DNA of 19,963 nt. It comes from a virus. Lineage: Duplodnaviria; Heunggongvirae; Uroviricota; Caudoviricetes. The translations under genes and the position numbers were made by a program. The notes beneath the pieces were generated by a model. It made no database searches and was not told where the DNA came from. It saw only the letters and a list, made by a program, of their open reading frames with translations. The stretch is taken from IMG/VR virus record IMGVR_UViG_3300025162_000035; one strand, 5' to 3'. This document shows, in pieces, positions 1-19,963 of the stretch; positions within the stretch are counted from its first letter, which is position 1; each line of letters begins with the position of its first letter.

Positions 1-267
1 AGTAATTTTTATACACGAAGTGATAATTTTGATATTGATAGAAATAAAAAAAATATAAGAAGCATCGGCAAAATATGTGTGTGTGGAAATACAATAAAAA
101 GCGATTCGATGATGTGTGTTAAATGTAATAATATTTCGCAAAGAAAAGTTGAAAGACCAGAACACTCGATTTTAATTAAAGAAGTTAGTGAGATTGGATT
201 TTTAGCTACTGGGCGAAAATATGGGGTTAGTGATAACTCAATTAGAAAATGGATTAAAAAAGGATAG
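1..267 (+). CDS. C-terminal fragment of a putative phage homing-endonuclease-like protein (Zn-finger plus HTH tail); 5' truncated by window edge
   Basis: Frame open from base 1: ...CVCG...CVKC...RPEHSILIKEVSEIGFLATGRKYGVSDNSIRKW, a tail typical of phage HNH endonucleases. The catalytic domain is not visible. Stop TAG at 265-267. Confidence 0.55.
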   Translation, partial: SNFYTRSDNFDIDRNKKNIRSIGKICVCGNTIKSDSMMCVKCNNISQRKVERPEHSILIKEVSEIGFLATGRKYGVSDNSIRKWIKKG

Positions 268-346
268 GTTGAGCAACTGGCTGGCTCGGAACTCTGTAAA
301 AGTTTTGTCTTTATTGACCTTGGGGGTTCAAATCCCTCCCTATCCA
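262..346 (+). tRNA. trnY: tRNA-Tyr(GUA)
   Basis: Acceptor GGATAGG/CCTATCC, anticodon arm GAACT-CTGTAAA-AGTTT, long variable arm, T-loop TTCAAAT. Confidence 0.92.
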
Positions 347-444
347 CAAAATGCTGGGTCAAAAACAAGTAGGGTCTGCTAACCTGAACGGAGTATGATA
401 TGCAATCTTTAAAGATCAGGATAGCAGTTCTGGTTGGCGAAGTT

Positions 445-516
445 TTTTCTGTGGTGTAGAGGTAGCACGGCTGGCGGATGAGTCAGCAGGGATAAGTTCG
501 AATCTTGTTAGAAATC
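445..516 (+). ncRNA. tRNA-like RNA with non-canonical anticodon loop
   Basis: Acceptor TTTCTG/TAGAAA, D stem GTGT/GCAC, T arm ATAAG-TTCGAAT-CTTGT; anticodon stem GCTGGC/GTCAGC closes a 6-nt loop GGATGA with no U33. Confidence 0.65.
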
Positions 517-628
517 GATGGGGTTGAAGGCGATCAATAGGTCAACCAACGGATAATACCGTAAACCTTAAAGATGAAATCGTTACCATGGATAGAACGA
601 AAGTAATAACGAAGATCAGATATTTTAT

Positions 629-706
629 GTTAGGGTGCCTGAGCGGTCCAAAGGAAATGTTTGCAAAACATTAAAATCGGGGGTTCGAATCCCTTCCCTA
701 ACTCCA
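629..706 (+). tRNA. trnC: tRNA-Cys(GCA)
   Basis: Acceptor GTTAGGG/CCCTAAC, loop TTGCAAA, U73 discriminator, encoded CCA. Confidence 0.95.
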
Positions 707-820
707 GAATGAAGACATGGGTTCAAATCCCACTGTAGGCTTTCCAAAAAAGAACCATAGCACACACGAGGTGTAAGGTATAGCCTATATAGTTTAGATG
801 GGAGAACGTCAATCTTATTA
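707..820 (+). ncRNA. Circularly permuted tRNA-like gene A (3' half before 5' half)
   Basis: 3' half 708-746 (T-loop TTCAAAT, TGTAGGC, CCA) precedes 5' half 783-820 (GCCTATA-TA-GTTT..GAAC). Acceptor strands pair 7/7. Confidence 0.7.
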
Positions 821-821
821 A

Positions 822-1004
822 GTGGTATTTTTTATTAATAGGAGTCTTCGTGAAAGTCGGTCAGAAATTCAAGGCAAAGCATCACAAGAGGATGTGGAAA
901 AAGCTAAAGGAATAAGTGGAAAAGCATTTACAGTAAGTGTTATTTCTGTTGTTATCGTATTACTTGGTTTAATAATCAATTTGGCATTTCATTTCATTAA
1001 GTAA
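822..1004 (+). CDS. Small hypothetical protein with C-terminal transmembrane helix
   Basis: 60 aa, GTG start, hydrophobic stretch AFTVSVISVVIVLLGLIINLAF. Confidence 0.55.
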   Translation: MVFFINRSLRESRSEIQGKASQEDVEKAKGISGKAFTVSVISVVIVLLGLIINLAFHFIK

Positions 1005-1017
1005 ATCAAATTAAAAT

Positions 1018-1108
1018 CCAGATGAAAACGTGGGTTCGAATCCCACTTGGTGGGGCTCCAAAAAAGAAACCCCCGCCTGTCGTTTAGTGGTTCAGGACAT
1101 CATCATAT
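1018..1108 (+). ncRNA. Circularly permuted tRNA-like gene B
   Basis: 3' half 1021-1060 (GATGA, GTGGG-TTCGAAT-CCCAC, GGTGGGG, CCA) precedes 5' half ~1071-1108 (CCCCGCC, D arm GTTT/GGAC, TCATC). TCATC/GATGA pairs 5/5. Confidence 0.72.
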
Positions 1109-1191
1109 GCTGTGTTACGCAAGCGGTCAAAGCAGTATCTCTTTCAAGGATATCCTTAATTGGTTCAGGGGTTCAAATCCCCTACACAGTA
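1109..1191 (+). tRNA. tRNA with Glu(UUC) anticodon and long variable region
   Basis: Acceptor GCTGTGT/ACACAGT, TATCT-CTTTCAA-GGATA, 14-nt variable region, T arm AGGGG-TTCAAAT-CCCCT. Confidence 0.85.
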
Positions 1192-1196
1192 CAATG

Positions 1197-1404
1197 CCCC
1201 TCTTAGCTCAGTCGGTTCAGAGCGTCTGGTTTAGACCCAGAACTTAACATTTTTAGTGAAGGTACCAATAAATCTTGTACAGGGTTTATTGGAAGAATAG
1301 TTAAATCTGCAAGGTAGATGACCCTGAATGTCTTACTAATAGTACTTAATGTAAGAAGATATGGTGTAGTCGAGGAGTCCAAGGTTCGAATCCTTGAGGG
1401 GGGA
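1197..1404 (+). tRNA. tRNA-Leu(UAG)-anticodon RNA with 138-nt insert in variable region
   Basis: Acceptor CCCCTCT/AGGGGGG, D stem GCTC/GAGC, TCTGG-TTTAGAC-CCAGA, T arm CAAGG-TTCGAAT-CCTTG at 1380-1396. Confidence 0.75.
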
Positions 1405-1410
1405 CAAAAT

Positions 1411-1482
1411 GGTGCGTTAGCTTAGTGGTTAGAGTAGCCCCACGTTCAGGGGTTGGCGGGAGTTCGAATCTTTCACGCACCG
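1411..1482 (+). tRNA. Atypical tRNA, GUU (Asn) anticodon, aberrant loop
   Basis: Acceptor GGTGCGT/ACGCACC, G73, GCCCC-ACGTTCA-GGGGT (C33 and C37 instead of U33/purine 37). Confidence 0.7.
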
Positions 1483-1574
1483 CTGTTTGATTTTAATAAG
1501 AAGAATGCTTTCTTAATGGATACAACATGTGAAGGAACCGACCGTTGGTCGAAAGATTAAAATCAAACGATTTT

Positions 1575-1584
1575 TTAATATATA
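1575..1584 (+). promoter_or_regulatory. TTAATATATA motif (putative phage promoter)
   Basis: Same motif recurs just upstream of many start codons on both strands. Confidence 0.5.
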
Positions 1585-1588
1585 TTGT

Positions 1589-1900
1589 ATGAAAATTAAA
1601 CGGTTTAACGAAATATCAGTTGGGCAGCCATGGGATAGTCAAGCGCACAGAGAATTTTCAATTGATATGAGTGTTGTAAAGGCTCACGATAGCACACCAA
1701 ATTATTTATCAATTATTAGAAGTATGATTAGAAAGGGTGAAGGTAAAGTTTGGGTGAATAATATTGAAGGTAATACAGCACACATTAGATCGTGGCAGTT
1801 TGATATTCTTGGTGATGCAACGGTTCCAGTTGAAGCATTAAAAGGTTTTAGTATGAAATCATGGACTACTAATAACGTAGCAAAAAAATTTGATATGTAA
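1589..1900 (+). CDS. Hypothetical protein, MKIKRFNE.../...KKFDM tagged family
   Basis: Start moved to ATG 1589 after the TTAATATATA motif; family N- and C-terminal motifs. Confidence 0.75.
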   Translation: MKIKRFNEISVGQPWDSQAHREFSIDMSVVKAHDSTPNYLSIIRSMIRKGEGKVWVNNIEGNTAHIRSWQFDILGDATVPVEALKGFSMKSWTTNNVAKKFDM

Positions 1901-2449
1901 CTATCCTTTATAAATTTTTATCATGTATGGTGGTATGTTACCTTTAATTCTAAACCCATGACCATATAAAGCACTATCCCCAAGAGAATTACCACAATCA
2001 ATATTACTGTGCAATCTTTTGTTTCTTAGTTGATCAGCATCTGGTTTTAAATGGTATATTGGTGCATCGATTTCATACACTGTAATTTTGTTGTATGGAT
2101 ATGACATTTCGCCAAATGTTTTAGCCATTGATGGAAAGAGTGACAAATATGTAAATCCTGGTTGGCTTTGCAAACTTTTTTTGGTTGATTCTTTGGTTTT
2201 CATCAACCCCTGATTCATTATATCATGTTCATCAGATGTTCCATGGTAAAGTTTAAGGCAAGCAAATTTGTTAGCTCTAAGGAATTTATTCACAGCTTCA
2301 ATATCTTTAGGTGTTGGGTCTTTGTAGAGCAAAGTTTTAAATGGCTCAGTTGTCATTGGATCAATAACCTTTGGGGTAAATGAAGTGGCAACTGGTGATA
2401 TTTTGTGCCCGATGTAGGAATTTTCGAATAGCTCAAATTTTGTGATCAT
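1901..2449 (-). CDS. Putative ADP-ribosyltransferase-fold protein
   Basis: LYHGTS...I...GL, then FTYLS...AKTFG and VYEID, matching the ART/Tpt1-like strand order; MITKFELFEN start. Confidence 0.55.
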   Translation of the reverse strand: MITKFELFENSYIGHKISPVATSFTPKVIDPMTTEPFKTLLYKDPTPKDIEAVNKFLRANKFACLKLYHGTSDEHDIMNQGLMKTKESTKKSLQSQPGFTYLSLFPSMAKTFGEMSYPYNKITVYEIDAPIYHLKPDADQLRNKRLHSNIDCGNSLGDSALYGHGFRIKGNIPPYMIKIYKG

Positions 2450-2486
2450 AAGCTATATATAATTTTTTATTTTTTATATATAGGCT

Positions 2487-3353
2487 ATGAAGTATTTGAA
2501 AACTTTTTTAGAATCAGCCGATAGTCCAGACCTTGTTGGAAGATTTTCACCAGCGGAAATGCGGACCGCAGCCACAAATGATGACCAATTTGCTGAAAAG
2601 TCAATGAGACCATTTGTTAAAGGCTGGTATGCTGGTAAAGCTGGTAAAGCATCCTCAGATTTGGAAGATATGATGAATGATAATCGATGGGGTACTATGG
2701 GAAGCAAATACGGAATATCTGATTATTTTTACAAAAATCTTTTATCTAAAGTCCCAGAATTTGAAGGATGTAAATTAAGAGTCGATGATAATAAAGAAGA
2801 TGGCAAAATTGGTTTTTATGTTGGTAAAAAACACCGAATTATAGGGACAAAATATGAAGCAGCATTAGAAATTTGGGTTCATTTTCATACAAAATATATT
2901 AAAGTATTCAACTATGAAAAAGGAAAAATAAAACTTCTTTTTTCTTGTGGAACAAACGATGCTATTGAAGGCTCAATTAATAGGGCTGATACACAAGATG
3001 AAGATAAATTATTCGATAAGATTTTGACTGATATTTTAAAAGATCATCCTGACAAAAAATACTCAACATCATTACAGGTCTATGGTAAAAATTTAAATAA
3101 GGATTCATTCTTAAAAAAATTGCCACAAGTCAGAAAGGACTTCAAATATTTTGAAAATTACGTTATTCCTCAGGCAATATTTGAATTTCAGGAACATCTT
3201 TATTTGAATAATTTTCCAAGGTTTTTTGAATTAATAATGCATAGTGATGATAAATCGTATGATGATATATCACCAAGAATTCTTGCAAAATATAAAAATC
3301 AAATACCACAAAAAATTAAGGTTGGAGTAAGTTCCGCCAGATTCGATTTATGA
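2487..3353 (+). CDS. Hypothetical protein, MKYLKTF.../...RFDL family
   Basis: 288 aa ORF with family termini. Confidence 0.85.
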   Translation: MKYLKTFLESADSPDLVGRFSPAEMRTAATNDDQFAEKSMRPFVKGWYAGKAGKASSDLEDMMNDNRWGTMGSKYGISDYFYKNLLSKVPEFEGCKLRVDDNKEDGKIGFYVGKKHRIIGTKYEAALEIWVHFHTKYIKVFNYEKGKIKLLFSCGTNDAIEGSINRADTQDEDKLFDKILTDILKDHPDKKYSTSLQVYGKNLNKDSFLKKLPQVRKDFKYFENYVIPQAIFEFQEHLYLNNFPRFFELIMHSDDKSYDDISPRILAKYKNQIPQKIKVGVSSARFDL

Positions 3354-3733
3354 GAATAGTAAAATTTAATGAGAAATTGTCAACTGCTGAAGTTGAGTTT
3401 GCGGAAAGTTTCAAAGGTTCTTTGAGCGGTGATATTACTGATTATATTTTAACAGTGTATAAAGAAACCAAATTACCGAAAGAAGAAATAAATGACATTT
3501 TTAATTCAAAATATATTGAAAAATATTTAAGTGTTGATCAGGATATTCAAAAACTCGAAAAACAAATAGAAAATCTTACTAAGAATAAAGATTACTATGA
3601 ACTTGATGCCACCTCTGAAGCAGTTTATTTATTACAGGAAAAATTAATCTTCAAAGATTTCGCAAGTTTATATCGTTTGTATATGGATCGTAGAGGTAGT
3701 GGTGGGTTTGATCCTGATAATGATGAAGAATAG
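3350..3733 (+). CDS. Hypothetical protein (MRIVKFNE start)
   Basis: 127 aa, ATGA overlap with upstream gene. Confidence 0.8.
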   Translation: MRIVKFNEKLSTAEVEFAESFKGSLSGDITDYILTVYKETKLPKEEINDIFNSKYIEKYLSVDQDIQKLEKQIENLTKNKDYYELDATSEAVYLLQEKLIFKDFASLYRLYMDRRGSGGFDPDNDEE

Positions 3734-3828
3734 GTCGAATCTGCGTGAAGAAAGATAAGTTTTTAAACGTTTATCAATTTCTTCACGATATTTTTCTAAT
3801 ATTCTTGGGTGAAGGTCATAAAGTGAAT

Positions 3829-4273
3829 ATGATAAAGAAATTCAAAATATTTGAAAATCGTGATCGGTCTGAAGAAGTCCTATTAGGTCAAATTGTATTT
3901 AAATTTGATGAATTGAGAACTACTGGATTTTTTAATTGATCATATTATTCGCAAGTTTGATTTGAATTGGTACAATTGCTTAAAAACAAAGGATTCCCCA
4001 AAAATAGAATATGGTGATTATATATATTATGATGGGTTTGTTAATCCTAAAGTAATCAAAAATGTTGAAGCAACCTTTCAGGGTGTTAAGTTCAAAAGAT
4101 TGAACGTTAATCTTAAGAGTAGCTTTAATTATACATTTCAAGATGATGAAGGATATTACATAAGCAAGGACGTAAATATTCCAATATCAATGTTAAAAAG
4201 TTATTGGGATTCATTTCAAATGTATAAGATCGATGTCACCAATTATTTTAATTATCAAAAGTTCGATCTTTAA
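3829..4273 (+). pseudogene. MIKKFKIFE.../...KFDL family gene split by a +1 frameshift near 3916-3934
   Basis: Frame 1 MIKKFKIFEN...KFDEL stops at 3937; frame 2 is open from 3917 (ELLDFLIDHIIRKFDLNWY...QKFDL). Confidence 0.6.
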
Positions 4274-4285
4274 TCAGTTACTTAT

Positions 4286-4357
4286 GGCGAGGTAGTTCAG
4301 AGGCAGAACAGTTGAATCATAATCAACAAGTCGGGATTTCGAAATTCCCTCTCGCTA
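4286..4357 (+). tRNA. tRNA with CAU anticodon (elongator Met or Ile2)
   Basis: Acceptor GGCGAGG/TCTCGCT, GTTGA-ATCATAA-TCAAC; lacks initiator GGG/CCC stem. Confidence 0.88.
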
Positions 4358-4521
4358 CAAATTAGAAAGTTCATATCAAATATAATAAAAAAATTAAAAT
4401 TGAATAAATGCAGAACGGCAGTATGCGGTTGTGTGCAGCGGGGATCGTGACCCTAACCGTCAACAGTTCGACTCTGAACGGGCATGGTTAGCAATATCAC
4501 AACTTTACTCAGTTTTTTCAT

Positions 4522-4594
4522 GGGCTCTTAGTATAATTGGTTAGTATAGGTCCCTGATAAGGATCAGACCTTGGATCATTCCCAAGAGAGCCTA
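4522..4594 (+). tRNA. trnI: tRNA-Ile(GAU)
   Basis: Acceptor GGGCTCT/AGAGCCT, GGTCC-CTGATAA-GGATC, T-loop ATCATTC. Confidence 0.85.
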
Positions 4595-4604
4595 CTTCCC
4601 AAAT

Positions 4605-4681
4605 CCAGATGTATCCGCTCACTCTTATAAGGTGTAGAAACGGTAATTGGTCACATGAAGGTTCGATGCCTTCCATCTGGA
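4605..4681 (+). tRNA. Rearranged tRNA, Ile(UAU) anticodon, no conventional D arm
   Basis: Acceptor CCAGATG/CATCTGG, CACT-CTTATAA-GGTG, T arm GAAGG-TTCGATG-CCTTC; AATTGG D-loop motif lies 3' of the anticodon arm. Confidence 0.72.
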
Positions 4682-4686
4682 CAAAT

Positions 4687-4759
4687 GGTCGGTTAGGATA
4701 ATAGGTGAGTCTGCATGCCTTATAAGCAAGCGATGGGGGTTCAAAGCCCTCACCGACTA
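4687..4759 (+). tRNA. trnI: tRNA-Ile(UAU)
   Basis: Acceptor GGTCGGT/ACCGACT, loop CTTATAA, T arm GGGGG-TTCAAAG-CCCTC. Confidence 0.85.
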
Positions 4760-5788
4760 CAAAGAAACACAGGTTGTTGGTTTACAATTATTATAAAATT
4801 TTTCATTCATACTTTTATTATATTGAAAAGAAATATAATCATTTTCTTCACAGTATTTTTCTAATGATTCTTTTTTGGGTATAATTGTTTTATAATAATA
4901 ATCCCATTTCCTTTGTAAATCTTTATTAGATATTATTGTCTTACATTCAACAATATAAATTCCTTGTGTTGTTGTTATTTTGAAATCTGGGTTATATTTT
5001 TTGGTTATACCATCAATTACAAAATTTATTAAAAAATTACATCTTTCTATATTTAAAACTACAAAATTTTTCTCAAAGTAATTCAAACAACTATATTCAA
5101 CTTTAGAATCACATCTTATTAATTTATCCTTGTATTTATAGCGGCATTTTATACTTTTTAATTTTGGTTTAAATATGCCATCTTTTATTTTATTGCTCAC
5201 AAGTTTAGATAAATTTTCTTTTATTTCTTTTGTCATTGAACCTTTTGATGCACAACTAACACTACAATATTTTTGTTTATTTCTTCTTACCCATTTAGAT
5301 TTGTATTCTTTATGACAGTATTCACAATTTTTTTCAACATATTTTGGATTTGTGTTTTTTATAGTCTTTATTTTAATTTTTTTATTTTCAAATCTTTTTT
5401 TAGATGCACAACTAACACTACAAAATTTCCTATGCCTGACACTCCATTTTAATTCAAATTCTGAATTACAATATAGACACACTTTTTTAATTGTATCTGG
5501 TAAGCCTTTTTTTAAAGTGATTCTAATTTTATTTTTTGTTTTTTCTGGCATTTTTTTATTTTTATTAGTTTTTGATGCAGAACAAGACATCGAACAAAAA
5601 GTATTCCTTCTTTTATCATATTCAATTATATTTGAACAATTTAAACATAATTTTGGTTTTTTATTATAAATATCTATTCTATTTTTTTTAAGAACTTTTA
5701 TTTTCTCTAAAGATTTTTGGTTAGCCTTTTTATTATTTTCGAAAATTTTACCAGATTTATAATAATCCGAATTTTTAATACTTGCCAT
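4757..5788 (-). CDS. Putative free-standing endonuclease: three Cys4 Zn-binding repeats plus C-terminal TnsA-like PD-(D/E)XK domain
   Basis: Three CxxC...F/YCSxSC repeats; C-terminal RCDSKVE...YNPDFKI...YIVECK. Confidence 0.7.
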   Translation of the reverse strand: MASIKNSDYYKSGKIFENNKKANQKSLEKIKVLKKNRIDIYNKKPKLCLNCSNIIEYDKRRNTFCSMSCSASKTNKNKKMPEKTKNKIRITLKKGLPDTIKKVCLYCNSEFELKWSVRHRKFCSVSCASKKRFENKKIKIKTIKNTNPKYVEKNCEYCHKEYKSKWVRRNKQKYCSVSCASKGSMTKEIKENLSKLVSNKIKDGIFKPKLKSIKCRYKYKDKLIRCDSKVEYSCLNYFEKNFVVLNIERCNFLINFVIDGITKKYNPDFKITTTQGIYIVECKTIISNKDLQRKWDYYYKTIIPKKESLEKYCEENDYISFQYNKSMNEKFYNNCKPTTCVSL

Positions 5789-5869
5789 CGTTTTTTAGTT
5801 TATATATAAAATAAAAAAAGTCGTATTTATTCAACTCGAACTCAAATTTTCAATTTATAGGCACAAAAA

Positions 5870-5944
5870 GGATATATAGCTCAGTTGCGTTAGAGCGCAT
5901 CGCTGATACCGATGAGGTCGTAGGTTCAAGTCCTACTATATCCA
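5870..5944 (+). tRNA. trnI: tRNA-Ile(GAU)
   Basis: Acceptor GGATATA/TATATCC, CATCG-CTGATAC-CGATG, T arm GTAGG-TTCAAGT-CCTAC. Confidence 0.93.
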
Positions 5945-5949
5945 CATAT

Positions 5950-6022
5950 TCCTCCTTAGCTCAGTTGGTAGAGCAGCAGTCTGTTAAACTGCGGGCCGCT
6001 GGATCGTGACCAGCAGGGGGAG
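5950..6022 (+). tRNA. trnN: tRNA-Asn(GUU)
   Basis: Acceptor TCCTCCT/AGGGGGA, G73, GCAGT-CTGTTAA-ACTGC, T-loop ATCGTGA. Confidence 0.92.
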
Positions 6023-6025
6023 CAA

Positions 6026-6409
6026 TTAAAGATCAAATTTTTTACCAGTGGTTTGGCTTTTAATATCTTTAAGTAATTGGATGATTTCAGGTGTAGGATC
6101 GTGGATTACAATTTTTCGGAAGTCTGGAATTTTGGCACCCATCGGTGCGCCATTATAATCGAAGTTCACCCAGACCCCGTCTCTATCATCACTTTGAATT
6201 TTTGTGATCACTTTTTTTATATTTGGAGTTTTGGTTGAATCATAGAACGAGATCGTTCTACCTACAATTAGTTTATTCAGATATTCCATAAAACGTTTGA
6301 AGTCGTAGGTATCTTCTTTGGAATGCCCGAATAATTTTCTTAGATCGGATATATGGAAGTAGGTTCCAGTGTCTGATGGTCGTTTAAAGTCTTCGAATAT
6401 TGTGATCAT
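6026..6409 (-). CDS. Hypothetical protein, paralog of the 9986-12834 array family
   Basis: Start reassigned to MITIFEDF at 6409; F.I.D...F, L..L.VG.TI and I.IHD.P...KKFDL motifs shared with array members. Confidence 0.8.
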   Translation of the reverse strand: MITIFEDFKRPSDTGTYFHISDLRKLFGHSKEDTYDFKRFMEYLNKLIVGRTISFYDSTKTPNIKKVITKIQSDDRDGVWVNFDYNGAPMGAKIPDFRKIVIHDPTPEIIQLLKDIKSQTTGKKFDL

Positions 6410-6506
6410 ACAGTATATATTATTTTTAAATTCAGAATGTTTGTCTGTGATTGGGTGCACCACGCAGATAATAAATGGAAAAATGTGGTTAGAGCCCACC
6501 GTTCTG

Positions 6507-6583
6507 AGCGTGGCGTAGCTGAAGTCCAAGAAAGAGTGTAGGTGATAGTGACAAATGTGGGTTAGACTCCCACCGCATACGCT
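6507..6583 (+). ncRNA. Degenerate tRNA-like element
   Basis: T arm GTGGG-TTAGACT-CCCAC, bulged acceptor AGCGTGGCG/CGCATACGCT, TAGCT start; no clear anticodon arm. Confidence 0.35.
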
Positions 6584-6585
6584 AT

Positions 6586-6930
6586 TTAAAGATCAAATCT
6601 TTTAGTTATCAAATTTCGATTATAATTTTCAATTGCTTTTTTTGCTGCACGAATATCGGGCCCACGATAAAGGACTTTAAGTGGATTATCAGTGACTTCG
6701 GTATAAACTCCTGTTGGGAGTCGATACATTTTCCATTTTCTTTTTGTAGCTTTTGTATTTAGATCAAAAACATCAGCAGAAGTTATTATCCCGTAACCAT
6801 TATCATAGGTTTTTGTTATTTTTACAATTAGTAGATCACCATCATCACAAAGTAAAGAGAAATAATCGCCTTCAGCAAAAGATGCTATTTTGGATATATC
6901 TGACATATAATTTTCAAACTTTTTGATCAT
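6586..6930 (-). CDS. Hypothetical protein, MIKKFE.../...KRFDL family
   Basis: 114 aa, family termini. Confidence 0.8.
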   Translation of the reverse strand: MIKKFENYMSDISKIASFAEGDYFSLLCDDGDLLIVKITKTYDNGYGIITSADVFDLNTKATKRKWKMYRLPTGVYTEVTDNPLKVLYRGPDIRAAKKAIENYNRNLITKRFDL

Positions 6931-6952
6931 ATTCTATATATAAAAAAGAAAT

Positions 6953-7022
6953 TGAGAAAATGCCAACAGGAACGTAACCAACAACGGGCTTGAACCGTGA
7001 AACATCAACTGGCATTTTCTCA
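6953..7022 (+). ncRNA. Divergent member of the ACAGCAA anticodon-stem-loop ncRNA family
   Basis: 13-bp outer stem TGAGAAAATGCCA/TGGCATTTTCTCA, ACAGGAA motif, inner hairpin ACGG-GCTTGAA-CCGT. Confidence 0.5.
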
Positions 7023-7029
7023 CCTATAA

Positions 7030-7141
7030 GGGATTATAGTTTAATGCACCTATAACGGGATTCCAAAAAAGATGAAAGGGGTGTAGGTAGAATTCTGGGG
7101 CGCATAACCCAGCGATATGGGTTCGAGTCCCATTGCTCCCG
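7030..7141 (+). tRNA. Atypical CAU-containing (initiator-like) tRNA with enlarged D loop
   Basis: Acceptor GGGATTA/TGCTCCC (6/7), CTGGG-GCGCATAA-CCCAG, T arm ATGGG-TTCGAGT-CCCAT, ~47-nt D-loop region. Confidence 0.55.
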
Positions 7142-7147
7142 CAAATG

Positions 7148-7175
7148 AAAAAGCCAATCTTTCGATTGGCTTTTT
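7148..7175. terminator. Bidirectional intrinsic terminator
   Basis: AAAAAGCCAATC-TTTC-GATTGGCTTTTT between convergent units. Confidence 0.85.
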
Positions 7176-7186
7176 CTAAAATTTAG

Positions 7187-7933
7187 TTAGTTTTGTAATA
7201 CCCAGAAGTCATAAGCAAGACCTTTGGTGAAGTAAGTGTATGGTAAATAAAAATATCCATGATCACCCCAGCTTGCGCCCCAAGAATTTCGGCACACAAA
7301 CCATTTCTTATCATCATTATAACCGATTATAAGGACAGCATGACCACCTAAAAGTTGTTCACTTTTTTTTGGTAGTGGAACTTTGCCAGTTTTTGCTACT
7401 GCGGCTGATTCAAATGATTCATAAACATCCATCCCAGTTAAAACTGGTTTTTGTTGAAGAACCAAAACTTGTTTAATTTGATCCTGAGTTGCTACTGAAA
7501 TATATGATTTTATTTTATATTTCAAAGCATTTGTAACGGCAGCGTTTGTTGGGGTAACAGCAAATTTTGTGATATCATATGGGAAATAAGACTCTTCACA
7601 GATACCATAAGTTTGCATTGCTTTACCAATGTCCCTCATTTGTGCTCCACCGTCTTGAGAAATGTCACCTTCAATCTTTCTTTCTTCGAAATATTGAAAA
7701 AGACGAGAAAGATTAACTGTTAATTTATTTAGCATCACTCGTGCAGCAACACCAGCGTTAGCAGTGCAGCTACCCAATTGTCCTTGGTCATATACAAGTG
7801 GGCATTGTGCAATTAGAGTGAATATTTTGGGTATTGTAATTTTAACTGAAGGGTGTATATCTAACACGGATTTTAATTGAAGGTCCCTTTCATCTGGGGT
7901 TTGCTTCTTTAAATTATATATGTGGTTTGCCAT
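7187..7933 (-). CDS. Papain-like cysteine peptidase (C1 family)
   Basis: DQGQLGSCTANA (Gln, Cys), GGHAVLIIGY (His), RNSWG (Asn); start reassigned to MANH at 7933. Confidence 0.92.
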   Translation of the reverse strand: MANHIYNLKKQTPDERDLQLKSVLDIHPSVKITIPKIFTLIAQCPLVYDQGQLGSCTANAGVAARVMLNKLTVNLSRLFQYFEERKIEGDISQDGGAQMRDIGKAMQTYGICEESYFPYDITKFAVTPTNAAVTNALKYKIKSYISVATQDQIKQVLVLQQKPVLTGMDVYESFESAAVAKTGKVPLPKKSEQLLGGHAVLIIGYNDDKKWFVCRNSWGASWGDHGYFYLPYTYFTKGLAYDFWVLQN

Positions 7934-7962
7934 AGTTTTTTTTTTTATTGTATATATTAATT

Positions 7963-7970
7963 TACCTTTG
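7963..7970 (+). promoter_or_regulatory. Bacteroidota-type -7 promoter element TAnnTTTG
   Basis: TACCTTTG ending 17 nt upstream of ATG 7987. Confidence 0.45.
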
Positions 7971-7986
7971 TACAAAATGTGAATTT

Positions 7987-8373
7987 ATGAGCCCAGATGC
8001 ATATATGAAATATCAAATTGAACAGCTTCATAAGCTGTTTCGTGAGATTGGTATTGATCAGTATACTCACGGTATGCCACCAATGGGGGAAGAGGATATG
8101 GGTCCTCACTACAATTCATATGTATTTAAGGCACCTCTTGCTGAAAATAGAAAAGTAAATGGTAAAATGTGCTATCTTCGAGGAGATTTTAGAATTCATC
8201 TTAACAGTGATACAAATTATATCACTGGTGTATATTTCTGTCATGTTTGGTTTCCTAATGGTCGAACCGATGAAATTAGGTCTAAAGATATTATGGGTGT
8301 AAAAAAGTTCATTGAAAAATATGAGCACGTATTCAATCCAAAGATTAAAATTCAAAAACGTTTTGATTTATAA
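7987..8373 (+). CDS. Hypothetical protein ending KRFDL
   Basis: Start reassigned to ATG 7987; family C-terminus. Confidence 0.75.
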   Translation: MSPDAYMKYQIEQLHKLFREIGIDQYTHGMPPMGEEDMGPHYNSYVFKAPLAENRKVNGKMCYLRGDFRIHLNSDTNYITGVYFCHVWFPNGRTDEIRSKDIMGVKKFIEKYEHVFNPKIKIQKRFDL

Positions 8374-8375
8374 CG

Positions 8376-8618
8376 TTATTTTTTCTTTAGAAGTTCAATC
8401 TCTTCTTTTAAAAGATTCATAATAATAGTATCATTTTTTAATTGTAAATGATTTAGGCTATCATTGATTTTAATAGCTTTGTTGTTTTCATCTGCCATCT
8501 TATTTGTTGCTTGCATTATATTCCTATTTTCTCCAAAGTAATCAACAGCAAATAACCCACCAATAATAAGCACAACAAATAGAATAAATAATAATATATT
8601 ATCTTGAATATTTTTCAT
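8376..8618 (-). CDS. Small membrane-anchored hypothetical protein
   Basis: N-terminal hydrophobic helix ILLFILFVVLIIGGLFAV followed by coiled-coil-like region. Confidence 0.7.
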   Translation of the reverse strand: MKNIQDNILLFILFVVLIIGGLFAVDYFGENRNIMQATNKMADENNKAIKINDSLNHLQLKNDTIIMNLLKEEIELLKKK

Positions 8619-8660
8619 TCGAGGTTTTATTTGTATATAGTAATTTTTGAAAGTTCAAAT

Positions 8661-8750
8661 GTACAGTTAGTCAAGAGGTCGAAGACATCAGACTGTTAAT
8701 CTGACGCAGCGAAAGCTCCACCATAGGTTCAAATCCTATACTGTACGCCA
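8661..8750 (+). tRNA. tRNA with Asn(GUU) anticodon and long variable arm
   Basis: Acceptor GTACAGT/ACTGTAC, G73-CCA, TCAGA-CTGTTAA-TCTGA, variable hairpin AGC-GAAA-GCT. Confidence 0.88.
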
Positions 8751-8756
8751 TTAAAT

Positions 8757-8841
8757 GCACCGTTATCCGAGTGGTCGAAGGAATCAGGTTGTTACCCTGC
8801 CGAGCTACGGCTCCACGTGAGTTCGAATCTTACACGGTGCG
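8757..8841 (+). tRNA. tRNA with Asn(GUU) anticodon and long variable arm
   Basis: Acceptor GCACCGT/ACGGTGC, CAGG-TTGTTAC-CCTG, variable hairpin GAGC-TACG-GCTC. Confidence 0.85.
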
Positions 8842-8842
8842 C

Positions 8843-8911
8843 ATAAGTGTTTTTCACGAAAAGTGGTTAATTTTAACCACTTTTCACGAGAAATAAGCAT
8901 TTTTCACAAAA
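8843..8911. repeat. 13-bp perfect hairpin with three TTTTCAC direct repeats
   Basis: GAAAAGTGGTTAA-TT-TTAACCACTTTTC (8858-8885); TTTTCAC at 8851, 8881, 8901. Confidence 0.6.
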
Positions 8912-8913
8912 TT

Positions 8914-8981
8914 AGGATTGAAGGATACACACAGCAACTAAAAAAACTTGACTGTCAATCAAACAACACGTATCCTGTTCT
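8914..8981 (+). ncRNA. ACAGCAA-family ncRNA copy 1, Asp(GUC) anticodon loop
   Basis: AGGATAC/GTATCCT stem, ACAGCAA, TTGA-CTGTCAA-TCAA. Confidence 0.75.
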
Positions 8982-8990
8982 TAAAAAATT

Positions 8991-9060
8991 GAGGATAAAG
9001 AATACCTACAGCAATTAAAAAACTTGTCTGCAAAACAAACCAATGCGTATTCTGTTTCTC
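8991..9060 (+). ncRNA. ACAGCAA-family ncRNA copy 2, Cys(GCA) anticodon loop
   Basis: AGAATAC/GTATTCT stem, ACAGCAA, TTGT-CTGCAAA-ACAA. Confidence 0.75.
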
Positions 9061-9085
9061 TTTTTTTATTTTAATATATATGTTC

Positions 9086-9649
9086 ATGAAGTATATTAAA
9101 ATGTTTGAAGAAATGAAATCGTGGGATATTGCTAAGTATTTCGAAGAGTTGAGAGATGCGATGACTGCTGGCAAATTGGATAAAGTAAATAGTATTATTT
9201 TTGAAGCCCCTGACGTTGTTTTTTGGCAAGATAATGATAATAGTGCTGGATGGACAGCTCTTATGTGGGGGGTGGCTGACCACACTGACACAAAAGTTGA
9301 CATAATCAAAGTCTTAATTAATGCTGGGTCTAATGTTAATGCTACTGATAATTTTGGATGCACTGCTTTAATTCATGCCGCAACTATTGATTTAGATAGA
9401 TCAACTGATAAACATCAAGCCTTAGGACAAACTAAAGAAATTCTTAAATTGTTATTAGATTCTGGTGCTAATCCATATATTAAAGATTTTGAACCAGATG
9501 AGGATGAAAAATATTATGTAAATTATACAGGCGGAGAGGATTGGTATGATCATGCGACTCCAGATATTAAACAATGGATTGAAGAAAATTGCCCAGAGTT
9601 TTGGGCAAAGAAGAGACGTGAATTGGCTCAGAAAAGGTTTGATTTATAA
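9086..9649 (+). CDS. Ankyrin-repeat protein with MKYIKMFEE/KRFDL termini
   Basis: GWTALMWG...IIKVLINAGSNVNATDNFGCTALIHAA...ILKLLLDSGANPYIKD. Confidence 0.9.
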   Translation: MKYIKMFEEMKSWDIAKYFEELRDAMTAGKLDKVNSIIFEAPDVVFWQDNDNSAGWTALMWGVADHTDTKVDIIKVLINAGSNVNATDNFGCTALIHAATIDLDRSTDKHQALGQTKEILKLLLDSGANPYIKDFEPDEDEKYYVNYTGGEDWYDHATPDIKQWIEENCPEFWAKKRRELAQKRFDL

Positions 9650-9668
9650 TCGTAAAAATTATTTATAT

Positions 9669-9753
9669 GTTGCATTATGCAAGCGGTTAAAGCAGTAAGG
9701 CTCTCAACCTTACCCCTTTACAGGGTTCGTGGGTTCAAATCCCACATGCAATA
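9669..9753 (+). tRNA. tRNA with Glu(CUC) anticodon and long variable arm
   Basis: Acceptor GTTGCAT/ATGCAAT, TAAGG-CTCTCAA-CCTTA, variable hairpin CCCT-TTAC-AGGG. Confidence 0.87.
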
Positions 9754-9754
9754 C

Positions 9755-9827
9755 TGAGATTAAAGAAAACTTACAGCAATTCACAAAAATTTGACTCTTA
9801 ATCAAACCAATCAGTTTTCTGTTCTCA
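9755..9827 (+). ncRNA. ACAGCAA-family ncRNA copy 3, Lys(CUU) anticodon loop
   Basis: AGAAAAC/GTTTTCT stem, ACAGCAA, TTGA-CTCTTAA-TCAA. Confidence 0.75.
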
Positions 9828-9830
9828 AAT

Positions 9831-9904
9831 GCTCCCATCGTCTAATGGTTAGGACATCAGGTTTTCATCCTGAAGATTTGCGGGTTCGAGCCCCGCTGGG
9901 AGTA
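9831..9904 (+). tRNA. trnE: tRNA-Glu(UUC)
   Basis: Acceptor GCTCCCA/TGGGAGT, TCAGG-TTTTCAT-CCTGA, T arm GCGGG-TTCGAGC-CCCGC. Confidence 0.93.
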
Positions 9905-9985
9905 CTTAGATAAAAACCATTATTGAACTTTTATTCTGATAAATGGAAAAAAGGAAGAAATATGAAATTCAGAACATATTTATAA

Positions 9986-10408
9986 CTACAAATCAAATCG
10001 TTGTTGGGTTTTTTGTCGTTCTATTTCTGTTAGAACATTTTTTGCAAAAGCACGAAGCTCATCATAAATGAATAATACTGTAGTGTCGTCAAGGGCGTAT
10101 GCCATTTCAGAACCATCAGAATTTGTAATTCCATCAAAATATACTACCCAAAGCAGACTTCGATCTTTATCCTTATTAAAAAATGCTTTATTGTTTTTTT
10201 CTAAATCTATTTTTGAAACAATACCATGTTGCTCAATACTATCTGATCGTCTCAAATGAATTTCTTTATTCAGAAGTAATGATCGTAGAAATTTTTCTTC
10301 TTTATATGAATCCCAATCTTTTTTTGATGTTATATAATCAAACACATCACAAATATTTACGGTGTATTTATGTTTTTTATATTCTTCAAATAGTTTAATA
10401 TGTATCAT
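9986..10408 (-). CDS. Tandem-array paralog (MIHIKLFE/QRFDL)
   Basis: Family termini and core motifs. Confidence 0.88.
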   Translation of the reverse strand: MIHIKLFEEYKKHKYTVNICDVFDYITSKKDWDSYKEEKFLRSLLLNKEIHLRRSDSIEQHGIVSKIDLEKNNKAFFNKDKDRSLLWVVYFDGITNSDGSEMAYALDDTTVLFIYDELRAFAKNVLTEIERQKTQQRFDL

Positions 10409-10791
10409 AGATCAAATCTATTTTCTGTTTTACGTTTTCTTATTTCGTTGAACACTTTCTTTGCTTCTTCAGAAATTTCATCATAAACACCAATTTTAGT
10501 GGTTAGCCCTATAACTGCGGATGTTGTTTTTGTACCAAAGTAAAAATAATAAACGTCAATTTGTGGATGTTTAATGTTGGTAAGAATTTTTTCTACAGAT
10601 AAATATACTCCGCTTGAAAGAAGCCTAATCTTTTTACCTATCAAATTTTTTTCTATAAAATCTTCTGACCAATATAGATGATGAAGTGGGCTCACATCAA
10701 AATATGAATCTAATTCCCCAATGGTAAATAAAAATTTTGGGGAGCCAATATCTAAATTATCTAAATCTTCAAATAATTTCAAATATCTCAT
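10405..10791 (-). CDS. Tandem-array paralog (MRYLKLFE/NRFDL)
   Basis: Family termini; ATGA overlap. Confidence 0.88.
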   Translation of the reverse strand: MRYLKLFEDLDNLDIGSPKFLFTIGELDSYFDVSPLHHLYWSEDFIEKNLIGKKIRLLSSGVYLSVEKILTNIKHPQIDVYYFYFGTKTTSAVIGLTTKIGVYDEISEEAKKVFNEIRKRKTENRFDL

Positions 10792-11198
10792 AGATCAAAT
10801 CTTTTTTGAATGTTAATGTTGGCAATTATCTTTCTTAAATCGTTTGGAATTTCGTCATAAATATCTATTGTATTTTCTCTATTCGGATAGACCCACGAAT
10901 CATCTTCCATTAGAAAGTAGTATGCGAATTTATCATTTTGAATCCTAACATCAATATTAATTACATCTTTAGGTTTAAGGGTGATATTGTTCACCAATAT
11001 AGTTTTATGAAGTAGAGTTTTTCTTAAGAATATTGTTATAAGATCAATAGCATCCCATTCCATATCTGGCACTATTTCATTCCATTCTGGTGATACGACA
11101 CCACGCTTATATTTGGTTGATGTAAAAAATGATTCTATATCTCCAATATTAATTGAATATTTTGGTGTAGTGTCTTCAAATAACTTCAAATATTTCAT
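10788..11198 (-). CDS. Tandem-array paralog (MKYLKLFE/KRFDL)
   Basis: Family termini; ATGA overlap. Confidence 0.88.
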   Translation of the reverse strand: MKYLKLFEDTTPKYSINIGDIESFFTSTKYKRGVVSPEWNEIVPDMEWDAIDLITIFLRKTLLHKTILVNNITLKPKDVINIDVRIQNDKFAYYFLMEDDSWVYPNRENTIDIYDEIPNDLRKIIANINIQKRFDL

Positions 11199-11635
11199 AG
11201 ATCAAATCTTTTTCCTATAAATGTTGCTGATAAGTTTTTCATATATGGCTGGTTATATAGTTTATCAAAACTCCCAATGACTTTAAATCTATCGATTTCT
11301 GTTAATGATTTTTTCACTAATTCTTTCTCCTGAATTGGTATTAAATAAGAAACATCATCATTTGCAAAAGTTCTTTTTAAATATTTTTCTAACTCATTTC
11401 TATTTTCTACAGATAAAGATTTTTTTGATATTCTATATGTTTCTAAAAAAATTCCGTCTAAATTTATTATGAGTGCTTGCTGGTGTGACCAATTTTTCAT
11501 ACTTGTATAATAAGTAAACCTGATATTATCGAGATTAAGTAACCAATAATTTATTTCTATGGTTTTTTGTAATTCATAGAATATTTTTTTCAAAGGTTCC
11601 ATATCATAGCTTTCAAATAATTTCAAATATTTCAT
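11195..11635 (-). CDS. Array gene with family termini but divergent core
   Basis: MKYLKLFE/KRFDL; lacks the clear IYDEIP motif of its neighbours. Confidence 0.85.
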   Translation of the reverse strand: MKYLKLFESYDMEPLKKIFYELQKTIEINYWLLNLDNIRFTYYTSMKNWSHQQALIINLDGIFLETYRISKKSLSVENRNELEKYLKRTFANDDVSYLIPIQEKELVKKSLTEIDRFKVIGSFDKLYNQPYMKNLSATFIGKRFDL

Positions 11636-12054
11636 AGGTCGAATCTTTCTTGAGTTTTTATTTTTTCAATATCTTCCAGTATTCTTTTTGATTTAACTGG
11701 AATATCATCATAAATATTAATTTTGGTTGCTTCTCCTATATCAGTTTTTAAATTAAATGATTTTCTATCATTTTTAAAATATACAGTAAATACCAGAGAA
11801 TATCCAAAGCTTTTATTTGCGGTAATATCTTTAACCGTGTATTCATATTGACTAATATTATCATTGATTATATCCACTTTTTTTCCGATGAGTGTTTTCT
11901 TTAAAAATTCCAGTGCATCAATTTTGGATTTGGTCCATATAAAATCATTTGTTTTGGTATCATCTGATATTTTATTATAAAAATATTCTCCTATATCATA
12001 AAGTTTAAATGAGTGCAGTGGCTTCACATTTTCAAACAATTTCAAATATTTCAT
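11632..12054 (-). CDS. Tandem-array paralog (MKYLKLFE/ERFDL)
   Basis: Family termini; INIYDDIP motif. Confidence 0.88.
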   Translation of the reverse strand: MKYLKLFENVKPLHSFKLYDIGEYFYNKISDDTKTNDFIWTKSKIDALEFLKKTLIGKKVDIINDNISQYEYTVKDITANKSFGYSLVFTVYFKNDRKSFNLKTDIGEATKINIYDDIPVKSKRILEDIEKIKTQERFDL

Positions 12055-12437
12055 AGATCAAATCTTTTTTGTGTATTCATCTTTTTAATTTTGAGAAGTA
12101 CTTTTTTGGATTCTTCTGGAATTTCATCATATACTTGTACAGTTCCAGTTGGATTTAAGTATGGAAATATTTTCTTATTATCTATCATATTGATGCCACA
12201 TATTTTAAATTGATAAAACTGAGCTTCTATCGCTGCTTCTTGATTAGTATAATTAATAGTTTTAACTCTAACCATAGGGGTAATAAATTTAACTTTTAGC
12301 CTGTTGCCGATCAAAGTCGTTCTTAAGAATTTTAAAATTTCATTAGCATCATTGAAATATTCAATAACATCTTCCATTTTGAATATGTATAATGGAGATA
12401 AATTTATATCGTTTTCAAACAATTTCAAATATTTCAT
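12051..12437 (-). CDS. Tandem-array paralog (MKYLKLFE/KRFDL)
   Basis: Family termini; VQVYDEIP motif. Confidence 0.88.
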   Translation of the reverse strand: MKYLKLFENDINLSPLYIFKMEDVIEYFNDANEILKFLRTTLIGNRLKVKFITPMVRVKTINYTNQEAAIEAQFYQFKICGINMIDNKKIFPYLNPTGTVQVYDEIPEESKKVLLKIKKMNTQKRFDL

Positions 12438-12450
12438 ACGTTATTATTTT

Positions 12451-12834
12451 TTAAAGGTCGAACCTACTCCCTATTTTATTGCTTTTTATTTCTTTGAATA
12501 TTTTTACAAGTTCTGGATCATCTGGGTAATCAACCGTAATTATAGATTTAGATTCGACAGCATATGGCATACCACTAATAAAGTAGAAAGTATATTCATA
12601 TGCTATCCAAGGAACGTTAAATCTGACATTTTCAACGTCTATATTGGTTAGTTTGGCTCTAATTTCTGTTTCATTTCTTTTTGAAGAATATTTAACTTCT
12701 TTATTTAGCAATAGCTTATTCAATATATATTTGGCATTACCAATATCTATATTATGTTTTTTAAAATATTCTTCCAAATCACCAAATTTGAAGATCAACT
12801 TATTAACATTTTCAAACAATTTCAAATATTTCAT
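12451..12834 (-). CDS. Tandem-array paralog (MKYLKLFE/SRFDL), first gene of the array
   Basis: Family termini; preceded by TTTTATATATA on the minus strand. Confidence 0.88.
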   Translation of the reverse strand: MKYLKLFENVNKLIFKFGDLEEYFKKHNIDIGNAKYILNKLLLNKEVKYSSKRNETEIRAKLTNIDVENVRFNVPWIAYEYTFYFISGMPYAVESKSIITVDYPDDPELVKIFKEIKSNKIGSRFDL

Positions 12835-12866
12835 ATCGATATATATAAAATATCAAAATAAAAAAT

Positions 12867-12943
12867 GCCTCACTATTGGCCCAGTTTTCGAAACTGGAGA
12901 CGCATAACGGATGAAAATGTGGGTTCGAATCCCTCGTGAGGTA
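12867..12943 (+). ncRNA. tRNA-like element with replaced D/anticodon region
   Basis: Acceptor GCCTCAC/GTGAGGT, T-loop TTCGAAT; centre is hairpin CCAGTTT-TCG-AAACTGG plus a poorly paired CGCATAAC. Confidence 0.55.
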
Positions 12944-12952
12944 CAAATAAAT

Positions 12953-13027
12953 GCGCTCGTAGCTCAATTGGATAAGAGTTTAGGTTTGCGAAATCTAAAG
13001 ATGTGAGTTCAAGTCTCACCGAGCGTA
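12953..13027 (+). tRNA. trnR: tRNA-Arg(GCG)
   Basis: Acceptor GCGCTCG/CGAGCGT, TAGGT-TTGCGAA-ATCTA, T arm GTGAG-TTCAAGT-CTCAC. Confidence 0.88.
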
Positions 13028-13084
13028 CAAATCAACTTCCAAGATTTTTTTTTCCATTTTCTTTTTTTTTATCCATTTTACTGT

Positions 13085-13092
13085 TATATTTG
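13085..13092 (+). promoter_or_regulatory. Bacteroidota-type -7 promoter element TAnnTTTG
   Basis: TATATTTG(CA) about 24 nt upstream of ATG 13116. Confidence 0.55.
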
Positions 13093-13115
13093 CAGTAAAT
13101 CTAAAAGTATAAAAT

Positions 13116-14666
13116 ATGAAAACTATCAAAACCTCTAATAAAATATATTGGGCTCCATCTGATTTTTTGGAAGTGCTAAATAAGTTGAATTCGTCTCCAA
13201 CATCCTCATTAACTGCCAACAATAAATCAACCGATGGATTAAATATTGATGAAATTACAGGTAAGAAAATCATGATTCTTCATCGTTGTGTTAAAGAGGG
13301 GTCTAATACAACATTGAGATTAAAAGAAATAGCAGACAATATATTATCAGGAAAATGGGATCGTCACCCATTTCGTCAACGACCATTCACTTGGAAAGAT
13401 TCGAGGCAAATTCCATTTATTACAACTCTTTTAAAAAATTGCATTAAAAGTAGTACTAATGGATCAATGGCTATTGCTCCTATCTTTATCACCAAAAACA
13501 TTGAAGATAAAACTTACGTGGATGACGGATGGCAAAGGAGTAGTACTATACATCGGTTTGTGTATGGAAATCTTGAAATAAAGGGATATGATGCAGCATG
13601 GATTATTGGATTTTTCATTTTTCAGTTTATTGAATGTGCCAATAATGAATATCACCCAAACAGAAAATATTTTGTTGATACTCTGAAAAACCTTCATGCT
13701 GGGAATTTCAAAAAATTGGTCATTACGTATAAAAATCTTCCAGAATCGGTAAAAAATGAGTTTGATGATTTAGTAATGTCTGTACGTCATTTAATCATTG
13801 AGACAAGTACTTATGATTTTGAAACTGGTAAGATAACAATACGTCAGCAAGATTTAACAACAGAAAGCCCATTATGGGAGTGGTTTGTGAATGTTCAATT
13901 AGGTCAGGAAGCTATGACTAAGAAAGATGTTATCATGGCAATTCAAAATGATATCAATTATAAAACAATTGATATCAGTTATGATTTATCTACATTCTTT
14001 TTCAAAGATTCATATCAAGGACGAATGATAAATCAATCATTAATAGAAGCCTTATTATGTGTAACTGGAAAGGCTGCTATGAATAACACAAAGCAATCAA
14101 TCGATTATTTGAATAAGAACAGATTTCATGACTCCAAAAGTCCTGAGATGTTATTACTTCAAAAATTAGATTGGAATGTAAGATTGTTTTATAAAAACCA
14201 TTCAAATAGATTCAACGATTGCAAATTTAAAATGTCGCTAACTGATCTTAAATTTTATTGGTATTTATTATTATCTAATTGGGATAAATTATATTCAACT
14301 AACGGTGATGTTAGATTCCCTTTTACTTATAGTAATGAAATAAATAAAAATTATTTCAAATTTTTAGAAGTTTTAAGAGATATATCAGGTATTATCAGTA
14401 AAATAAGAAATGTTTATGATTCTAAATTGGGAAAGAAACCGTCCCAAAAAGAAATTAATGAAGTTTATGAATATGCTCTAACAATTGGTGACGATAAATT
14501 AAAGATGTTTACTATTACATATTTGACATCCTTGGTTGATTTTGCATCATTAACAAGAAATACTAAAAAGTTTTCAGCTTTTTTAAAAAATGAGGATGTG
14601 AAATTAAAAATCGATAAGATTATAGATTGTATTATTGAGCACTATAAATTTAAAAGAATAAATTAA
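13116..14666 (+). CDS. DUF262-like (ParB/sulfiredoxin fold) domain protein
   Basis: HPFRQRPFTW...FITTLLK...APIFI...YVDDGWQRSSTIHRF resembles the DUF262 QRxYxW...DGQQRxTT signature. Confidence 0.65.
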   Translation: MKTIKTSNKIYWAPSDFLEVLNKLNSSPTSSLTANNKSTDGLNIDEITGKKIMILHRCVKEGSNTTLRLKEIADNILSGKWDRHPFRQRPFTWKDSRQIPFITTLLKNCIKSSTNGSMAIAPIFITKNIEDKTYVDDGWQRSSTIHRFVYGNLEIKGYDAAWIIGFFIFQFIECANNEYHPNRKYFVDTLKNLHAGNFKKLVITYKNLPESVKNEFDDLVMSVRHLIIETSTYDFETGKITIRQQDLTTESPLWEWFVNVQLGQEAMTKKDVIMAIQNDINYKTIDISYDLSTFFFKDSYQGRMINQSLIEALLCVTGKAAMNNTKQSIDYLNKNRFHDSKSPEMLLLQKLDWNVRLFYKNHSNRFNDCKFKMSLTDLKFYWYLLLSNWDKLYSTNGDVRFPFTYSNEINKNYFKFLEVLRDISGIISKIRNVYDSKLGKKPSQKEINEVYEYALTIGDDKLKMFTITYLTSLVDFASLTRNTKKFSAFLKNEDVKLKIDKIIDCIIEHYKFKRIN

Positions 14667-15310
14667 TTTCCAAGATGTTCCAATTTGGCTTTTCTTAAAA
14701 AAGATTCAAATTCTTTCTTTGTAATTATTTCGCCTTGTGTAAGATAATGATCCCTCATACCTGATGAACCAATACAAACAACAGGGACTTTTATTTCTGA
14801 TTGAAACCTGAAATTACGAAATTCATTTTCTCTCATTTGATAGTTAATTCCACCTTCAGGCCCCATCTTTTGCCAGCCATCTACCATATCTGGGGTTCTA
14901 ATAACTATTGCAAGCACCGCCATTCCTTTATAGGTAACACACGTATCTTTACACAATTCATCAAATTTTGAATCAACGGTATTTCTTTGGTACCATCTAT
15001 CCAGAACAATTCCTTGTGTGATCATATGATCAAATGGCAATCTTTTATTTATTTTCTTAAGATGCTTGATGAGTTTAATTCGAGCGTTATTGTTTAACCC
15101 AAGTAATAAATCTGGTGGGTGTTGGTGATAATCATCATTATCCTCATAGATATGCAAACTTAAAAGTTCTGGAAACTTTTCACAAAAACTATAATATTCA
15201 TTATCTTTGCATTTCCTATTAGGTTCATTTACTTGTACTATCATTTTTCGATTTTGATATAATGTTTTCAGTACTTGATACATTTGATAAAATGGATTTC
15301 CTTCTTTCAT
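14663..15310 (-). CDS. Hypothetical protein
   Basis: 215 aa ORF, convergent with 13116-14666 via a shared TTAA. Confidence 0.75.
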   Translation of the reverse strand: MKEGNPFYQMYQVLKTLYQNRKMIVQVNEPNRKCKDNEYYSFCEKFPELLSLHIYEDNDDYHQHPPDLLLGLNNNARIKLIKHLKKINKRLPFDHMITQGIVLDRWYQRNTVDSKFDELCKDTCVTYKGMAVLAIVIRTPDMVDGWQKMGPEGGINYQMRENEFRNFRFQSEIKVPVVCIGSSGMRDHYLTQGEIITKKEFESFLRKAKLEHLGN

Positions 15311-15388
15311 ACAATATATTTAACTTTATCTAAGTTTTTTAATATATAGTATTGTTTTTGATGTAAAGTTAAAAAAATTAAAATTTTT

Positions 15389-15604
15389 ATGAAAAGGCTT
15401 GATGAAATAAAAAGGGGGTTAGAAATTCGTAATAAAAGGTTAAATCGGTTAAAAAGTATAAATGCCCCAGATGTTATACTTCAAAACGAATCAAAAATGA
15501 TTGAAGAATTAACACAAGAACTAAGTAAACAACCAGAAGAAATAGCAAGAAAAAGAAAAGAAAAATTAAACAAATTAAATAAAACAGATGAAAAAACCAC
15601 CTAA
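15389..15604 (+). CDS. Small coiled-coil hypothetical protein
   Basis: 71 aa, charged helical composition. Confidence 0.65.
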   Translation: MKRLDEIKRGLEIRNKRLNRLKSINAPDVILQNESKMIEELTQELSKQPEEIARKRKEKLNKLNKTDEKTT

Positions 15605-16172
15605 GTTAAAAATGTTTGAATCTTACGTTTATGATATTAAGCCTGATCTGGAGCGCATGAATAGAATGAATATTGAAATTGCGAATACTCAGAAGAAGTT
15701 GTATGCTAATAATGAAAAAAATGTTGAATTGATTGTAAAATTGATGGACGTTTTATATAAAGAGTATAATCGTGATAGGAGTCCTGAGGATGAAGAAGAG
15801 TTGGTATTTGATAATATTGAAATAAGCACCCCACCGTTATCTCAATCCCAAAATGGAGCATCTAAAAGAGAAATTACATTCTATAAAATTAAAACACAGG
15901 ATTTAAAAGGTAAGTTTAGTCTTCATCTATCTGATAGCTGGTATATCAGGCATTATGCTGGGGTGAATTGCCACGTGTACTACACAGAAAAAGATATAAT
16001 CACTGGTATGAATTCAAGAGCTGAGCAGTCTGATGATAGTTTATGGTATATGAGGGGTAAAAATGATGATTTTGAACCAGTCGCATATTTATTAGATGGT
16101 ATGATCAAAGCATTTCCAGCCGCATGGAAGCAAGTTGGAGTTAATGAAAAAACAAAAAGGTTCGATCTTTAA
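15588..16172 (+). CDS. Hypothetical protein, ...KLKMFES/KRFDL family
   Basis: 194 aa with family termini. Confidence 0.82.
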   Translation: MKKPPKLKMFESYVYDIKPDLERMNRMNIEIANTQKKLYANNEKNVELIVKLMDVLYKEYNRDRSPEDEEELVFDNIEISTPPLSQSQNGASKREITFYKIKTQDLKGKFSLHLSDSWYIRHYAGVNCHVYYTEKDIITGMNSRAEQSDDSLWYMRGKNDDFEPVAYLLDGMIKAFPAAWKQVGVNEKTKRFDL

Positions 16173-16234
16173 ACTTTCTCGATATTTTTCACTATATTTA
16201 ACTTAATAGAAACCTTAAGGAAGATTACAAACAA

Positions 16235-16606
16235 ATGGGATTAGATACTTCGCACAATTGCTTTCATGGGGCATACAGTGGGTTTAATAGATTTAGGCGT
16301 TGGGTTGCTAAAAATATAGGGTATAGCCTTGATGAATTTGTTGAATTTGGCGGGTTCAAAGACAGTGCAGAACTTGAGGATCATGATTTGTTTCCATTTT
16401 TATTTCATTCCGATTGTGAGGGTTATATATCTCCATCAGACTGTAAAAAAATTGCGGATGGTCTTGATGCTATGTTAAAAAAGGTTCCATTGGTGGAGAA
16501 GATCGGTGATATGTATTGGGGCGAGAACTTTAGAGACCGAGCAATATGCTTTAGGGATGGTTGTTTAGAAGCCTATAATGCTGGGGAATTTGTAGAATTT
16601 CATTAA
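16235..16606 (+). CDS. Phage-type hypothetical protein
   Basis: 123 aa, MGLD...YSGFNRFR...HSDCEG. Confidence 0.8.
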   Translation: MGLDTSHNCFHGAYSGFNRFRRWVAKNIGYSLDEFVEFGGFKDSAELEDHDLFPFLFHSDCEGYISPSDCKKIADGLDAMLKKVPLVEKIGDMYWGENFRDRAICFRDGCLEAYNAGEFVEFH

Positions 16607-16899
16607 ATGAGAATACTCGATAAATTACAAAAGGTTAAATATAGGGTAATTCTACTATTGCCGCCTTTGATTATTATCATAGTAGTTGCCATTTTACATC
16701 AAGGGCTTCAACGTGGTAGTTTTCAAATCATTTTTTTTTTAGTGGAGCCACTTGGCTTTTAGTTGGTGTAGTAATTATATTATGGGCTGATTCTAAATGT
16801 TGGAAAGAAAAATTTGATAGGTTAAGTCTTACCCCCAGAGAATATCTTCAACAGGGCAGACGAAAAAAACTTAAAAAATTAAGAAGAGTTTGGCGGTAA
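16607..16899 (+). pseudogene. Two-TM small membrane protein gene interrupted at a T10 run
   Basis: ATG 16607 frame encodes helix 1; the -1 frame after T10 (16731-16740) encodes SGATWLLVGVVIILW...RRKKLKKLRRVWR-stop. Confidence 0.6.
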
Positions 16900-16934
16900 G
16901 AACACATAAATTTTTTTTATCCGAATAAAAAATG

Positions 16935-16942
16935 TATCTTTG
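16935..16942 (+). promoter_or_regulatory. Bacteroidota-type -7 promoter element upstream of cas6
   Basis: TATCTTTG about 23 nt before ATG 16965. Confidence 0.5.
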
Positions 16943-16964
16943 ATATACTTAAACTTTTAAAAAT

Positions 16965-17630
16965 ATGATTCTTAAATTAACATTATCCAAAAATACTAAA
17001 ATCGTACCTTTCAATTATGCTATTCTGATTAGAGGTAAACGCCAAGGGTGGCTTGGAAACCAAGATAGGAATAAAATATCGTTATTTACATTTTCTAATA
17101 TATTAGGTGGAATATCAACTCCAAATGGATACAATTTTCCAAATGGTGGTGAAATTTATTTCGGTTATCACGATAAAACAGATATTATAAATATTATTTT
17201 AGCCATAGTAAAAAATAATAATTTTATTTGTGGCATGAAAATTATAAATTTTATTCCTGTAAATTATAATTCAATAACTACGGATGATTTTATCTGTTTA
17301 TCCCCAATTCATTTAGCAAAAAAATCAATTGGTTGGAATTCAAAAAATATACCAGTAACATATAAACATCCAGATAGTAATGTAATATTACAGGATACGA
17401 TGATACGAAAAATGCAAGCTGCTGGTGTTAATAGCAATTATTTTGACATTCAGTTTGATTTATCGGATAATACAAAATATATTAGCTCTATTTCTTATGA
17501 CGATAAAATAATAAAATATAGTGTTTGCTCACTTATCATAAAGGGTACCTCTCAGCAAAAGGAATTTTGTGTGAATGCGGGTGTTGGAAAATCAACAGGA
17601 ATGGGATTTGGATGTGTTTTACCTAAATAA
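16965..17630 (+). CDS. cas6: CRISPR-associated endoribonuclease Cas6
   Basis: C-terminal glycine-rich loop AGVGKSTGMGFGCV; LFTFSNI motif; 221 aa. Confidence 0.88.
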   Translation: MILKLTLSKNTKIVPFNYAILIRGKRQGWLGNQDRNKISLFTFSNILGGISTPNGYNFPNGGEIYFGYHDKTDIINIILAIVKNNNFICGMKIINFIPVNYNSITTDDFICLSPIHLAKKSIGWNSKNIPVTYKHPDSNVILQDTMIRKMQAAGVNSNYFDIQFDLSDNTKYISSISYDDKIIKYSVCSLIIKGTSQQKEFCVNAGVGKSTGMGFGCVLPK

Positions 17631-17639
17631 TTAAAAATT

Positions 17640-18218
17640 ATGTTTGTAGTAGTTTATAAAGGACCGTTTGGATTTATTAAGCCATATGACACTAATCGTG
17701 ATGATTATATCAAAAGTCAGAATTTTCTTTTACCGTCTGCCGTTAAGGGGATAGAATTATATTTATTTCCAGAACTATTAAAAGATAAGACACATATTCT
17801 CAAAAAGATTGTAAGATGTAAAATTAATTTTGATAATATAGTCAAAGATTTGGGAGTAATACAAAGCCCACTTGTTAAAAGAGTAAGTAAAAGGGCTACC
17901 GATAAAATGCATAGTTTTATATTAGCTACCAGTTGTATTGAGCGTGGACTTTTACACAATGTTACTGTATATGTCGGGTTTAATAATATGGATGATGCAT
18001 TAATAGCGTCAAGCAGTCATATTAGAATTAGTGGAAAAGATGAAACTTGTTACCCATCTGGTGACCGAGCTATTGAAATTTCGGATGATGAATTTGATAA
18101 AATAAGCGGGTGGGAATTTAAAGAAACAAGTCAGGATGATCCAAATTCTATTTTAGTTGGTAATAATCGATATAAAAACAATGAAAAAATATATGGAAAA
18201 ATTATCCATACTAAATAA
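17640..18218 (+). CDS. cas5: Cas5-like RAMP protein
   Basis: N-terminal VVYKGPFGFIKP and SQNFLLPSAVKGI resemble the Cas5 N-terminus; lies between cas6 and cas3. Confidence 0.62.
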   Translation: MFVVVYKGPFGFIKPYDTNRDDYIKSQNFLLPSAVKGIELYLFPELLKDKTHILKKIVRCKINFDNIVKDLGVIQSPLVKRVSKRATDKMHSFILATSCIERGLLHNVTVYVGFNNMDDALIASSSHIRISGKDETCYPSGDRAIEISDDEFDKISGWEFKETSQDDPNSILVGNNRYKNNEKIYGKIIHTK

Positions 18219-19963
18219 TATCAGGGCAAAAGGATTGCCTACAAATACTTCTTTATATCAGCATTTACATGATGCTAAAGAATTTATGAAAATTCTGGTG
18301 GAAAATTTAGATTCCACCTTTAATTTTGATTTATCCATATGTATAATAGCTGCTATATTACATGATATTGGAAAGGCTCATCCAGAATTTCAATTTAGGT
18401 TGGATAAACCATACAATCCAGATTGGAATCCGTTTAGGCATGAAATATCATCAATCCTATTCATATCGCTTTTTGATAAAAAGAATTGGGATACTATTAT
18501 AGATATGATCATAGCCCATCATAAATCTATTTATGTAAGAAGCGGCTCAAACATTGGAAGTTTTCACAAAGGAATCTTAACATTACACGACAATTTTGGT
18601 GATGATGTTTTTAATATGCATTGTGGAACCAAAGAAATGTGGGATGTGTGGTCAAAGGATGCGTTAGAAATATTATCTCATTTGGGAATATCAGTTAGAA
18701 ATATATCGTATGATGAAGCCAGACAAAATTATAATTATGTGTTAGATTATTGTCAAAAAATAAAAGATGATAATATTTGTGAAGTATCATATGATAGAGG
18801 ATTAATGAATGCTGCTGATTATATATCATCACATATTGATCAATCAAGAGGAAAAATAAATGAATTGATTGAAAAAATGTTTGTTGTTCCAGATTTTAGT
18901 TTTTATGAAAATCGGAAGAATAAAATGTATCCTTTTTCAATGATGGATATAAATAAAAAAAAGAAAAGAAAGCATACTATTATTATTGGTCCAACAAGTT
19001 CAGGAAAGACGGATATGCTCTCCAGATGTTGTAAAAAACGTGTTTTTTATATTCTTCCATTTCAGGCATCTATTAATGCCATGTATAATAGATTTCGGGC
19101 TGATCTGAATAACCCAGAAAATAAAAATTTAGCCATATCTTTATTACATGCAAATGCACAAAGTGTCTTAAATAACAATAATGATATATCGAGCCACGTA
19201 TTAAAAAATAAAATAGGTTGTGGGCTAAAGGTCTTAACACCTTATCAAATTTCAAAAATTCTTATTGGAGGAACAGGTTATGAGCAATTAATTTTAGATT
19301 TAGCTGGGCAAGATGTAATTATGGATGAAAATCAATGCTATAATGAAAGATCGAAGCCATTTATTTTAACTTTAGTTAAAGCTCTCGATAAGATTGGTTG
19401 CAATATTCATTTTGGTACTGCAACTATGCCTTCGGACTTAAAAAAGAAAATATTGAAGATTTTAGGACGTAACAACGTTGATGTAATAGAATTATCAAGA
19501 AAACAAAAAGCTGAATTTGACAGGCATATTGTATATAAAAGAAATTCTTTTGATGATTGTACGGATGCTATTAATGATGCGGTTTTACAAAATAAAAAAG
19601 TTTTAGTTGTTGCTAATACAATCGATGAATCTATACGTTTATATAAAATATTGAAAAGTAGATATTCAGATAAAAATAAGGTTCTTTTACACAGCCGATT
19701 TAAGCGAAAAAATCGAAATTATAAAGAAACGTTATTGTTCGATAAATCTTTTTTAGCGAATGGCTGTATAGTTGTTTCAACTCAAGTTGTGGAAGTAAGC
19801 TTGGATATAGATTTTGACGTTCTTTTTACTTATTGCTGTCCCTTGGATAGTTTACTACAGCGAATGGGTAGAATAAACAGAAGGCGTGGATTTAACAAAA
19901 TTTGCCCAGTTTATGTCATAAATGTGTATGATACTCCAGCAAAAGAAATGGTTGGTGGGTATA
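18193..19963 (+). CDS. cas3: Cas3 HD nuclease-SF2 helicase, 3' truncated by window edge
   Basis: Read manually (absent from ORF track): YQH, LHDIGK, RHE, AHH, AAD; GPTSSGKT, MDENQ, TATMP, LHSRF, STQVVEVSLDID, QRMGRINR; no stop through base 19963. Confidence 0.92.
   Translation, partial: MEKLSILNNIRAKGLPTNTSLYQHLHDAKEFMKILVENLDSTFNFDLSICIIAAILHDIGKAHPEFQFRLDKPYNPDWNPFRHEISSILFISLFDKKNWDTIIDMIIAHHKSIYVRSGSNIGSFHKGILTLHDNFGDDVFNMHCGTKEMWDVWSKDALEILSHLGISVRNISYDEARQNYNYVLDYCQKIKDDNICEVSYDRGLMNAADYISSHIDQSRGKINELIEKMFVVPDFSFYENRKNKMYPFSMMDINKKKKRKHTIIIGPTSSGKTDMLSRCCKKRVFYILPFQASINAMYNRFRADLNNPENKNLAISLLHANAQSVLNNNNDISSHVLKNKIGCGLKVLTPYQISKILIGGTGYEQLILDLAGQDVIMDENQCYNERSKPFILTLVKALDKIGCNIHFGTATMPSDLKKKILKILGRNNVDVIELSRKQKAEFDRHIVYKRNSFDDCTDAINDAVLQNKKVLVVANTIDESIRLYKILKSRYSDKNKVLLHSRFKRKNRNYKETLLFDKSFLANGCIVVSTQVVEVSLDIDFDVLFTYCCPLDSLLQRMGRINRRRGFNKICPVYVINVYDTPAKEMVGGY

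What the first reader, a model, noticed from the sequence alone, without database searches (positions are those of the whole stretch)
707..820. Circularly permuted tRNA gene A, broken at the anticodon loop
Seen: directly after the Cys tRNA CCA comes a tRNA 3' half (AATGA, T arm, TGTAGGC, then TTTCCA). After a ~36-nt spacer comes a 5' half (GCCTATA, U8-A9, D stem GTTT/GAAC, TCAAT-CT). The acceptor pairs 7/7 with an extra A-T pair. Established: permuted tRNA genes are known from some algae and an archaeon, and bacteria have permuted tmRNA. I do not know of them as a routine phage feature. Inference: processing could give a circular intermediate and a ligated tRNA, or a two-piece tRNA mimic already open at the anticodon and so immune to anticodon nucleases.
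Basis: partly seen in the sequence, partly recalled or inferred. Interest (0 to 1): 0.88.

Follow-up and report, generated by a model that had tools for sequence, protein, structure and literature searches.

The report
Back-to-front tRNA look-alike in phage
A huge freshwater phage carries, inside its tRNA gene row, a small RNA gene with every part of a tRNA except the anticodon loop, laid out in swapped order; it is most likely a tRNA mimic of a kind already known from bacteria and phages, not a working tRNA gene.

Summary
Window 707-814 encodes, directly after tRNA-Cys, a T arm and a 3' acceptor strand. A 41-nt cap follows, then the matching 5' acceptor strand, a D arm and a strand that pairs back to 707-712.

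All the nucleotides that build the tRNA elbow are present. There is no anticodon loop. The 'CCA' lies two unpaired bases beyond an 8-bp helix and belongs to a 12-mer, TCCAAAAAAGAA.

That 12-mer recurs exactly in a second unit (B, 1021-1104). It recurs with one change in a hairpin loop inside another tRNA (7062).

A and B are the window's only orphan T arms. Five of their nine acceptor-helix pairs differ by compensatory changes. A third unit lies about 1.1 kb upstream.

Related huge phages carry clusters of such units between tRNAs. One of these scores as YrlA, the bacterial Y RNA-like tRNA mimic, below Rfam's threshold. No Ro60 gene was found in five of those phages.

My best reading (0.55) is a permuted tRNA-mimic RNA with YrlA-type topology, possibly cut by RNase P into two pieces. 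A true permuted tRNA gene is unlikely (about 0.1).

This scan has reported similar permuted tRNA mimics many times on other DNA. No orthologue of A and no RNA data were found.

The parts
629..706 (+). tRNA-Cys(GCA) with encoded CCA. Its 3' end abuts unit A, so it probably sets the 5' end of A.
   Evidence: ARAGORN. Rfam tRNA 56 bits. Only 2 of the 17 tRNA genes checked in the window carry CCA after the discriminator.
707..712 (+). 5' strand of the closing stem (GAATGA), the counterpart of the 3' strand of an anticodon stem.
   Evidence: Pairs with 809-814 in 5 of 6 positions. The same columns pair in unit B.
713..733 (+). 4-nt variable loop (AGAC, with C716 at the position of C48) and the T arm (ATGGG / TTCAAAT / CCCAC).
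   Evidence: Sequence. Orphan T arm. Aligned to the T arm of B by the covariance model.
734..741 (+). 3' strand of the acceptor-like helix (TGTAGGC plus T741).
   Evidence: Pairs 7/7 with 783-789, plus T741-A782. The helix forms in the minimum-energy fold. Five compensatory pairs against B.
742..781 (+). Cap of the acceptor-like helix. It holds the 12-mer TCCAAAAAAGAA (743-754) and a small inner hairpin (754-779).
   Evidence: The 12-mer is exact in A and B and has one change at 7062. Six matches at up to one mismatch against 0.83 expected. Inner hairpin from the fold.
782..789 (+). 5' strand of the acceptor-like helix (A782 plus GCCTATA). The predicted RNase P site is 5' of G783.
   Evidence: Complementarity. 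The cleavage site is inferred by analogy with M. smegmatis YrlA.
790..808 (+). U8 and A9, the D arm (GTTT / AGATGGGA / GAAC, with A14, G15, G18, G19 and A21) and G26.
   Evidence: Sequence. Canonical spacing confirmed by my structural scan.
809..814 (+). 3' strand of the closing stem (TCAATC).
   Evidence: Pairs with 707-712. The downstream bases CTTATTA AGTGG (814-825; C814 belongs to both readings) could form a weaker alternative anticodon-like arm with 4/5 pairs.
1021..1104 (+). Unit B, the sister of A in the same order. Its parts are closing stem GATGA/TCATC, T arm, a 9-bp acceptor-like helix, a 15-nt loop with the same 12-mer, and a D arm. It ends 4 nt before the next tRNA (1109).
   Evidence: Its minimum-energy fold is the permuted cloverleaf. 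Structure-guided alignment with A.
7048..7088 (+). Hairpin ACCTATA/TGTAGGT inside the D loop of the tRNA at 7030-7141. Its loop holds TCCAAAAAAGAT. The stem is nearly the sequence of A's acceptor helix.
   Evidence: The helix appears in the centroid fold.

Best explanation
Unit A (707-814) is a gene for a small non-coding RNA that copies the body of a tRNA in circularly permuted order. This is the T-arm, capped acceptor helix, D-arm topology of YrlA-type Y RNA-like RNAs.

Inferred pathway:
- It is transcribed with the surrounding + strand tRNA row.
- 3' maturation of tRNA-Cys frees its 5' end at G707.
- It folds into an L shape through the usual tRNA tertiary contacts.
- It has no anticodon loop, so it cannot decode.
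- Its acceptor-like helix (8 bp) is capped by a loop carrying a conserved A-rich 12-mer.

Because the helix has the 7-bp length that RNase P measures, the cap is probably cut 5' of G783. That would give a two-piece RNA held together by base pairing, as shown for Mycobacterium smegmatis YrlA.

I infer that it works by occupying a protein that recognises the tRNA elbow or the acceptor/T minihelix, as a scaffold, decoy or sponge. The A-rich loop would be a second binding site.

Shown: the anatomy, a sister copy with compensatory changes, a third copy in the same phage, and analogous units in related phages. Inferred: transcription, processing, the partner and the function.
For: Anatomy and significance:
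- Anatomy as listed; 11 of 20,000 shuffles reach it.
- These tertiary-contact nucleotides are present: U8, A14, G15-C48, G18, G19, A21, G26, G53-C61, T54, T55, C56 and A58 (read).

Signs of selection:
- Sister unit B folds as the permuted cloverleaf.
- A and B share the T, D and closing stems and an exact 12-mer, yet 5 of 9 acceptor-helix pairs differ on both sides. 93% of cells pair, against 56% or less when the partner strand is slid.
- Neither half of A or B has a close full-length parent tRNA in the window. The best match of A's 3' half is B's 3' half.
- A and B are the only orphan T arms.
- A third permuted unit, with an 8-bp capped helix, lies in the same phage right after another CCA-ending tRNA-like sequence that ARAGORN did not call.

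Relatives:
- Three related phage contigs (two of them identical over this stretch) carry three tandem permuted units between tRNA-Gln and tRNA-Trp.
- The middle unit matches Rfam YrlA over the full model at 41.9 bits, E 6.5e-7.

Precedent:
- YrlA with a 7-bp acceptor stem is cut by RNase P and ends in CCA in vivo (Chen et al. 2014, PMC4201824).
Against: - No orthologue of A was found. Seven metagenome copies are identical or differ by one base, and five related genomes hold no sequence match. Conservation therefore rests on paralogues and analogues.
- The Rfam YrlA model does not hit A or B at E up to 10.
- There is no long terminal stem, no GNCGAA motif near A or B, and no Ro60/TROVE gene in the window or in five related phages.
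- A's own fold energy is not unusual (z -1.1).
- There are no expression or processing data.
Confidence: 0.55

Rival explanations
1. A is a genuine circularly permuted (or split) tRNA gene. The precursor is cut at both ends of the closing stem and in the cap. The anticodon-side ends are joined by the phage RNA ligase. The result is a decoding tRNA, for example Ile-UAU read from the bases CTTATTA after 813.
For: - Complete tRNA body with a 7-bp acceptor helix.
- ARAGORN calls tRNAs from many in-silico joins.
- One end of each unit is defined by a neighbouring tRNA: G707 follows the tRNA-Cys CCA, and B ends 4 nt before the tRNA at 1109.
- A Cas6-like RNA endonuclease domain lies at 16965-17627.
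Against: - No fixed junction gives a canonical loop. The called anticodon changes with the junction, and position 37 would be U.
- B has only ATAT after its stem.
- The CCA is displaced by two unpaired bases from helices of 8 and 9 bp, and is part of a 12-mer that also sits in a D-loop hairpin.
- The third unit has no CCA.
- No bulge-helix-bulge pairing can form, because the leader is the tRNA-Cys 3' end.
- Bacteria have no tRNA splicing endonuclease (established knowledge).
- The window already holds a tRNA-Ile(UAU).
Confidence: 0.1
2. A is a decayed remnant: two tandem copies of one tRNA that lost the 5' part of the first copy and the 3' part of the second. It has no function.
For: - Tandem near-identical tRNAs with 60-70-nt spacers exist in a huge phage, LR756504.1. 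Their junctions score even higher with my model (34.5 bits).
- The bases after A's 5' half look like a leftover anticodon arm (CTTATTA AGTGG).
- 'NCCA plus an A tract' is a common tRNA gene trailer in bacteria.
Against: - Two units would need matching deletions that end exactly at tRNA borders.
- There is no close parent tRNA, so any remnant would be old. Yet 19-20 of 21 canonical stem pairs survive in each unit, with 5 compensatory pair changes between A and B.
- The 12-mer is identical while the stems have diverged.
- None of the window's ordinary tRNA trailers has the 12-mer.
- Analogous units are kept in related phages.
Confidence: 0.1
3. A and B are cis-acting processing or stability signals. 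They would be tRNA-shaped RNase P sites that punctuate the long transcript and leave the 783-1060 piece, with its 60-codon ORF, carrying structured ends. On this reading they have no role of their own as RNAs.
For: - A and B bracket a 200-nt stretch holding one ORF (822-1004) with a hydrophobic C-terminus.
- Both have RNase P-like acceptor/T stacks.
- tRNA-like punctuation is established elsewhere, in mitochondria and in MALAT1/mascRNA (from memory).
Against: - The ORF has no homologue in 5.8 billion proteins other than itself.
- It has no convincing ribosome-binding site.
- The interval is not structured (z 0.22).
- The third unit and the units in relatives do not flank ORFs.
Confidence: 0.15

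Closest known systems
YrlA (Y RNA-like A, Rfam RF02553), especially Mycobacterium smegmatis YrlA (Chen et al. 2014, PMC4201824; structure in Wang et al. 2018, bioRxiv 10.1101/312249)
   Same: - Same gene order: T arm, capped acceptor-like stem, D arm, closed by pairing of the two ends.
- Conserved tRNA elbow nucleotides.
- Occurs in phages.
- The M. smegmatis RNA has a 7-bp acceptor stem, is cut by RNase P into two halves, and ends in CCA.
   Different: - No long terminal stem with the Ro60-binding GNCGAA motif.
- No Ro60/TROVE gene nearby or in five related phages.
- No Rfam hit to A.
- The closing stem is only 6 bp and is flush with a neighbouring tRNA.
- The cap carries an A-rich 12-mer.
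Permuted tRNA genes of Cyanidioschyzon merolae and some green algae (from memory: Soma et al. 2007, Maruyama et al. 2010). The only paper on them that I opened from the search results is PMC3673656.
   Same: The 3' half precedes the 5' half. The two are separated by an intervening sequence at the acceptor ends.
   Different: - Those precursors carry the whole anticodon loop and a bulge-helix-bulge motif at the junction.
- They are circularised by the eukaryotic/archaeal splicing endonuclease and ligase.
- Here there is no definable loop, no such motif, and a bacterial host.
Two-piece (circularly permuted) tmRNA genes of alpha-proteobacteria and some cyanobacteria (from memory)
   Same: A bacterial precedent for the order: acceptor piece with CCA, intervening segment, then 5' acceptor strand. 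The mature RNA is in two pieces.
   Different: ARAGORN finds no tmRNA. A has no tag reading frame, no pseudoknots and no G3:U70.
'Double tRNA-mimic RNA beside DUF7873', reported repeatedly by earlier agents of this scan on other genomes (e1-2703945, e1-1852722 and others; unpublished AI notes)
   Same: Two permuted tRNA-like domains, with CCA after the 3' acceptor strand, within about 340-430 nt. Often inside phage tRNA clusters and without Ro60. From the start of A to the end of B is 402 nt.
   Different: - No DUF7873 hit among the ORFs I scanned.
- The 200 nt between A and B is unstructured.
- I could not compare sequences with that family.

Membership tests
YrlA (RF02553) | Match to the Rfam covariance model at or above the gathering score (69 bits) | tested here: not met
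   No YrlA match on window 1-1700 at E up to 10. A unit in related phages reaches 41.9 bits, also below threshold.
YrlA (RF02553) | tRNA-like domain in the order T arm, acceptor-like stem-loop, D arm | tested here: met
   The elbow nucleotides are present.
YrlA (RF02553) | Long terminal stem with the Ro60-binding motif GNCGAAN0-1G | tested here: not met
   The closing stem is 6 bp and abuts tRNA-Cys. There is no GNCGAA between 442 and 1547.
YrlA (RF02553) | Encoded next to a Ro60/Rsr (TROVE) gene | tested here: not met
   No TROVE hit among the window ORFs scanned. None in five related phage records, three of them at least 98% complete. The phage's own full genome was not available.
Permuted tRNA gene (algal/archaeal type) | Joined halves give a cloverleaf with one defined 7-nt anticodon loop | tested here: inconclusive
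   ARAGORN calls a tRNA at 219 of the 472 junction pairs tried for A and B. Among the calls listed, all for A, the anticodon changes with the junction. The sequence defines no unique loop.
Permuted tRNA gene (algal/archaeal type) | Bulge-helix-bulge motif formed by leader and trailer at the junction | tested here: not met
   The leader is the 3' end of tRNA-Cys. Beyond G707-C814 only A706-U815 could pair.
Permuted tRNA gene (algal/archaeal type) | Circular intermediate and a ligated mature tRNA | not testable with these tools
   No RNA run was listed for this DNA.
Ordinary tRNA (RF00005) | Rfam tRNA model at or above 29 bits | tested here: not met
   No tRNA match over 707-820 at gathering or at E up to 10.
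Two-piece tmRNA | tRNA-Ala-like acceptor with G3:U70, a tag reading frame and pseudoknots | tested here: not met
   ARAGORN with tmRNA search finds none. A has C3-G70.

The most novel reading that the evidence does not exclude
A (with B and the upstream unit) is a true permuted or split tRNA gene of a bacteriophage. The halves would be released by tRNA-processing enzymes, or by the phage's Cas6-like endonuclease, and sealed by the phage RNA ligase. That would be a virus-encoded tRNA cut-and-rejoin pathway in bacteria. It could also handle the odd insertions seen in other tRNA genes of this phage.
Probability: 0.08. Interest if true: 0.9.

Novelty: new variant of a known kind. Interest (0 to 1): 0.5.

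Why it matters
Phage tRNA rows are usually read as codon-usage or anti-defence tRNA supplies. Here the row also holds tRNA bodies that cannot decode.

If these are Ro60-independent tRNA mimics, they point to a still unknown tRNA-binding partner, from host or phage. They also extend the Y RNA-like class to a minimal form: no Ro60-binding stem, borders flush with real tRNAs, a 7-bp RNase P-type helix and an A-rich cap.

The shared 12-mer gives a concrete handle for pull-down or mutation experiments.

In practice, tRNA finders miss these units. Covariance models confuse them with the junctions of tandem tRNAs.

Tried and rejected
- RNA evidence: no RNA holder was listed for window 200-1600, so no read mapping was done.
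- Whole genome: none is held for this window.
- Close relatives: seven contigs carrying the neighbouring 182-aa protein are identical or differ by one base, so they give no covariation.
- Synteny: homologues of that protein (55% identity or less) lie on 614-640 kb phage contigs but not beside tRNA rows.
- Pattern 'T loop plus TCCAAAAAAGAA' in IMG/VR: 0 hits.
- Looser pattern in IMG/VR: 51 hits, all ordinary tRNA 3' ends.
The 80 loci (83 matches) that I examined are all ordinary tRNA ends followed by terminators, and the window's own contig was not among them.
- LR756504.1 (636 kb phage): my model hits only junctions of tandem complete tRNAs. It also lacks the 182-aa protein, so it is not a close relative.
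- Models R1 and R2 over 12 related IMG/VR records: apart from the three-unit cluster in G005, G006 and G010, all hits are tRNA junctions or interrupted tRNAs.
- Direct sequence search for A in five relatives: nothing.
- The 60-codon ORF between A and B: no homologue.
- My hand-written structural scanner is too permissive at scores of 18 or less. I used it only with strict settings.
- Pairing between the units and the three ACAGCAA 'anticodon-loop' elements (8914-9060, 9755-9827): by eye I found only a low-complexity U-run/A-run match, and dropped the idea.
- I could not look up the Pfam accession of DUF7873, so relatives were not searched for it by family.

Full report
**What is there.** The window comes from a huge phage of freshwater metagenomes.
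- Identical or one-base-different copies lie on contigs from several lake samples.
- The nearest homologues of a neighbouring protein, at 55% identity or less, sit on phage contigs of 614-640 kb.
- Positions 262-1483 are a + strand row of tRNA genes.

Directly after the CCA of tRNA-Cys (704-706) the sequence runs as follows:
- GAATGA 707-712.
- A 4-nt variable loop, 713-716.
- A T arm, 717-733.
- The 3' acceptor strand TGTAGGC, 734-740.
- T, TT, then CCA at 744-746.
- 36 further bases.
- The 5' acceptor strand GCCTATA, 783-789.
- TA.
- A D arm GTTT/GAAC with an AGATGGGA loop, 792-807.
- G.
- TCAATC, 809-814.

The acceptor strands pair 7/7, and A782-T741 adds an eighth pair. 809-814 pairs with 707-712 in 5 of 6 positions.

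**Is it more than chance?** Yes, on three tests.
- I kept the 3' half fixed and shuffled the 159 nt downstream. Only 11 of 20,000 shuffles offered a partner with a 7/7 acceptor, canonical spacing, a 4-bp D stem and at least 4/5 closing pairs.
- A covariance model built from the sister unit B alone finds A as the best other hit in the window (24.1 bits, E 7e-6). tRNA-tRNA junctions score 18.6 bits or less.
- A and B are the only well-paired + strand T arms that are not inside a normal-order tRNA.

These nucleotides that build the tRNA elbow are present: U8, A14, G15 with C48, G18, G19, A21, G26, G53-C61, and T54-T55-C56 with A58 (read).

The fold energy of A alone is unremarkable, and its minimum-energy structure keeps the acceptor helix but not the whole cloverleaf. 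B's minimum-energy structure is exactly the permuted cloverleaf.

**Signs of selection inside this genome.**
- A and B share near-identical T, D and closing stems and an exact 12-mer, TCCAAAAAAGAA, at the start of the cap.
- Their acceptor-like helices have diverged almost completely while staying paired. Five of nine pairs changed on both sides. 93% of cells pair, against 56% or less with the partner strand slid.
- Neither half of either unit has a close full-length parent among the window's tRNAs.
- A third permuted unit lies about 1.05-1.14 kb upstream of the window start (L001:13501-13590, minus strand). It has a long variable arm and an 8-bp acceptor-like helix with a plain 9-nt loop. It again comes just after a tRNA-like sequence (not called by ARAGORN) that ends in CCA.
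- The 12-mer recurs, with one change, in the loop of a hairpin inside the D loop of the tRNA at 7030-7141. That hairpin's stem is nearly A's acceptor helix.

**Why it is probably not a tRNA gene.**
- No 7-nt anticodon loop is defined. A's closing stem begins at the first base after tRNA-Cys, and B has four bases between its stem and the next tRNA.
- ARAGORN accepts the joined halves at 219 of the 472 junction pairs tried for A and B. Among the calls listed, all for A, the anticodon changes with the junction.
- In both units the CCA lies two unpaired bases beyond a helix that is too long, 8 bp in A and 9 bp in B. It belongs to the conserved loop 12-mer, which also sits in a D-loop hairpin where no 3' end can be.
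- The third unit has no CCA.
- Only 2 of the 17 ordinary tRNA genes checked here encode CCA.
- No bulge-helix-bulge can form at the junction, and bacteria lack the splicing endonuclease that matures algal permuted tRNAs.

**Relatives.** I found no orthologue of A. Using the 182-aa neighbour family, I reached 12 IMG/VR records of related large phages and searched them whole with my models.
- Three records (G005, G006, G010) carry three tandem permuted units in a gap between tRNA-Gln and tRNA-Trp. ARAGORN leaves that gap empty.
- G005 and G006 gave identical scores, coordinates and tRNA calls over this stretch, so they count as one sequence.
- The first unit shares 21 of 23 bases with B across the variable loop and T arm.
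- The middle unit matches Rfam YrlA over the whole model (41.9 bits, E 6.5e-7, below the 69-bit gathering score).
- Five of these records, three at least 98% complete, have no TROVE (Ro60) gene.
- All other model hits were junctions of complete or interrupted tRNAs. This shows how easily tandem tRNAs imitate the signal.

**Best explanation and mechanism.** A is a permuted tRNA-mimic RNA with the topology of YrlA, the bacterial and phage Y RNA-like tRNA mimic (Chen et al. 2014, PMC4201824).

I infer the following pathway. A is made from the tRNA precursor. Maturation of tRNA-Cys frees its 5' end, and it folds into an L shape. Its 7-bp-plus acceptor helix stacks on the T stem, so RNase P probably cuts it 5' of G783. 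That would give two pieces that stay paired.

This is what was shown for M. smegmatis YrlA, the one YrlA with a 7-bp acceptor stem. That RNA also ends in CCA.

The likely role is to occupy a protein that reads the tRNA elbow or acceptor end. The A-rich cap would be a second contact. The partner is unknown. I hold this reading at about 0.55.

**Rivals.**
- A real permuted or split tRNA sealed by the phage RNA ligase, about 0.1. An earlier scan note places an RNA ligase and a CCA-type enzyme about 37 kb away. I did not re-test that.
- Decayed remnants of tandem tRNAs, about 0.1.
- Purely cis-acting RNase P punctuation around the small ORF 822-1004, about 0.15. Against this: the ORF has no homologue and the interval has no structure.

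**Comparison and novelty.** The kind is known: tRNA mimics in permuted order, including in phages. This scan has reported similar units many times on other DNA.

Membership in YrlA proper fails on the model score, the Ro60-binding stem and the Ro60 gene. It therefore works like a YrlA tRNA domain but is not a recognisable member.

The variant features are:
- the minimal closing stem, flush with real tRNAs;
- the RNase P-length helix;
- the conserved A-rich 12-mer cap, shared with a D-loop insert;
- the absence of any Ro60 gene in the relatives searched.

Interest is moderate.

Noticed in passing
L001:13501-13590 (minus strand; about 1.05-1.14 kb upstream of window position 1): Third permuted tRNA-like unit of the same phage. 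It has closing stem GGGC/GCCC, a long variable hairpin, a T arm, and an 8-bp acceptor-like helix with a 9-nt loop and no CCA. It starts 2 nt after a tRNA-like sequence (not called by ARAGORN) that ends in CCA.
   Followed up: partly
window 12867-12943; L090-L095: tRNA-like genes with only 7-8 nt between the acceptor and the anticodon arm. After the anticodon arm comes a conserved extra segment of about 20 nt (ACGCATAACGGATGAAAAT-type). The same design, with Arg anticodons (TCG, TCT, CCT), occurs on six unrelated IMG/VR contigs, so it is a conserved odd tRNA family.
   Followed up: partly
L090, minus strand, just after its tRNA-Arg-like gene (about 4990-5050): Another phage contig has a permuted tRNA-like unit directly after that odd tRNA. 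Read by eye: closing stem TCGGT/ACCGA, a T arm, a short capped helix, and a D arm TCAT/ATGA.
   Followed up: no
L229:1501-1816 (also L230, L231): Three tandem permuted tRNA-like units between tRNA-Gln and tRNA-Trp in related phages. The middle one is a sub-threshold YrlA match. No TROVE gene in those genomes.
   Followed up: partly
window 16965-17627 (+): A 221-aa protein with a Cas6 C-terminal domain (Pfam E 4.4e-10). This is an RNA hairpin endonuclease fold in a phage region full of odd small RNAs. I did not check the window for a CRISPR array.
   Followed up: no
window 1197-1405 (+): ARAGORN calls a tRNA with anticodon TTA (it would read the TAA stop codon) interrupted by a 134-nt insert at position 37. 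No Rfam intron family matches.
   Followed up: no
L233:2185-2345: In the closest related contig (G001), a tRNA missed by ARAGORN is interrupted by about 100 nt holding an A-rich loop (AAAAAGAAAAAA on an ACGT stem) and a TACAGCAA motif. The same ACAGCAA occurs in the three small elements at window 8914-9060 and 9755-9827.
   Followed up: no
window 822-1004 (+): A 60-codon ORF between units A and B, with a hydrophobic C-terminal stretch. No homologue other than itself and no clear ribosome-binding site. It may not be a gene.
   Followed up: partly
window 7021-7063: The stretch CACCTATAA-GGGATT is directly repeated. One copy spans the 5' leader and acceptor start of the tRNA at 7030. The other lies inside its D-loop insert, just before the TCCAAAAAAGA motif.
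   Followed up: no
window 445-516 (+): Weak tRNA (Rfam 34 bits). At a lowered threshold ARAGORN gives it a four-base anticodon (GATG).
   Followed up: no

Follow-up and report, generated by a model that had tools for sequence, protein, structure and literature searches.

Asparagine and glutamate tRNAs with an extra variable-arm hairpin in a huge phage

In a huge phage, two tRNAs for asparagine and two for glutamate bear an extra hairpin in the variable arm, a feature that textbooks confine to leucine, serine and tyrosine tRNAs. The four tRNAs, recovered from a window of 19,963 nucleotides (the whole stretch of DNA analyzed; IMG/VR record IMGVR_UViG_3300025162_000035), exemplify a design that spans many isotypes and is widespread, chiefly in phages. 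Taken as a whole, they are probably working Asn and Glu isoacceptors that receive their cognate amino acids, with the added arm perhaps serving as a nuclease shield.

Structure and neighborhood of the four tRNAs

ARAGORN called Glu(UUC) at 1109-1192, Asn(GUU) at 8661-8750 and 8757-8842, and Glu(CUC) at 9669-9754. All four lie on the plus strand and match the Rfam tRNA model RF00005 above its gathering score of 29: tRNA-Glu(UUC) at 1109..1191 with 43.2 bits (83 nt, without an encoded CCA), tRNA-Asn(GUU) at 8661..8750 with 61.3 bits (CCA encoded at 8748-8750), the second tRNA-Asn(GUU), 6 nt further on at 8757..8841, with 48.5 bits, and tRNA-Glu(CUC) at 9669..9753 with 52.1 bits. The matches cover the whole model and contain an insertion of 14-18 nt at the variable region. 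In a structural parse, each has a fully paired 7-bp acceptor stem, a 5-bp T stem, a 7-nt anticodon loop with U33 and A37, and a 17-nt D arm with a 3-bp stem (pairs 10-25, 11-24 and 12-23, the first being C.A in tRNA 1109), a 9-nt loop and unpaired positions 13/22 (A13.A22 or G13.A22). Together with G18G19, the T loop and an isotype-matched N73, these leave the decoding features intact in all four. Energy-only folding gave a distinct variable-arm hairpin in each: a CC/GG stem of only 2 bp in tRNA 1109 (variable region 1153-1166, 14 nt); an AGC/GCU stem with a GAAA loop in 8661 (8705-8722, 18 nt); one nucleotide, a GAGC/GCUC stem, a UACG loop and three unpaired nucleotides in 8757 (8801-8816, 16 nt); and one nucleotide, a CCCU/AGGG stem, a UUAC loop and UUC in 9669 (9713-9728, 16 nt). 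The arm parses cleanly in the last two. Both Glu tRNAs end in G1.U72 and A73; 8661 has G1-C72, U2-A71, A3-U70 and G73, and 8757 has G1-C72, C2-G71 and G73, with the anticodon loop UUGUUAC and a U27.C43 mismatch. ARAGORN, Rfam, parse and folding thus bear out an earlier sequence-only reading of four long-armed tRNAs with Glu and Asn anticodons, and the parse confirms its assignment of G73 to both Asn copies and A73 to both Glu copies.

That reading had also placed conventional Asn and Glu tRNAs nearby, and both are present, short-armed and usable as comparators: tRNA-Asn(GUU) at 5950..6022 (plus strand; U1-A72, G73, 5-nt variable loop) and tRNA-Glu(UUC) at 9831..9904 (plus strand), which follows the long-armed Glu(CUC) at a distance of 77 nt and combines a Glu-type D arm with the G1.U72 and A73 of both long-armed Glu tRNAs. 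ARAGORN and the parse yielded a fourth GUU tRNA with a short variable loop at 1411..1482 (plus strand), which has an unusual C33/C37, the loop ACGUUCA and G73, so that the window holds four differently built GUU tRNAs and three Glu tRNAs in total. With GAG scarce in the ORFs of the window (6.9 per 1000), codon supply does not account for the CUC copy.

The two long-armed Glu copies differ by eight two-sided compensatory pair changes and no one-sided change, and the two Asn copies by seven and one, respectively; therefore, both copies of each pair have been maintained as folded RNAs. Each pair would have been born by duplication within the present phage lineage, and Glu(CUC) was probably derived from the UUC copy by a U34-to-C34 change; none of 117 pattern hits is another long-armed CUC tRNA.

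A design widespread among phages

A search with the Asn pattern CTGTTAA-N21-30-GGTTCRAATCC matched at least 120 viral contigs, and the matches listed include 100 unique, well-formed long-armed Asn(GUU) sequences, two of them the window's own; with the corresponding Glu pattern, 46 distinct sequences of long-armed Glu(UUC) were obtained, one of them the window's own. At least 16 isotypes other than Leu, Ser and Tyr carry a long arm in phages, and the premise that such an arm denotes a Leu/Ser/Tyr body fails there. Annotations of cultured phages (T5-like, T4-like and jumbo) also include long-armed tRNAs, and the design recurs across unrelated phage families. It is far commoner in the viral than in the cellular genome set (tRNAs make up about 110 of 120 versus about 11 of 120 matches listed), and most of the tRNA matches in the genome set lie in dense tRNA arrays. 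Across the long-armed families, 96-99% of stem cells are paired, variable-arm stems reach at least 3 bp in 87-96% versus 40-57% after shuffling, and many variable arms close with a GNRA loop. In the literature, we found no paper describing a long-armed phage Asn/Glu design.

The T5-like phage 5, T5_ev212 and about 290 records have an 80-nt (+CCA) long-armed tRNA-Asn and an 84-nt (+CCA) long-armed tRNA-Thr(UGU), and short-armed Asn and Thr tRNAs occupy the corresponding gene slots in reference T5; the long- and short-armed versions are interchangeable alleles in T5-like phages. In phage 5, the long-armed gene is the sole tRNA-Asn of the tRNA region, and according to the depositors' own remark (AJ604531), changing its anticodon to CUA makes it an amber suppressor, which would imply that this tRNA undergoes processing and charging and serves on the ribosome. 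The genes of T5-like phages, Citrobacter phage Merlin (T4-like) and Pseudomonas phage Psa21 (jumbo), annotated plainly as tRNA-Asn, sit in tRNA islands, as here, and share with the window's Asn tRNAs the 7/5 cloverleaf, the GUU anticodon, G73 and a variable region of 13-18 nt comprising a short stem, a tetraloop and about three unpaired 3′ nucleotides. However, sequence likeness is only about 65-75% over fixed positions, and, unlike these phages, the window phage has two long-armed Asn tRNAs plus two other GUU tRNAs. In the T5-like records parsed, tRNA-Glu is short-armed, in contrast to the window's long-armed Glu.

Identity marks and alternative readings

Judging from sequence marks, correct charging of the four tRNAs with Asn and Glu is most likely: despite the added hairpin, the genes retain, at the acceptor end and in the anticodon, the marks that go with their amino acid, host AsnRS and GluRS would most likely charge them, and AAY and GAR codons would be decoded correctly. 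Among 234 long-armed phage tRNAs with non-Leu/Ser/Tyr anticodons from the matches listed, base 73 is that of the anticodon's own isotype in 211 (mean 92, maximum 116 in label shuffles); without Asn and Glu, it agrees in 79 of 88 (shuffle mean 36). Long-armed Asn tRNAs among the matches listed have G73 in 90/100, with U-A at pair 1-72 in 57 and G-C in 41, and short-armed phage Asn tRNAs have G73 in 51/56, with U-A in 30 and G-C in 23. For Glu, A73 occurs in 42/46 long-armed and 84/99 short-armed forms and G.U at 1-72 in 33/46 and 69/99, respectively. Elsewhere in the phage set, long-armed tRNAs show U73 for Cys, G73 for Trp and Asp, C73 for His, C1-G72 with A73 for Pro, and U/A73 for Thr.

A naive-Bayes classifier with the whole anticodon arm hidden (leave-one-out accuracy 0.74) assigned 41 of 44 long-armed Glu tRNAs to Glu and ranked the cognate model above Ser, Leu and Tyr in 192 of 230 long-armed tRNAs. 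Both window Glu tRNAs favor Glu over these three by more than 9 nats (1109: Glu -40.2, Ser -56.6, Leu -58.2, Tyr -60.4; 9669: Glu -42.6, Leu -52.3, Tyr -54.6, Ser -55.9). For both window Asn tRNAs, Cys comes out as the best class, an effect of the D arm (8661: Cys -38.5, Asn -44.6, Ser -49.0; 8757: Cys -38.9, Asn -45.7, Ser -46.9, with Asn only 1.2 nats above Ser). Bacterial Asn identity consists of the anticodon and G73 and is transplantable (PMC9976931). None of the major determinants of E. coli GluRS (U11-A24, U13-G22..A46, no nucleotide 47; PMC9976931) is present in the window's long-armed Glu tRNAs. T5-type short-armed tRNA-Glu likewise lacks U11-A24 and U13-G22..A46. AsnRS, like other class II synthetases, comes to the tRNA from the side of the variable loop, where a long arm could obstruct it.

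The sequence-only reading had left a choice between nuclease-resistant isoacceptors and deliberate mistranslation (Ser at Asn codons, Leu at Glu codons); the former half fits better. We regard programmed mistranslation, in which SerRS would place Ser at AAY and LeuRS or TyrRS would place Leu or Tyr at GAR, as improbable. Mistranslation would resemble the nematode nev-tRNAs (Hamashima et al. 2012, PMC3333845), which, as here, join a long arm to non-Leu/Ser/Tyr anticodons and from which leucylation of such tRNAs is known, and the bacterial allo-tRNAs (Mukai et al. 2017, PMC5389517), which combine a long arm with a variety of non-Ser anticodons and frequently with G73 or U73, and some of which are found in phages. 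In several systems, the long arm together with G73 forms the core serine set (PMC9976931, PMC7609411), SerRS disregards the anticodon, and the Ser model comes close to Asn for 8757. Nevertheless, most bacterial tRNA-Ser show absolute conservation of G1-C72 and G2-C71 (PMC9976931), and G2-C71, found in 57/58 phage tRNA-Ser, is absent from both window Asn tRNAs; further, the three unpaired 3′ nucleotides of the 8757 and 9669 arms depart from the 0-2 seen in 71/71 phage tRNA-Ser. These features, along with a discriminator that follows isotype, speak against Ser at Asn codons. Toward Leu, A73 with G1.U72 is the commonest acceptor end of phage tRNA-Leu too, but E. coli leucylation requires A15-U48 (PMC9976931), and the Leu marks A15-U48 (85/88 phage tRNA-Leu) and U8-G9 (84/88) are replaced by G15-C48 and U8-A9 in the window Glu tRNAs; with the classifier's preference for Glu, this weighs against Leu at Glu codons. 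The nev-tRNAs differ in kind: 115/115 keep A73 and Leu determinants regardless of anticodon and are leucylated (PMC3333845), whereas N73 and pair 1-72 follow anticodon isotype in the phage set. In allo-tRNAs, the acceptor/T helices are 8/4 or 9/3 and the D stem is long and capped by a tetraloop (PMC5389517), as against 7/5 helices and the short D stem of the window's four. Bacterial class II tRNA-Tyr resembles 8757 and 9669 in its arm (one 5′ nucleotide, a 3-4 bp stem, about three unpaired 3′ nucleotides) and in its D arm (the same three pairs and an AG.GG..AA loop), and the window Glu tRNAs retain U35 and A73, two tyrosine determinants. However, tRNA-Tyr has A73, G1-C72 and a GUA anticodon, whereas the window Asn tRNAs have G73 and the Glu tRNAs lack G34 and A36 and have G1.U72, which is outside the three 1-72 pair types of 53 phage tRNA-Tyr. 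Also against mistranslation, the sole Asn tRNA of phage 5 is long-armed and in the slot of a short-armed one, and a short-armed Asn appears in the fetched stretch at only 34 of 107 long-armed-Asn loci.

It is possible, though unlikely, that these are true Asn/Glu isoacceptors whose arm has no role, being an insertion that is tolerated or a legacy of a long-armed ancestor (e.g., tRNA-Tyr) that would spread by free duplication and swapping of phage tRNA genes. The highly variable length and sequence of the arm (down to the 2-bp stem of 1109), the interchange of T5-like alleles, the converse loss of the long arm in 54 of 142 distinct phage tRNA-Leu, and an equal composition at anticodon-stem positions 39-40 in long- and short-armed forms are consistent with this, but stems far above shuffled expectation, often capped by GNRA or UNCG loops, the viral bias of the design and its persistence across unrelated families argue for a role. 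A non-decoding function, as decoys or sponges for host tRNA nucleases or tRNA-binding factors or in some other non-translational role, is highly improbable: several decoding-incapable tRNA-like RNAs lie in the same tRNA row and the PARIS paper suggests that some viral tRNAs may do more than rescue translation, but the intact decoding features, the CCA encoded in one copy and the suppressor activity reported for the related phage 5 tRNA-Asn point the other way. Scarcely credible is a further scenario, conditional on a host that uses the indirect route, in which a non-discriminating AspRS would aspartylate the G1-C72 long-armed GUU tRNAs and GatCAB, because it requires U1-A72, would fail to amidate them, leaving Asp at AAY. 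U1-A72 is indeed the amidotransferase determinant and G1-C72 an antideterminant (PMC9976931), and the window's short-armed Asn has the former and both long-armed ones the latter. However, G1-C72 is equally common in short-armed (23/56) and long-armed (41/100) phage tRNA-Asn among the matches listed. It also occurs in the long-armed Asn of T5-like phages, which infect E. coli, where Asn-tRNA is formed directly through AsnRS.

The added arm and host nucleases

If the four are cognate isoacceptors, the extra arm may, speculatively, blunt host tRNA-cutting defences: projecting beside the 3′ strand of the anticodon stem, it would make the tRNA a poor substrate for such nucleases, and several differently built isodecoders would then serve as insurance. 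Phage tRNAs are known to evade tRNA-cutting defences, with the variable loop among the means (PMC13096335, PMC12409363), and PARIS AriB cuts tRNA-Lys, -Thr and -Asn at 40/41, needing contacts beyond the anticodon loop (PMC12409363). Against such a shield, positions 39-40, the AriB site, show no difference when the long-armed Asn, Thr and Lys tRNAs of phages are compared with the short-armed ones, and in reference T5, on which the PARIS work was done, Asn and Thr are short-armed. The T5 tRNAs that evade defences (tRNA-Lys/Thr/Asn against PARIS AriB; tRNA-Tyr against retron-Eco7 or Septu PtuAB) are, like the window's, phage isoacceptors with body features unlike host tRNAs, and the T5 ones restore translation; in these systems, nuclease attack on Asn(GUU) is documented, as are cleavage and escape at the variable loop. 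The documented escapes involve point changes in the anticodon stem/loop or an altered variable loop of an already long-armed tRNA, whereas in the window design the arm is added to an ordinarily short-armed isotype.

Structure and distribution of the long-armed tRNAs

ARAGORN detected 14 plus-strand tRNA genes in the window, all confirmed by the Rfam tRNA model, of which four are long: a tRNA-Glu(UUC) at 1109-1191, a tRNA-Asn(GUU) at 8661-8747 whose CCA end is encoded (8748-8750), a second tRNA-Asn(GUU) at 8757-8841, and a tRNA-Glu(CUC) at 9669-9753 (all +, called by both ARAGORN and Rfam RF00005; hereinafter named by their start positions). The sequence-only reading of this region had proposed exactly such a set, with Glu or Asn anticodons on bodies with a long variable arm, alongside short-armed tRNAs for Asn (5950) and Glu (9831); ARAGORN, Rfam, a position-by-position parse and folding bear this out, and the parse likewise upholds its assignment of G73 to both long-armed Asn and A73 to both long-armed Glu copies. 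All four display the features of elongator tRNAs, namely acceptor and T stems of 7 and 5 bp, an anticodon loop of 7 nt containing U33 and a purine at position 37, G18G19, and a T-loop of the form UUCRAAU, and they score 43-61 bits against RF00005 (gathering score 29). In the parse every acceptor and T-stem pair is formed, and the anticodon loops (CUUUCAA in 1109, CUGUUAA in 8661, UUGUUAC in 8757, CUCUCAA in 9669) have U33 and A37 throughout. The D arm is always 17 nt, with a 3-bp stem (10-25, 11-24, 12-23) and a 9-nt loop, the exceptions being a C.A at 10-25 in 1109 and A.A or G.A at 13/22 across the set. The variable regions span 14-18 nt, and energy-only folding predicts an additional, fifth hairpin for every one of the four. 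Its stem has 4 bp in 8757 (UACG cap) and in 9669 (UUAC cap), 3 bp in 8661 (GAAA cap), and only 2 bp in 1109. Between the two Glu copies, eight pairs have changed on both sides in a compensatory way and none on one side only; between the two Asn copies, the corresponding counts are seven and one. Hence, all four have been kept as folded RNAs. In total, the window has three Glu tRNAs and four GUU tRNAs, each of the latter built differently; the fourth GUU gene (1411-1482, +; ARAGORN and parse) has the loop ACGUUCA, with C33 and C37 replacing U33 and the purine, and G73.

A pattern search for the CUGUUAA loop placed 21-30 nt ahead of the T loop matched at least 120 viral contigs; among the matches listed are at least 100 unique, well-formed long-armed Asn(GUU) sequences, two of them the window's own. 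The corresponding Glu(UUC) pattern yielded 46 distinct long-armed Glu tRNAs, to which the window contributes one, and the same loci hold long-armed versions of Cys, Met, Thr, Ile, Lys, Asp, Pro, Trp, His, Gln, and Val tRNAs. The Asn pattern likewise gave at least 120 matches in bacterial and archaeal genomes (596 Gb), but among the matches listed about 11 are bacterial long-armed Asn tRNAs, mostly within dense tRNA arrays, and the archaeal ones are intron-bearing genes. Among cultured phages, 693 INPHARED records match the T5-like long-armed tRNA-Asn, which is near-identical in about 290 T5-like phages, and comparably long tRNA-Asn genes occur in the T4-like Citrobacter phage Merlin (85 nt) and the jumbo Pseudomonas phage Psa21 (90 nt). 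The four window genes are thus further members of a design already present in hundreds of public phage records, where it is labeled plainly as tRNA-Asn and passes without remark. Our literature search, which took in reviews of unusual tRNAs but not the older T5 tRNA papers, returned no description of long-armed Asn or Glu phage tRNAs.

Neither near nor distant BLAST searches recovered a close relative of the window's tRNA region among cultured phages, and patterns specific to the D arm and anticodon of its Glu and Asn tRNAs matched zero and one viral contigs, respectively; in metagenomes they matched four contigs, three with Glu tRNAs of the same subfamily. None of 117 pattern matches is a long-armed Glu(CUC) beyond 9669, which is the sole long-armed CUC tRNA found here. 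Separately, we observed an IMG/VR contig (3300014204_000341) with six adjacent tRNA genes at 5631-6181, four of them long-armed, Lys(UUU), Asn(GUU), His(GUG), and Pro(UGG), and a further 83-nt Pro(UGG) at 6381-6463. These four anticodons belong to the major or minor cleavage targets of the PARIS nuclease AriB (PMC12409363), an overlap that could be coincidence.

Charging identity of the long-armed tRNAs

In bacteria, long variable arms are confined, according to textbooks and reviews, to Leu, Ser, Tyr, and Sec tRNAs, and annotation and identity rules rest on this restriction. Phage tRNAs of many other isotypes bear the arm with their acceptor-end marks unchanged, as comparison of long- and short-armed ones sharing an anticodon brings out. 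For Asn, G73 is found in 90/100 long-armed tRNAs among the matches listed (pair 1-72 being U-A in 57 and G-C in 41) and in 51/56 short-armed ones (U-A in 30, G-C in 23); for Glu, A73 is found in 42/46 long-armed (G.U at 1-72 in 33) and 84/99 short-armed tRNAs (G.U in 69). Other long-armed isotypes have their own discriminators, with U73 in Cys, G73 in Trp, C73 in His, G73 in Asp, and C1-G72 with A73 in Pro. If a match is defined as an N73 equal to the majority N73 of short-armed tRNAs with the same anticodon isotype, 211 of the 234 long-armed phage tRNAs among the matches listed agree, whereas 10,000 shuffles of the isotype labels averaged 92 and never exceeded 116; excluding Asn and Glu, 79/88 agree (shuffle mean 36).

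These regularities bear on the earlier proposal that the window's tRNAs effect mistranslation, inserting Ser at Asn codons and Leu at Glu codons. Bacterial Asn identity lies in the anticodon and G73 and can be transplanted to another tRNA (PMC9976931); 8661 and 8757 carry both GUU and G73 and, on these elements, would count as tRNA-Asn. Their G73 and G1-C72 are also compatible with Ser, whose tRNAs have a long arm of Ser-type orientation and, in most bacteria, show absolute conservation of the pairs G1-C72 and G2-C71 (PMC9976931). Although the former pair is present, pair 2-71 is U-A in 8661 and C-G in 8757 (G-C in 57/58 phage tRNA-Ser), and three nucleotides are left unpaired 3′ of the variable arm in 8757 versus 0-2 in 71/71 phage tRNA-Ser, the arm of 8661 not being cleanly parsed. 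For Leu, E. coli requires A73 and the tertiary pair A15-U48 (PMC9976931), in a core that also includes G18G19 and A20a; 1109 and 9669 have A73 but G15-C48 and U8-A9, with phage tRNA-Leu showing A15-U48 in 85/88 and U8-G9 in 84/88 cases. Tyr identity calls for A73, U35 (with G34), and G1-C72 on a long-armed body (PMC9976931). The Glu copies resemble this in A73, U35, and arm layout, but have G1.U72, U34 or C34, and C36; the 53 phage tRNA-Tyr show three pair types at 1-72, G.U not being one. The combination G1.U72 and A73 is instead common to 1109, 9669, and the short-armed 9831. With the Ser and Leu elements incomplete and N73 tracking the anticodon isotype, the mistranslation proposal is not supported.

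The nematode nev-tRNAs retain LeuRS determinants, keep A73 in 115/115 cases whatever their anticodon, and are leucylated (PMC3333845); the phage set is the opposite, its N73 varying with anticodon isotype. Allo-tRNAs are defined by 8/4 or 9/3 acceptor/T helices and a long D stem with a tetraloop (PMC5389517), unlike the 7/5 helices, 3-bp D stem, and 9-nt D loop of the window's four.

E. coli-type tRNA-Glu is recognized by U34 U35 C36 A37, U11-A24, U13-G22..A46, and the absence of nucleotide 47: the anticodon-loop elements are present in 1109 and 9669, except for C34 in 9669, and the D-arm elements are not, nor is nucleotide 47 absent. The T5-type short-armed tRNA-Glu likewise lacks the E. coli-type D-arm elements, and both the acceptor end (G1.U72, A73) and the whole body of 1109 and 9669 match phage tRNA-Glu. 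As to Asn, U1-A72 is needed only on the amidotransferase route (PMC9976931), so that in a host without AsnRS, G1-C72 Asn tRNAs might escape amidation; the G1-C72 of 8661 and 8757 occurs in 41% of long-armed and 41% of short-armed phage tRNA-Asn alike.

In place of the tRNAscan-SE isotype models, we used a naive-Bayes classifier on structurally aligned positions, trained on short-armed phage tRNAs together with the long-armed tRNAs for Leu, Ser, and Tyr; blind to the entire anticodon arm, it reached a leave-one-out accuracy of 0.74 over 20 classes. Long-armed Glu tRNAs were called Glu in 41/44 cases, and long-armed Asn tRNAs among the matches listed were called Asn in 53/98, the next commonest call being Cys (22) because of a shared D-arm type. 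The cognate model surpassed all of Ser, Leu, and Tyr in 192/230 long-armed tRNAs. Isotype scoring, which the sequence-only reading had put forward as a check, gives a clear Glu outcome for both window Glu tRNAs: 1109 scores -40.2 for Glu against -56.6 for the best of Ser, Leu, and Tyr, 9669 scores -42.6 for Glu against -52.3 for Leu, and the Tyr model lies 12-20 nats below Glu for the two. It is more equivocal for the Asn copies, where Cys ranks top (8661: Cys -38.5, Asn -44.6, Ser -49.0; 8757: Cys -38.9, Asn -45.7, Ser -46.9) and Asn is favored over Ser by only 1.2-4.4 nats, the margin being thin in 8757.

Allelic differences among T5-like phages speak to the same question. In Salmonella phage 5 (AJ604531) and T5_ev212, an 80-nt (+CCA) long-armed tRNA-Asn lies between tRNA-Cys and RNA3/tRNA-Asp, and an 84-nt (+CCA) long-armed tRNA-Thr(UGU) between tRNA-Gly and tRNA-Ile; in reference T5 (NC_005859), short-armed tRNAs for Asn and Thr occupy these slots. 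For Leu(UAG) the relationship is reversed, with the long arm in reference T5 and the short form in phage 5, and the presence of the arm in phage tRNAs seems freely switchable. In the tRNA region of phage 5, the long-armed tRNA is the only one for Asn, and a phage would hardly swap its sole Asn tRNA for a serine-inserting one; across viral stretches among the matches listed, a short-armed Asn accompanies the long-armed one in only 34/107. The depositors of AJ604531 note that the phage 5 tRNA-Asn with a CUA anticodon is an amber suppressor. We also observed that 54 of 142 distinct phage tRNA-Leu at the viral loci sampled have a variable loop of 6 nt or less, and that the Leu(UAA) and Leu(UAG) genes of phage 5 (4849-4925 and 9835-9911 in its locus, L369) are each 74 nt plus CCA.

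Possible reasons for keeping the arm

The arms are more structured than expected from their composition, with stems of at least 3 bp in 87% of Asn arms versus 40% when shuffled (among the matches listed) and in 96% of Glu arms versus 57%, and GNRA loops cap many of them. Published work supports a phage-host conflict over tRNA shape: AriB requires contacts beyond the anticodon loop, AriB-type Toprim enzymes cut tRNA at positions 40/41, and Asn(GUU) is among the AriB targets (PMC12409363); the variable loop is the site of PtuAB, the retron-Eco7/Septu nuclease, which T5 tRNA-Tyr evades via a distinctive variable loop (PMC13096335). One could tentatively envisage a counter-defense, doubtful as a general rule for phages, in which a hairpin added to normally short-armed tRNAs (Asn, Glu, Thr, Lys, Cys, Met, Ile, Trp, Asp, His, Pro, and others) would project alongside the anticodon stem, next to its 3′ strand, and exclude AriB-type enzymes (cutting at 40/41) and other anticodon-arm nucleases, with the tRNA still being accepted by its cognate synthetase, by EF-Tu, and by the ribosome; several differently built isodecoders would then be retained as insurance against different nucleases. 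An arm in that position could plausibly obstruct such enzymes, and the differently built four GUU and three Glu tRNAs of the window look like the product of diversification under nuclease pressure.

A real alternative is that the arm is a neutral, tolerated insertion. The AriB site (39-40) is kept no more often in long- than in short-armed phage Asn, Thr, and Lys tRNAs, which lends the counter-defense idea no direct support and might be expected of a neutral arm, and the excess of paired stems over shuffled sequences points the other way. We considered whether the T5 tRNA-Asn and tRNA-Thr that neutralize PARIS are instances of the long-armed design and rejected this, the reference T5 versions being short-armed; the T5 strain of the PARIS work carries short-armed Asn and Thr, and the long-armed alleles are confined to T5-like phages other than reference T5. 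An arm that blocks defense nucleases is a simple, testable hypothesis for phage-host tRNA conflict. AsnRS, a class II enzyme, reaches its tRNA from the variable-loop side, where a long arm could be an obstacle. The long-armed phage tRNAs are natural test cases of how far AsnRS, GluRS, and others tolerate the arm; they may interest engineers of orthogonal or tagged tRNAs, and they counsel caution against calling such genes recoding or mistranslation devices.

Genomic setting and other tRNA-like genes

The window (31% G+C) comes from a large uncultured phage; identical protein-coding stretches are present in several environmental metagenome assemblies, and Cas6-like and Cas3-like genes lie downstream. 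Pfam searches of ten ORFs neighboring the long-armed genes turned up neither a synthetase nor a tRNA enzyme; the matches were a papain-type protease, an ankyrin protein, and, weakly, GmrSD_N. This last match, to the N-terminal domain of the GmrSD restriction endonuclease, falls below the cutoff (E = 2.6e-5; 24.8 bits, cutoff 33.2); it is in a 516-aa protein (13116-14666, +) whose gene has the tRNA row on one side and the Cas6/Cas3 genes on the other. Per 1000 codons, the window's ORFs use GAA 48.6, GAG 6.9, AAU 57.9, and AAC 11.0 times; a dedicated Glu(CUC) tRNA is kept despite the rarity of GAG.

The window holds several further tRNA-like elements. A tRNA-Leu(UAG)-like gene at 1197-1404 (+), missed by ARAGORN and Rfam, has a 138-nt insert (1242-1379) precisely at the variable-arm position, and this insert could represent either an extreme form of the arm or an intron; the gene's parts are the acceptor (1197-1203/1397-1403), D arm (1206-1223), anticodon arm (1225-1241), T arm (1380-1396), and A73 (1404), and all four arms are retained in the lowest-energy fold. 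Weak Rfam tRNA matches without ARAGORN calls lie at 7030-7141 and 12867-12943 (both +; 32.1 and 30.5 bits, gathering score 29), the former spanning 112 nt and therefore containing a large insertion. Finally, by eye we noted two tRNA-like units (707-830 and 1018-1108, +), in which the T arm and 3′ acceptor half lie upstream of the matching 5′ acceptor and D-arm half, the two being parted by a linker of the UCCAAAAAAGA type; the second unit abuts the start of the tRNA-Glu at 1109.

What the first reader, a model, noticed from the sequence alone, without database searches (positions are those of the whole stretch)
1197..1404. 208-nt tRNA: UAG anticodon, class-I body, 138-nt structured domain in the variable loop
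Seen: complete acceptor, D, anticodon and T arms flank an insert at 1242-1379. The insert has hairpins CCAATAA/TTATTGG (1265-1292), ATCTGC/GTAGAT (1305-1319) and TCTTAC/GTAAGA (1331-1356). CAGGGT (1280-1285) is complementary to ACCCTG (1321-1326), suggesting a pseudoknot. Established: bacterial tRNA-Leu normally has a modest variable arm, and bacterial tRNA introns sit in the anticodon loop. Inference: a tRNA fused to a functional RNA domain, such as a small ribozyme or intron, a protein-binding module or a ribosome effector.
Basis: partly seen in the sequence, partly recalled or inferred. Interest (0 to 1): 0.82.

Follow-up and report, generated by a model that had tools for sequence, protein, structure and literature searches.

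The report
Phage tRNA gene with 133-base insert
A giant freshwater bacteriophage carries a perfectly formed transfer-RNA gene interrupted just after its anticodon arm by a 133-base stretch that matches nothing known; whether this piece stays in the RNA as a giant arm, is cut out, or has killed the gene is still open.

Summary
The core observation holds. Window 1197-1404 is a complete class-I cloverleaf: 21 of 21 stem pairs, a canonical UAG anticodon loop and discriminator A73. A large insert splits it. Standard finders miss it.

The insert is best placed at 1242-1374 (133 nt), between tRNA positions 43 and 44.

Four sequence variants of this lake-phage lineage all carry the insert, with no length change.

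Only one of the proposed structures rises above chance. The 12-bp hairpin at 1265-1292 appears in 1.4% of shuffles and has one compensatory pair in a diverged variant. The two 6-bp hairpins and the "pseudoknot" occur at chance frequency, and the variant data weaken two of them.

The insert matches no Rfam family and has no homologue outside this lineage. No RNA data were available.

My odds:
- Kept in the RNA as an oversized variable arm: 0.4.
- Intervening sequence that is cut out and rejoined: 0.25.
- Inactivated gene: 0.3.

ARAGORN's intron mode gives a weaker alternative: an anticodon-loop intron and a UUA anticodon.

Earlier notes of this scan describe giant-arm tRNA-like genes on other DNA (an Asp-type family in Bacteroidota and their phages). 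This sequence is not one of them.

The parts
1197..1203 (+). acceptor stem, 5' strand (CCCCTCT)
   Evidence: Pairs 7/7 with 1397-1403 (one G-U). In L001/L002, C1198A gives an A.G mismatch at 2:71.
1206..1223 (+). D arm (GCTC/GAGC, loop with A14, G18G19), class-I type
   Evidence: The only change in any variant is C1213T, in the loop.
1225..1241 (+). anticodon arm: perfect 5-bp stem TCTGG/CCAGA, 7-nt loop TTTAGAC, anticodon UAG
   Evidence: Invariant in all variants that cover it.
1242..1374 (+). 133-nt insert between tRNA positions 43 and 44; 34% G+C; no known family
   Evidence: No insertion or deletion in L001/L002 or in the X12 and X13 contigs.
1265..1292 (+). hairpin H1, 12 pairs, loop GTAC; the only substructure above chance
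   Evidence: Shuffle test p about 0.014. In X13: 1270 A>C with 1287 T>G is compensatory; 1274 C>T and 1284 G>A keep pairing; 1288 A>T breaks one pair.
1305..1319 (+). proposed hairpin H2 (6 pairs); not supported
   Evidence: Chance-level length. In X13, 1305 A>C and 1307 C>G break two pairs.
1331..1356 (+). proposed hairpin H3 (6 pairs, 14-nt loop); untested
   Evidence: Chance-level length. No listed substitution in any variant that covers it; the X13 contig ends inside it, at 1346.
1375..1379 (+). GAGTC, ordinary 5-nt variable loop (C1379 = position 48, partner of G15)
   Evidence: By hand it lines up with GGGTC/GGGCC of the nearest tRNA-Asn genes (sequences). ARAGORN draws it as the variable loop of the spliced form.
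1380..1396 (+). T arm CAAGG/CCTTG, loop TTCGAAT
1397..1404 (+). acceptor 3' strand AGGGGGG plus discriminator A; no encoded CCA
   Evidence: G1399A in L001/L002 turns U.G into U-A. The X12 contig carries a different 3' strand after 1397.
1109..1192 (+). upstream neighbour: 84-nt tRNA with UUC anticodon, 4 nt before the element
   Evidence: Same order in L001 and L002.
1411..1483 (+). downstream neighbour: tRNA with GUU anticodon, 6 nt after the element

Best explanation
My best reading is a live gene in the phage's tightly packed tRNA array, which is probably co-transcribed. It makes a tRNA-shaped RNA of about 208 nt. The body is a class-I tRNA, nearest to tRNA-Asn genes, that now carries anticodon UAG and discriminator A73. 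The 133-nt insert at position 43/44 stays in the mature RNA as an oversized variable arm.

SHOWN:
- An intact cloverleaf with a canonical anticodon loop.
- The insert has the same length in every variant.
- Hairpin H1 is under structural constraint.
- The gene is packed 4 and 6 nt from its neighbour tRNAs.
- Many tRNAs of this array have enlarged variable or D regions.

INFERRED:
- RNase P and the 3' trimming enzymes release the RNA as they release the neighbouring tRNAs.
- The tRNA body supplies processing, CCA addition and stability.
- The arm projects from the core as class II arms do, and serves as a handle for a partner protein.

I cannot decide whether the RNA still decodes CUN codons or acts as a tRNA look-alike. 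The normal anticodon loop leans towards decoding competence.
For: - The cloverleaf has 21 of 21 stem pairs and all the universal tRNA nucleotides.
- My strict scan found no other such arrangement in 153 kb of held DNA.
- The element is identical in eight further contigs from separate assemblies (L014-L020, with only a change at 1196 just outside it in L016, and L024). The stretch is held by runs of 9 studies.
- All four variants keep the insert without any insertion or deletion, although X13 differs at 11 of 105 insert positions.
- H1 is beyond chance (1.4% of shuffles). In X13 it has one compensatory pair and two pairing-compatible changes.
- In X12 the insert and T arm differ at 4 of 163 positions, while the acceptor 3' strand, the spacer and the next tRNA are far more changed.
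- The array holds several tRNAs of 84-90 nt with long variable arms and non-class-II anticodons. It also holds a tRNA with a 43-nt D-loop insert, whose hairpin shows an A-U to G-C compensatory change in L002.
- LR756504.1, another huge uncultured phage, carries a 143-nt tRNA-like gene with a 75-nt variable-region insert.
- T4's tRNA cluster encodes a stable 139-nt RNA, rnaC, with a T arm, paired ends and long extra hairpins.
- There is no promoter-like or terminator-like site inside the element.
Against: - No expression data could be obtained, so nothing shows directly that the insert is kept in the RNA.
- The insert folds no better than shuffles (z -1.1). It also does not spare the cloverleaf better than shuffled inserts do: 15% do as well.
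- Its G+C (34%) is that of the genome background.
- No clear closing stem exists at its base. A 4-bp ACUU/GAGU stem is possible but costs 5.5 kcal/mol against the minimum-energy fold.
- It has no homologue outside this lineage.
- Between the window and L001 the spacers are as conserved as the element, so that conservation says little.
- The mosaic pattern in X12 and X13 may reflect recombination and not selection.
- L001 and L002 have an A.G mismatch at acceptor pair 2:71.
- A 133-nt variable region has no published precedent that I found.
Confidence: 0.4

Rival explanations
1. The insert is an intervening sequence. It is cut out of the precursor and the two exons are rejoined by a protein pathway (an endonuclease plus a phage RNA ligase). 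The product is a 75-nt class-I tRNA(UAG).

A weaker version uses ARAGORN's boundaries. There the intron is 1233-1366 (134 nt), inside the anticodon loop between nucleotides 34 and 35, and the product is a tRNA(UUA) that would read the UAA stop codon.
For: - Every tested excision that leaves a 5-nt variable loop is called a normal tRNA-Leu(tag) by ARAGORN. ARAGORN's intron mode calls the gene as it stands.
- Under the anticodon-loop version the 5' exon ends in U and the intron ends in G.
- Lak megaphages of Bacteroidota have predicted tRNA introns of unknown kind whose sequences are highly conserved (PMC6784885).
- Earlier notes of this scan report an RNA ligase and a CCA-type nucleotidyltransferase in this genome, and 3'-half/5'-half tRNA pieces in this window. 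I did not test either.
- In X13 the insert changes faster than the exons: 11 of 105 positions, against 1-2%.
- The insert's G+C and folding energy match the background.
Against: - No group I, group II or small-ribozyme family matches, even at E up to 10 in a 601-nt search. At 133 nt the insert is smaller than any group I intron I know of.
- By eye I found no bulge-helix-bulge motif at the junctions and no tRNA-like fold in the insert.
- No allele without the insert appeared in any variant, and no joint across it in four DNA runs. The Lak introns, in contrast, are present or absent among close relatives.
- I found no report of a phage or bacterial tRNA intron at position 43/44.
- The anticodon-loop version needs a mature stem with a G.G mismatch while the 'intron' supplies a perfect one. 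It would also make a UAA suppressor in a genome where TAA ends 14 of 24 genes.
Confidence: 0.25
2. This is a tRNA gene inactivated by a neutral insertion. The insertion would be a by-product of the heavy recombination in this array, which is rich in homing endonucleases. It still looks perfect only because the event is young on the scale of the variants we can see.
For: - The insert is an orphan with no family.
- Its fold is not beyond shuffles, and its compatibility with the cloverleaf is not significant.
- Spacers in the array are as conserved as the element between the window and L001.
- Substitutions in the tRNA body look neutral: one loop change, one pair improved, one pair broken.
- The window holds one HNH endonuclease gene (phrog_1271) and a cut-off 88-aa C-terminus that looked like a homing endonuclease to me but matched no family, plus loose tRNA fragments. 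A 288-bp block (821-1108) is present here and absent from L001.
- The X12/X13 mosaic shows frequent short-patch exchange.
Against: - All stems and all universal nucleotides are intact in the window type, and the anticodon loop is canonical and invariant.
- The 133 nt show no insertion or deletion despite about 10% substitution in X13.
- H1 is beyond chance and keeps pairing through a double change.
- A second insert-bearing tRNA of the same array shows a clean compensatory change in its insert hairpin.
- In X12 the insert is much better kept than the adjacent tRNA.
Confidence: 0.3

Closest known systems
Class II tRNAs (bacterial tRNA-Leu, Ser, Tyr; Rfam RF00005)
   Same: A complete cloverleaf with extra RNA between the anticodon arm and the T arm. 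A73, as in tRNA-Leu.
   Different: Class II arms are one stem-loop of roughly 10-20 nt, with a class II D arm. Here the extra RNA is 133 nt, probably branched, has no clear closing stem, and sits on a class-I D arm. The body is no closer to the tRNA-Leu genes of two other huge phages (63%) than to other tRNAs.
'Enigmatic' tRNA introns of Lak megaphages (Devoto et al. 2019, PMC6784885)
   Same: Huge phages, with a Bacteroidota host (inferred here only). tRNA genes hold conserved inserts of no known class, and no Rfam class could be assigned.
   Different: The Lak inserts were predicted in the anticodon loop with eukaryote settings. Some look like tRNAs, and they are present or absent among close relatives. 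Here the best model puts the insert at 43/44, it is not tRNA-like, and every variant has it.
Phage T4 species 1 RNA (rnaC), a stable RNA of unknown function in the tRNA cluster
   Same: Encoded in a phage tRNA cluster. Has a canonical T arm, paired 5' and 3' ends, and long extra hairpins. Its size is 139 nt.
   Different: rnaC has no D or anticodon arm. The present element keeps the whole cloverleaf. I saw no sequence likeness, but did not run a formal comparison.
Giant-variable-arm, Asp-type tRNA-like genes of Bacteroidota and their phages
   Same: A full cloverleaf with a 45-150-nt domain where the variable loop should be. Occurs in huge phages and is missed by standard finders.
   Different: That family has a GUC anticodon loop with a pyrimidine at position 37, U1-A72 and a different D arm. 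My model of this insert finds nothing in the record that holds that example. The family exists only in unpublished AI notes.
Group I introns in bacterial tRNA anticodon loops (e.g. cyanobacterial tRNA-Leu(UAA), between U34 and A35; from my own knowledge)
   Same: Under ARAGORN's alternative model the insert lies between nucleotides 34 and 35, follows a U and ends in G.
   Different: No match to the group I model. The insert is about 70 nt shorter than the smallest group I introns I know. A candidate P3 pairing is broken in three of the four variants. The alternative model also gives a poorer tRNA.

Membership tests
tRNA (Rfam RF00005) | Four-arm cloverleaf with the universal nucleotides (U8, A14, G18G19, U33, T-loop TTCRA) | tested here: met
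   Read from the sequence. ARAGORN draws it once the insert is removed.
tRNA (Rfam RF00005) | Score at or above Rfam's gathering threshold (29 bits) over the whole gene | tested here: not met
   Only 1197-1262 matches, at 23.9 bits. No hit at gathering score.
Class II tRNA (Leu/Ser/Tyr) | Variable arm is a single stem-loop closed at its base | tested here: not met
   The minimum-energy fold gives three separate domains. The only base stem possible is 4 bp and costs 5.5 kcal/mol.
Class II tRNA (Leu/Ser/Tyr) | Class II type D arm | tested here: not met
   The D arm is the common class-I type, TAGCTCAG..GAGC. The Leu tRNAs of LR756504.1 and LR756502.1 have a different D arm.
Group I intron | Conserved P3-P8 core (match to Rfam RF00028) | tested here: not met
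   No hit at E up to 10 in 1000-1600.
Group I intron | U before the 5' splice site and G as the last intron base | tested here: inconclusive
   Met only with ARAGORN's anticodon-loop boundaries. This is easily a chance match.
Archaeal/eukaryal protein-spliced tRNA intron | Bulge-helix-bulge motif at the two junctions | tested here: inconclusive
   None seen by eye at 1241/1242 and 1374/1375 or at 1232/1233 and 1366/1367. I ran no formal search.
Archaeal/eukaryal protein-spliced tRNA intron | Splicing endonuclease encoded or available | not testable with these tools
   No whole genome is held for this phage.
Lak-megaphage tRNA introns | Insert present or absent among close relatives | tested here: not met
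   All four variants carry it, and no joint across it appears in four DNA runs.
Giant-arm Asp-type tRNA-like RNAs (scan notes) | GUC anticodon loop, U1-A72, non-class-I D arm | tested here: not met
   Here the anticodon is UAG, the first pair is C1-G72 and the D arm is class-I. Compare LR756504.1:133313-133455.
Y RNA / YrlA (Rfam RF02553) | Match to the family model, and a Ro60 (TROVE) gene nearby | tested here: not met
   No Rfam hit. No TROVE domain among the 20 window ORFs scanned. The rest of the genome was not searchable.
tmRNA | tRNA-like ends without D or anticodon arms, plus a tag reading frame | tested here: not met
   ARAGORN's tmRNA search finds none. The element has full D and anticodon arms.

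The most novel reading that the evidence does not exclude
The 133-nt insert stays in the mature RNA. That would give a tRNA with a normal, decoding-type UAG anticodon loop that carries by far the largest variable-region domain known.

It would be the extreme member of a set of 'expanded' tRNAs in this phage, with enlarged variable arms and D loops. The extra RNA would give the phage's own tRNAs a handle for a phage factor, or shield them from host nucleases that cut tRNA.
Probability: 0.35. Interest if true: 0.8.

Novelty: new variant of a known kind. Interest (0 to 1): 0.58.

Why it matters
If the insert is retained, it would be a natural case of a tRNA body used as a carrier for another RNA module. 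It would also stretch what a tRNA core can tolerate well beyond class II arms, and it would raise the question of whether such an RNA can still be charged and enter the ribosome.

If the insert is removed, a virus of bacteria would be cutting and rejoining a tRNA at a site where I found no bacterial or phage intron reported. That would fit the loose tRNA halves in the same window and the RNA ligase that earlier notes report in this genome.

Either outcome can be read from one RNA-sequencing or northern experiment. If the gene is dead, the finding is ordinary.

Tried and rejected
SEARCHES FOR RELATIVES OF THE INSERT THAT FOUND NOTHING
- IMG/VR: four exact patterns and two neighbour proteins.
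- JGI metagenome contigs: two patterns.
- GenBank phages by blastn.
- The window and all held loci.
- 100 relatives of MAG G001: chance-level hits only.
- A covariance model of the insert on LR756504.1, LR756502.1, G001 and 16 loci.
- The one hit in GTDB genomes (L024) is this same phage: a 2.7-kb contig binned into a Bacteroidales MAG. It is the only piece of this window found there, and the window sequence beyond the contig's end is absent from the MAG.

SYNTENY
- Relatives of the 182-aa and 288-aa neighbour proteins at about 50% identity do not keep the tRNA array next to them.
- The 103-aa neighbour has no further relatives.

EXPRESSION
- No RNA holder was listed.

IDEAS TESTED AND DROPPED
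- A Cas6 substrate or CRISPR-repeat mimic. The phage has cas6 and cas3 genes and a CRISPR array, but its 36-nt repeat is no more like the element than like shuffles.
- A coding insert. Only short chance ORFs are present.
- An internal promoter or terminator. None was found.
- A tRNA-shaped intron. The insert has no T-arm-like motif and no paired ends.
- A group I fold drawn by hand. A P1 with a U.G pair can be drawn, but the P3 candidate fails in three of the four variants.
- A target-site duplication. TAGACCCAGA and TAGTCGAGGA share only 6 of 10 bases.
- Selection for compatibility with the cloverleaf. Not significant.
- An alignment with tRNA-Asn genes to fix the insertion point. MAFFT misplaced the gap, so I placed it by hand.

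Full report
WHERE THE WINDOW COMES FROM

The window is low in G+C (25-38%). From 262 to 13028 it holds a long array of tRNA and tRNA-like genes, 14 by default ARAGORN and 16 Rfam tRNA hits. Small ORFs of unknown function lie between them. The window also holds an HNH endonuclease gene, a papain-like peptidase, a GmrSD-like gene, and cas6 and cas3 genes.

No whole genome is held for it. The stretch occurs in freshwater and lake metagenomes of 9 studies. Proteins about 50% identical to one neighbour gene lie on contigs of 614 and 640 kb. Earlier notes of this scan call it a huge T4-like phage with a Bacteroidota host. I did not test that. I found only that a 2.7-kb copy of this region was binned into a Bacteroidales MAG, which is weak evidence for the host.

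THE OBSERVATION

Read directly, 1197-1404 has:
- a 7-bp acceptor stem, CCCCTCT/AGGGGGG, with one G-U;
- U8 and A9;
- a 4-bp D stem with A14 and G18G19 in the loop;
- a perfect 5-bp anticodon stem, TCTGG/CCAGA, with the loop TTTAGAC (U33, anticodon UAG, A37);
- a 5-bp T stem with the loop TTCGAAT;
- discriminator A, and no encoded CCA.

Default ARAGORN and Rfam at gathering score miss it. A permissive Rfam run finds only the 5' part, at 23.9 bits. When I removed the insert in a script, ARAGORN called a 75-76-nt tRNA-Leu(tag) for every excision that left a 5-nt variable loop.

I also wrote a strict scan for a cloverleaf with a long variable region: acceptor 7/7, D 4/4, anticodon stem 5/5, U33, a T arm, and a total length of 96-420 nt. 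Over 153 kb of held phage DNA on both strands it returned only this element. A chance origin of the tRNA body is therefore very unlikely.

WHERE THE INSERT SITS

The body is nearest to tRNA-Asn genes. The top four of about 110 tRNAs compared are all tRNA-Asn, at 67-71% identity. The margin over Val and Lys (65-67%) is small. The body is not closer to the tRNA-Leu genes of two other huge phages (63%), and its D arm differs from theirs.

C1379 can act as position 48 opposite G15. I therefore place the insert at 1242-1374, 133 nt, between positions 43 and 44.

ARAGORN's intron mode can place introns only in the anticodon loop. It offers a second reading: an intron at 1233-1366, between nucleotides 34 and 35, anticodon UUA, and stem TCTGG/CGAGG with a G.G mismatch. 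That cloverleaf is poorer. It would also make a UAA suppressor in a genome where TAA ends 14 of 24 genes. I treat it as a minor variant of the intron rival.

STRUCTURE OF THE INSERT

The insert alone folds at -29 kcal/mol, z -1.1 against shuffles. The whole element folds at -59 kcal/mol, z -2.05, with the cloverleaf present in the minimum-energy structure.

- The hairpin at 1265-1292 has 12 contiguous pairs. A stem that long appears in 1.4% of shuffles.
- Helices of six or more Watson-Crick pairs number 3, against 2.1 expected. So the hairpins at 1305-1319 and 1331-1356 and the proposed pseudoknot (1280-1285 with 1321-1326) are no more than chance gives.
- The native insert does not spare the cloverleaf significantly better than shuffled inserts: mean pair probability 0.78 against 0.64 +/- 0.135, and 15% of shuffles do as well.
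- A 4-bp stem, ACUU/GAGU, could close the base of the insert as in a class II arm. It costs 5.5 kcal/mol.

VARIANTS

1. The window type is identical over 1100-1500 in six further contigs from separate assemblies and in the MAG contig. An eighth contig differs only at 1196, just outside the element.

2. L001 and L002 come from a lineage whose neighbouring proteins are 68-80% identical. They differ at five positions:
   - C1198A makes an A.G mismatch at acceptor pair 2:71;
   - C1213T lies in the D loop;
   - C1274T keeps a G-U pair in H1;
   - T1329G;
   - G1399A turns U.G into U-A.
   However, the spacers of the array are also 95-100% identical between these lineages, while the ORFs are 79-90% identical. 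This conservation therefore does not single out the element.

3. Laying contigs of four further DNA runs gave a contig in X12 that covers 1235-1397. It has 4 differences and then a different acceptor 3' strand, spacer and next tRNA.

4. The same call gave a contig in X13 that covers 1197-1346 with 14 differences and no gaps. Ten of the differences cluster in 1270-1311.
   - In X13, H1 keeps its pairing through A1270C with T1287G (A-U becomes C-G), through C1274T and through G1284A (U.G becomes U-A). It loses one pair by A1288T.
   - Hairpin 1305-1319 loses two of its six pairs.
   - G1284A weakens the proposed pseudoknot.

No variant lacks the insert or changes its length, and no joint across it was seen. 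The opposite patterns in X12 (insert kept, flank changed) and X13 (flank kept, part of the insert changed) show short-patch recombination. That weakens any argument from conservation alone. It also implies that more distant copies exist in nature.

WHAT THE INSERT IS NOT

- No Rfam family matches at E up to 10 in a 601-nt search. That covers group I and II introns, the small ribozymes, YrlA and tmRNA.
- No homologue turned up in IMG/VR, JGI contigs, GenBank phages, 100 relatives of the MAG, or two complete huge-phage genomes searched with a covariance model.
- It is not repeated elsewhere in the window.
- It is not like the phage's own CRISPR repeat.
- It holds no convincing ORF, promoter or terminator.

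CONTEXT THAT BEARS ON THE MECHANISM

- Several tRNAs of this array are 84-90 nt long, with long variable arms on anticodons that are not class II (UUC, CUC, GUU).
- The tRNA at 7030-7141 has a 43-nt insert in its D loop. The closing hairpin of that insert shows a clean A-U to G-C compensatory change in L002.
- LR756504.1, another huge uncultured phage, has a 143-nt tRNA-like gene with a GUC loop and a 75-nt variable-region insert. It also has a tRNA-Glu-like gene with a 114-nt D-loop insert.
- Phage T4's tRNA cluster encodes the stable 139-nt RNA rnaC, which has a T arm, paired ends and long extra hairpins.
- Devoto et al. 2019 report conserved 'enigmatic' introns in tRNA genes of Lak megaphages. 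These were predicted in the anticodon loop and are present or absent among relatives.

Insert-bearing and enlarged tRNA genes are thus a recurring trait of huge phages. Whether the extra RNA is kept has not been shown in print for any of them.

VERDICT

I rank three readings.
- Retained oversized variable arm on a live tRNA-shaped RNA: 0.4.
- Intervening sequence removed by a cut-and-rejoin route: 0.25.
- Inactivated gene: 0.3.

Retention comes first for four reasons. The best cloverleaf puts the insert exactly where class II arms emerge. The array shows a general trend towards enlarged arms, with structural covariation. No allele without the insert exists. No splicing signal of any known kind is present. 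The margin is small because there are no RNA data, the insert is an orphan, and most of it shows no sign of a selected fold.

This sequence has not been noted before by the scan. Earlier notes describe a different, Asp-type family of giant-arm tRNA-like genes in Bacteroidota and their phages. I found one apparent member in LR756504.1, and the present element fails that family's defining features.

Noticed in passing
window 7030-7141; L002:5214-5404: A tRNA (Rfam 32 bits) with a 43-nt insert in the D loop and an 8-nt anticodon loop, GCGCATAA. The insert's closing hairpin CACC..GGTG becomes CGCC..GGCG in L002, a compensatory A-U to G-C change.
   Followed up: partly
window 1109-1192, 8661-8750, 8757-8842, 9669-9754: tRNAs of 84-90 nt with long variable arms, one capped by a GAAA tetraloop. 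Their D arms look like Ser- or Tyr/Leu-type class II arms, but their anticodons are Glu (UUC, CUC) or Asn (GUU). If SerRS or LeuRS charged them they would miscode. They resemble the allo-tRNA idea of Mukai 2017 (PMC5389517), a paper I did not read.
   Followed up: no
window 707-820 and 1018-1108: Two units made of a T arm, an acceptor 3' strand and CCA, followed by a matching tRNA 5' half. The two units are paralogous (1017-1068 resembles the 707-758 unit). The block 821-1108, which includes the 60-aa ORF 822-1004, is absent from relative L001.
   Followed up: partly
LR756504.1:133313-133455, minus strand (L039:2314-2456:-): A 143-nt tRNA-like gene with U1-A72, anticodon loop CUGUCUC (GUC, with a pyrimidine at position 37) and a 75-nt insert in the variable region. 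It fits the Asp-type giant-arm family described in earlier notes of this scan.
   Followed up: partly
LR756504.1 about 402172-402358, minus strand (L041:4673-4859:-): A 187-nt tRNA-Glu-like gene with an insert of about 114 nt in the D loop. The insert contains a T-arm-like hairpin, GTCAG-TTCGTTC-CTGAC.
   Followed up: no
L046:2144-2302 and L042:2633-2793 (LR756502.1 and LR756504.1): These huge phages encode tRNA-Leu genes of class-I length (74-76 nt, anticodons UAG, UAA, CAA, AAG) beside normal long-armed ones. All have a Leu-type D arm and A73.
   Followed up: no
window 16965-19963; L048:6231-7641: A phage-borne cas6 gene, a 192-aa gene and a cas3 gene, followed beyond the window by two large genes and a CRISPR array of about 20 repeats. 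The 36-nt repeat decays at its 5' end along the array.
   Followed up: partly
G001:C72 (L024): A 2.7-kb contig identical to window 1-2460 is binned into an 'uncultured Bacteroidales' MAG of 4.7 Mb. It is the only piece of this window found there, and the window sequence beyond the contig's end is absent from the MAG. This is either a binning artefact or a weak hint at the host.
   Followed up: partly

Follow-up and report, generated by a model that had tools for sequence, protein, structure and literature searches.

Small proteins of an uncultured freshwater phage bear two short peptide tags, one at the N terminus and one at the C terminus, which are modular and under selection at the peptide level; the C-terminal tag occurs in phage-specific variants. 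The tags were studied in the window, i.e., the whole 19,963-nt stretch of IMG/VR record IMGVR_UViG_3300025162_000035, and the sequencing runs that contain it are all freshwater or lake DNA runs. The explanation that we prefer, tentatively and with slightly more doubt than conviction, is that two separate portable tags work at the protein level in otherwise unrelated small proteins whose set changes, the N-terminal one (N-tag) as a T4-like head-loading signal and the C-terminal one (C-tag) as a second docking motif.

RESULTS

The motif (K/R)FD(L/M) stands directly before the stop codon of 15 ORFs, compared with 0.085 expected by chance (mean of 200 dinucleotide-preserving shuffles; maximum, 1). 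The first-pass annotation had reported these 15 ORFs with correct stop positions throughout, and the motif count that it had proposed as a check, run in six frames on the window, yielded 17 occurrences of [KR]FD[LM], 15 of them stop-adjacent. The tags are kept at the protein level and are under peptide-level selection: the 15 C-tags use six codons for Lys or Arg, both codons for Phe, both for Asp, four for Leu, and all three stops, and 16 of the 17 departures from the commonest codon at the F-D-L positions are synonymous. The general form of the C-tag is a basic, an aromatic, a D/N/G, and an aliphatic residue with a free C terminus, realized in this phage as RFDL. Lys-rich C-terminal ends are also found on other small proteins of the same genome. 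A literature search on the tag strings found nothing relevant; this end label is undescribed, and the C-tag is without a described counterpart in T4.

Shared ends of this kind could also be DNA-level recombination or gene-conversion repeats bounding swappable cassettes, an origin that we consider extremely unlikely. In the tandem array described below, good DNA conservation is confined to a junction of about 40 nt, the 24-nt N-tag DNA is letter-identical in six unrelated IMG/VR contigs, and decayed or fused cassettes occur at 3829-4273 and within 2487-3353. However, the 12-nt DNA of the 15 C-tags exists in 10 different versions whose changes are almost all synonymous, and dispersed carriers retain the peptide, not the DNA. 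The motifs are thus not explained by DNA repeats alone, the outcome that the annotation had set against its own reading, since synonymous codons vary freely. The tags probably give rise to recombination at these sites and do not owe their existence to it.

At the other end, the strict N-tag pattern ^M.{1,3}K.{0,1}F[EN] opens 12 ORFs of at least 60 amino acids (aa), versus 0.05 in shuffles, and looser versions (MKYLKTFLES, MITIFEDF, and ..KLKMFES) are present in three further carriers. That most C-tagged ORFs open with a tag of the M-x(1-3)-K-x-F-E/N type had already been claimed, and 13 of the 15 do so, compared with approximately 4 among some 54 other genes of the window plus the 18 kb upstream (Fisher P of approximately 6e-9, on approximate counts). 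The consensus is M-K-Y-[LI]-K-x-F-E-[NDE], with the variant M-I-T-K-F-x-x-F-E; position 4 is kept hydrophobic, and position 7 is kept as Phe. A candidate cleavage site, L/I/M-F-E, is present in the tandem family, the 6026 protein, the ART-fold protein, and the ankyrin protein. Many tags have K, T, R, S, or Q as the P3 residue of the putative F-E site, a misfit with the [LI]-x-E rule of T4. The two tags are separable: the N-tag alone is found on two ADP-ribosyltransferase (ART)-type proteins of this phage, and other uncultured huge phages have it on dozens of unrelated proteins; a NUDIX and a GNAT protein join the two ARTs among the N-tag-only proteins.

The carriers are a mixed group. Eight of the 15 form one paralog family (family A), namely seven tandem genes (9986..12834, minus strand) and a dispersed member of 127 aa (6026..6409, minus strand; N-tag MITIFEDF, C-tag KKFDL) that matches the 12451-12834 gene with an E value of 2e-4. 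The tandem genes, at 9986-10408, 10405-10791, 10788-11198, 11195-11635, 11632-12054, 12051-12437, and 12451-12834, each encode MxxxKLFE...RFDL, and at five junctions the stop and start codons overlap as ATGA (CTATGA). Exact IMG/VR searches with the window's own DNA and with the RFDL/MKYLK junction gave 0 matches each, as did a degenerate junction pattern. Identity within family A is 23 to 37%, and the ends are the best-kept parts.

The other carriers comprise a 103-aa protein unlike family A (1589..1900, plus strand; MKIKRFNE, KKFDM), whose ATG has a TATATA starting 10 nt before it; a 288-aa protein (2487..3353, plus strand; MKYLKTFLES, ARFDL); a 103-aa protein with a TTG start and only a C-tag (3962..4273, plus strand; QKFDL); a 114-aa protein (6586..6930, minus strand; MIKKFENY, KRFDL); a 128-aa protein with the atypical N terminus MSPDAYMKYQIEQLHKLF (7987..8373, plus strand; KRFDL); a 187-aa ankyrin-repeat protein recognized by Pfam Ank (9086..9649, plus strand; MKYIKMFEE, KRFDL); and a protein of 186/194 aa with the N terminus MKKPPKLKMFES (15588..16172, plus strand; KRFDL). 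An internal N-tag-like stretch, KDFKYFENY, lies near residue 217 of the 2487..3353 protein, possibly a sign of two fused cassettes. Its RFDL gene is followed by a gene for a 127-aa protein with only an N-tag (3350..3733, plus strand; MRIVKFNE), the ATG of which overlaps the preceding stop (ATGA), and then by a decayed mini-cassette (3829..3964, plus strand), which has MIKKFKIFEN in a 37-aa ORF and, in another frame, RKFDL (KFDL at 3953-3964) with no stop after it.

The claim that the carriers are unrelated thus stands in part. It fails for the eight family A paralogs, whereas the ankyrin protein and the tag-trimmed 1589, 2487, 6586, 7987, and 15588 proteins are without similarity to family A (hhalign probability, below 5%); besides the ankyrin protein, at least five more groups lack any detectable relationship to this family. 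A 54%-identical ortholog of the ankyrin carrier retains both tags, and cellular ankyrins lack them. In the structures that AlphaFold2 (AF2) predicts for family A (pLDDT, 83) and for the ankyrin carrier (pLDDT, 68.5), residues 1 to 6 fall below a pLDDT of 50, the C-tag sits at the end of the C-terminal helix, and an intramolecular clasp between the two tags is absent; as modeled, the N-tag is flexible and does not belong to the folded domain. Searches of the family A fold against the PDB and BFVD gave no convincing match (best E value, 1e-3), the weak matches being small Sm/chromo-like barrels, and a word-index homolog search with one member returned near-identical copies only. Family A is tentatively a fast-evolving family of small beta-barrels.

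It is hardly credible that a single fast-evolving superfamily has diverged into all of the carriers and that the tags are just its best-conserved ends. The size of family A and its divergence between well-kept ends would suit such an origin, and for the small carriers, their shortness makes it hard to exclude firmly. The Pfam-confirmed ankyrin repeats, the N-tag on ART, NUDIX, and GNAT domains, the low hhalign probabilities, and the position of the N-tag outside the fold in both models speak against it, as does a family A profile search of G002, a 501-kb IMG/VR contig that bears both tags, which found nothing, though tags had triggered 42 candidates there.

The ART-fold protein (182 aa; 1901..2449, minus strand) has the N-tag MITKFELFEN and no C-tag, as first annotated. 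Its assignment holds as a structural lead: the neighbors of its model in the Atlas are the ART families DarT/PARP, Arr, and ART-PolyVal (TM scores, 0.43 to 0.56), and neither a Pfam search nor tblastn against GenBank phages gave a match. The second N-tag-only protein, about 18 kb upstream, has a clear ART-PolyVal match (E value, 3e-26).

Comparison with other phages shows that each phage has a uniform C-tag of its own, different from that of the others. RFDL ends all 15 carriers here and 3 proteins on contig L022; KYNL/KYGI is found on 3 proteins of L018, KFGL on 2 of L020, and KYNL on 2 of L023, one of them not of family A. G002 has 26 KYNIL-stop sites versus 1 for a control pattern. Among 20 of its strict-N-tag proteins, pairwise BLASTP hits at an E value of <0.01 are absent, and 13 of the 20 end in KKYNI(L). 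Strict N-tag proteins number 27 in G002 and 16 in LR756502. Because the C-tag is uniform within and variable between phages, we infer one shared C-tag partner per phage. Uniformity within a genome could also stem from a host partner or gene conversion.

TATATA(TA) ends 4 to 6 nt before the ATG of the unit-leading tagged genes at 1589, 2449, 2487, 6409, 6930, 9086, and 12834 (e.g., the promoter-like motif at 12835..12852, minus strand), and other phages have it in the same place next to the start codons of tagged genes. The AATATATA motif adjoins tagged genes and, in the N-tag phages G003 and LR756502, is found ahead of the portal, protease-scaffold, and capsid genes as well, an agreement in timing that favors head loading; in relatives, it lies 20 to 30 nt upstream of head genes. 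Since the motif is only 4 to 6 nt from the ATG, leaderless mRNAs are predicted, and some of the conservation at the N terminus could thus reflect a role in translation initiation. The tags might even be nothing but an mRNA feature, the N-tag being the start region for leaderless or reinitiating translation in a host that does not use Shine-Dalgarno sequences, the C-tag the matching context for termination or reinitiation at ATGA junctions, and the peptides functionless. The TATATA placement here and in other phages, the five CTATGA overlaps, and the TTATGA that ends many G002 C-tags agree with this. Nevertheless, it is very unlikely: residues are fixed while synonymous sites vary, C-tags without a downstream gene occur at 1900, 6026, 6586, 8373, 9649, 9986, 12451, and 16172, N-tags are found on leaderless and internally coupled genes alike, and the specific residues F7 and E8 are kept, beyond A/U-rich codons.

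G003 and LR756502 encode a Gp20-type portal (E value, 8e-52) and a Gp23-type capsid protein (E value, 4e-30), as well as an S77-like protease that is fused to a scaffold with about 13 to 14 EY[IL]AE[NSH] (EYIAE) repeats. The protease match (E value, 3e-4) is below the Pfam cutoff and was obtained by direct hmmscan of the G003 protein; a PF03420 search over five N-tag contigs found nothing. A complex prediction for the G003 protease domain (residues 1 to 210) with an N-tagged 176-aa G003 protein gave no verdict (score, 0.00). The 70%-complete G002 has no match to the G003 capsid or protease-scaffold proteins. The approximately 18 kb upstream of the window holds small unknown genes only and no structural genes, and the link to T4-type heads consequently comes from other phages, which have nothing but the tag in common with this one.

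DISCUSSION

Head loading, cleavage, and both the existence and the identity of a C-tag partner are what we infer from these observations. By analogy with the T4 capsid-targeting sequence (CTS), the N-tag most likely gives affinity for the prohead scaffolding core, so that the protein would end up inside the head. An S77 (gp21-type) prohead protease may then cut behind the Glu of those tags that include [LIM]-F-E. The C1 peptidase encoded at 7187-7933 was considered as a tag-processing enzyme and rejected, being without a homolog in G002 and four LR7565xx genomes. The C-tag would be another short motif for docking, which some lineages have put on part of their N-tagged proteins and which would be read by a single partner that differs between phages, and all carriers of one genome would then bear the same variant. 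Judged from sequence, the proposal that the N-tag is a T4-style CTS gains from its resemblance to T4 IPI and Alt and from the T4-type head module in two other phages, but [LI]-x-E is present in only some tags. The companion proposal of a second docking signal fits the protein-level conservation and the phage-specific variants of the C-tag, with a putative partner. The tens of tagged proteins per genome, NUDIX and GNAT enzymes included, would be far more cargo than T4 loads, which counts against head loading.

Both tags could instead be address labels for a target other than the capsid, such as a shared chaperone or adaptor, a protease of timed degradation (the C-tag as a C-terminal degron), or a common host hub that would receive all of these small, early-type proteins. 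PDZ or Clp-type binders read free C-terminal signals of the form hydrophobic-x-hydrophobic-COOH, and the C-tag has such a form. Dozens of carriers in each genome, among them ordinary enzymes that are not classic virion cargo, point the same way, and the Lys-rich ends of other small proteins may mean that C-terminal addressing is a general habit of the phage. This alternative is fairly unlikely given that the N-tag fits the T4 CTS layout, that the ART leader fits T4 Alt, that the promoter motif is common to head genes in relatives, and that no candidate receptor was found.

Head loading with C-terminal docking could be extended to a two-part cargo code in huge phages, which we regard as unlikely: a shared N-leader would load the prohead, and a C-motif of 4 to 6 residues, coevolving with a phage-specific receptor (e.g., a core, portal, or ejection component), would decide which loaded proteins are retained, positioned, or ejected. 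Under such a code, sequence would suffice to read the injected arsenal of uncultured phages, and the cargo of one phage would be incompatible with a related one. Should the tags indeed serve for loading and docking, the injected protein set of a huge uncultured phage could be listed from its genome; here it would include ADP-ribosyltransferases, an ankyrin protein, and a small beta-barrel family, likely host takeover or antidefense factors. The uniformity of the C-tag within and its variation between phages offer a direct route to the receptor (covariation and peptide pulldown), and short portable tags of this kind are useful for bringing foreign proteins into capsids, a purpose for which the T4 CTS is already employed.

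Several known systems resemble parts of this arrangement. Encapsulin cargo proteins, which are unrelated to each other, dock inside an HK97-fold shell by means of a short C-terminal peptide. These cargo-loading peptides have another consensus and act without an N-terminal signal. The sliding-clamp-binding tails of T4 gp43, gp55, and gp33 are likewise portable hydrophobic and acidic peptides at the extreme C terminus and are interchangeable between proteins (PMC2988020). A C-tag that tethers its carriers to DNA-loaded clamps would share the general pattern of hydrophobic, D/N, hydrophobic, (hydrophobic), COOH and the position on a C-terminal extension. The idea is nonetheless far-fetched, as the T4 tails (SLDFLFG in gp43, SLDFLYEAND in gp55) are only loosely similar to [KR]FDL with its preceding basic residues, and the carriers resemble accessory proteins, not DNA enzymes. 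In phiKZ, 201phi2-1, and SPN3US, many proteins of the head or for ejection are loaded, and a gp21-related protease trims them behind Glu (PMC5694885), but the propeptides of these giant phages are long (up to >100 aa), share no short tag, and are cleaved at S/A/G-x-E.

The closest likeness is to T4 itself, whose CTS functions on the internal proteins (IPs) IPI, IPII, and IPIII (PMC3012670, PMC9026906), with residues 4 and 7 driving the targeting of IPIII (PMC9026906). Leaders read from the T4 genome are MKTYQEFIAE, MKTFKEFT (IPI), and MELITELFDE (Alt). Both phages have a leader of about 10 residues common to otherwise unrelated, fast-changing small proteins; it opens with M-K, is hydrophobic or aromatic at position 4, and has Phe7 and then Glu; IPI and MKY[LI]KxFE have M1, K2, K5, and F7 in common. 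The tagged genes here, like the T4 ip genes, are neighbors of tRNA genes in a plastic part of the genome. Unlike the CTS, the N-tag is shorter, has many more carriers, and shows the [LI]-x-E cleavage site in only some cases, and most carriers have a C-terminal tag, which T4 IPs lack. Alt, for its part, has 682 aa and a C-terminal propeptide of 63 residues, in contrast to ART-type proteins of 150 to 180 aa without a C-tag and a motif of 4 to 5 residues in this phage. Nevertheless, an ART-type enzyme bears the leader in both phages (MITKFELFEN versus MELITE|LFDE, with E6-L7-F8-acidic9 in common), and Alt, which is packaged in the head and processed at ITE-6 and LTE-619, exemplifies that a packaged protein can have signals at both termini (PMC5694885).

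Occurrence and carriers of the terminal tags

The window is AT rich (GC content of 25-38%) and phage-like, with many small open reading frames (ORFs). The first-pass annotation had listed 15 ORFs that end in (K/R)FD(L/M) directly before the stop codon (C-tag), and all 15 were recovered: the motif occurs 17 times in the six frames and is directly followed by a stop in 15 cases, compared to a mean of 0.085 such ends (maximum of 1) in 200 dinucleotide-preserving shuffles of the window. The strict pattern of the N-terminal tag (N-tag; protein starts of the type M-x(1-3)-K-x-F-E) opens 12 ORFs versus 0.05 in the shuffles, and three further carriers have looser versions. Motif counting, proposed in the annotation as a check, thus places both tags far above the shuffled background. 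The N-tag is present on 13 of the 15 C-tagged ORFs versus about 4 of about 54 other genes in the window and the 18 kb upstream, and the 8 kb directly upstream of the window contain no tagged genes.

The earlier description of the carriers as unrelated proteins applies to only some of them. Seven tandem genes (9986-12834, minus strand) and a dispersed one (6026-6409, minus strand) form a single family, family A, with 23-37% identity along the length, a common C-terminal helix (YDEIPxxxKKxLxEIxxxKTQxRFDL), and only 17 members found by its profile among 1.8 billion representative proteins. The description holds for the ankyrin-repeat protein (9086-9649) and for the proteins encoded at 1589, 2487, 6586, 7987, and 15588, which after trimming of the tags matched the family A profile with hhalign probabilities below 5%. 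An ankyrin ortholog from another sample (54% identity) has kept both ends, MKYLKRFES and ELAQKRFDL, and cellular ankyrin proteins have neither tag. The double-tagged 288-amino-acid protein at 2487-3353, with an internal N-tag-like KDFKYFENY near residue 217, looks like two fused cassettes whose junction was lost. A decayed cassette is found at 3829-4273, where the N-tag lies in a 37-amino-acid ORF ending beside a T6 run; an RKFDL in a different reading frame comes next, lacks a stop, and runs into the next C-tagged ORF (TTG start at 3962).

The AlphaFold2 model of family A (mean pLDDT of 83, pTM of 0.78) is a small beta-barrel with flanking helices, for which no convincing structural match was obtained. 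N-tag residues 1-6 fall below a pLDDT of 50, and RFDL ends the C-terminal helix; both tags are placed in the same way in the ankyrin model (pLDDT of 68.5). Pairing of the N-tag with the C-tag was predicted in neither model.

Selection at the peptide level

The DNA of the 15 C-tags is not conserved as such: the basic residue is encoded by six different codons, Phe and Asp by both of theirs, and Leu by four, each of the three stop codons is used, and there are ten distinct 12-nt versions in all. Synonymous codons are chosen just as freely in the N-tags of other phages. Recombination of DNA repeats, which according to the first-pass annotation might explain the motifs by itself, may be favored within the tandem array by a junction of about 40 nt that is conserved in DNA. 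It fails as a sole explanation, because 16 of the 17 departures from the commonest F-D-L codons are synonymous and the junction does not account for the dispersed carriers. Both tags are genuine and portable, and selection acts on them as peptides.

Phage-specific variants of the C-tag

The tag [KR]FD[LM] is found on 15/15 carriers of the window, and three carriers on another contig from the same sample (L022) end in RFDL. On further contigs, adjacent genes end in NKYNL, NKYGI, and KKYNL (L018), others in SKFGL and KKFGL (L020), and on L023 a family A member ends in KKYNL and a gene 4 kb away, without a family A match, in EKYNL. In the 501-kb IMG/VR contig G002, KYNIL-stop occurs at 26 sites versus 1 in the control, and 13 of 20 strict-N-tag proteins end in KKYNI(L); these 20 proteins gave no pairwise BLASTP match at an E value of <0.01 and no match to family A. 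The ends in these six sources have the general form basic, aromatic, D/N/G, aliphatic, (aliphatic), COOH, which is kept throughout any one genome and differs from one genome to the next. The simplest reading is that all carriers have to remain compatible with a single partner, one for each phage or each host. Alternatively, the uniformity within genomes could stem from gene conversion, against which the synonymous variation of the C-tag codons argues. We infer that the C-tag is a previously undescribed, putative add-on docking motif; its phage-specific variants are a new observation.

Three candidate roles were unsupported: binding to the clamp (the T4 tails are ...SLDFLFG in gp43 and ...SLDFLYEAND in gp55), a function as degron, and processing by the papain-family cysteine peptidase encoded amid the tagged cluster (7187-7933, minus strand; Pfam Peptidase_C1, E value of 7e-18), for which no homolog was found in G002 or the LR7565xx uncultured-phage genomes. 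Such peptidases are unusual in phages. Several small proteins with neither of the two tags, on L022 and on L015 (the region upstream of the window in the same genome), have Lys-rich ends, e.g., ...RKMKLKKIK and ...RKEKLKKLK.

The N-tag in other phages

The exact 24-nt N-tag DNA is present in six IMG/VR contigs that otherwise have nothing in common with the window. The degenerate pattern M-K-x-x-K-x-F-E (0-1 hits per record for the reversed control) gave 27 strict N-tags in G002, 8 in G001 (60 kb), 16 in the complete LR756502 (642 kb), 12 in LR756504 (636 kb), and none in LR756501 (735 kb) and LR756500 (462 kb). Proteins with the N-tag only include a NUDIX hydrolase (G002), a GNAT acetyltransferase (uncultured-phage record G003), and the ADP-ribosyltransferase (ART)-fold protein of the window, as originally noted. 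A second ART on L015 (8865-9323; ART-PolyVal, E value of 3e-26), encoded some 18 kb upstream of the window, starts with MIKKFEKY and lacks the C-tag, and LR756502 has no common C terminus despite its N-tags. The two tags are separable.

Promoter-like motif at the tagged genes

In the window, the ATG of every unit-leading tagged gene is preceded by a TATATA(TA) that stops 4-6 nt short of it, with promoter-like (A)ATATATA stretches at 1573-1588, 2450-2486, 6410-6425, 6931-6946, 9070-9085, and 12835-12852. The spacing is the same at N-tagged genes of five other phage contigs, and the motif likewise abuts the ATG of the second ART. Leaderless mRNAs are therefore predicted for these genes, and with this arrangement, a new observation, translation may also contribute to the conservation of the N termini. 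Untagged window genes are preceded by the motif at a distance of about 20 nt, and in G003 and LR756502 it precedes the portal, protease-scaffold, and capsid genes by 20-30 nt. This fits one promoter class common to tagged and head genes, presumably a late one, which would suit head cargo.

Neighboring genes

Type I CRISPR-Cas genes are located at 16965-19963 (plus strand; Cas6 by Pfam, an uncharacterized 192-amino-acid protein, and a Cas3 HD-helicase), followed on a longer contig by two further large genes; no repeat array was seen within the window. A 343-amino-acid protein between tRNA genes (4757-5788, minus strand) contains repeated CxxC...CSxSC zinc-ribbon-like units without a Pfam match, and an intergenic tandem repeat adjoins tRNA genes at 8908-9056 (Tandem Repeats Finder; 77-nt unit, 1.9 copies, 78% matches).

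Similarity to T4

The phages G003 and LR756502, both with N-tags, encode a T4 Gp20-type portal (E value of 8e-52) and a Gp23-type capsid protein (4e-30); for the G003 capsid protein, the nearest matches are in uncultured phage genomes of 634-642 kb (61% identity), and identity to Lak phages is 30%. The first 140-180 residues of their protease-scaffold proteins (L013 4724-6934 in G003; L044 6821-8920 in LR756502) weakly match Peptidase_S77 (E value of 3e-4, below the cutoff). Fused to this protease-like domain is a scaffold in which EY[IL]AE[NSH]LDK recurs in tandem about 13-14 times; these repeats are close to the end EFIAE of the T4 capsid-targeting sequence (CTS) and probably represent a built-in ladder of protease sites. 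The window phage would be related to these records through the shared tag and general features only.

The window has 14 tRNA genes (262-12953), among them Ile(UAU) and several, called as "Asn" or "Glu", that are oversized at 84-90 nt. They are interspersed with the tagged genes, just as the ip genes flank the tRNA cluster in T4. The internal protein IPI of T4 inhibits enzymes of the GmrSD class, and a 516-amino-acid protein of the window (13116-14666, plus strand) matches GmrSD_N (DUF262) weakly (E value of 2.6e-5, below the cutoff).

Leaders read from the T4 genome are MKTYQEFIAE (IPII and IPIII), MKTFKEFTS (IPI), and MELITELFDE (Alt). The residues M1, K2, K5, and F7 are common to the N-tag and IPI, and position 4 of the N-tag is hydrophobic. 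Targeting of IPIII is driven by residues 4 and 7, and its processing by residues 8 and 10 (PMC9026906). In the window, the ART-fold protein has the leader MITKFELFEN, with E6-L7-F8-acidic9 in common with Alt; cleavage of Alt takes place after ITE-6 and at the C terminus as well (PMC5694885). The proposal that the N-tag may package proteins into the head is favored, by analogy, by these leaders and by the T4-type head genes of two other N-tag phages, and the preferred reading of the N-tag, at moderate confidence, would be a head-loading signal resembling the CTS of the T4 internal proteins.

What the first reader, a model, noticed from the sequence alone, without database searches (positions are those of the whole stretch)
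4605..4681. Topologically rearranged tRNA-Ile(UAU): D-loop motif moved 3' of the anticodon arm
Seen: perfect acceptor and T arms, but only 8 nt (TATCCGCT) between acceptor and anticodon stem. After the anticodon arm, CGG (4641-4643) can pair with CCG (4615-4617), followed by AATTGG, the usual D-loop A14..G18G19 signature. Inference: the L-shape is rebuilt with different connectivity, which could evade enzymes that recognise normal tRNA topology. It lies 5 nt from a conventional tRNA with the same anticodon. Similar rearranged tRNAs may already be reported from metagenomes, so novelty needs checking.
Basis: partly seen in the sequence, partly recalled or inferred. Interest (0 to 1): 0.78.

Follow-up and report, generated by a model that had tools for sequence, protein, structure and literature searches.

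The report
Phage isoleucine tRNA with rewired core
This 77-base gene in a lake phage's tRNA row is an intact member of a widespread, phage-only class of transfer RNAs whose D-loop segment lies after the anticodon arm instead of before it; gene finders miss the class and I could not find it described.

Summary
Window 4605-4681 (+) has a perfect 7-bp acceptor stem and a perfect 5-bp T arm. It has a CUUAUAA anticodon loop and no D arm ahead of it. A CCG/CGG helix brackets the anticodon arm and is followed by UAAUUGG.

It is not a one-off. I found 26 distinct UAU versions in viral contigs. The displaced helix is paired in all of them, with double changes at all three pairs. A model built only from arginine-type relatives in other phages finds the window copy at 74 bits. 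ARAGORN and the Rfam tRNA model both miss it.

Members carry only isoleucine-box (GAU, UAU, CAU) or arginine (UCU, CCU, UCG, ACG) anticodons. The base after the relocated GG follows the anticodon:
- A in all 100 distinct arginine types. A20 is the bacterial ArgRS determinant.
- U in 25 of 26 UAU types.

So the relocated motif behaves as a real D loop. The best reading is a working tRNA-Ile for AUA, but charging and decoding are inferred, not shown.

The class is nearly absent from cellular genomes. It is present, mostly unannotated, in cultured Streptomyces, Bacteroides, E. coli, Salmonella and Klebsiella phages.

This scan has met the class before on other DNA (e1-3277210, e1-1621372, e1-467666 and others). 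I found no published description.

The parts
4605..4611 (+). Acceptor stem, 5' strand (CCAGAUG)
   Evidence: Pairs 7/7 with 4674-4680. All 7 pairs covary across the family.
4612..4614 (+). Linker UAU. U8 and A9 are invariant; the third base is U in 25 of 26.
   Evidence: Invariant columns in alignment A1; linker tally.
4615..4617 (+). Displaced helix, 5' strand (CCG). It sits where the 3' strand of a D stem would lie, running straight into the anticodon stem.
   Evidence: Pairs with 4641-4643. 100% paired in 26 sequences, with double changes at all 3 pairs.
4618..4637 (+). Extended anticodon arm. It has two outer pairs (C4618-G4637, U4619-A4636), a bulged U4635, a 4-bp stem (CACU 4620-4623 with GGUG 4631-4634) and the loop CUUAUAA at 4624-4630.
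   Evidence: The inner stem is 100% paired with covariation. The two outer pairs are 73% paired.
4626..4628 (+). Anticodon UAU (reads AUA, isoleucine), with U33 before it and A37 A38 after it
   Evidence: Sequence. Sister members of the same body carry GAU or CAU.
4638..4640 (+). AAA bulge between the anticodon arm and the 3' strand of the displaced helix
   Evidence: Conserved as AAA in the 76-77-nt members and replaced by about 10 nt in the 82-nt members.
4641..4643 (+). Displaced helix, 3' strand (CGG). It sits where the 5' strand of a D stem would lie.
   Evidence: columns 43-45.
4644..4656 (+). Relocated D-loop segment and connector, UAAUUGG-U-CACAU. Proposed equivalents: A14, A15, G18, G19, U20 and U48.
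   Evidence: T40, A41, T43, T44, G45, G46, A51 and T52 are invariant. The base after GG is U in 25 of 26 Ile types and A in 100 of 100 Arg types.
4657..4673 (+). T arm: 5-bp stem GAAGG/CCUUC with loop UUCGAUG
   Evidence: 100% paired, 3 pairs covary.
4674..4681 (+). Acceptor stem 3' strand (CAUCUGG) and discriminator A. No CCA is encoded (next bases are CAAAT).
   Evidence: The discriminator is A in 26 of 26 UAU members.
4522..4595 (+). Conventional tRNA-Ile(GAU), 9 nt upstream on the same strand
   Evidence: ARAGORN; Rfam tRNA 52.1 bits.
4687..4760 (+). Conventional tRNA-Ile(UAU), 5 nt downstream on the same strand
   Evidence: ARAGORN; Rfam tRNA 52.3 bits.
12867..12943 (+). Second, more divergent core-rearranged tRNA of the window. 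It has anticodon UCG (Arg) and A after the relocated GG, and lies 9 nt before tRNA-Arg(GCG).
   Evidence: R1 38.4 bits; R2 52.1 bits, E 6e-13; Rfam tRNA only 30.5 bits; not called by ARAGORN.

Best explanation
Window 4605-4681 is a gene for a working elongator tRNA-Ile with anticodon UAU. It belongs to a phage-restricted class whose core is threaded differently from the cloverleaf.

The strand leaves the acceptor stem through U8-A9-U and enters a continuous long helix: 3 bp of displaced D-stem analogue, 2 bp, then a 4-bp anticodon stem. After the anticodon arm and an AAA bulge it returns as the other strand of the 3-bp helix. Only then does it form the D-loop segment (A14 A15 .. G18 G19 U20) and run through CACAU into the T arm.

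Inferred: G18/G19 still dock on the T loop, so the elbow and the overall L-shape are kept. About ten stacked layers lie between the anticodon loop and the elbow, as in a cloverleaf.

The proposed life cycle, also inferred, is:
- The RNA is cut out of the phage's tRNA-array transcript by RNase P and 3' processing.
- It receives CCA.
- It is charged by the host's IleRS, which reads the anticodon, A37/A38, A73 and U20.
- It reads AUA, which makes up 40% of the isoleucine codons in this 31% GC window.

Shown here: the anatomy, the conservation, the covariation, the isotype-specific determinants and the phage-only distribution. Expression, charging and decoding are all inferred.
For: 1. Anatomy as described.

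2. Family. 35 viral contigs (26 distinct sequences) have the same layout. The structure is 96.5% paired, against 64.6% in shuffles and 38-48% when partners are slid. The displaced helix is 100% paired, with pair types CG24/AU2, GC10/CG8/UA7/UG1 and CG13/GC11/AU1/UA1.

3. Independent detection. Model R2 was built only from arginine-type members of other phages. It scores the window copy 74.3 bits (E 2e-19). The best conventional tRNA in the window scores 28.3 bits.

4. The anticodon varies only within two amino-acid families. I saw GAU, UAU and CAU, and UCU, CCU, UCG and ACG. Scans for other anticodon classes found no member.

5. Identity elements follow the anticodon, although the search patterns did not fix them.
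- The base after the relocated GG is A in 87 of 87 UCU members and in 12 of 12 co-located CCU/ACG/UCG members. It is U in 25 of 26 UAU members, in the GAU member and in the listed CAU members.
- The discriminator is A in 26 of 26 UAU members and A or G in 81 of 87 UCU members.
- PMC9976931 Table 1 lists A20, C35 and A/G73 as bacterial Arg determinants, and A73, U20, A35, U36, A37 and A38 among the bacterial Ile determinants.

6. Members sit in tRNA arrays on the same strand with tRNA-like spacers of 2-14 nt in 16 of 35 loci. Examples are L119 (2 and 4 nt), L158, L027 and L170.

7. Of the 20 UAU-member loci with at least 5 tRNAs, only the window also has a separate conventional tRNA-Ile(UAU) in the fetched stretch. 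In L063 the rearranged UAU and CCU genes supply anticodons that the 20 conventional tRNAs lack.

8. Codon demand. AUA is 180 of 455 Ile codons in the window's ORFs.
Against: - There is no evidence of transcription, processing, aminoacylation or decoding for this copy. Only DNA runs hold the window stretch.
- In this window the gene is redundant with a conventional tRNA-Ile(UAU) 5 nt away, so it could be dispensable here.
- The window is rich in tRNA-shaped RNAs that earlier notes of this scan read as non-decoding mimics.
- Minor E. coli IleRS determinants (C4-G69, C29-G41, U12-A23) are not present in the window copy.
- The MFE z-score alone is unremarkable.
- The three-dimensional fold is argued by analogy only.
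Confidence: 0.72

Rival explanations
1. It is a conserved tRNA mimic that is processed like a tRNA but is not used in decoding. For example, it could be a decoy or sponge for a host anticodon nuclease, a modification enzyme or IleRS, displaying an AUA-type anticodon arm on an altered body.
For: - The same window carries several tRNA-shaped RNAs that earlier notes of this scan read as YrlA- or Y-RNA-like mimics.
- A conventional tRNA-Ile(UAU) lies 5 nt away, so decoding capacity is already present.
- The core is non-canonical and fails the Rfam tRNA model.
Against: - The acceptor stem, discriminator, T arm and 7-nt anticodon loop are all kept open and intact.
- Synthetase determinants outside the anticodon arm co-vary with the anticodon: A20 with Arg anticodons in 100 of 100, U20 and A73 with Ile anticodons. 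A nuclease decoy would not need this.
- In most other arrays the rearranged gene is the only carrier of its anticodon in the fetched stretch.
Confidence: 0.15
2. The class is functional elsewhere, but this particular copy is a redundant duplicate on its way to loss, made dispensable by the conventional tRNA-Ile(UAU) next to it.
For: Of the 20 UAU-member loci with at least 5 tRNAs, the window is the only one where a conventional UAU tRNA was also seen in the fetched stretch.
Against: - The copy has no defect. All 21 modelled pairs are standard and every invariant family position is kept.
- It scores 92.9 bits with R1 and 74.3 bits with the independent R2.
- It is identical in contigs of four runs from four studies.
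- AUA is a heavily used codon here, so two copies are plausible.
Confidence: 0.05
3. The transcript is cut and re-joined after transcription, as in permuted or split tRNA genes, so that the mature RNA is an ordinary cloverleaf.
For: Swapping the two internal blocks (CCG + anticodon arm + AAA, and CGG + UAAUUGGUCACAU) would give a cloverleaf with a 3-bp D stem and a 3-nt variable loop. This can be read from the sequence.
Against: - No bulge-helix-bulge or other splice motif is present.
- The 5' and 3' ends are already in normal order.
- Two cuts and two ligations would be needed, and no such pathway is known in bacteria or phages (my own knowledge).
- The helix covaries as expected for a structure that functions as encoded.
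Confidence: 0.02
4. It is a working tRNA but is charged with an amino acid other than isoleucine, so that AUA is recoded or misread.
For: - The altered core removes the D stem that some synthetases and editing steps read.
- Phages of the same collections also carry UAU anticodons on long-variable-arm bodies.
Against: - The same body carries GAU, UAU and CAU, which are exactly the isoleucine box.
- It keeps A73, A37, A38 and U20.
- When the anticodon is an Arg one, position 20 switches to the ArgRS determinant.
Confidence: 0.04

Closest known systems
Canonical bacterial and phage tRNA-Ile reading AUA (Rfam RF00005), such as the neighbouring gene at window 4687-4760
   Same: It shares the 7-bp acceptor stem, A73, the 5-bp T arm with its UUCRA loop, a 7-nt anticodon loop with U33, anticodon UAU and A37 A38, and a GG elbow motif. 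It also shares the placement in a phage tRNA array, with tRNA-like spacers.
   Different: - It has no D hairpin between position 9 and the anticodon arm.
- The two D-stem strands bracket the anticodon arm, and the D-loop segment lies where the variable loop should be.
- The Rfam tRNA model gives no hit even at E 10, and ARAGORN does not call it.
D-arm-lacking mitochondrial tRNAs, such as metazoan mt-tRNA-Ser(AGY), and the engineered D-armless 'mini HisT' (PMC11551756)
   Same: There is no D hairpin at the usual place, yet the molecule is (or is proposed to be) accepted by the translation machinery. PMC11551756 shows that E. coli HisRS, EF-Tu and the ribosome accept a D-armless tRNA.
   Different: Here the D-stem pairing and the G18G19 loop motif are kept but re-threaded, the length is normal (77 nt), and the carriers are phages of bacteria. 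Mitochondrial D-armless tRNAs replace the arm by a short loop (PMC7609411).
Permuted and split tRNA genes (Cyanidioschyzon merolae permuted genes, Nanoarchaeum split genes)
   Same: The order of tRNA segments in the gene differs from the cloverleaf order.
   Different: In those genes whole halves are swapped or separated, and processing restores a normal cloverleaf. Here the 5' and 3' ends are in normal order, only internal segments are swapped, and the covariation fits the RNA functioning as encoded. This comparison rests on my own knowledge of those systems.
YrlA / Y-RNA tRNA-like modules (Rfam RF02553), reported by earlier notes for other RNAs of this same window
   Same: They are tRNA-shaped RNAs encoded in phage tRNA arrays.
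   Different: YrlA-type mimics have a closed acceptor end and lack an anticodon loop (as summarised). This RNA has open, perfectly paired termini, a discriminator and a standard anticodon loop. No Rfam family other than chance-level hits matched it.
Allo-tRNAs (8/4 or 9/3 acceptor/T stems, long variable arm; PMC7609411)
   Same: They are non-canonical bacterial-world tRNAs found by metagenome mining, and UAU is among their commonest anticodons.
   Different: This RNA has the standard 7/5 acceptor/T geometry, no long variable arm and a re-threaded D region. Allo-tRNAs keep a D arm in the normal place.

Membership tests
Canonical tRNA (Rfam RF00005, cloverleaf) | 7-bp acceptor stem with an unpaired discriminator | tested here: met
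   4605-4611 pairs with 4674-4680 at 7 of 7 positions, and the discriminator is A4681.
Canonical tRNA (Rfam RF00005, cloverleaf) | 5-bp T stem with a 7-nt UUCRANN loop | tested here: met
   GAAGG-UUCGAUG-CCUUC at 4657-4673.
Canonical tRNA (Rfam RF00005, cloverleaf) | 7-nt anticodon loop with U33 and a purine at 37 | tested here: met
   CUUAUAA at 4624-4630.
Canonical tRNA (Rfam RF00005, cloverleaf) | D stem-loop between position 9 and the anticodon arm | tested here: not met
   Only 8 nt separate the acceptor stem from the anticodon stem. The D-stem analogue brackets the anticodon arm.
Canonical tRNA (Rfam RF00005, cloverleaf) | Score at or above the Rfam gathering threshold (29 bits) | tested here: not met
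   No RF00005 hit on 4605-4681, even at E up to 10. ARAGORN does not call it either.
Canonical tRNA (Rfam RF00005, cloverleaf) | Aminoacylation and use in translation | not testable with these tools
   There are only indirect signs: determinants A73, A37, A38 and U20 are kept, and position 20 switches with the anticodon across the class.
Core-rearranged phage tRNA class (defined here by models R1 and R2) | Layout: acceptor, U-A-N linker, 3-bp helix around the anticodon arm, UAAYUGG after the helix, then the T arm | tested here: met
   R1 scores it 92.9 bits (though it was a training member). R2, built without it, scores it 74.3 bits, E 2e-19.
Core-rearranged phage tRNA class (defined here by models R1 and R2) | Covariation in the displaced helix | tested here: met
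   100% paired with double changes at 3 of 3 pairs in A1. 91% paired with double changes at 3 of 3 pairs in the independent A2.
Core-rearranged phage tRNA class (defined here by models R1 and R2) | Isoleucine-type signature: NAU anticodon, U after GG, A73 | tested here: met
   Anticodon UAU, U4651 and A4681.
D-armless mitochondrial-type tRNA | D arm replaced by a short unpaired loop, with the G18G19 elbow motif lost | tested here: not met
   The helix CCG/CGG and an invariant UAAUUGG motif are retained.
Permuted tRNA gene | 3' half encoded upstream of the 5' half, so the termini of the mature tRNA are internal to the gene | tested here: not met
   The acceptor strands are at the two ends of the gene in normal order.
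YrlA / Y-RNA tRNA-like module (RF02553) | Match to the Rfam model; closed acceptor end and no anticodon loop | tested here: not met
   No such hit at E up to 10. The termini are open and an anticodon loop is present.

The most novel reading that the evidence does not exclude
The re-threaded core is an adaptation, not a neutral oddity. On this reading it lets phage Ile and Arg tRNAs keep working with RNase P, IleRS/ArgRS, EF-Tu and the ribosome. At the same time they escape something that reads the normal D arm: host tRNA-cutting or tRNA-modifying defences, or the phage's own attack on host tRNAs.

If so, this is a natural, widespread second architecture for a decoding tRNA in the bacterial world. 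It would also be a ready-made scaffold for orthogonal tRNAs.
Probability: 0.3. Interest if true: 0.92.

Novelty: new variant of a known kind. Interest (0 to 1): 0.8.

Why it matters
The cloverleaf is one of the most constant shapes in biology. A 2024 paper states that all known bacterial tRNAs adopt it (PMC11551756 abstract).

A conserved, covarying class in which the D-loop segment and the anticodon arm have changed places would show that the bacterial translation machinery naturally accepts another threading of the L-shape. In this class the synthetase determinants still track the anticodon.

The class also means that tRNA counts for many phages are too low, including well-studied Felix O1-like, rV5-like and crAss-like phages. 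Their AUA, AGA and AGG decoders go unannotated or are labelled 'tRNA-OTHER', 'tRNA-Leu' or 'hypothetical protein'.

Because cultured E. coli, Salmonella, Klebsiella, Streptomyces and Bacteroides phages carry members, charging, modification and structure can be tested directly.

Tried and rejected
Searches that found nothing useful:
- No whole genome is held for the window.
- blastn of 4250-4800 against the phage records matched only the tRNA-Met part.
- An exact 29-mer from the element had no match in viral contigs.
- Neighbouring proteins (343 aa and 288 aa) had no relatives in viral contigs. The one contig on record that encodes the 343-aa protein had no DNA file.
- The promoter and terminator scan of 3900-5000 was at background.
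- The MFE z-score of -1.45 says nothing by itself.

RNA evidence:
- Only DNA runs hold the window stretch.
- RNA-seq runs do hold the stretch of an arginine-type relative.

Other anticodon classes on this body:
- With G or U as the middle base there were 9 pattern matches and no class member.
- NAA, NAC, NCA and NCC gave 18 matches and no member.
- These scans required a CU...AA loop context and the TAAYTGG...AT...GGTTC motif. NAG and NCG anticodons had no scan of their own.

Readings considered and rejected: a chance hairpin, an assembly artefact, a decayed pseudogene, a permuted gene that is re-joined, and YrlA-type mimicry (see rivals and membership tests).

Literature: eight full-text searches and two reviews gave no description of this layout. 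Subscription-only papers are not covered.

Full report
**Observation.**

- A 7-bp acceptor stem (4605-4611 with 4674-4680) and discriminator A4681.
- A perfect T arm (4657-4673, loop UUCGAUG).
- Eight bases (UAUCCGCU) between the acceptor stem and the anticodon stem.
- The loop CUUAUAA (4624-4630, anticodon UAU).
- CCG (4615-4617), complementary to CGG (4641-4643).
- UAAUUGG directly after that (4644-4650).

ARAGORN finds 14 tRNAs in the window. Among them are tRNA-Ile(GAU) at 4522-4595 and tRNA-Ile(UAU) at 4687-4760, but nothing at 4605-4681. The Rfam tRNA model does not match it either, at the gathering score or at E up to 10.

RNAfold gives one long nested helix, CCG/CGG + CU/AG + CACU/GGUG, around the anticodon loop. 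Its z-score of -1.45 is unremarkable.

**It is a family.**

I scanned IMG/VR with a pattern that asks only for CTTATAA, then AWTTGG, then GGTTCRA in that non-canonical order.
- 35 loci (26 distinct sequences, the window included) have a perfect acceptor stem and T arm, with exactly 12 nt between the acceptor strand and the anticodon loop. That is the same layout as the window.
- In their alignment (A1) the proposed structure is 96.5% paired. Shuffles give 64.6%, and sliding the 3' partners gives 38-48%.
- The displaced 3-bp helix is paired in every sequence and changes on both sides at all three pairs: CG24/AU2; GC10/CG8/UA7/UG1; CG13/GC11/AU1/UA1.

**Relatives with other anticodons, and an independent model.**

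A covariance model of A1 (R1) found further copies in the same viral loci. Their anticodons are CCU, UCU and UCG, and one is a second copy in the window itself at 12867-12943.

It gave 87 distinct sequences with the 12-nt spacing. R1 then picked up co-located members with CCU (5), ACG (5), UCG (2) and GAU (1). In that arginine-type alignment the displaced helix is 91% paired, with double changes at all three pairs.

A model built only from those arginine-type sequences (R2) contains no window sequence. It scores window 4605-4681 at 74.3 bits (E 2e-19) and 12867-12943 at 52.1 bits. The best conventional tRNA of the window reaches 28.3 bits.

**Anticodon census.**

I used patterns that fix the relocated motif but vary the anticodon:
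- Middle base G or U gave 9 matches, none a class member.
- NAA, NAC, NCA and NCC gave 18 matches, none a member.
- CAU gave 19 matches, and all 19 are members at 78-87 bits.

Cultured-phage and MAG copies carry GAU. The class as seen here therefore carries GAU, UAU and CAU (the isoleucine box; CAU could be Ile2 or Met) and UCU, CCU, UCG and ACG (arginine).

**The relocated motif behaves as a D loop.**

The base right after the relocated GG was not fixed by any pattern.
- It is A in 87 of 87 UCU members and in all 12 co-located CCU/ACG/UCG members.
- It is U in 25 of 26 UAU members, in the GAU member and in the listed CAU members.
- The discriminator is A in 26 of 26 UAU members, and A or G in 81 of 87 UCU members.

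The identity review PMC9976931 lists A20, C35, U/G36 and A/G73 as the bacterial arginine set. It lists A73, U20(D20), A35, U36, A37 and A38 among the bacterial isoleucine set.

So a nucleotide in the displaced segment switches with the anticodon exactly as position 20 of a real D loop should. This is hard to explain unless these RNAs are substrates of ArgRS and IleRS.

**Distribution.**

An any-anticodon pattern over one genome from each of 185,579 prokaryote species gave 49 matches, of which only 3 are class members. All three lie on large MAG contigs (147-363 kb), two of them inside dense tRNA arrays, as in huge phages.

In GenBank phage records:
- The Ile type occurs in about 40 Streptomyces phages (NootNoot, Samisti12 and others) and in the crAss-like Kehishuvirus 'tikkala'. 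It is almost always unannotated, and once labelled 'tRNA-Leu'.
- One arginine-type query matches 269 records: Felixounavirus, rV5-like, 121Q-like, Klebsiella and Proteus phages. These are mostly unannotated or labelled 'tRNA-OTHER', 'tRNA-Leu' or 'hypothetical protein'.

**Context.**

The window has 31% GC and carries Cas6 and Cas3-like genes, which fits a huge phage. Its stretch 4500-4780 is identical in contigs of four freshwater or lake runs from four studies.

The element sits 9 nt after tRNA-Ile(GAU) and 5 nt before tRNA-Ile(UAU), on the same strand. Elsewhere members fill tRNA-sized slots with spacers of 2-14 nt in 16 of 35 loci.

ARAGORN calls only 6 of the 35 UAU members. Of the 20 loci with at least 5 tRNAs, only the window has a separate conventional tRNA-Ile(UAU) in the fetched stretch. 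In L063 the rearranged UAU and CCU genes supply anticodons missing from 20 conventional tRNAs.

AUA is 40% of the Ile codons in the window's ORFs, and AGA is 50% of the Arg codons.

**How it most likely works (inference from the anatomy).**

In a cloverleaf, the D stem stacks under the anticodon stem. One continuous strand runs 22-25, 26, 27-31. The opposite side is made of 39-43, 44-45 and, not covalently joined, 10-13.

In this RNA the proposed equivalents are:
- The continuous strand is CCG-CU-CACU (4615-4623).
- The opposite side is GGUG-(U)-AG-AAA-CGG (4631-4643), now covalently continuous.
- CGG therefore stands for the 5' D-stem strand and is followed, in the normal order, by A14 A15 N N G18 G19 U20.
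- The invariant A-U before the T stem fits 48 as the Levitt partner of A15.

Counting 4 + 2 + 3 base pairs plus the flanking U10/U40 gives about ten layers, as in the 5 + 1 + 4 layers of a cloverleaf. The anticodon-to-elbow distance can therefore be kept.

An internal tandem duplication of the D-arm-plus-anticodon-arm block, followed by two deletions, would produce exactly this order. That is speculation.

Processing by RNase P and 3' nucleases, CCA addition (none is encoded), charging by IleRS and reading of AUA are all inferred.

**Rivals.**

- A non-decoding mimic is the main rival (0.15). The window is full of tRNA-like RNAs, and this copy is redundant with its neighbour. Set against that, a decoy has no need for synthetase determinants that track the anticodon.
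- A dying duplicate (0.05) is contradicted by the flawless sequence.
- Post-transcriptional re-ordering (0.02) has no motif or known pathway.
- Charging with another amino acid (0.04) is contradicted by the restriction of this body to the Ile box.

**Comparison and novelty.**

It works like an ordinary tRNA-Ile but fails two defining features of the cloverleaf family: the D hairpin in its place, and the RF00005 threshold. It is not a D-armless mitochondrial type, because the helix and GG motif are kept. It is not a permuted gene, because the termini are in normal order. It is not a YrlA-type mimic or an allo-tRNA.

Eight full-text searches and two reviews gave no description. [quoted passage not shown]

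Earlier follow-ups of this same scan reached the same reading on other genomes. I reproduced their main claims independently and list them separately.

I rate it a new variant of a known kind. The molecule is a tRNA, but its threading is new.

Noticed in passing
window 12867-12943 (+): A second, more divergent core-rearranged tRNA with anticodon UCG (Arg) and A after the relocated GG. It lies 9 nt before a conventional tRNA-Arg(GCG) at 12953-13028. R2 scores it 52.1 bits and Rfam tRNA only 30.5 bits, and ARAGORN misses it. Its displaced helix (UGG/GCA) pairs at only 2 of 3 positions, as in a subfamily of 12 UCU members.
   Followed up: partly
L108, L009, L012, L015, L017 and others (e.g. L039:948-1040); also L102, L018, L019, L026: Two other viral tRNA(UAU) families were caught by the first pattern. 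They have a normal D arm plus a variable region of about 23 nt with a UAGAUUUGGG motif (90-94 nt in all, and ARAGORN calls them tRNA-Ile(tat)). A UAU anticodon on a long-variable-arm body is unusual in the bacterial world and recalls the nematode nev-tRNAs.
   Followed up: no
L318-L336 (e.g. L331:11047-11123 -): These are core-rearranged members with anticodon CAU, U after GG and A73. They are either tRNA-Ile2 (which TilS would then have to accept on this body) or tRNA-Met.
   Followed up: partly
L329:3904-5165 and L234:1601-8694: Single phage arrays hold four to six rearranged tRNAs. L234 covers UCU, CCU, ACG and UCG. L329 also has divergent copies with the loops CUUAUAC and CUGAUAA.
   Followed up: no
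L171:1953-2564 (Streptomyces phage NootNoot); L337:601-1200 (Klebsiella phage Roth37): In the Streptomyces phages the rearranged tRNA-Ile(GAU) directly follows a nucleotidyltransferase gene. In Roth37 the rearranged tRNA-Arg is directly followed by an HNH endonuclease gene.
   Followed up: no
window 16965-19962 (+), 13116-14666 (+), 7187-7975 (-), 9080-9649 (+): These are the Pfam hits among the protein genes of the window. Cas6 (PF01881) and a Cas3-like HD-helicase lie at the 3' end. There is also a weak GmrSD N-terminal domain match, a papain-family protease and an ankyrin-repeat protein.
   Followed up: no
window 7030-7141 (+): A 112-nt Rfam tRNA hit (32.1 bits) that ARAGORN does not call.
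   Followed up: no
window 4359-4521 (+): A 163-nt unannotated gap lies inside the tRNA row, between tRNA(CAU) and tRNA-Ile(GAU). It contains a GTTCGACTC T-loop-like motif. No model matched it.
   Followed up: no
loose ends at 4608-4667: The same lake samples hold short contigs from other phages that match only the inner part of the element (2-5 differences) and have unlike flanks. Other members of the class therefore co-occur in the habitat.
   Followed up: no

What the first reader, a model, noticed from the sequence alone, without database searches (positions are those of the whole stretch)
8914..9827. Covarying ncRNA family that displays interchangeable anticodon loops without a tRNA body
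Seen: three copies (8914-8981, 8991-9060, 9755-9827) share one architecture. It runs: short outer stem, internal loop, 7-bp stem, invariant ACAGCAA, A-rich linker, 4-bp stem with a canonical 7-nt CU-NNN-AA loop, AC-rich linker, closing strands. The 7-bp stems covary (AGGATAC/GTATCCT, AGAATAC/GTATTCT, AGAAAAC/GTTTTCT), as do the hairpin stems (TTGA/TCAA, TTGT/ACAA). The triplet differs each time: GUC (Asp), GCA (Cys), CUU (Lys). There is no D arm, T arm or CCA, so they cannot be ordinary tRNAs. Established: several anti-phage effectors are anticodon nucleases, and PrrC cuts tRNA-Lys. Inference: these RNAs are programmable anticodon decoys or baits for tRNA nucleases, modification enzymes or repair proteins. 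They could instead be Y-RNA-like partners of Ro60/RtcB systems. I cannot confirm whether the motif is already catalogued.
Basis: partly seen in the sequence, partly recalled or inferred. Interest (0 to 1): 0.92.

Follow-up and report, generated by a model that had tools for sequence, protein, structure and literature searches.

The report
Phage Y-like RNAs displaying anticodon arms
Three small RNA genes in a lake phage's tRNA cluster belong to an undescribed RNA family: a constant "handle" that in related phages accompanies a Ro60-shaped protein gene, carrying here a mimic of a tRNA anticodon arm, and the handle matches RNAs thought unique to social amoebae.

Summary
All three copies have a covarying 7-bp terminal helix, ACAGCAA two bases after it, and a 4-5-bp hairpin with a CU-NNN-AA loop (GUC, GCA, CUU). 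The outer stem is a local feature only.

The copies belong to a family of at least 54 members in 11 phage records. Almost all lie in or beside tRNA arrays, or beside one particular gene, on the tRNA strand.
- The constant part is a handle: AAG, helix, 2 nt, CAGCAA, then helix and CUGUU.
- The variable part is built from tRNA modules. These are anticodon arms, an anticodon arm plus T arm, or whole circularly permuted tRNAs with a capped acceptor stem.
- Canonical CU-NNN-AA loops occur in 16 of 54 members, against 0.2 expected.

A DUF2828/DUF7788 gene is present in 7 of 8 RNA-positive records and in neither of 2 RNA-negative phages, often directly beside an RNA copy. Its model matches Ro60 over its full length. 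RtcB sits next to it in the 2 records that have one.

The only Rfam match is Dictyostelium Class I RNA, below threshold.

Best reading: Y-RNA-like partners of a phage Ro60-like protein that display anticodon-arm mimics. This phage's own Ro60-like gene and expression of the RNAs could not be tested. This scan has noted the same family before on other DNA.

The parts
8921..8979 (+). Copy 1. Handle AAG 8921-8923; helix 8922-8928 with 8970-8976; ACAGCAA 8931-8937; anticodon-arm mimic 8948-8962 with loop CUGUCAA 8952-8958 (triplet GUC); tail CUGUU 8975-8979.
   Evidence: CM R2 58.1 bits. RF01414 23.8 bits, full length.
8998..9056 (+). Copy 2. Handle AAG 8998-9000; helix 8999-9005 with 9047-9053; ACAGCAA 9008-9014; anticodon-arm mimic 9024-9038 with loop CUGCAAA 9028-9034 (triplet GCA); tail CUGUU 9052-9056, followed by a T-run and the ankyrin ORF.
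   Evidence: CM R2 55.2 bits. RF01414 32.1 bits.
9763..9823 (+). Copy 3. Handle AAG 9763-9765; helix 9764-9770 with 9814-9820; ACAGCAA 9773-9779; anticodon-arm mimic 9790-9806 with loop CUCUUAA 9795-9801 (triplet CUU); tail CUGUU 9819-9823. It fills the spacer between two tRNAs exactly.
   Evidence: CM R2 63.1 bits. RF01414 33.8 bits.
8914..8981 (+). Outer 4-5-bp stem around copy 1. The equivalents are 8991-9060 for copy 2 and 9755-9827 for copy 3. This is a local feature of the window's copies.
   Evidence: MFE folds. Not conserved across the family.
9669..9754 (+). Upstream tRNA. Its 3' processing would free the 5' end of copy 3 (6-nt gap to the CM hit).
9831..9905 (+). Downstream tRNA-Glu(UUC). 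RNase P cleavage at its 5' end would set the 3' end of copy 3 (5-nt gap). This is inferred.
   Evidence: In 23/54 family members a same-strand tRNA starts within 20 nt downstream.
8757..8842 (+). tRNA upstream of copies 1 and 2 (76 nt before copy 1), on the same strand. The copies are probably in the same transcription unit.

Best explanation
The three elements are genes for ~60-nt small RNAs of an undescribed, widespread phage RNA family built like a Y RNA.

The handle is constant: AAG, a 7-bp terminal helix, 2 nt, (A)CAGCAA, and on the 3' side the complementary strand followed by CUGUU. It is the docking site for a phage-encoded Ro60-fold protein of the DUF2828/DUF7788 family.

The payload is variable and sits in the loop. 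Here it is a faithful mimic of a tRNA anticodon arm, one each with the triplets GUC, GCA and CUU.

The RNAs are transcribed with the tRNA operon. They are released by the same processing that matures the neighbouring tRNAs: RNase P at the downstream tRNA, and 3' processing of the upstream one.

The ribonucleoprotein then presents an anticodon arm to a factor that reads anticodon loops. That factor could be an anticodon nuclease, a repair ligase such as RtcB, a modification enzyme or a synthetase. The RNA would tether or occupy it, in the way Y RNAs tether Ro60 to an effector.

Shown here: the family, the helix covariation, the anticodon-arm mimicry, the tRNA-array context, the co-occurrence and adjacency with the Ro60-fold gene in relatives, and that gene's fold.

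Inferred: that handle and protein bind, how the RNAs are processed, what the payload engages, and that this particular phage carries the protein.
For: 1. Family. A pattern free of any payload constraint gave 17 further hits with 7/7 helix pairs in viral contigs, in a bimodal distribution. CMs carrying only the terminal helix found 54 distinct members in 11 records, 2-7 per phage.
2. Helix. 99.5% of cells are paired, with 65 double-sided changes and 6 of 7 pairs covarying. Slid controls give 40-50%.
3. Payload. CU-NNN-AA 7-nt loops on stems of at least 4 bp occur in 16/54 members, against 0.19 +/- 0.43 in shuffles (maximum 3 in 500). Strict tRNA-type loops occur in 25/54, against 1.4. Stems are 4-5 bp and there are 17 different triplets.
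4. Longer payloads. Relatives carry an anticodon arm plus T arm, or whole permuted tRNAs with tetraloop-capped acceptor stems. This is the YrlA topology.
5. Context. Every tRNA in these loci lies on the RNA's strand. In 23/54 members a tRNA starts within 20 nt downstream.
6. Protein link. PF11443 is present in 7/8 RNA-positive records; the one negative is a 39%-complete fragment. It is absent from 2 RNA-negative phages (T4, LR745206) and from 14 control genomes.
7. Adjacency. An RNA copy lies 12 nt upstream of the gene in G001. Copies flank the gene in G003. A copy lies just upstream in G009 and in LR756501.
8. Fold. The AF2 model has pLDDT 86 and pTM 0.85. The top 13 PDB hits and top 5 Swiss-Prot hits are all Ro60, full length, TM 0.54-0.67.
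9. RtcB. It is adjacent to the gene in the 2 of 5 records that have one.
Against: - No DUF2828 ORF lies in the window or within ~7.5 kb upstream. The phage's genome is not held, so the partner is unverified here.
- Binding of handle to protein is inferred from co-occurrence and adjacency only.
- The handle has none of the known Ro60-binding signatures, and canonical TROVE is absent.
- In G005 the RNAs lie ~47 kb or more from the gene.
- Expression was not observed.
- Copies next to the gene could be cis-regulatory sites rather than trans partners.
- The CMs were seeded from the window copies, which may favour payloads like theirs. The payload-blind pattern set shows the same enrichment.
Confidence: 0.6

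Rival explanations
1. The RNAs are free-standing anticodon-arm decoys or baits. They act without any Ro60-like protein, soaking up or being cut by host anticodon nucleases, or titrating anticodon-loop modification enzymes. The handle serves only as a stabilising clamp.
For: - The loops are canonical anticodon loops with many different triplets.
- Lys triplets (UUU three times, CUU once) are the commonest. GUN triplets (Asp, Asn, Tyr) also occur. From my own knowledge, not checked here against a paper: Lys tRNA is the substrate of PrrC and PARIS, and the GUN tRNAs are colicin E5 substrates.
- By an earlier scan note, not checked here, this genome encodes an RNA ligase and a CCA-type enzyme elsewhere.
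Against: - A mere clamp would not need the invariant AAG, CAGCAA and CUGUU conserved across very different phages.
- It does not explain the tight co-occurrence and adjacency with the Ro60-fold gene.
- Many members carry payloads that are not anticodon arms.
Confidence: 0.15
2. The elements are decayed tRNA genes or structured spacers of the tRNA operon. They would be processing or insulating elements that help RNase P or RNase E mature the neighbouring tRNAs, with no function of their own as RNAs.
For: - 23/54 members sit immediately upstream of a tRNA, and copy 3 fills a tRNA-tRNA spacer exactly.
- The payloads are pieces of tRNA.
- Two arms carry the same amino-acid class of triplet as the next tRNA.
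Against: - Several members lie next to the Ro60-like gene with no tRNA nearby (G003, G009, LR756501).
- The handle sequence is conserved across unrelated phages, and the loops keep C32, U33, A37 and A38, so selection acts on the RNA itself.
Confidence: 0.08
3. The elements act in cis as an operator or 5'-UTR, or at the DNA level. The handle would be a binding site through which a protein controls adjacent genes. In relatives that gene is the Ro60-like gene; here it is the ankyrin ORF that starts ~20-40 nt after copy 2. Alternatively the inverted repeat is a recombination site.
For: - Copies lie 12-200 nt upstream of the DUF2828 ORF in four records.
- Copies 1-2 directly precede ORF 9080-9649.
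- One contig of run X4 joins 8785 to 9727, skipping copies 1-2 and the ankyrin gene.
Against: - Most copies are followed by tRNAs, not ORFs.
- Hits are strand-specific with the tRNAs.
- Occasional G-U pairs in the helix would be A-C on the other strand.
- tRNA-like payloads make little sense for a DNA site.
Confidence: 0.07

Closest known systems
Class I RNAs of dictyostelid social amoebae (Rfam RF01414; Kjellin et al. 2021, PMC7919456)
   Same: - Genomic AAG start.
- A 6-7-bp terminal helix whose first G pairs with the C of a 3' CUGU.
- The box ACAGCAA next to the 5' strand, followed by an A/U-rich region.
- A variable remainder, and a length of about 55-65 nt.
- RF01414 is the only non-tRNA Rfam family that matches. 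It gives 12 full-length hits of 23.8-33.8 bits, and every one falls on a family member.
- The published D. discoideum sequences read GTTGAC-CTT-ACAGCAA...GTCAAC-TG.
   Different: - All scores are below the gathering score of 41.5.
- The spacer between helix and box is 2 nt rather than 3.
- The setting is a phage tRNA operon, not a DUSE-driven eukaryotic gene.
- The D. discoideum payloads read show no obvious anticodon-arm hairpin (by eye; not analysed).
- The only partner shown to bind directly in Dictyostelium is the RRM protein Rnp1A, not a Ro60-like protein.
[quoted passage not shown]
Bacterial and phage Y RNAs: YrlA with Ro60/Rsr, and the rsr-yrlBA-rtcBA operon (Chen et al. 2014, PMC4201824; Rfam RF02553)
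   Same: - A terminal helix joining the 5' and 3' ends, plus a variable tRNA-mimicking module.
- Long relatives have the YrlA topology: T arm, capped acceptor stem, D arm.
- Linkage to a Ro60-fold gene, and to RtcB where present.
   Different: - No RF02553 match on the copies.
- No GNCGAAN0-1G motif.
- The partner is DUF2828/DUF7788, not a Pfam TROVE protein (0/5 records).
- The window's payload mimics the anticodon arm, which YrlA lacks.
- There are many copies per genome, inside tRNA arrays.
Permuted and split tRNA genes (Cyanidioschyzon, Nanoarchaeum); armless mitochondrial tRNAs
   Same: - Some relatives hold a whole tRNA in the order anticodon arm, T arm, acceptor stem, D arm.
- The short copies have a 7-bp helix, 2 nt and an anticodon arm, like a tRNA without D and T arms.
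   Different: - The acceptor stems of the permuted bodies are closed by GAAA or UUCG tetraloops.
- There is no CCA and no BHB motif.
- The constant handle has no tRNA counterpart.
- Nothing suggests that these RNAs decode.
Phage T4 stable RNAs C and D (species 1 and 2) in the tRNA cluster
   Same: Small stable RNAs of unknown function, co-transcribed and processed with phage tRNAs.
   Different: T4 has no match to the family's CM and no DUF2828 gene.

Membership tests
ACAGCAA-handle RNAs (undescribed family defined here and in earlier scan notes) | 7-bp terminal helix starting A-U, G-C, flanked by AAG and CUGU(U) | tested here: met
   All three copies. Family-wide, 99.5% of cells are paired.
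ACAGCAA-handle RNAs (undescribed family defined here and in earlier scan notes) | (A)CAGCAA box 2 nt after the 5' strand of the helix | tested here: met
   Box at 8931, 9008 and 9773. The spacing is the same in relatives.
ACAGCAA-handle RNAs (undescribed family defined here and in earlier scan notes) | Recognised by a CM that does not rest on the window copies alone | tested here: met
   R1, built from the window copies only, finds relatives at 23-39 bits. R2, built from 26 sequences, scores the copies at 55-63 bits, but they are part of that model.
ACAGCAA-handle RNAs (undescribed family defined here and in earlier scan notes) | A Ro60-fold DUF2828/DUF7788 gene in the same genome | not testable with these tools
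   The genome is not held. There is none in the window or ~7.5 kb upstream. It is present in 7/8 relatives tested.
Dictyostelium Class I RNA (RF01414) | Score at or above Rfam's gathering score (41.5 bits) | tested here: not met
   23.8, 32.1 and 33.8 bits.
Dictyostelium Class I RNA (RF01414) | Terminal 6-bp helix with an invariant 5' G, AAG start and CUGU end | tested here: met
   Sequence of the copies, compared with the features stated in PMC7919456.
Dictyostelium Class I RNA (RF01414) | 11-nt motif CCUUACAGCAA adjacent to the 5' strand | tested here: inconclusive
   ACAGCAA is exact and the preceding bases match in part (CCU-ACAGCAA, CUUACAGCAA). The cmscan alignments shown (copies 1 and 2) place a 1-nt deletion there.
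Dictyostelium Class I RNA (RF01414) | DUSE promoter about 60 nt upstream, in a dictyostelid genome | not tested
   The setting is a phage tRNA operon from lake metagenomes. I did not scan for the DUSE sequence.
YrlA / Y RNA (RF02553) | Match to the covariance model; GNCGAAN0-1G motif in the Ro60-binding module | tested here: not met
   No RF02553 hit on the copies at E up to 10. The motif is absent from their sequence.
YrlA / Y RNA (RF02553) | tRNA-like D arm, T arm and capped acceptor domain | tested here: not met
   The window copies carry only an anticodon arm. Such a domain is present in the long relatives L040:4009-4131, L040:8055-8180 and L133:645-772.
YrlA / Y RNA (RF02553) | Encoded with a Ro60 (TROVE) gene | tested here: inconclusive
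   Pfam TROVE is found in 0/5 relatives, but a Ro60-fold DUF2828 protein is found in 7/8. Unknown for this phage.
tRNA (RF00005) | Cloverleaf with D and T arms, recognised by ARAGORN or the Rfam tRNA model | tested here: not met
   Neither tool calls the copies.

The most novel reading that the evidence does not exclude
The phage ACAGCAA-handle RNAs and the Class I RNAs of dictyostelid amoebae are one RNA family, shared by descent or by transfer. Their handle docks on Ro60-fold DUF2828/DUF7788 proteins, which also occur in eukaryotes. If so, the unexplained amoebal RNAs would be Y-RNA analogues. The phage versions would be programmable: the interchangeable anticodon arm would direct the ribonucleoprotein to one tRNA species' nuclease, repair enzyme or synthetase during infection.
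Probability: 0.2. Interest if true: 0.9.

Novelty: new variant of a known kind. Interest (0 to 1): 0.75.

Why it matters
No Rfam family and no paper I could find describes these RNAs. Yet they occur several times per genome in phages of 130-735 kb, and they track a very large, uncharacterised protein family: at least 8000 relatives in the search, mostly viral.

If the pairing is real, it defines a second kind of Ro60/Y-RNA particle. Its RNA carries swappable tRNA parts, which bears directly on the phage-host conflict over tRNA cleavage and repair.

It also gives a testable lead for Class I RNAs. These have been reported as unique to Dictyostelia, and their mechanism is unknown.

Tried and rejected
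**Expression**
- No RNA holder was listed for the window or the 1.3-kb region.

**Looking for the partner gene in this phage**
- The window's genome is not held.
- The 516-aa protein has no relative in viral contigs.
- Walking with the look-up of encoding contigs reached ~7.5 kb upstream. It found no further RNA copy and no PF11443 gene.
- The 58.5-kb ENA record cannot be searched.

**Family and protein tests**
- Pfam TROVE was found in 0/5 relatives.
- T4, including its rnaC/rnaD region, has no CM match.
- The single-sequence AF2 model was unusable (pLDDT 39.6) and was replaced by an alignment-based model.

**Features that did not hold up**
- The proposed fourth copy at 6953-7022 is not detected by the CM, even at E 10 with filters off. 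A weak candidate at 4224-4274 (17 bits, E 0.07) is left open.
- The outer stem is not a family feature.

**Population variation**
- Contigs of four runs are identical over the region, so no micro-evolutionary test was possible.

**Literature**
- Searches for ACAGCAA with phage, for DUF2828, and for DDB_G0281243 gave nothing relevant.

**Ideas considered and set aside**
- Armless tRNAs that decode. There is no CCA, and the closed acceptor stems of the relatives argue against it.
- Precursors of permuted tRNAs spliced at the handle. The short members would leave only a tiny circle.
- A self-cleaving ribozyme. There is no Rfam ribozyme hit on the copies.
- CRISPR repeats. The spacing and the variable helix do not fit.
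- The minus strand. All hits follow the tRNA strand.

**Not attempted**
- A scan of genome contigs or metagenome contigs.
Full report
**The observation**

The window is part of a tRNA-rich region of an uncultured phage. ARAGORN finds 14 tRNAs and Rfam 16, all on the + strand. Contigs of freshwater and lake metagenomes from several studies hold the region.

The three elements are exactly as described. Each has these parts:
- AAG.
- A 7-bp helix: AGGATAC/GTATCCT, AGAATAC/GTATTCT or AGAAAAC/GTTTTCT.
- Two bases, then ACAGCAA, then an A-rich linker.
- A 4-5-bp hairpin with a 7-nt loop: CUGUCAA, CUGCAAA or CUCUUAA.
- A short linker, the 3' strand of the helix, and CUGUU.

All 33 pair cells of the 3-copy alignment are standard pairs, with three double-sided changes. 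Slid registers give about 40%. A pattern made only of the constant letters matches 3 times, against 0.00 expected.

Single-sequence folding is not significant (z about -1.2 to -1.35). Neither tRNA finder calls the copies.

**A family, not three repeats**

I scanned IMG/VR with that payload-blind pattern and checked the helix independently. The result was bimodal: 20 matches with 7/7 pairs, 17 of them outside the window, against a chance tail.

I built two covariance models carrying only the terminal helix. R1 came from the three copies and R2 from 26 sequences. Run over the loci and then over whole records, they gave 54 distinct members in 11 records.
- There are 2-7 members per phage, including three records CheckV estimates as 100% complete (144, 239 and 394 kb).
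- The 735-kb uncultured phage LR756501 also has them.
- T4 and the 635-kb phage LR745206 have none.

The helix is paired in 99.5% of cells. There are 65 double-sided changes, and six of seven pairs covary. The first A-U pair switches to G-C in the AGG...CCG variants.

The proposed fourth copy at 6953-7022 is not recognised.

**Context**

Every tRNA in these loci lies on the same strand as the RNAs. In 23 of 54 members a tRNA begins within 20 nt after the CM hit, mostly within 0-5 nt.

Copy 3 fills the spacer between two tRNAs, with gaps of 6 and 5 nt. So the ends of the RNAs can be set by ordinary tRNA processing. This is an inference.

A second context appears in members that are not next to tRNAs; see the protein partner below.

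**The payload**

The region between box and 3' strand varies in length (41-146 nt overall) and in content, but it is built from tRNA parts.

Among the 54 members:
- 16 have a stem of at least 4 bp closing a 7-nt loop of the exact form CU-NNN-AA. Mononucleotide shuffles give 0.19 +/- 0.43, with a maximum of 3 in 500.
- 25 have a loop with a pyrimidine at position 32, U33, a purine at 37 and a non-G at 38, against 1.4 expected.

Among 21 such arms, with T-loops excluded:
- The stem has 4 pairs in all of them, a fifth pair in 12 and a sixth in only 3, as in a tRNA.
- C32 is present in 16, A37 in 19 and A38 in 20.
- There are 17 different triplets. UUU occurs three times; GUC and UGA twice each.

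Longer members add more tRNA parts:
- A T arm (L157:1565-1656).
- A D arm, a long central hairpin in the anticodon-arm position, and a T arm (L160:1501-1646).
- T arm, acceptor stem and D arm, with the acceptor capped by UUCG (L133:645-772).
- A whole tRNA in permuted order, namely anticodon arm, V loop, T arm, acceptor 3' strand, GAAA, acceptor 5' strand, D arm (L040:4009-4131 and 8055-8180).

The anticodon arm of the short copies occupies the same slot as that of the permuted tRNAs.

A caveat is that the models were seeded from the window and may favour similar payloads. The payload-blind set shows the same enrichment.

**What is known that resembles it**

Against all of Rfam 15, the only non-tRNA family that matches these elements is RF01414, Class I RNA of Dictyostelium. 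All hits are full length (1-56/56).
- The window copies score 33.8, 32.1 and 23.8 bits.
- Nine more members in seven other loci score 23.8-31.8 bits.
- All 12 RF01414 hits fall on family members.
- All are below the gathering score of 41.5.

Kjellin et al. (PMC7919456) define Class I RNAs by these features, and report them as absent outside Dictyostelia:
- A genomic AAG start.
- A 6-bp helix whose invariant G pairs with the C of a 3' CUGU.
- An 11-nt motif, CCUUACAGCAA, beside the 5' strand.
- A variable remainder.

The published sequences read GTTGAC-CTT-ACAGCAA...GTCAAC-TG. The phage handle shares all of this except one spacer base. Whether that reflects descent, transfer or convergence on a common kind of partner cannot be decided here.

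**The protein partner**

The topology of the long members suggested Y RNAs. However, Pfam TROVE was absent from five relatives. The YrlA motif GNCGAAN0-1G (PMC4201824) is absent from the handle.

Earlier notes of this scan named a different candidate, DUF2828. I tested it.

PF11443 distribution:
- Present in 7 of 8 RNA-positive records. The exception is a 39%-complete fragment.
- Absent from both RNA-negative phages.
- Absent from all 14 control genomes.

The genes also carry PF25043.

Position of the RNAs relative to the gene:
- G001: an RNA copy ends 12 nt before the ORF.
- G003: copies lie on both sides, and one starts at the base after the stop codon.
- G009 and LR756501: a copy lies just upstream.

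An alignment-based AF2 model of the G001 protein is confident (pLDDT 86, pTM 0.85).
- Its 13 best PDB matches are all Ro60/TROVE structures aligned over the full length (TM 0.38-0.66, most 0.54-0.66; E down to 1.5e-8).
- Its best Swiss-Prot matches are Ro60 of mouse, Deinococcus, worm, human and frog.
- A sequence profile also ranks a TROVE structure first among PDB chains, weakly, at E 0.025.

RtcB is present in 2 of 5 records. In G005 it lies directly next to the DUF2828 gene. LR756501 has two RtcB matches; the partial one lies next to the gene, in the order RtcB-like gene, RNA, DUF2828. This recalls the rsr-yrlBA-rtcBA operon.

**Interpretation**

The best-supported reading is that the three window RNAs are Y-RNA-like partners of a phage Ro60-fold protein. 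The handle would dock on the protein. The anticodon-arm mimic would be the business end, offered to something that recognises anticodon loops.

What remains open for this locus:
- Whether this phage encodes the protein. There is none in the window or 7.5 kb upstream, and the genome is not held.
- Whether the RNAs are made. No RNA run is listed.
- What the payload engages.

The same family has been noted several times before by this scan on other genomes. I used those notes as leads, and re-derived the RNA family, the RF01414 likeness, the co-occurrence and the fold independently here.

Noticed in passing
L040:4009-4131(-), L040:8055-8180(-), L133:645-772(-): The same handle encloses complete or near-complete tRNA bodies in circularly permuted order. 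Their acceptor stems are closed by GAAA or UUCG tetraloops. The two L040 acceptor stems each have two central mismatches.
   Followed up: partly
window 707-820 and 1018-1108: There are tRNA 3' halves followed by 5' halves, each with a TTCCAAAAAAGAA or CTCCAAAAAAGAA linker after the acceptor 3' strand. They are not flanked by the ACAGCAA handle, so they are a different arrangement from the permuted payloads above.
   Followed up: partly
window 8843-8913: The spacer before copy 1 holds the octamer TTTTCAC(G/A) three times (TTTTCACG at 8853 and 8882, TTTTCACA at 8902) and a perfect 13-bp palindrome, GAAAAGTGGTTAA/TTAACCACTTTTC (about 8859-8887). There is no T-run after it. It could be a promoter or operator for copies 1-2 and the ankyrin gene.
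   Followed up: no
window 8785-9727: One contig of lake run X4 joins 8785 to 9727 with 33 other letters. This would be a variant lacking copies 1-2 and the ankyrin ORF, probably by exchange between the two similar long-arm tRNAs. It was laid at 85% likeness, so it may come from a related phage.
   Followed up: no
window 4224-4274: Weak CM hit (17 bits, E 0.07) just upstream of tRNA-Met: AAGATCGA...TCGATCTT with GUCACCAA in place of the box. It may be a decayed family member, and it overlaps the end of ORF 3962-4273.
   Followed up: no
L091:1620-1705: A Hatchet self-cleaving ribozyme (68.6 bits, above the gathering score) lies about 1 kb upstream of a run of four family members in a 19.6-kb viral contig.
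   Followed up: no
L061:3028-3358(-): A phage-encoded tmRNA (63 bits) sits between family members inside the tRNA array of a 128-kb viral contig.
   Followed up: no
L157:1501-1564(-) and L028:3713-3786(+): In two cases the triplet shown by the anticodon-arm mimic matches the amino acid of the next tRNA: UCC before three tRNA-Gly genes, and UUU 51 nt before tRNA-Lys(UUU). This hints that payloads arise from neighbouring tRNA genes.
   Followed up: no
window 16965-19962: Cas6 and Cas3 (HD plus helicase) genes lie in the phage, with two further large ORFs beyond the window end in a sister contig. This looks like a phage-borne type I CRISPR-Cas module. No repeat array was looked for.
   Followed up: no
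PMC7919456 supplement 19 (DdR-66, DdR-67): Two long D. discoideum Class I RNAs carry an insert (GGTGGGAGAC...GTGAAA(T/G)ACCACC) that looks like a piece of large-subunit rRNA. So amoebal payloads may also be borrowed from stable RNAs.
   Followed up: no

Follow-up and report, generated by a model that had tools for sequence, protein, structure and literature searches.

A Row of Seven Small Genes with Two Common Terminal Tags

The window, by which we mean the whole analyzed stretch of 19,963 nt, derives from a huge, uncultured freshwater phage with a very high AT content and carries between positions 9986 and 12834 a translationally coupled row of seven minus-strand open reading frames (ORFs) encoding small proteins of 127–146 aa (table 1). 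This array is located in a tRNA-rich variable region and adjoins a tRNA cluster. All seven proteins have the N-terminus M[KRI][YH][LI]KLFE and the C-terminus RFDL, and the presence of tags at both ends in 7/7 proteins is beyond chance. Five of the junctions are ATGA overlaps and form a 35-nt repeat, in which the g4/g5 and g5/g6 copies each match the g2/g3 copy at 33/35 positions and the remaining pairs match at 28–33 positions, and g1 and g2 are separated by a spacer. In the repeat, the codons for the C-terminal tag (C-tag; (K/R)FDL, 4–5 residues) are followed by the ATGA overlap and then by those for the 8-residue N-terminal tag (N-tag; MKYLKLFE). An earlier note on this DNA had described seven minus-strand genes of 127–146 aa and five ATGA junctions forming a 35-nt repeat with 33/35 matches; the ORF coordinates and lengths as well as the 35-mer comparison agree with that description.

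The same note had placed the genes under one apparent promoter, a claim that was not confirmed: sigma-70-like sites are not enriched in the array (18 vs. 23.9 expected), and the only candidate near g1 is a TATATATA box. Similar boxes are found at other stand-alone tagged genes, both in the window and in relatives. No minus-strand terminator was detected internal to the array and no promoter–terminator module in the junctions, and the start codons are not preceded by a visible Shine-Dalgarno sequence.

Table 1. Features of the array and of related elements in the window
Feature	Position	Strand	Remarks
g1, first gene of the array	12451..12834	-	127 aa, MKYLKLFEN...GSRFDL; stop TAA, 13 nt ahead of g2 with no ATGA overlap
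g2, core-family member	12051..12437	-	128 aa; protein modeled with AlphaFold2
g3, core-family member	11632..12054	-	140 aa; last gene ~100% identical in variant B
g4, unrelated core, same two tags	11195..11635	-	146 aa; absent from variant C; collapsed remnant in variant B
g5, core-family member	10788..11198	-	136 aa; absent from variant C; variant B allele 72% identical (aa)
g6, core-family member	10405..10791	-	128 aa; follows g3 directly in variant C
g7, last gene of the array	9986..10408	-	140 aa, MIHIKLFEE...QQRFDL; stop TAG
Junction repeat g2/g3	12031..12065	-	RFDL codons, ATGA overlap, MKYLKLFE codons
Junction repeat g3/g4	11612..11646	-	Breakpoint of variant B; left breakpoint of variant C
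Junction repeat g4/g5	11175..11209	-	33/35 match to the g2/g3 copy
Junction repeat g5/g6	10768..10802	-	Right breakpoint of variant C
Junction repeat g6/g7	10385..10419	-	Most divergent copy, 28–30 of 35
Dispersed core-family paralog	6026..6409	-	127 aa, MITIFEDF...KKFDL; BLASTP e value 1e-7 to g1
Ankyrin-repeat protein with both tags	9086..9649	+	N-tag MKYIKMFEE, C-tag KRFDL
TATATATA box	12839..12847	-	6 nt upstream of g1 start codon; consensus resemblance only

Six Array Members Are Old Paralogs and One Is Unrelated

The core motifs F.I.D...YF, FL.K.LI.K, and IYDEIP are common to six array members, and g4 is not recovered by an HMM built on the family core only. With 26–39% identity and saturated synonymous sites, the six genes represent long-diverged paralogs within a single lineage-specific alpha/beta family, and g4 is an unrelated cassette. 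Shared core motifs in most members, one member with a different core, and an outlier paralog at 6026–6409 had all been reported in the earlier note, and each of these observations is borne out here.

In the AlphaFold2 model of g2 (pLDDT 80, pTM 0.72), residues 1–9 fall below pLDDT 50, and the N-tag is accordingly predicted to be disordered and to lie outside the folded domain. The best structural match of this model is the N-terminal (Sm-like) domain of Pelota/Dom34 (Z 9.4, rmsd 2.6 Å over 97 residues), at a sequence identity of just 7–14% and a Z score slightly over the usual background of 7–8, and we draw no functional inference from it. A seven-membered Sm-like ring was considered and rejected because members of the array are missing from a natural variant (variant C, see below). 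Foldseek searches with the g2 model found no match in PDB or BFVD at an e value of 1e-3 or less, ESM Atlas gave no usable match, Pfam and PHROGs gave nothing significant for the seven array proteins, and a PDB sequence search with a 182-aa N-tagged protein found no match.

The Same Tags Occur on Hundreds of Otherwise Unrelated Proteins

One or both tags are also present in at least eight other ORFs of the window, located on both strands. Among them is an ankyrin-repeat protein that bears the same N- and C-tags as the array proteins, revealing that the tags are portable; its single-sequence AlphaFold model (pLDDT 49) is too poor for use. More distant contigs (L014, L016, L031, and L154) contain ATGA-coupled rows in which unrelated cores are placed between the same tags. 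A scan of metagenomes for the junction matched at least 120 stretches, on contigs of up to 346 kb with a mean GC content of 24.6%, and yielded 196 ORFs with two tags and 407 tagged proteins in all, which fall into 229 core clusters including ankyrin, LRR, and SH3-like cores. The commonest N-tag in the related phages is MKYIK(T/K)FE. In the array phage and many related phages, hundreds of small proteins that are otherwise unrelated bear these tags. Of the tagged proteins, approximately 55% have an acidic pI (below 6), showing that they are not uniformly basic.

In reference collections, a BLASTN search with the array found nothing among 50,697 phage records. A peptide-pattern scan of IMG/VR returned 600 pattern matches, but TBLASTN confirmed none of them as a relative, as their cores are different, and of nine matches in a junction scan of IMG/VR only L016 is real.

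Relatives Differ by Whole Cassettes

g1 is 100% identical on at least ten metagenome contigs and has a 97% identical ortholog in contig L029. This contig and L030, which come from two independent assemblies, represent a natural variant, variant C, with the gene order g1-g2-g3-g6, in which g4 and g5 are absent and g3 and g6 meet at a seamless in-frame ATGA joint. In the same variant, g7 is cut short after 49 residues and adjoins an IS605 OrfB/TnpB gene. We rejected the possibility that variant C is an assembly chimera because it was recovered in two assemblies from different runs and from a strain that is 2–4% diverged from the window; the longest exact match common to its two parent junctions, approximately 20 nt, also counts against a chimera. 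In variant B (contig L003), the sequence is 99.7% identical to the window through g3, followed by a collapsed cassette remnant and then by 80% identity onward, and the switch falls at the g3/g4 junction; the same gene layout, compared at the level of layout only, is found in a second assembly (ERZ1426660). Close relatives are therefore not uniform in the number and order of their genes; whole cassettes set them apart, and the breakpoints fall within the junction repeats. The recurrence of approximately 35 nt at gene boundaries provides in-frame homology for recombination.

The dN/dS ratios between orthologs are 0.15–0.29. Ongoing diversifying selection was rejected on these values, which indicate purifying selection and hence that the diversity comes from cassette turnover rather than hypermutation; each cassette, once acquired, is kept by purifying selection. 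Two claims of the earlier note are thereby divided. Its term "hypervariable" is apt for the old divergence among the paralogs (26–39% identity) but not for fast change at the strain level or positive selection. Its proposal that the repeats permit gain, loss, and shuffling of genes is supported by the breaks of variants B and C within the repeats, but the repeat itself is mainly a by-product of the peptide tags, as follows from the codon analysis.

The Junction Repeat Is Conserved Mainly at the Amino Acid Level

When identical residues are compared, the fraction encoded by the same codon is 0.56 in the cores, exactly as expected (0.56), and 0.43 in the C-tag (0.51 expected), where AGA/AGG/CGA, TTT/TTC, GAT/GAC, and CTA/CTT/TTG are all in use. 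The N-tag alone has a modest excess (0.81 vs. 0.60 expected). In particular, TTG, which accounts for 17% of Leu codons, encodes Leu4 of the N-tag in 6/6 copies, possibly reflecting some homogenization or constraint at the nucleotide level in this tag. Greater synonymous conservation in junctions than in cores, which the earlier note had put forward as a test of its idea, is thus seen in the N-tag but not in the C-tag. Likewise, amino acid constraint together with codon bias, which that note had named as a sufficient alternative source of junction identity, predicts 29.6 ± 1.9 identical positions in simulations and so accounts for most of the 32–33 of 35 observed but not for all of them.

These data bear on two explanations in which the peptides are secondary. 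According to the first, the junction repeats are dedicated DNA recombination sites, similar to integron attC sites or T4-type PeSLs, that are under selection for the shuffling of modules, and the peptides are a side effect. The breaks of cassette gain, loss, and replacement inside the repeats, the excess of like codons in the N-tag including Leu4, and the junction identity above expectation are all in favor of such sites. However, tags are also present without a tagged neighbor, at the start of g1, at the end of g7, in the plus-strand ankyrin gene, and in the 6026 paralog; the C-tag codons vary freely; and relatives alter the DNA yet keep the residue type (F/Y, D/N, R/K, and L/I). Moreover, the junctions lack attC-like inverted repeats, promoters, and terminators (the one 15-nt inverted pair in the array is inside g1), no Pfam integrase was found among the 36 window ORFs scanned, and there is no recombinase gene in the window. 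Integron gene cassettes were rejected on the lack of attC-type inverted repeats at the cassette ends and of an integrase, and we regard dedicated DNA sites in general as improbable. The junction repeat is conserved mainly by selection on the peptide tags.

The second explanation is that the junction is an expression signal at the RNA level, acting in termination–reinitiation coupling or in enhancing leaderless or AT-rich starts, with the peptides being incidental. In agreement with this, 186 of 309 N-tag starts, pooled over all loci, are ATGA-coupled to an upstream C-tag, and the missing Shine-Dalgarno sequences and the codon excess in the N-tag point in the same direction. Against it, the C-tag is retained, with differing codons, where nothing tagged is coupled downstream (g1, g7, and the 6026 paralog), the N-tag is retained in genes without an upstream gene, and the amino acid replacements are conservative. 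We consider this explanation very improbable.

Comparison with Known Systems

We compared the array with known phage systems. The closest likeness is to the internal proteins of T-even phages (Ip1, Ip2, Ip3, and the polymorphic Ip loci). In T4, the leader is the sole part that the Ip proteins have in common, and each of the three is an inhibitor of GmrSD enzymes (PMC12373910); the first ten residues are enough for packaging, and the gp21 protease cleaves after L/I-x-E (PMC9026906). Both systems consist of small unrelated proteins with a common short MK leader containing aromatics and Glu, as is seen here in the unrelated cores of g4 and the ankyrin protein and in the divergent cores of the other members; both occupy variable loci, and T4 ipI, like the array, is located beside a tRNA cluster. 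The leaders that we read from the T4 genome (AF158101), MKTYQEFIAE and MKTFKEF..., share M1, K2, a nearby aromatic residue, F7, and a Glu with the N-tag, a motif too short for statistics. The gp21 motif L-x-E is present in the N-tag of 7/7 array proteins (L6-F7-E8), and the N-tag, according to the g2 model, would be outside the folded domain as a leader is. One contig (L036), tied to the array phage by a single frameshifted N-tagged gene only, encodes in addition Portal_T4 (4.6e-61) and Gp23 (1.9e-24) domains and a gp21-type protease domain that is fused to approximately 11 YSEYIAEN repeats and matches Peptidase_S77 at 6.5e-5 (22.9 bits vs. the Pfam cut-off of 27).

The array also differs from the T4 system in several respects. 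Its proteins have no sequence homology to any Ip protein, they carry a second, C-terminal tag that has no T4 counterpart, their genes are packed in ATGA-coupled rows, and the tagged set is far larger, comprising hundreds of cores across related phages. In addition, the tag of most relatives has T or K at P3 and does not fit L/I-x-E, so the cleavage rule fails across the wider tagged class. Some of these differences would suit tags that are labels for a partner other than the capsid, such as a chaperone, a protease or degron that times removal, a clamp-like hub, or the other tagged proteins in a mutual co-assembly, with the proteins acting unpackaged in the infected cell: the aromatic-D/N-Leu-COOH end of the C-tag resembles a C-terminal docking peptide, P3 in most relatives departs from the T4 motif, and a majority of the tagged proteins are acidic. 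On the other hand, no candidate partner was found, and the disordered, Glu-ending N-tag, the T4-type head genes of L036, and the position at a tRNA cluster fit the internal-protein model at least equally well. A partner other than the capsid appears to us rather unlikely.

Two further systems resemble the array in part. PeSLs are intergenic regulatory modules of approximately 100 bp with a sigma-70-like promoter and a terminator (2010, PMC2839356). As with PeSLs, short repeats flank small ORFan genes in variable regions and close phages differ in the presence of entire genes, the breakpoints being located in the repeats, and PeSL recombination gives viable in-register products; however, the array repeat has a length of 35 nt, overlaps coding sequence with 4-nt overlaps, and includes neither promoter nor terminator. 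The phiKZ-like and SPN3US-like phages have many, often paralogous, head-internal proteins that are cut after Glu at a short motif by a gp21-related prohead protease (PMC9026906). These ejection (inner-body) proteins differ from the array proteins in their large size and long propeptides and in lacking both a C-tag and a common 8-residue N-tag, and their genes do not form ATGA-coupled mini-cassettes.

A Model for the Array

By analogy with the T4 internal proteins, the likeliest reading, which we infer, is that the array encodes capsid-packaged, injected proteins. The N-tag would load the array proteins into the prohead, the prohead protease would cut it off after Glu8, and the cleaved proteins would be injected as host-takeover or anti-defense factors; an effector or anti-defense role of the array is plausible on the same analogy. 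That the N-tag specifically is a T4-like capsid targeting label and the row a changeable set of injected host-takeover or anti-defense proteins may well be the case, although we place it somewhat short of an even chance. The explanation taken as a whole, in which the tag-coding DNA forms the recombination joints of a coupled cassette row and the N-tag acts as a capsid label, we hold to be fairly probable. A two-label version is possible but doubtful: the N-tag would load swappable small binders into the capsid for injection, the C-tag would dock these binders to a second partner, the tag DNA would double as in-frame recombination joints, and the whole would form a natural plug-and-play library of effectors that populations would reshuffle by cassette.

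The natural variants show how such a locus changes, namely by the in-frame exchange of whole cassettes at the tag-coding joints rather than by rapid point mutation, and they add a new design to what is known of the T4 internal-protein locus and of PeSL shuffling. Should the tags prove to be address labels, a short motif would reveal, from sequence alone, the whole set of host-delivered proteins of many uncultured huge phages, and that set would be a pool of likely anti-defense and host-takeover factors that is unannotated today. The tags could also be put to practical use in getting foreign proteins packaged into phage heads.

The Array and Its Peptide Tags

The seven minus-strand open reading frames (ORFs) at 9986–12834, g1 to g7, combine portable peptide tags, joints that are themselves coding, cassette turnover at these joints, and purifying selection. 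Adjacent genes overlap by ATGA at five boundaries, where the last codons of one gene and the first codons of the next form a 35-nt junction, whereas g1 and g2 are instead separated by a 13-nt spacer. All seven proteins begin with M[KRI][YH][LI]KLFE (the N-tag) and end with RFDL (the C-tag), and the five junction 35-mers have 28–33 of 35 bases in common. An earlier note had described this array and its five junctions correctly, including both pairs that match at 33 of 35 positions. It was also right about the cores and an outlying paralog. Six proteins share the motifs F.I.D...YF, FL.K.LI.K, and IYDEIP at 26–39% identity, g4 has an unrelated core that a core-only profile does not match and resembles the others only at its ends, and a dispersed paralog of the core family lies elsewhere in the window.

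The core family is tiny: searched against 1.8 billion representatives, its profile matched 17 proteins, all of them tagged. An AlphaFold2 model of g2 built from a family alignment of 18 rows (pLDDT 80, pTM 0.72) places the N-tag (residues 1–9) below pLDDT 50; a long helix closes the chain, its final three residues (FDL) being coil. Foldseek returned no significant match to this model, and the best VIA-align match, the Pelota Sm-like N-terminal domain (97 residues, rmsd 2.6 Å), has a Z of 9.4 that is slightly above the usual background; no function is assigned from it.

Coordinates of features in the window and in related metagenome contigs
Feature	Sequence	Position	Strand	Remark
g1	window	12451–12834	−	127 aa
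g2	window	12051–12437	−	128 aa
g3	window	11632–12054	−	140 aa
g4	window	11195–11635	−	146 aa
g5	window	10788–11198	−	136 aa
g6	window	10405–10791	−	128 aa
g7	window	9986–10408	−	140 aa
Dispersed paralog	window	6026–6409		
Additional (K/R)FD(L/M) ORFs	window	ends at 1900, 3353, 4273, 6026, 8373, 9649, 16172; 6586–6930	both	
Peptidase_C1	window	7187–7975	−	7.7e-18
GmrSD_N/DUF262	window	13116–14666	+	516 aa
Cas6/Cas3	window	16965–19962	+	4.4e-10/3.5e-30
Long tRNA genes	window	8661–8842, 9669–9754, 1109–1192	+	
T(T/A)ATATATA box	window	12839–12847, 9066–9085, 2450–2467		
T(T/A)ATATATA box	L011	~9510–9527		
T(T/A)ATATATA box	L013	~4811–4828		
T(T/A)ATATATA box	L036	763–776		
Collapsed cassette after g3	L003	3806–3927		
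Shortened g7 beside IS605 OrfB/TnpB gene	L029	6803–7590		
Protease-repeat ORF	L036	8136–10253		705 aa
Tagged proteins, huge-phage contigs	L101	306–932		
	L134	5054–5527		

The window is non-cellular DNA, and contigs identical or near-identical to it come from stratified freshwater-lake metagenomes. It carries 14–16 tRNA genes on the plus strand with ORFans in between; several of these tRNA genes are unusually long (Asn 86–90 nt, Glu 84–86 nt), suggesting introns or extra arms. Its other genes include an ankyrin protein, a GmrSD_N/DUF262 protein, an untagged papain-family cysteine protease amid the tRNA and tagged genes, and Type I CRISPR-Cas genes (Cas6 and an HD-helicase Cas3), a locus with more genes downstream in related contigs.

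Tags on Unrelated Cores

Additional ORFs on both strands of the window end in (K/R)FD(L/M), and several of them also open with the N-tag or a variant form of it (MITKF.LFE). One of these ORFs encodes the ankyrin protein, which is tagged at both ends (MKYIKMFEE...KRFDL). Left of the window the tags cease. In four more distant contigs (L014, L016, L031, and L154) unrelated cores stand in ATGA-coupled rows between ends of the same type, with the C-tag flavors KYNL, RFGL, and KFDL. A junction-pattern scan of JGI metagenomes found at least 120 stretches; the contigs behind the matches listed reach 346 kb and average 24.6% GC. Both tags occur on at least 196 ORFs in these loci, and the tagged proteins, at least 407, sort into at least 229 core clusters that include ankyrin, LPX-type leucine-rich repeats, and small SH3-like domains. 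LPX-type repeats, the kind found in bacterial injected effectors, and many ankyrin proteins are among the tagged proteins of related huge-phage contigs. A literature search on the tag peptides (MKYLK, MKYIK, RFDL, and KFDL) found no relevant paper.

Tagged genes that stand alone lack a Shine-Dalgarno sequence and carry a T(T/A)ATATATA box 5–10 nt ahead of the start codon; in the metagenome loci, N-tag starts that are not coupled are again preceded by this box. It resembles the T4 late promoter, TATAAATA; if it is a promoter, the mRNAs would be nearly leaderless.

The junction repeat is mainly two peptide tags and not a dedicated DNA site. At positions aligned with the same residue in two array members, we scored the fraction using the same codon against the codon usage of the window. 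This fraction was 0.56 in the cores (expected 0.56), 0.43 in the C-tag (expected 0.51), and 0.81 in the N-tag (expected 0.60); higher synonymous conservation in junctions than in cores thus holds for the N-tag and fails for the C-tag. The N-tag excess arises because Leu4 is TTG in six of six copies, a codon that makes up 17% of Leu codons. Junctions simulated from the encoded residues and the codon usage, with the ATGA overlap imposed, share 29.6 ± 1.9 of 35 bases versus 32–33 observed, and therefore most, though not all, of the junction identity is peptide constraint plus AT bias. The leftover 2–3 bases within the array suggest that the joints descend from a common source or have undergone gene conversion. 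In distant relatives, N-tag position 4 is encoded by ATT, ATA, or TTA, and F/Y, D/N, R/K, and L/I replace one another, a pattern at the protein level.

Cassette Turnover and Selection

Related contigs fall into three layouts. Variant A is that of the window, and many contigs match it at 100% identity. Variant C, found in L029 (ERZ4201038) and L030 (SRR12676970), has the order g1-g2-g3-g6 (97%, 95%, 94%, and 96% amino acid identity to the window) without g4 and g5; g3 is coupled directly to g6 by an ATGA overlap in a joint whose left codons are g3-type and right codons g6-type. Its last array gene, g7, diverges after 49 residues and stops at 81 aa, directly upstream of an IS605 OrfB/TnpB gene in L029 (PF01385, 4e-19), and therefore a transposon-type nuclease gene has landed in the array. 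Variant B (L003) matches the window in two blocks, the left one, over the GmrSD-like gene, at 99.95% and the right one at 99.7% through g3 up to 24 nt inside the following gene. There, a 27-codon stub starting MKYLNLFED runs into a short C-terminal remnant of another cassette, whose last codons, ending KFDL, overlap the next start by ATGA. This is a collapsed cassette, the trace of an internal deletion in which both joints survived. Downstream lie g5 and g6 alleles at 80% nucleotide and 72–75% amino acid identity. A second assembly, ERZ1426660, has the variant B layout as far as the post-g3 gap, known from gene layout alone.

Gene number and order are thus not fixed, and relatives differ by whole cassettes with breakpoints in the joints, which fits the proposal that the junction repeats permit module shuffling by homologous recombination. 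Unequal or inter-lineage recombination in these repeats, a candidate mechanism, predicts the structures of variants B and C. The nearest known mechanism for cassette turnover is PeSL-mediated shuffling (PMC2839356); PeSLs, however, are intergenic promoter-terminator modules, which the array joints are not.

The description of these genes as hypervariable fits old divergence among the paralogs and not rapid change between strains. Orthologs of variants A and C have dN/dS of 0.15–0.29, the divergent g5 and g6 alleles 0.29 (dS 0.5–0.6), and neighboring genes 0.07–0.39. The array genes are maintained under purifying selection and are not hypermutating; the diversity of the array lies in which cassettes are present.

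A Possible Parallel with T4 Internal Proteins

In T4, ten leader residues are enough for packaging, and gp21 cleaves after L/I-x-E (PMC9026906), a motif matched by L-F-E in all array N-tags. The leader (MKTYQEFIAE, MKTFKEF... in AF158101) is the sole common part of the T4 Ip proteins, and three of three inhibit GmrSD-type enzymes (PMC12373910); the phage GmrSD_N/DUF262 gene beside the array is notable for this reason. The gene for that protein (Pfam 2.6e-5, below cut-off) is divergently transcribed relative to the array, encodes 464 aa in L003, and is missing from variant C (L029), where 169-aa and 100-aa ORFans stand instead. T4 Ip genes also occupy variable loci, and ipI adjoins a tRNA cluster. 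Against capsid targeting, most relatives' N-tags lack L/I at P3, unlike the T4 cleavage motif, and the C-tag has no T4 counterpart; the tags may instead serve some other shared partner, a somewhat less likely reading.

An N-tagged gene also occurs on the metagenomic contig L036, which encodes a portal of the T4 type (4.6e-61) and the capsid protein Gp23 (1.9e-24). The ORF between them fuses a gp21-type protease domain (6.5e-5, below cut-off) to ~11 tandem YSEYIAENLDKNI repeats (YSEYIAEN), whose EYIAE nearly equals EFIAE of the T4 leader and fits the L/I-x-E motif. Resemblance to the T4 capsid targeting sequence makes capsid targeting a possible, still tentative, role of the N-tag, which would then act as such a sequence in the T4 manner.

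Follow-up and report, generated by a model that had tools for sequence, protein, structure and literature searches.

For the 'Type IB' system of B. fragilis, divergent cas5, cas7 and cas8b6 genes have been described (Tajkarimi & Wexler 2017, PMC5704556); subtype names used here follow the classification of Makarova et al. 2015. Systems of this Bacteroidota I-B (Cas8b6) branch have the non-canonical gene order cas6-cas5-cas3-cas8-cas7, Cas5, Cas7 and Cas8 proteins too divergent for Pfam and NCBIfam, and a same-strand downstream array with a similar repeat-plus-spacer period of ~65 nt, all of which are features of the phage locus analyzed here. In the bacterial relatives, the operon is extended by cas4-cas1-cas2 and then the array, whereas in the phage the array directly follows cas7, and no cas4-cas1-cas2 was found. 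The phage locus also differs in its 36-nt repeat, ending in ATAACAAC (30 nt, ending in ATTGAAAT, in the bacterial operon), in motif II of Cas3 (DENQ versus DEIH), in its location on a phage and in its protein sequences, which are 28–41% identical to the bacterial ones.

CRISPR-Cas systems lacking Cas1, Cas2 and Cas4 have already been described for huge phages (Al-Shayeb et al. 2020, PMC7162821; review PMC11656645). In the available text of PMC7162821, such systems are similar to the present one in pairing interference genes with an array on a large, tRNA-rich genome, here that of a probable phage, in the lack of adaptation genes nearby and in a spacer aimed at another mobile element; that text highlights a type I-C variant without Cas6 and Cas3 as well as class 2 systems, whereas a full five-gene I-B system with Cas8 and Cas3 is encoded here. 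The I-F system of the Vibrio phage ICP1 (Seed et al. 2013, cited in PMC11656645), as summarized in the review, is likewise a phage-borne, strain-variable type I system aimed at a mobile element, which in the case of ICP1 resides in the host; it differs in subtype, in its own adaptation module and acquisition of spacers, and in the gammaproteobacterial host. The cassette layout, which is that of a normal Bacteroidota I-B system, is already known, as is the lack of adaptation genes, described for huge phages in the same available text of PMC7162821. The locus presented below is a documented case of a complete five-gene I-B set on what is most probably a large phage, together with an empty-site sister phage, an array that is frozen and a spacer directed at a plasmid.

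The window, i.e., the whole analyzed stretch of 19,963 nt (IMGVR_UViG_3300025162_000035), very probably ends inside an interference-complete type I-B cassette of ~7.8 kb, belonging to the Bacteroidota (Cas8b6) branch and carried by a large freshwater phage. The cassette is represented by a small ORF, genes cas6, cas5, cas3, cas8b and cas7, a gap of 67 nt and an array of ~22 repeats, all on the plus strand. Gene cas6 (16965..17630, +) encodes a presumed pre-crRNA endoribonuclease of 221 aa, recognized by Pfam as Cas_Cas6_C (PF01881, 4.4e-10) and by PADLOC as Cas6b (3.1e-42), with 30% identity to the syntenic Bacteroidales Cas6. After 9 nt it is followed by cas5 of the I-B type (17640..18218, +; 192 aa), for which the profile search proposed in the first-pass annotation gave a full-length PADLOC match to I-B Cas5 PDLC01480 (1.9e-37) and a match to PDLC02093 (5.9e-37), and BLASTP gave a match (1e-29) to the gene at the cas5 position of the Bacteroidales contig L005. 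Gene cas3 (18181..19963, +) encodes a protein with an N-terminal HD nuclease joined to an SF2 helicase and, counted from the ATG at 18181, shares 38 nt with cas5; it is cut by the window end after the first 594 of 731 codons (ORF 18157/18181-19962, open at the window end), and its stop codon would fall at window coordinate 20376. The three coupled genes at 16965-19963 were thus read correctly in the first-pass annotation. Its observation that the window contains no cas7, cas8 or array also holds: Pfam, PHROGs and NCBIfam profiles recognized neither gene in the window ORFs scanned, and a search of the window for the array repeat core, with up to 3 mismatches allowed, was negative.

The TAnnTTTG box TATCTTTG placed ahead of the operon is present at 16935..16942 (+), 22 nt before the ATG of cas6, and is a candidate -7 box of the Bacteroidota type. 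However, 38 copies of this motif were counted in the window versus 34 expected by chance, i.e., without enrichment, and therefore the box alone is not evidence of a promoter.

Three independent metagenome contigs, L001, L012 and L003, overlap the window by 8153, 1668 and 2889 nt, respectively, with 100% identity, and therefore the sequence that they add downstream is that of the same phage; the contigs L019, L020 and L021 are 99.98–100% identical to L003. In the matching contigs, cas3 is followed by cas8b (L003 3636-4955, +; 439 aa), then cas7 (L003 4985-6163, +; 392 aa) and then the array (L003 6231-7635, +), starting 67 nt after cas7. Cas8b was recognized by PADLOC (7.7e-54, residues 1-422) and by BLASTP against the syntenic Bacteroidales gene (9e-25), and Cas7 was recognized by PADLOC as Cas7b (1e-41); Pfam and NCBIfam give no match for Cas5, Cas7 and Cas8, all three of which are recognized by PADLOC. 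The five Cas proteins are collinear with a Bacteroidales operon at 28–41% identity (E from 9e-25 to 2e-169), and a survey of the contexts of homologous modules showed that the order cas6-cas5-cas3-cas8-cas7 is common to the Bacteroidales contigs L005 and L006 and the phage contigs. The genes cas7 and cas8 and the array seem to be missing because the window cut falls inside the cassette. Among the earlier readings, that of a type I locus truncated in the available view was borne out, since cas8b, cas7 and the array lie immediately downstream, as in an ordinary type I system.

The same five genes with an array were found in a related phage contig of 160.9 kb (IMGVR_UViG_3300020048_000023), which was found in IMG/VR solely via the repeat core. 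This contig and the Logan contig L004 share with the present locus the five genes, their order, the position of the array after cas7 and the 21-nt core of the repeat. They differ in the protein sequences (38–51% identical), in the DEIH motif of Cas3, in the 15 nt at the 5' end of the repeat and in the neighborhood, where tRNA genes follow the array and a TROVE/Ro60 gene lies upstream; a search of the related phage contig for the neighbors of the present cassette, encoding proteins of 431 aa and 516 aa, was negative. No match was obtained for back-translated Cas3 in IMG/VR or for the locus in a blastn comparison with cultured phages.

In the array, repeats of 36 nt alternate with spacers of ~30 nt. 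The 5' ends of the repeats are eroded and internal deletions are also present; every unit retains an intact 21-nt 3' part. Distally, half of the array consists of shortened, eroded repeats with spacers of 18–26 nt. The 21-nt part is shared exactly with the related phage lineage, whose Cas proteins are at 38–51% identity, and its preservation despite the divergence of the Cas proteins suggests that crRNA processing and handle binding have remained under selection. The erosion of the repeats marks, from conservation alone, which part of the I-B repeat is needed. A weak 4-bp hairpin ends 8 nt before the 3' end of the repeat, and its folding is no better than that of shuffled sequence; therefore, structure alone proves nothing. 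The suggestion that Cas6 processes neighboring tRNA-like RNAs is unsupported, since the window lacks the part of the repeat expected to be recognized by Cas6.

The array region of 1527 bp is 100% identical in L003, L010/L020, L019 and L021, and so are the partial copies in L012, L013 and L023. The array is the same in five assemblies, and one assembly (L011/L018) is without units 1–10, through either a real deletion or a collapse in assembly; no gain of spacers was seen in any sample compared. The gene tables of the 28.8-kb contig list no cas1, cas2 or cas4, and none was recognized among the window ORFs or in the 9 kb downstream, a search covering the vicinity of the cassette within a larger genome. 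On the 160.9-kb contig of the related phage, Pfam profiles of Cas1, Cas2 and Cas4 have no match anywhere, and control genomes were positive. The lack of cas1, cas2 and cas4 in the available sequence and the identity of the array across samples therefore indicate a fixed guide set. The repeat core has no match in 185,579 species-representative genomes or JGI metagenome contigs; accordingly, no host array with the same repeats was found there, and acquisition in trans is unsupported.

The GC content of the spacers is 0.42 versus 0.31 in the phage, and a target was found for 1 of ~21 spacers. Spacer 10 matches a ParA-like gene adjoining a gene of a DnaB-like helicase (29/30 and 28/30 matches, with no mismatch in the first 26 nt) in three JGI contigs that are free of the repeat and have 45% GC; the protospacer (L016 1494-1524), the single one available, has a 5' TCG flank. 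The closest DNA relatives of the targeted parA belong to plasmids of Tenacibaculum and Hymenobacter. As judged by these matches, at least one guide is directed at parA of a plasmid-like replicon. No targets were found for spacers 1 and 4 at full length, for the 23–24-nt seeds of spacers 4, 6, 7 and 14, or for spacer 10 in IMG/VR. The entire array gave one chance-level match of 23 nt against cultured phages (E = 0.4), and the spacers have no match in ~45 kb of the phage's own sequence.

A scheme of cassette function may be proposed. The operon and the array would be transcribed rightwards, and Cas6 is predicted to cut the repeats at the base of the weak 4-bp hairpin, yielding crRNAs with the 8-nt 5' handle AUAACAAC. 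Cas5, Cas7 and Cas8b would assemble on the crRNA as Cascade, and Cas3 would then be recruited for nicking and degradation of matching DNA. The guides are probably used during infection against competing mobile elements in a Bacteroidota host, a putative role in line with the idea that fixed sets of guides serve phages in competition with other mobile elements.

Cas3 matches the profiles TIGR01587 cas3_core (3.4e-54) and TIGR01596 cas3_HD (3.4e-13) and, as the full protein, PADLOC Cas3b (7e-213). The first-pass annotation noted that the HD motifs are kept and that motif II reads DENQ, and both were seen: the HD residues, Walker A (GPTSSGKT) and motifs III, V and VI are present, and the canonical DExH motif II is the one helicase motif absent. 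DENQ corresponds to residues 382-385 (window 19324-19335) and was found only here; motif II is DE[I/V]H in 121/121 homologues, including both phage relatives, and therefore the coupling of the helicase may be changed or abolished. The Cas3 proteins of the three phages group in a single clade (support 1.0). Counted against a functional interference cassette are the DENQ motif, the eroded distal array, the absence of spacer gain and the single targeted spacer. The eroded distal units and the absence of spacer gain would also fit a decaying relic.

It is unlikely that the cassette is such a non-functional relic, with Cas3 crippled by the His-to-Gln replacement and an array that is frozen, eroding and being lost from the population. 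The uniqueness of DENQ among the homologues, the degenerate 5' repeat ends, internal deletions and short distal spacers, the unchanged array in all samples, the assembly without units 1–10 and the sister phage without the cassette speak for this reading. However, none of the five cas ORFs is disrupted, and their sequences are identical in at least 9 contigs from several studies, and Cas3 keeps 129/154 near-invariant columns versus 127/154 in the DEIH-bearing phage relatives. Decay is also at odds with the 21-nt 3' repeat part, kept in every unit and across the divergent lineage, and with the nature of the replacement, since glutamine is still able to form hydrogen bonds and is the usual residue at this position in helicases of the UvrD/PcrA type (DExQ). 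In keeping with an interference-complete cassette, the DENQ-bearing Cas3 would be active.

A bolder and rather improbable proposal is that a clade of large freshwater Bacteroidota phages keeps adaptation-free I-B although its members have diverged deeply (to as little as 38% identity of the Cas proteins), with only the 21-nt repeat part contacting Cas6 and Cas5 being frozen, and that the His-to-Gln replacement is functional and alters the coupling of ATP to unwinding, for example, with short-range nicking replacing long-range shredding.

Very unlikely is the reading in which the DENQ Cas3 is deliberately altered, for example, with ATPase uncoupled from unwinding, so that targets are silenced or nicked and not shredded. 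It draws on the replacement of an otherwise invariant histidine, with the remaining catalytic apparatus intact and the protein fixed in the population, and on other SF2 helicases, in which mutation of the DExH histidine can separate ATPase activity from unwinding. However, one substitution in one lineage is equally explained as neutral or slightly deleterious, and the HD nuclease residues are intact. A literature search on DExH histidine mutants gave no paper specific to Cas3; the natural DENQ Cas3 offers a cheap and specific test of the role of the motif II histidine in Cas3.

The carrier of the cassette is most probably a large, tRNA-rich, low-GC freshwater phage, as judged by the density of tRNA genes, the few PHROG matches and the related IMG/VR record. 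No structural phage genes were identified within the window, and the closest relatives of its Cas proteins are cellular ones from Bacteroidota, as would suit a plasmid or a bacterial genomic island. However, the window contains 14–16 tRNA genes and PHROG matches, a gene of class I aminoacyl-tRNA synthetase lies downstream, and a homologous cassette is located on the 160.9-kb viral contig, which makes a non-phage element highly improbable.

A minimal system without Cas7 and Cas8 (Cas7-less in the first-pass annotation) and a partial 'hijacking' module borrowing the host Cascade, both of them first-pass readings, have as their sole support the lack of cas7, cas8 and an array in the window. They are refuted to near certainty by cas8b, cas7 and the array directly after cas3 in sequence 100% identical to the window, and this false lead gives way to an ordinary set of effector genes interrupted by the end of the window.

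The site of the cassette is polymorphic. In the sister phage L022, the whole cassette is absent at the same position, leaving an empty site, and the small hydrophobic ORF (16607..16762, +), which forms the left edge of the strain-variable segment, is missing along with the cas genes. This ORF encodes 51 aa in the window, where its frame is shifted by a T10 run (16731-16740), and 97 aa in sister contigs. The 16-nt motif TTTTTTTATCCGAATA (16912..16927, +) has an exact second copy right after the last CRISPR repeat (L003 7635-7650, approximately window coordinate 24384-24399), and a single copy of the motif is present in the empty-site phage L022.

The last 3 kb of the window contain three ORFs in one direction, the third of which is open at the window end. 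The gene at 16965-17630 (+) encodes Cas6 (Pfam Cas_Cas6_C, 4.4e-10; TIGR01877, 6.1e-14; PADLOC Cas6b, 3.1e-42). The product of the second gene, 17640-18218 (+), gave no match in Pfam and NCBIfam searches and was identified as Cas5 of type I-B by PADLOC I-B Cas5 models, matched end to end (1.9e-37 and 5.9e-37). The third gene, 18157/18181-19962 (+), encodes the HD-helicase Cas3 (cas3_core, 3.4e-54; cas3_HD, 3.4e-13) and runs off the window. Genes cas7 and cas8 were not recognised among the window ORFs scanned (Pfam, PHROGs, NCBIfam), and the window contains no copy of the array repeat. The first-pass annotation was correct in describing three tightly coupled genes with a TAnnTTTG box, the DENQ motif in Cas3, and no cas7, cas8 or array in the window. 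The box itself, TATCTTTG at 16935-16942, carries no weight on its own, since TAnnTTTG occurs in the window at near chance frequency (38 observed vs 34 expected).

Exact-protein look-up placed these genes on many metagenome contigs. Three of them match the window at 100% identity, L001 over 8153 nt, L012 over 1668 nt and L003 over 2889 nt, and L019, L020 and L021 are 99.98-100% identical to L003; accordingly, these contigs belong to the same phage. The full cas3 gene comprises 731 codons. It is followed, 8 nt 3' of its end, by the gene of a 439-aa protein, Cas8b (PADLOC 7.7e-54, residues 1-422), and then by the gene of a 392-aa protein, Cas7b (PADLOC 1e-41); Pfam and NCBIfam searches were blank for both. 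The repeat array, L003 6231-7635 (window = L003 + 16749), starts 67 nt 3' of cas7. A minimal Cas7-less system and a hijacking module, which had been proposed from the window along with a truncated locus, are set aside by the presence of cas8, cas7 and the array immediately downstream, after cas3. The window edge cuts through a type I-B CRISPR-Cas cassette of the Bacteroidota branch that has the full set of interference genes and is probably carried by a large freshwater phage. The segment L003 1-325 has no match in the other sequences compared and shortens cas6 to 131 aa, owing to chimeric assembly or to structural variation; beyond nt 325, the contig matches the window and the other contigs at 100% identity.

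The closest Cas3 homologues (39-43% identity) belong to Bacteroidales, Marinifilaceae, Chitinophagaceae and Ignavibacteria. A Bacteroidales locus with one such Cas3 likewise has the order cas6-cas5-cas3-cas8-cas7, and the five phage Cas proteins are collinear with the Bacteroidales operon (28-41% identity; E 9e-25 to 2e-169). Unlike the phage cassette, this locus contains genes cas4-cas1-cas2 after cas7, followed by an array with a 30-nt repeat ending ATTGAAAT. In the 'Type IB' branch of B. fragilis, the gene order is unlike that of canonical I-B, and cas5, cas7 and cas8b6 are so divergent that annotation servers give them as hypothetical (PMC5704556). The phage cassette matches this description, with divergent cas5, cas7 and cas8 and a non-canonical order; both the 'odd' order and a middle gene that escapes recognition are usual in the Bacteroidota I-B branch.

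Domains of Cas1, Cas2 and Cas4 were not found among the window ORFs scanned or in the gene tables of a 28.8-kb sister contig, extending about 10 kb past cas3. They were also absent from G001 (IMGVR_UViG_3300020048_000023; 160.9 kb, estimated 67% complete), a related phage contig carrying a homologous cassette, while control genomes were positive in the same searches. The phage cassette is thus without adaptation genes in view. The three phage-encoded Cas3 proteins group in a single clade with good support and a long stem, and the genomic neighbourhood of the cassette differs between the two phage lineages, which indicates that the cassette is old in this phage group and is gained or lost as a unit. 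In the related CRISPR-bearing phage contig, a gene for a TROVE (Ro60-like) protein lies about 6 kb 5' of cas6 (L004 1735-3174).

Motif II of Cas3 (residues 382-385, nt 19324-19335) is DENQ only in this protein, whereas DE[I/V]H is found in 121 of 121 aligned homologues, including both phage relatives, P0003 (51% identity) and G001 (51-53%). The identical sequence is present on at least nine contigs, so that sequencing error is excluded. This Cas3 retains 129 of 154 near-invariant columns vs 127 in the phage relatives, the retained positions including the HD residues, Walker A and motifs III, V and VI. In other SF2 enzymes, the DExH His contributes to the coupling between ATP hydrolysis and unwinding, and UvrD/PcrA-type DExQ motifs have Gln at this position. 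The substitution may be tolerated or may separate hydrolysis from unwinding.

About 22 units, with a 36-nt repeat and ~30-nt spacers, make up the array. Read on the + strand, the repeat has 15 variable nt on its 5' side, then 13 nt able to form a weak 4-bp hairpin, with stability not above that of shuffled sequence, and the 3' 8 nt ATAACAAC. The hairpin ends exactly 8 nt before the repeat 3' end, and the orientation is shared with the bacterial ATTGAAAT repeats, which together suggest rightward transcription and a putative 8-nt 5' handle. In cas-distal units the 5' part erodes by slippage deletions in ATACATAC and substitutions, and spacers shorten to 18-26 nt; the 3' 21 nt are preserved in all units. 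The G001 array has the identical 21-nt core with another 5' part, although the Cas proteins are only 38-51% identical, which argues for ongoing selection on the predicted contact region of Cas6 and Cas5. In the array of the G001 phage (L008 3090-3509 and L007 1-1020), the presumed handle varies by unit (ATAACAAC, ATAATAAT, ATAAAAAT, ATAGTAAT), and the 13 nt preceding it are invariant. With up to 3 mismatches allowed, the core is not found anywhere in the window, and there is no indication of the speculated action of Cas6 on the neighbouring tRNA-like RNAs.

Across L003, L010/L020, L019 and L021, the 1527-bp array region shows 100% identity, as do the partial copies L012, L013 and L023. The sequence occurs in freshwater and lake metagenomes of four studies from 2016-2020. 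No spacer gain was seen among the array copies compared. In L011/L018 2560-3306 (Logan, assembly SRR5754711), repeat 1 is joined cleanly to spacer 11 and units 1-10 are absent, owing to either a clean deletion or assembly collapse.

Mean GC content is 42% for the spacers vs 31% for the phage, and no spacer has a match in the ~45 kb of sequence compared from this phage. Three repeat-free JGI contigs (45% GC) contain matches to spacer 10 (29/30 and 28/30), with 26 exact nt at the start and TCG as the protospacer 5' flank; two of these contigs share only 82% identity with the third. The protospacer is within a gene of a ParA-like ATPase (PHROG 164, 7e-67; Pfam AAA_31, 3e-61), adjoining a gene of a DnaB-like helicase. 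The nearest DNA relatives of this parA are on Tenacibaculum and Hymenobacter plasmids, and none were found among cultured phages or in IMG/VR. Judging from these sequence matches, the spacer most likely targets a plasmid-like replicon in a Bacteroidota host. A further six scans with spacer sequences gave no target.

The flanks of the cassette are 91-96% identical in L022, a sister phage contig, in which the 123-aa gene (ending at window 16606) is joined straight to the 117-aa gene 3' of the array across a 54-nt spacing. Spanning about 7.8 kb, the variable segment takes in all five cas genes and the array, as well as a small ORF at 16607. The exact 16-nt motif TTTTTTTATCCGAATA is located at window 16912-16927, 37 nt before cas6, and again at L003 7635-7650, directly after the last repeat; L022 contains one copy (5665-5680) between the same flanking genes. 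A TAnnTTTG box follows each copy within 5-8 nt. The pair may reflect promoter duplication or be left over from recombination. The DENQ Cas3, the array with its frozen and eroding state, the spacer directed at a plasmid and the sister genome with an empty site do not alter the classification. At the left edge of the cassette, the small hydrophobic ORF (16607-16762) encodes 51 aa vs 97 aa in two sister contigs, the frame probably being shifted by a homopolymer-length difference in the T10 run at 16731-16740.

Elsewhere in the window, a 516-aa protein (13116-14666, +) has a GmrSD N-terminal (DUF262-type) match below the Pfam cut-off (E = 2.6e-5), as well as PHROG matches of unknown function, and may be a relative of a modification-dependent nuclease. 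Fourteen tRNA genes were predicted by ARAGORN, several of them 84-90 nt long, and weak Rfam tRNA matches (32 and 30.5 bits), uncalled by ARAGORN, are located at 7030-7141 and 12867-12943 (+). The tRNA region also encodes a papain-family cysteine protease (Peptidase_C1, 7.7e-18) at 7187-7975 (-) and an ankyrin-repeat protein at 9080-9649 (+).
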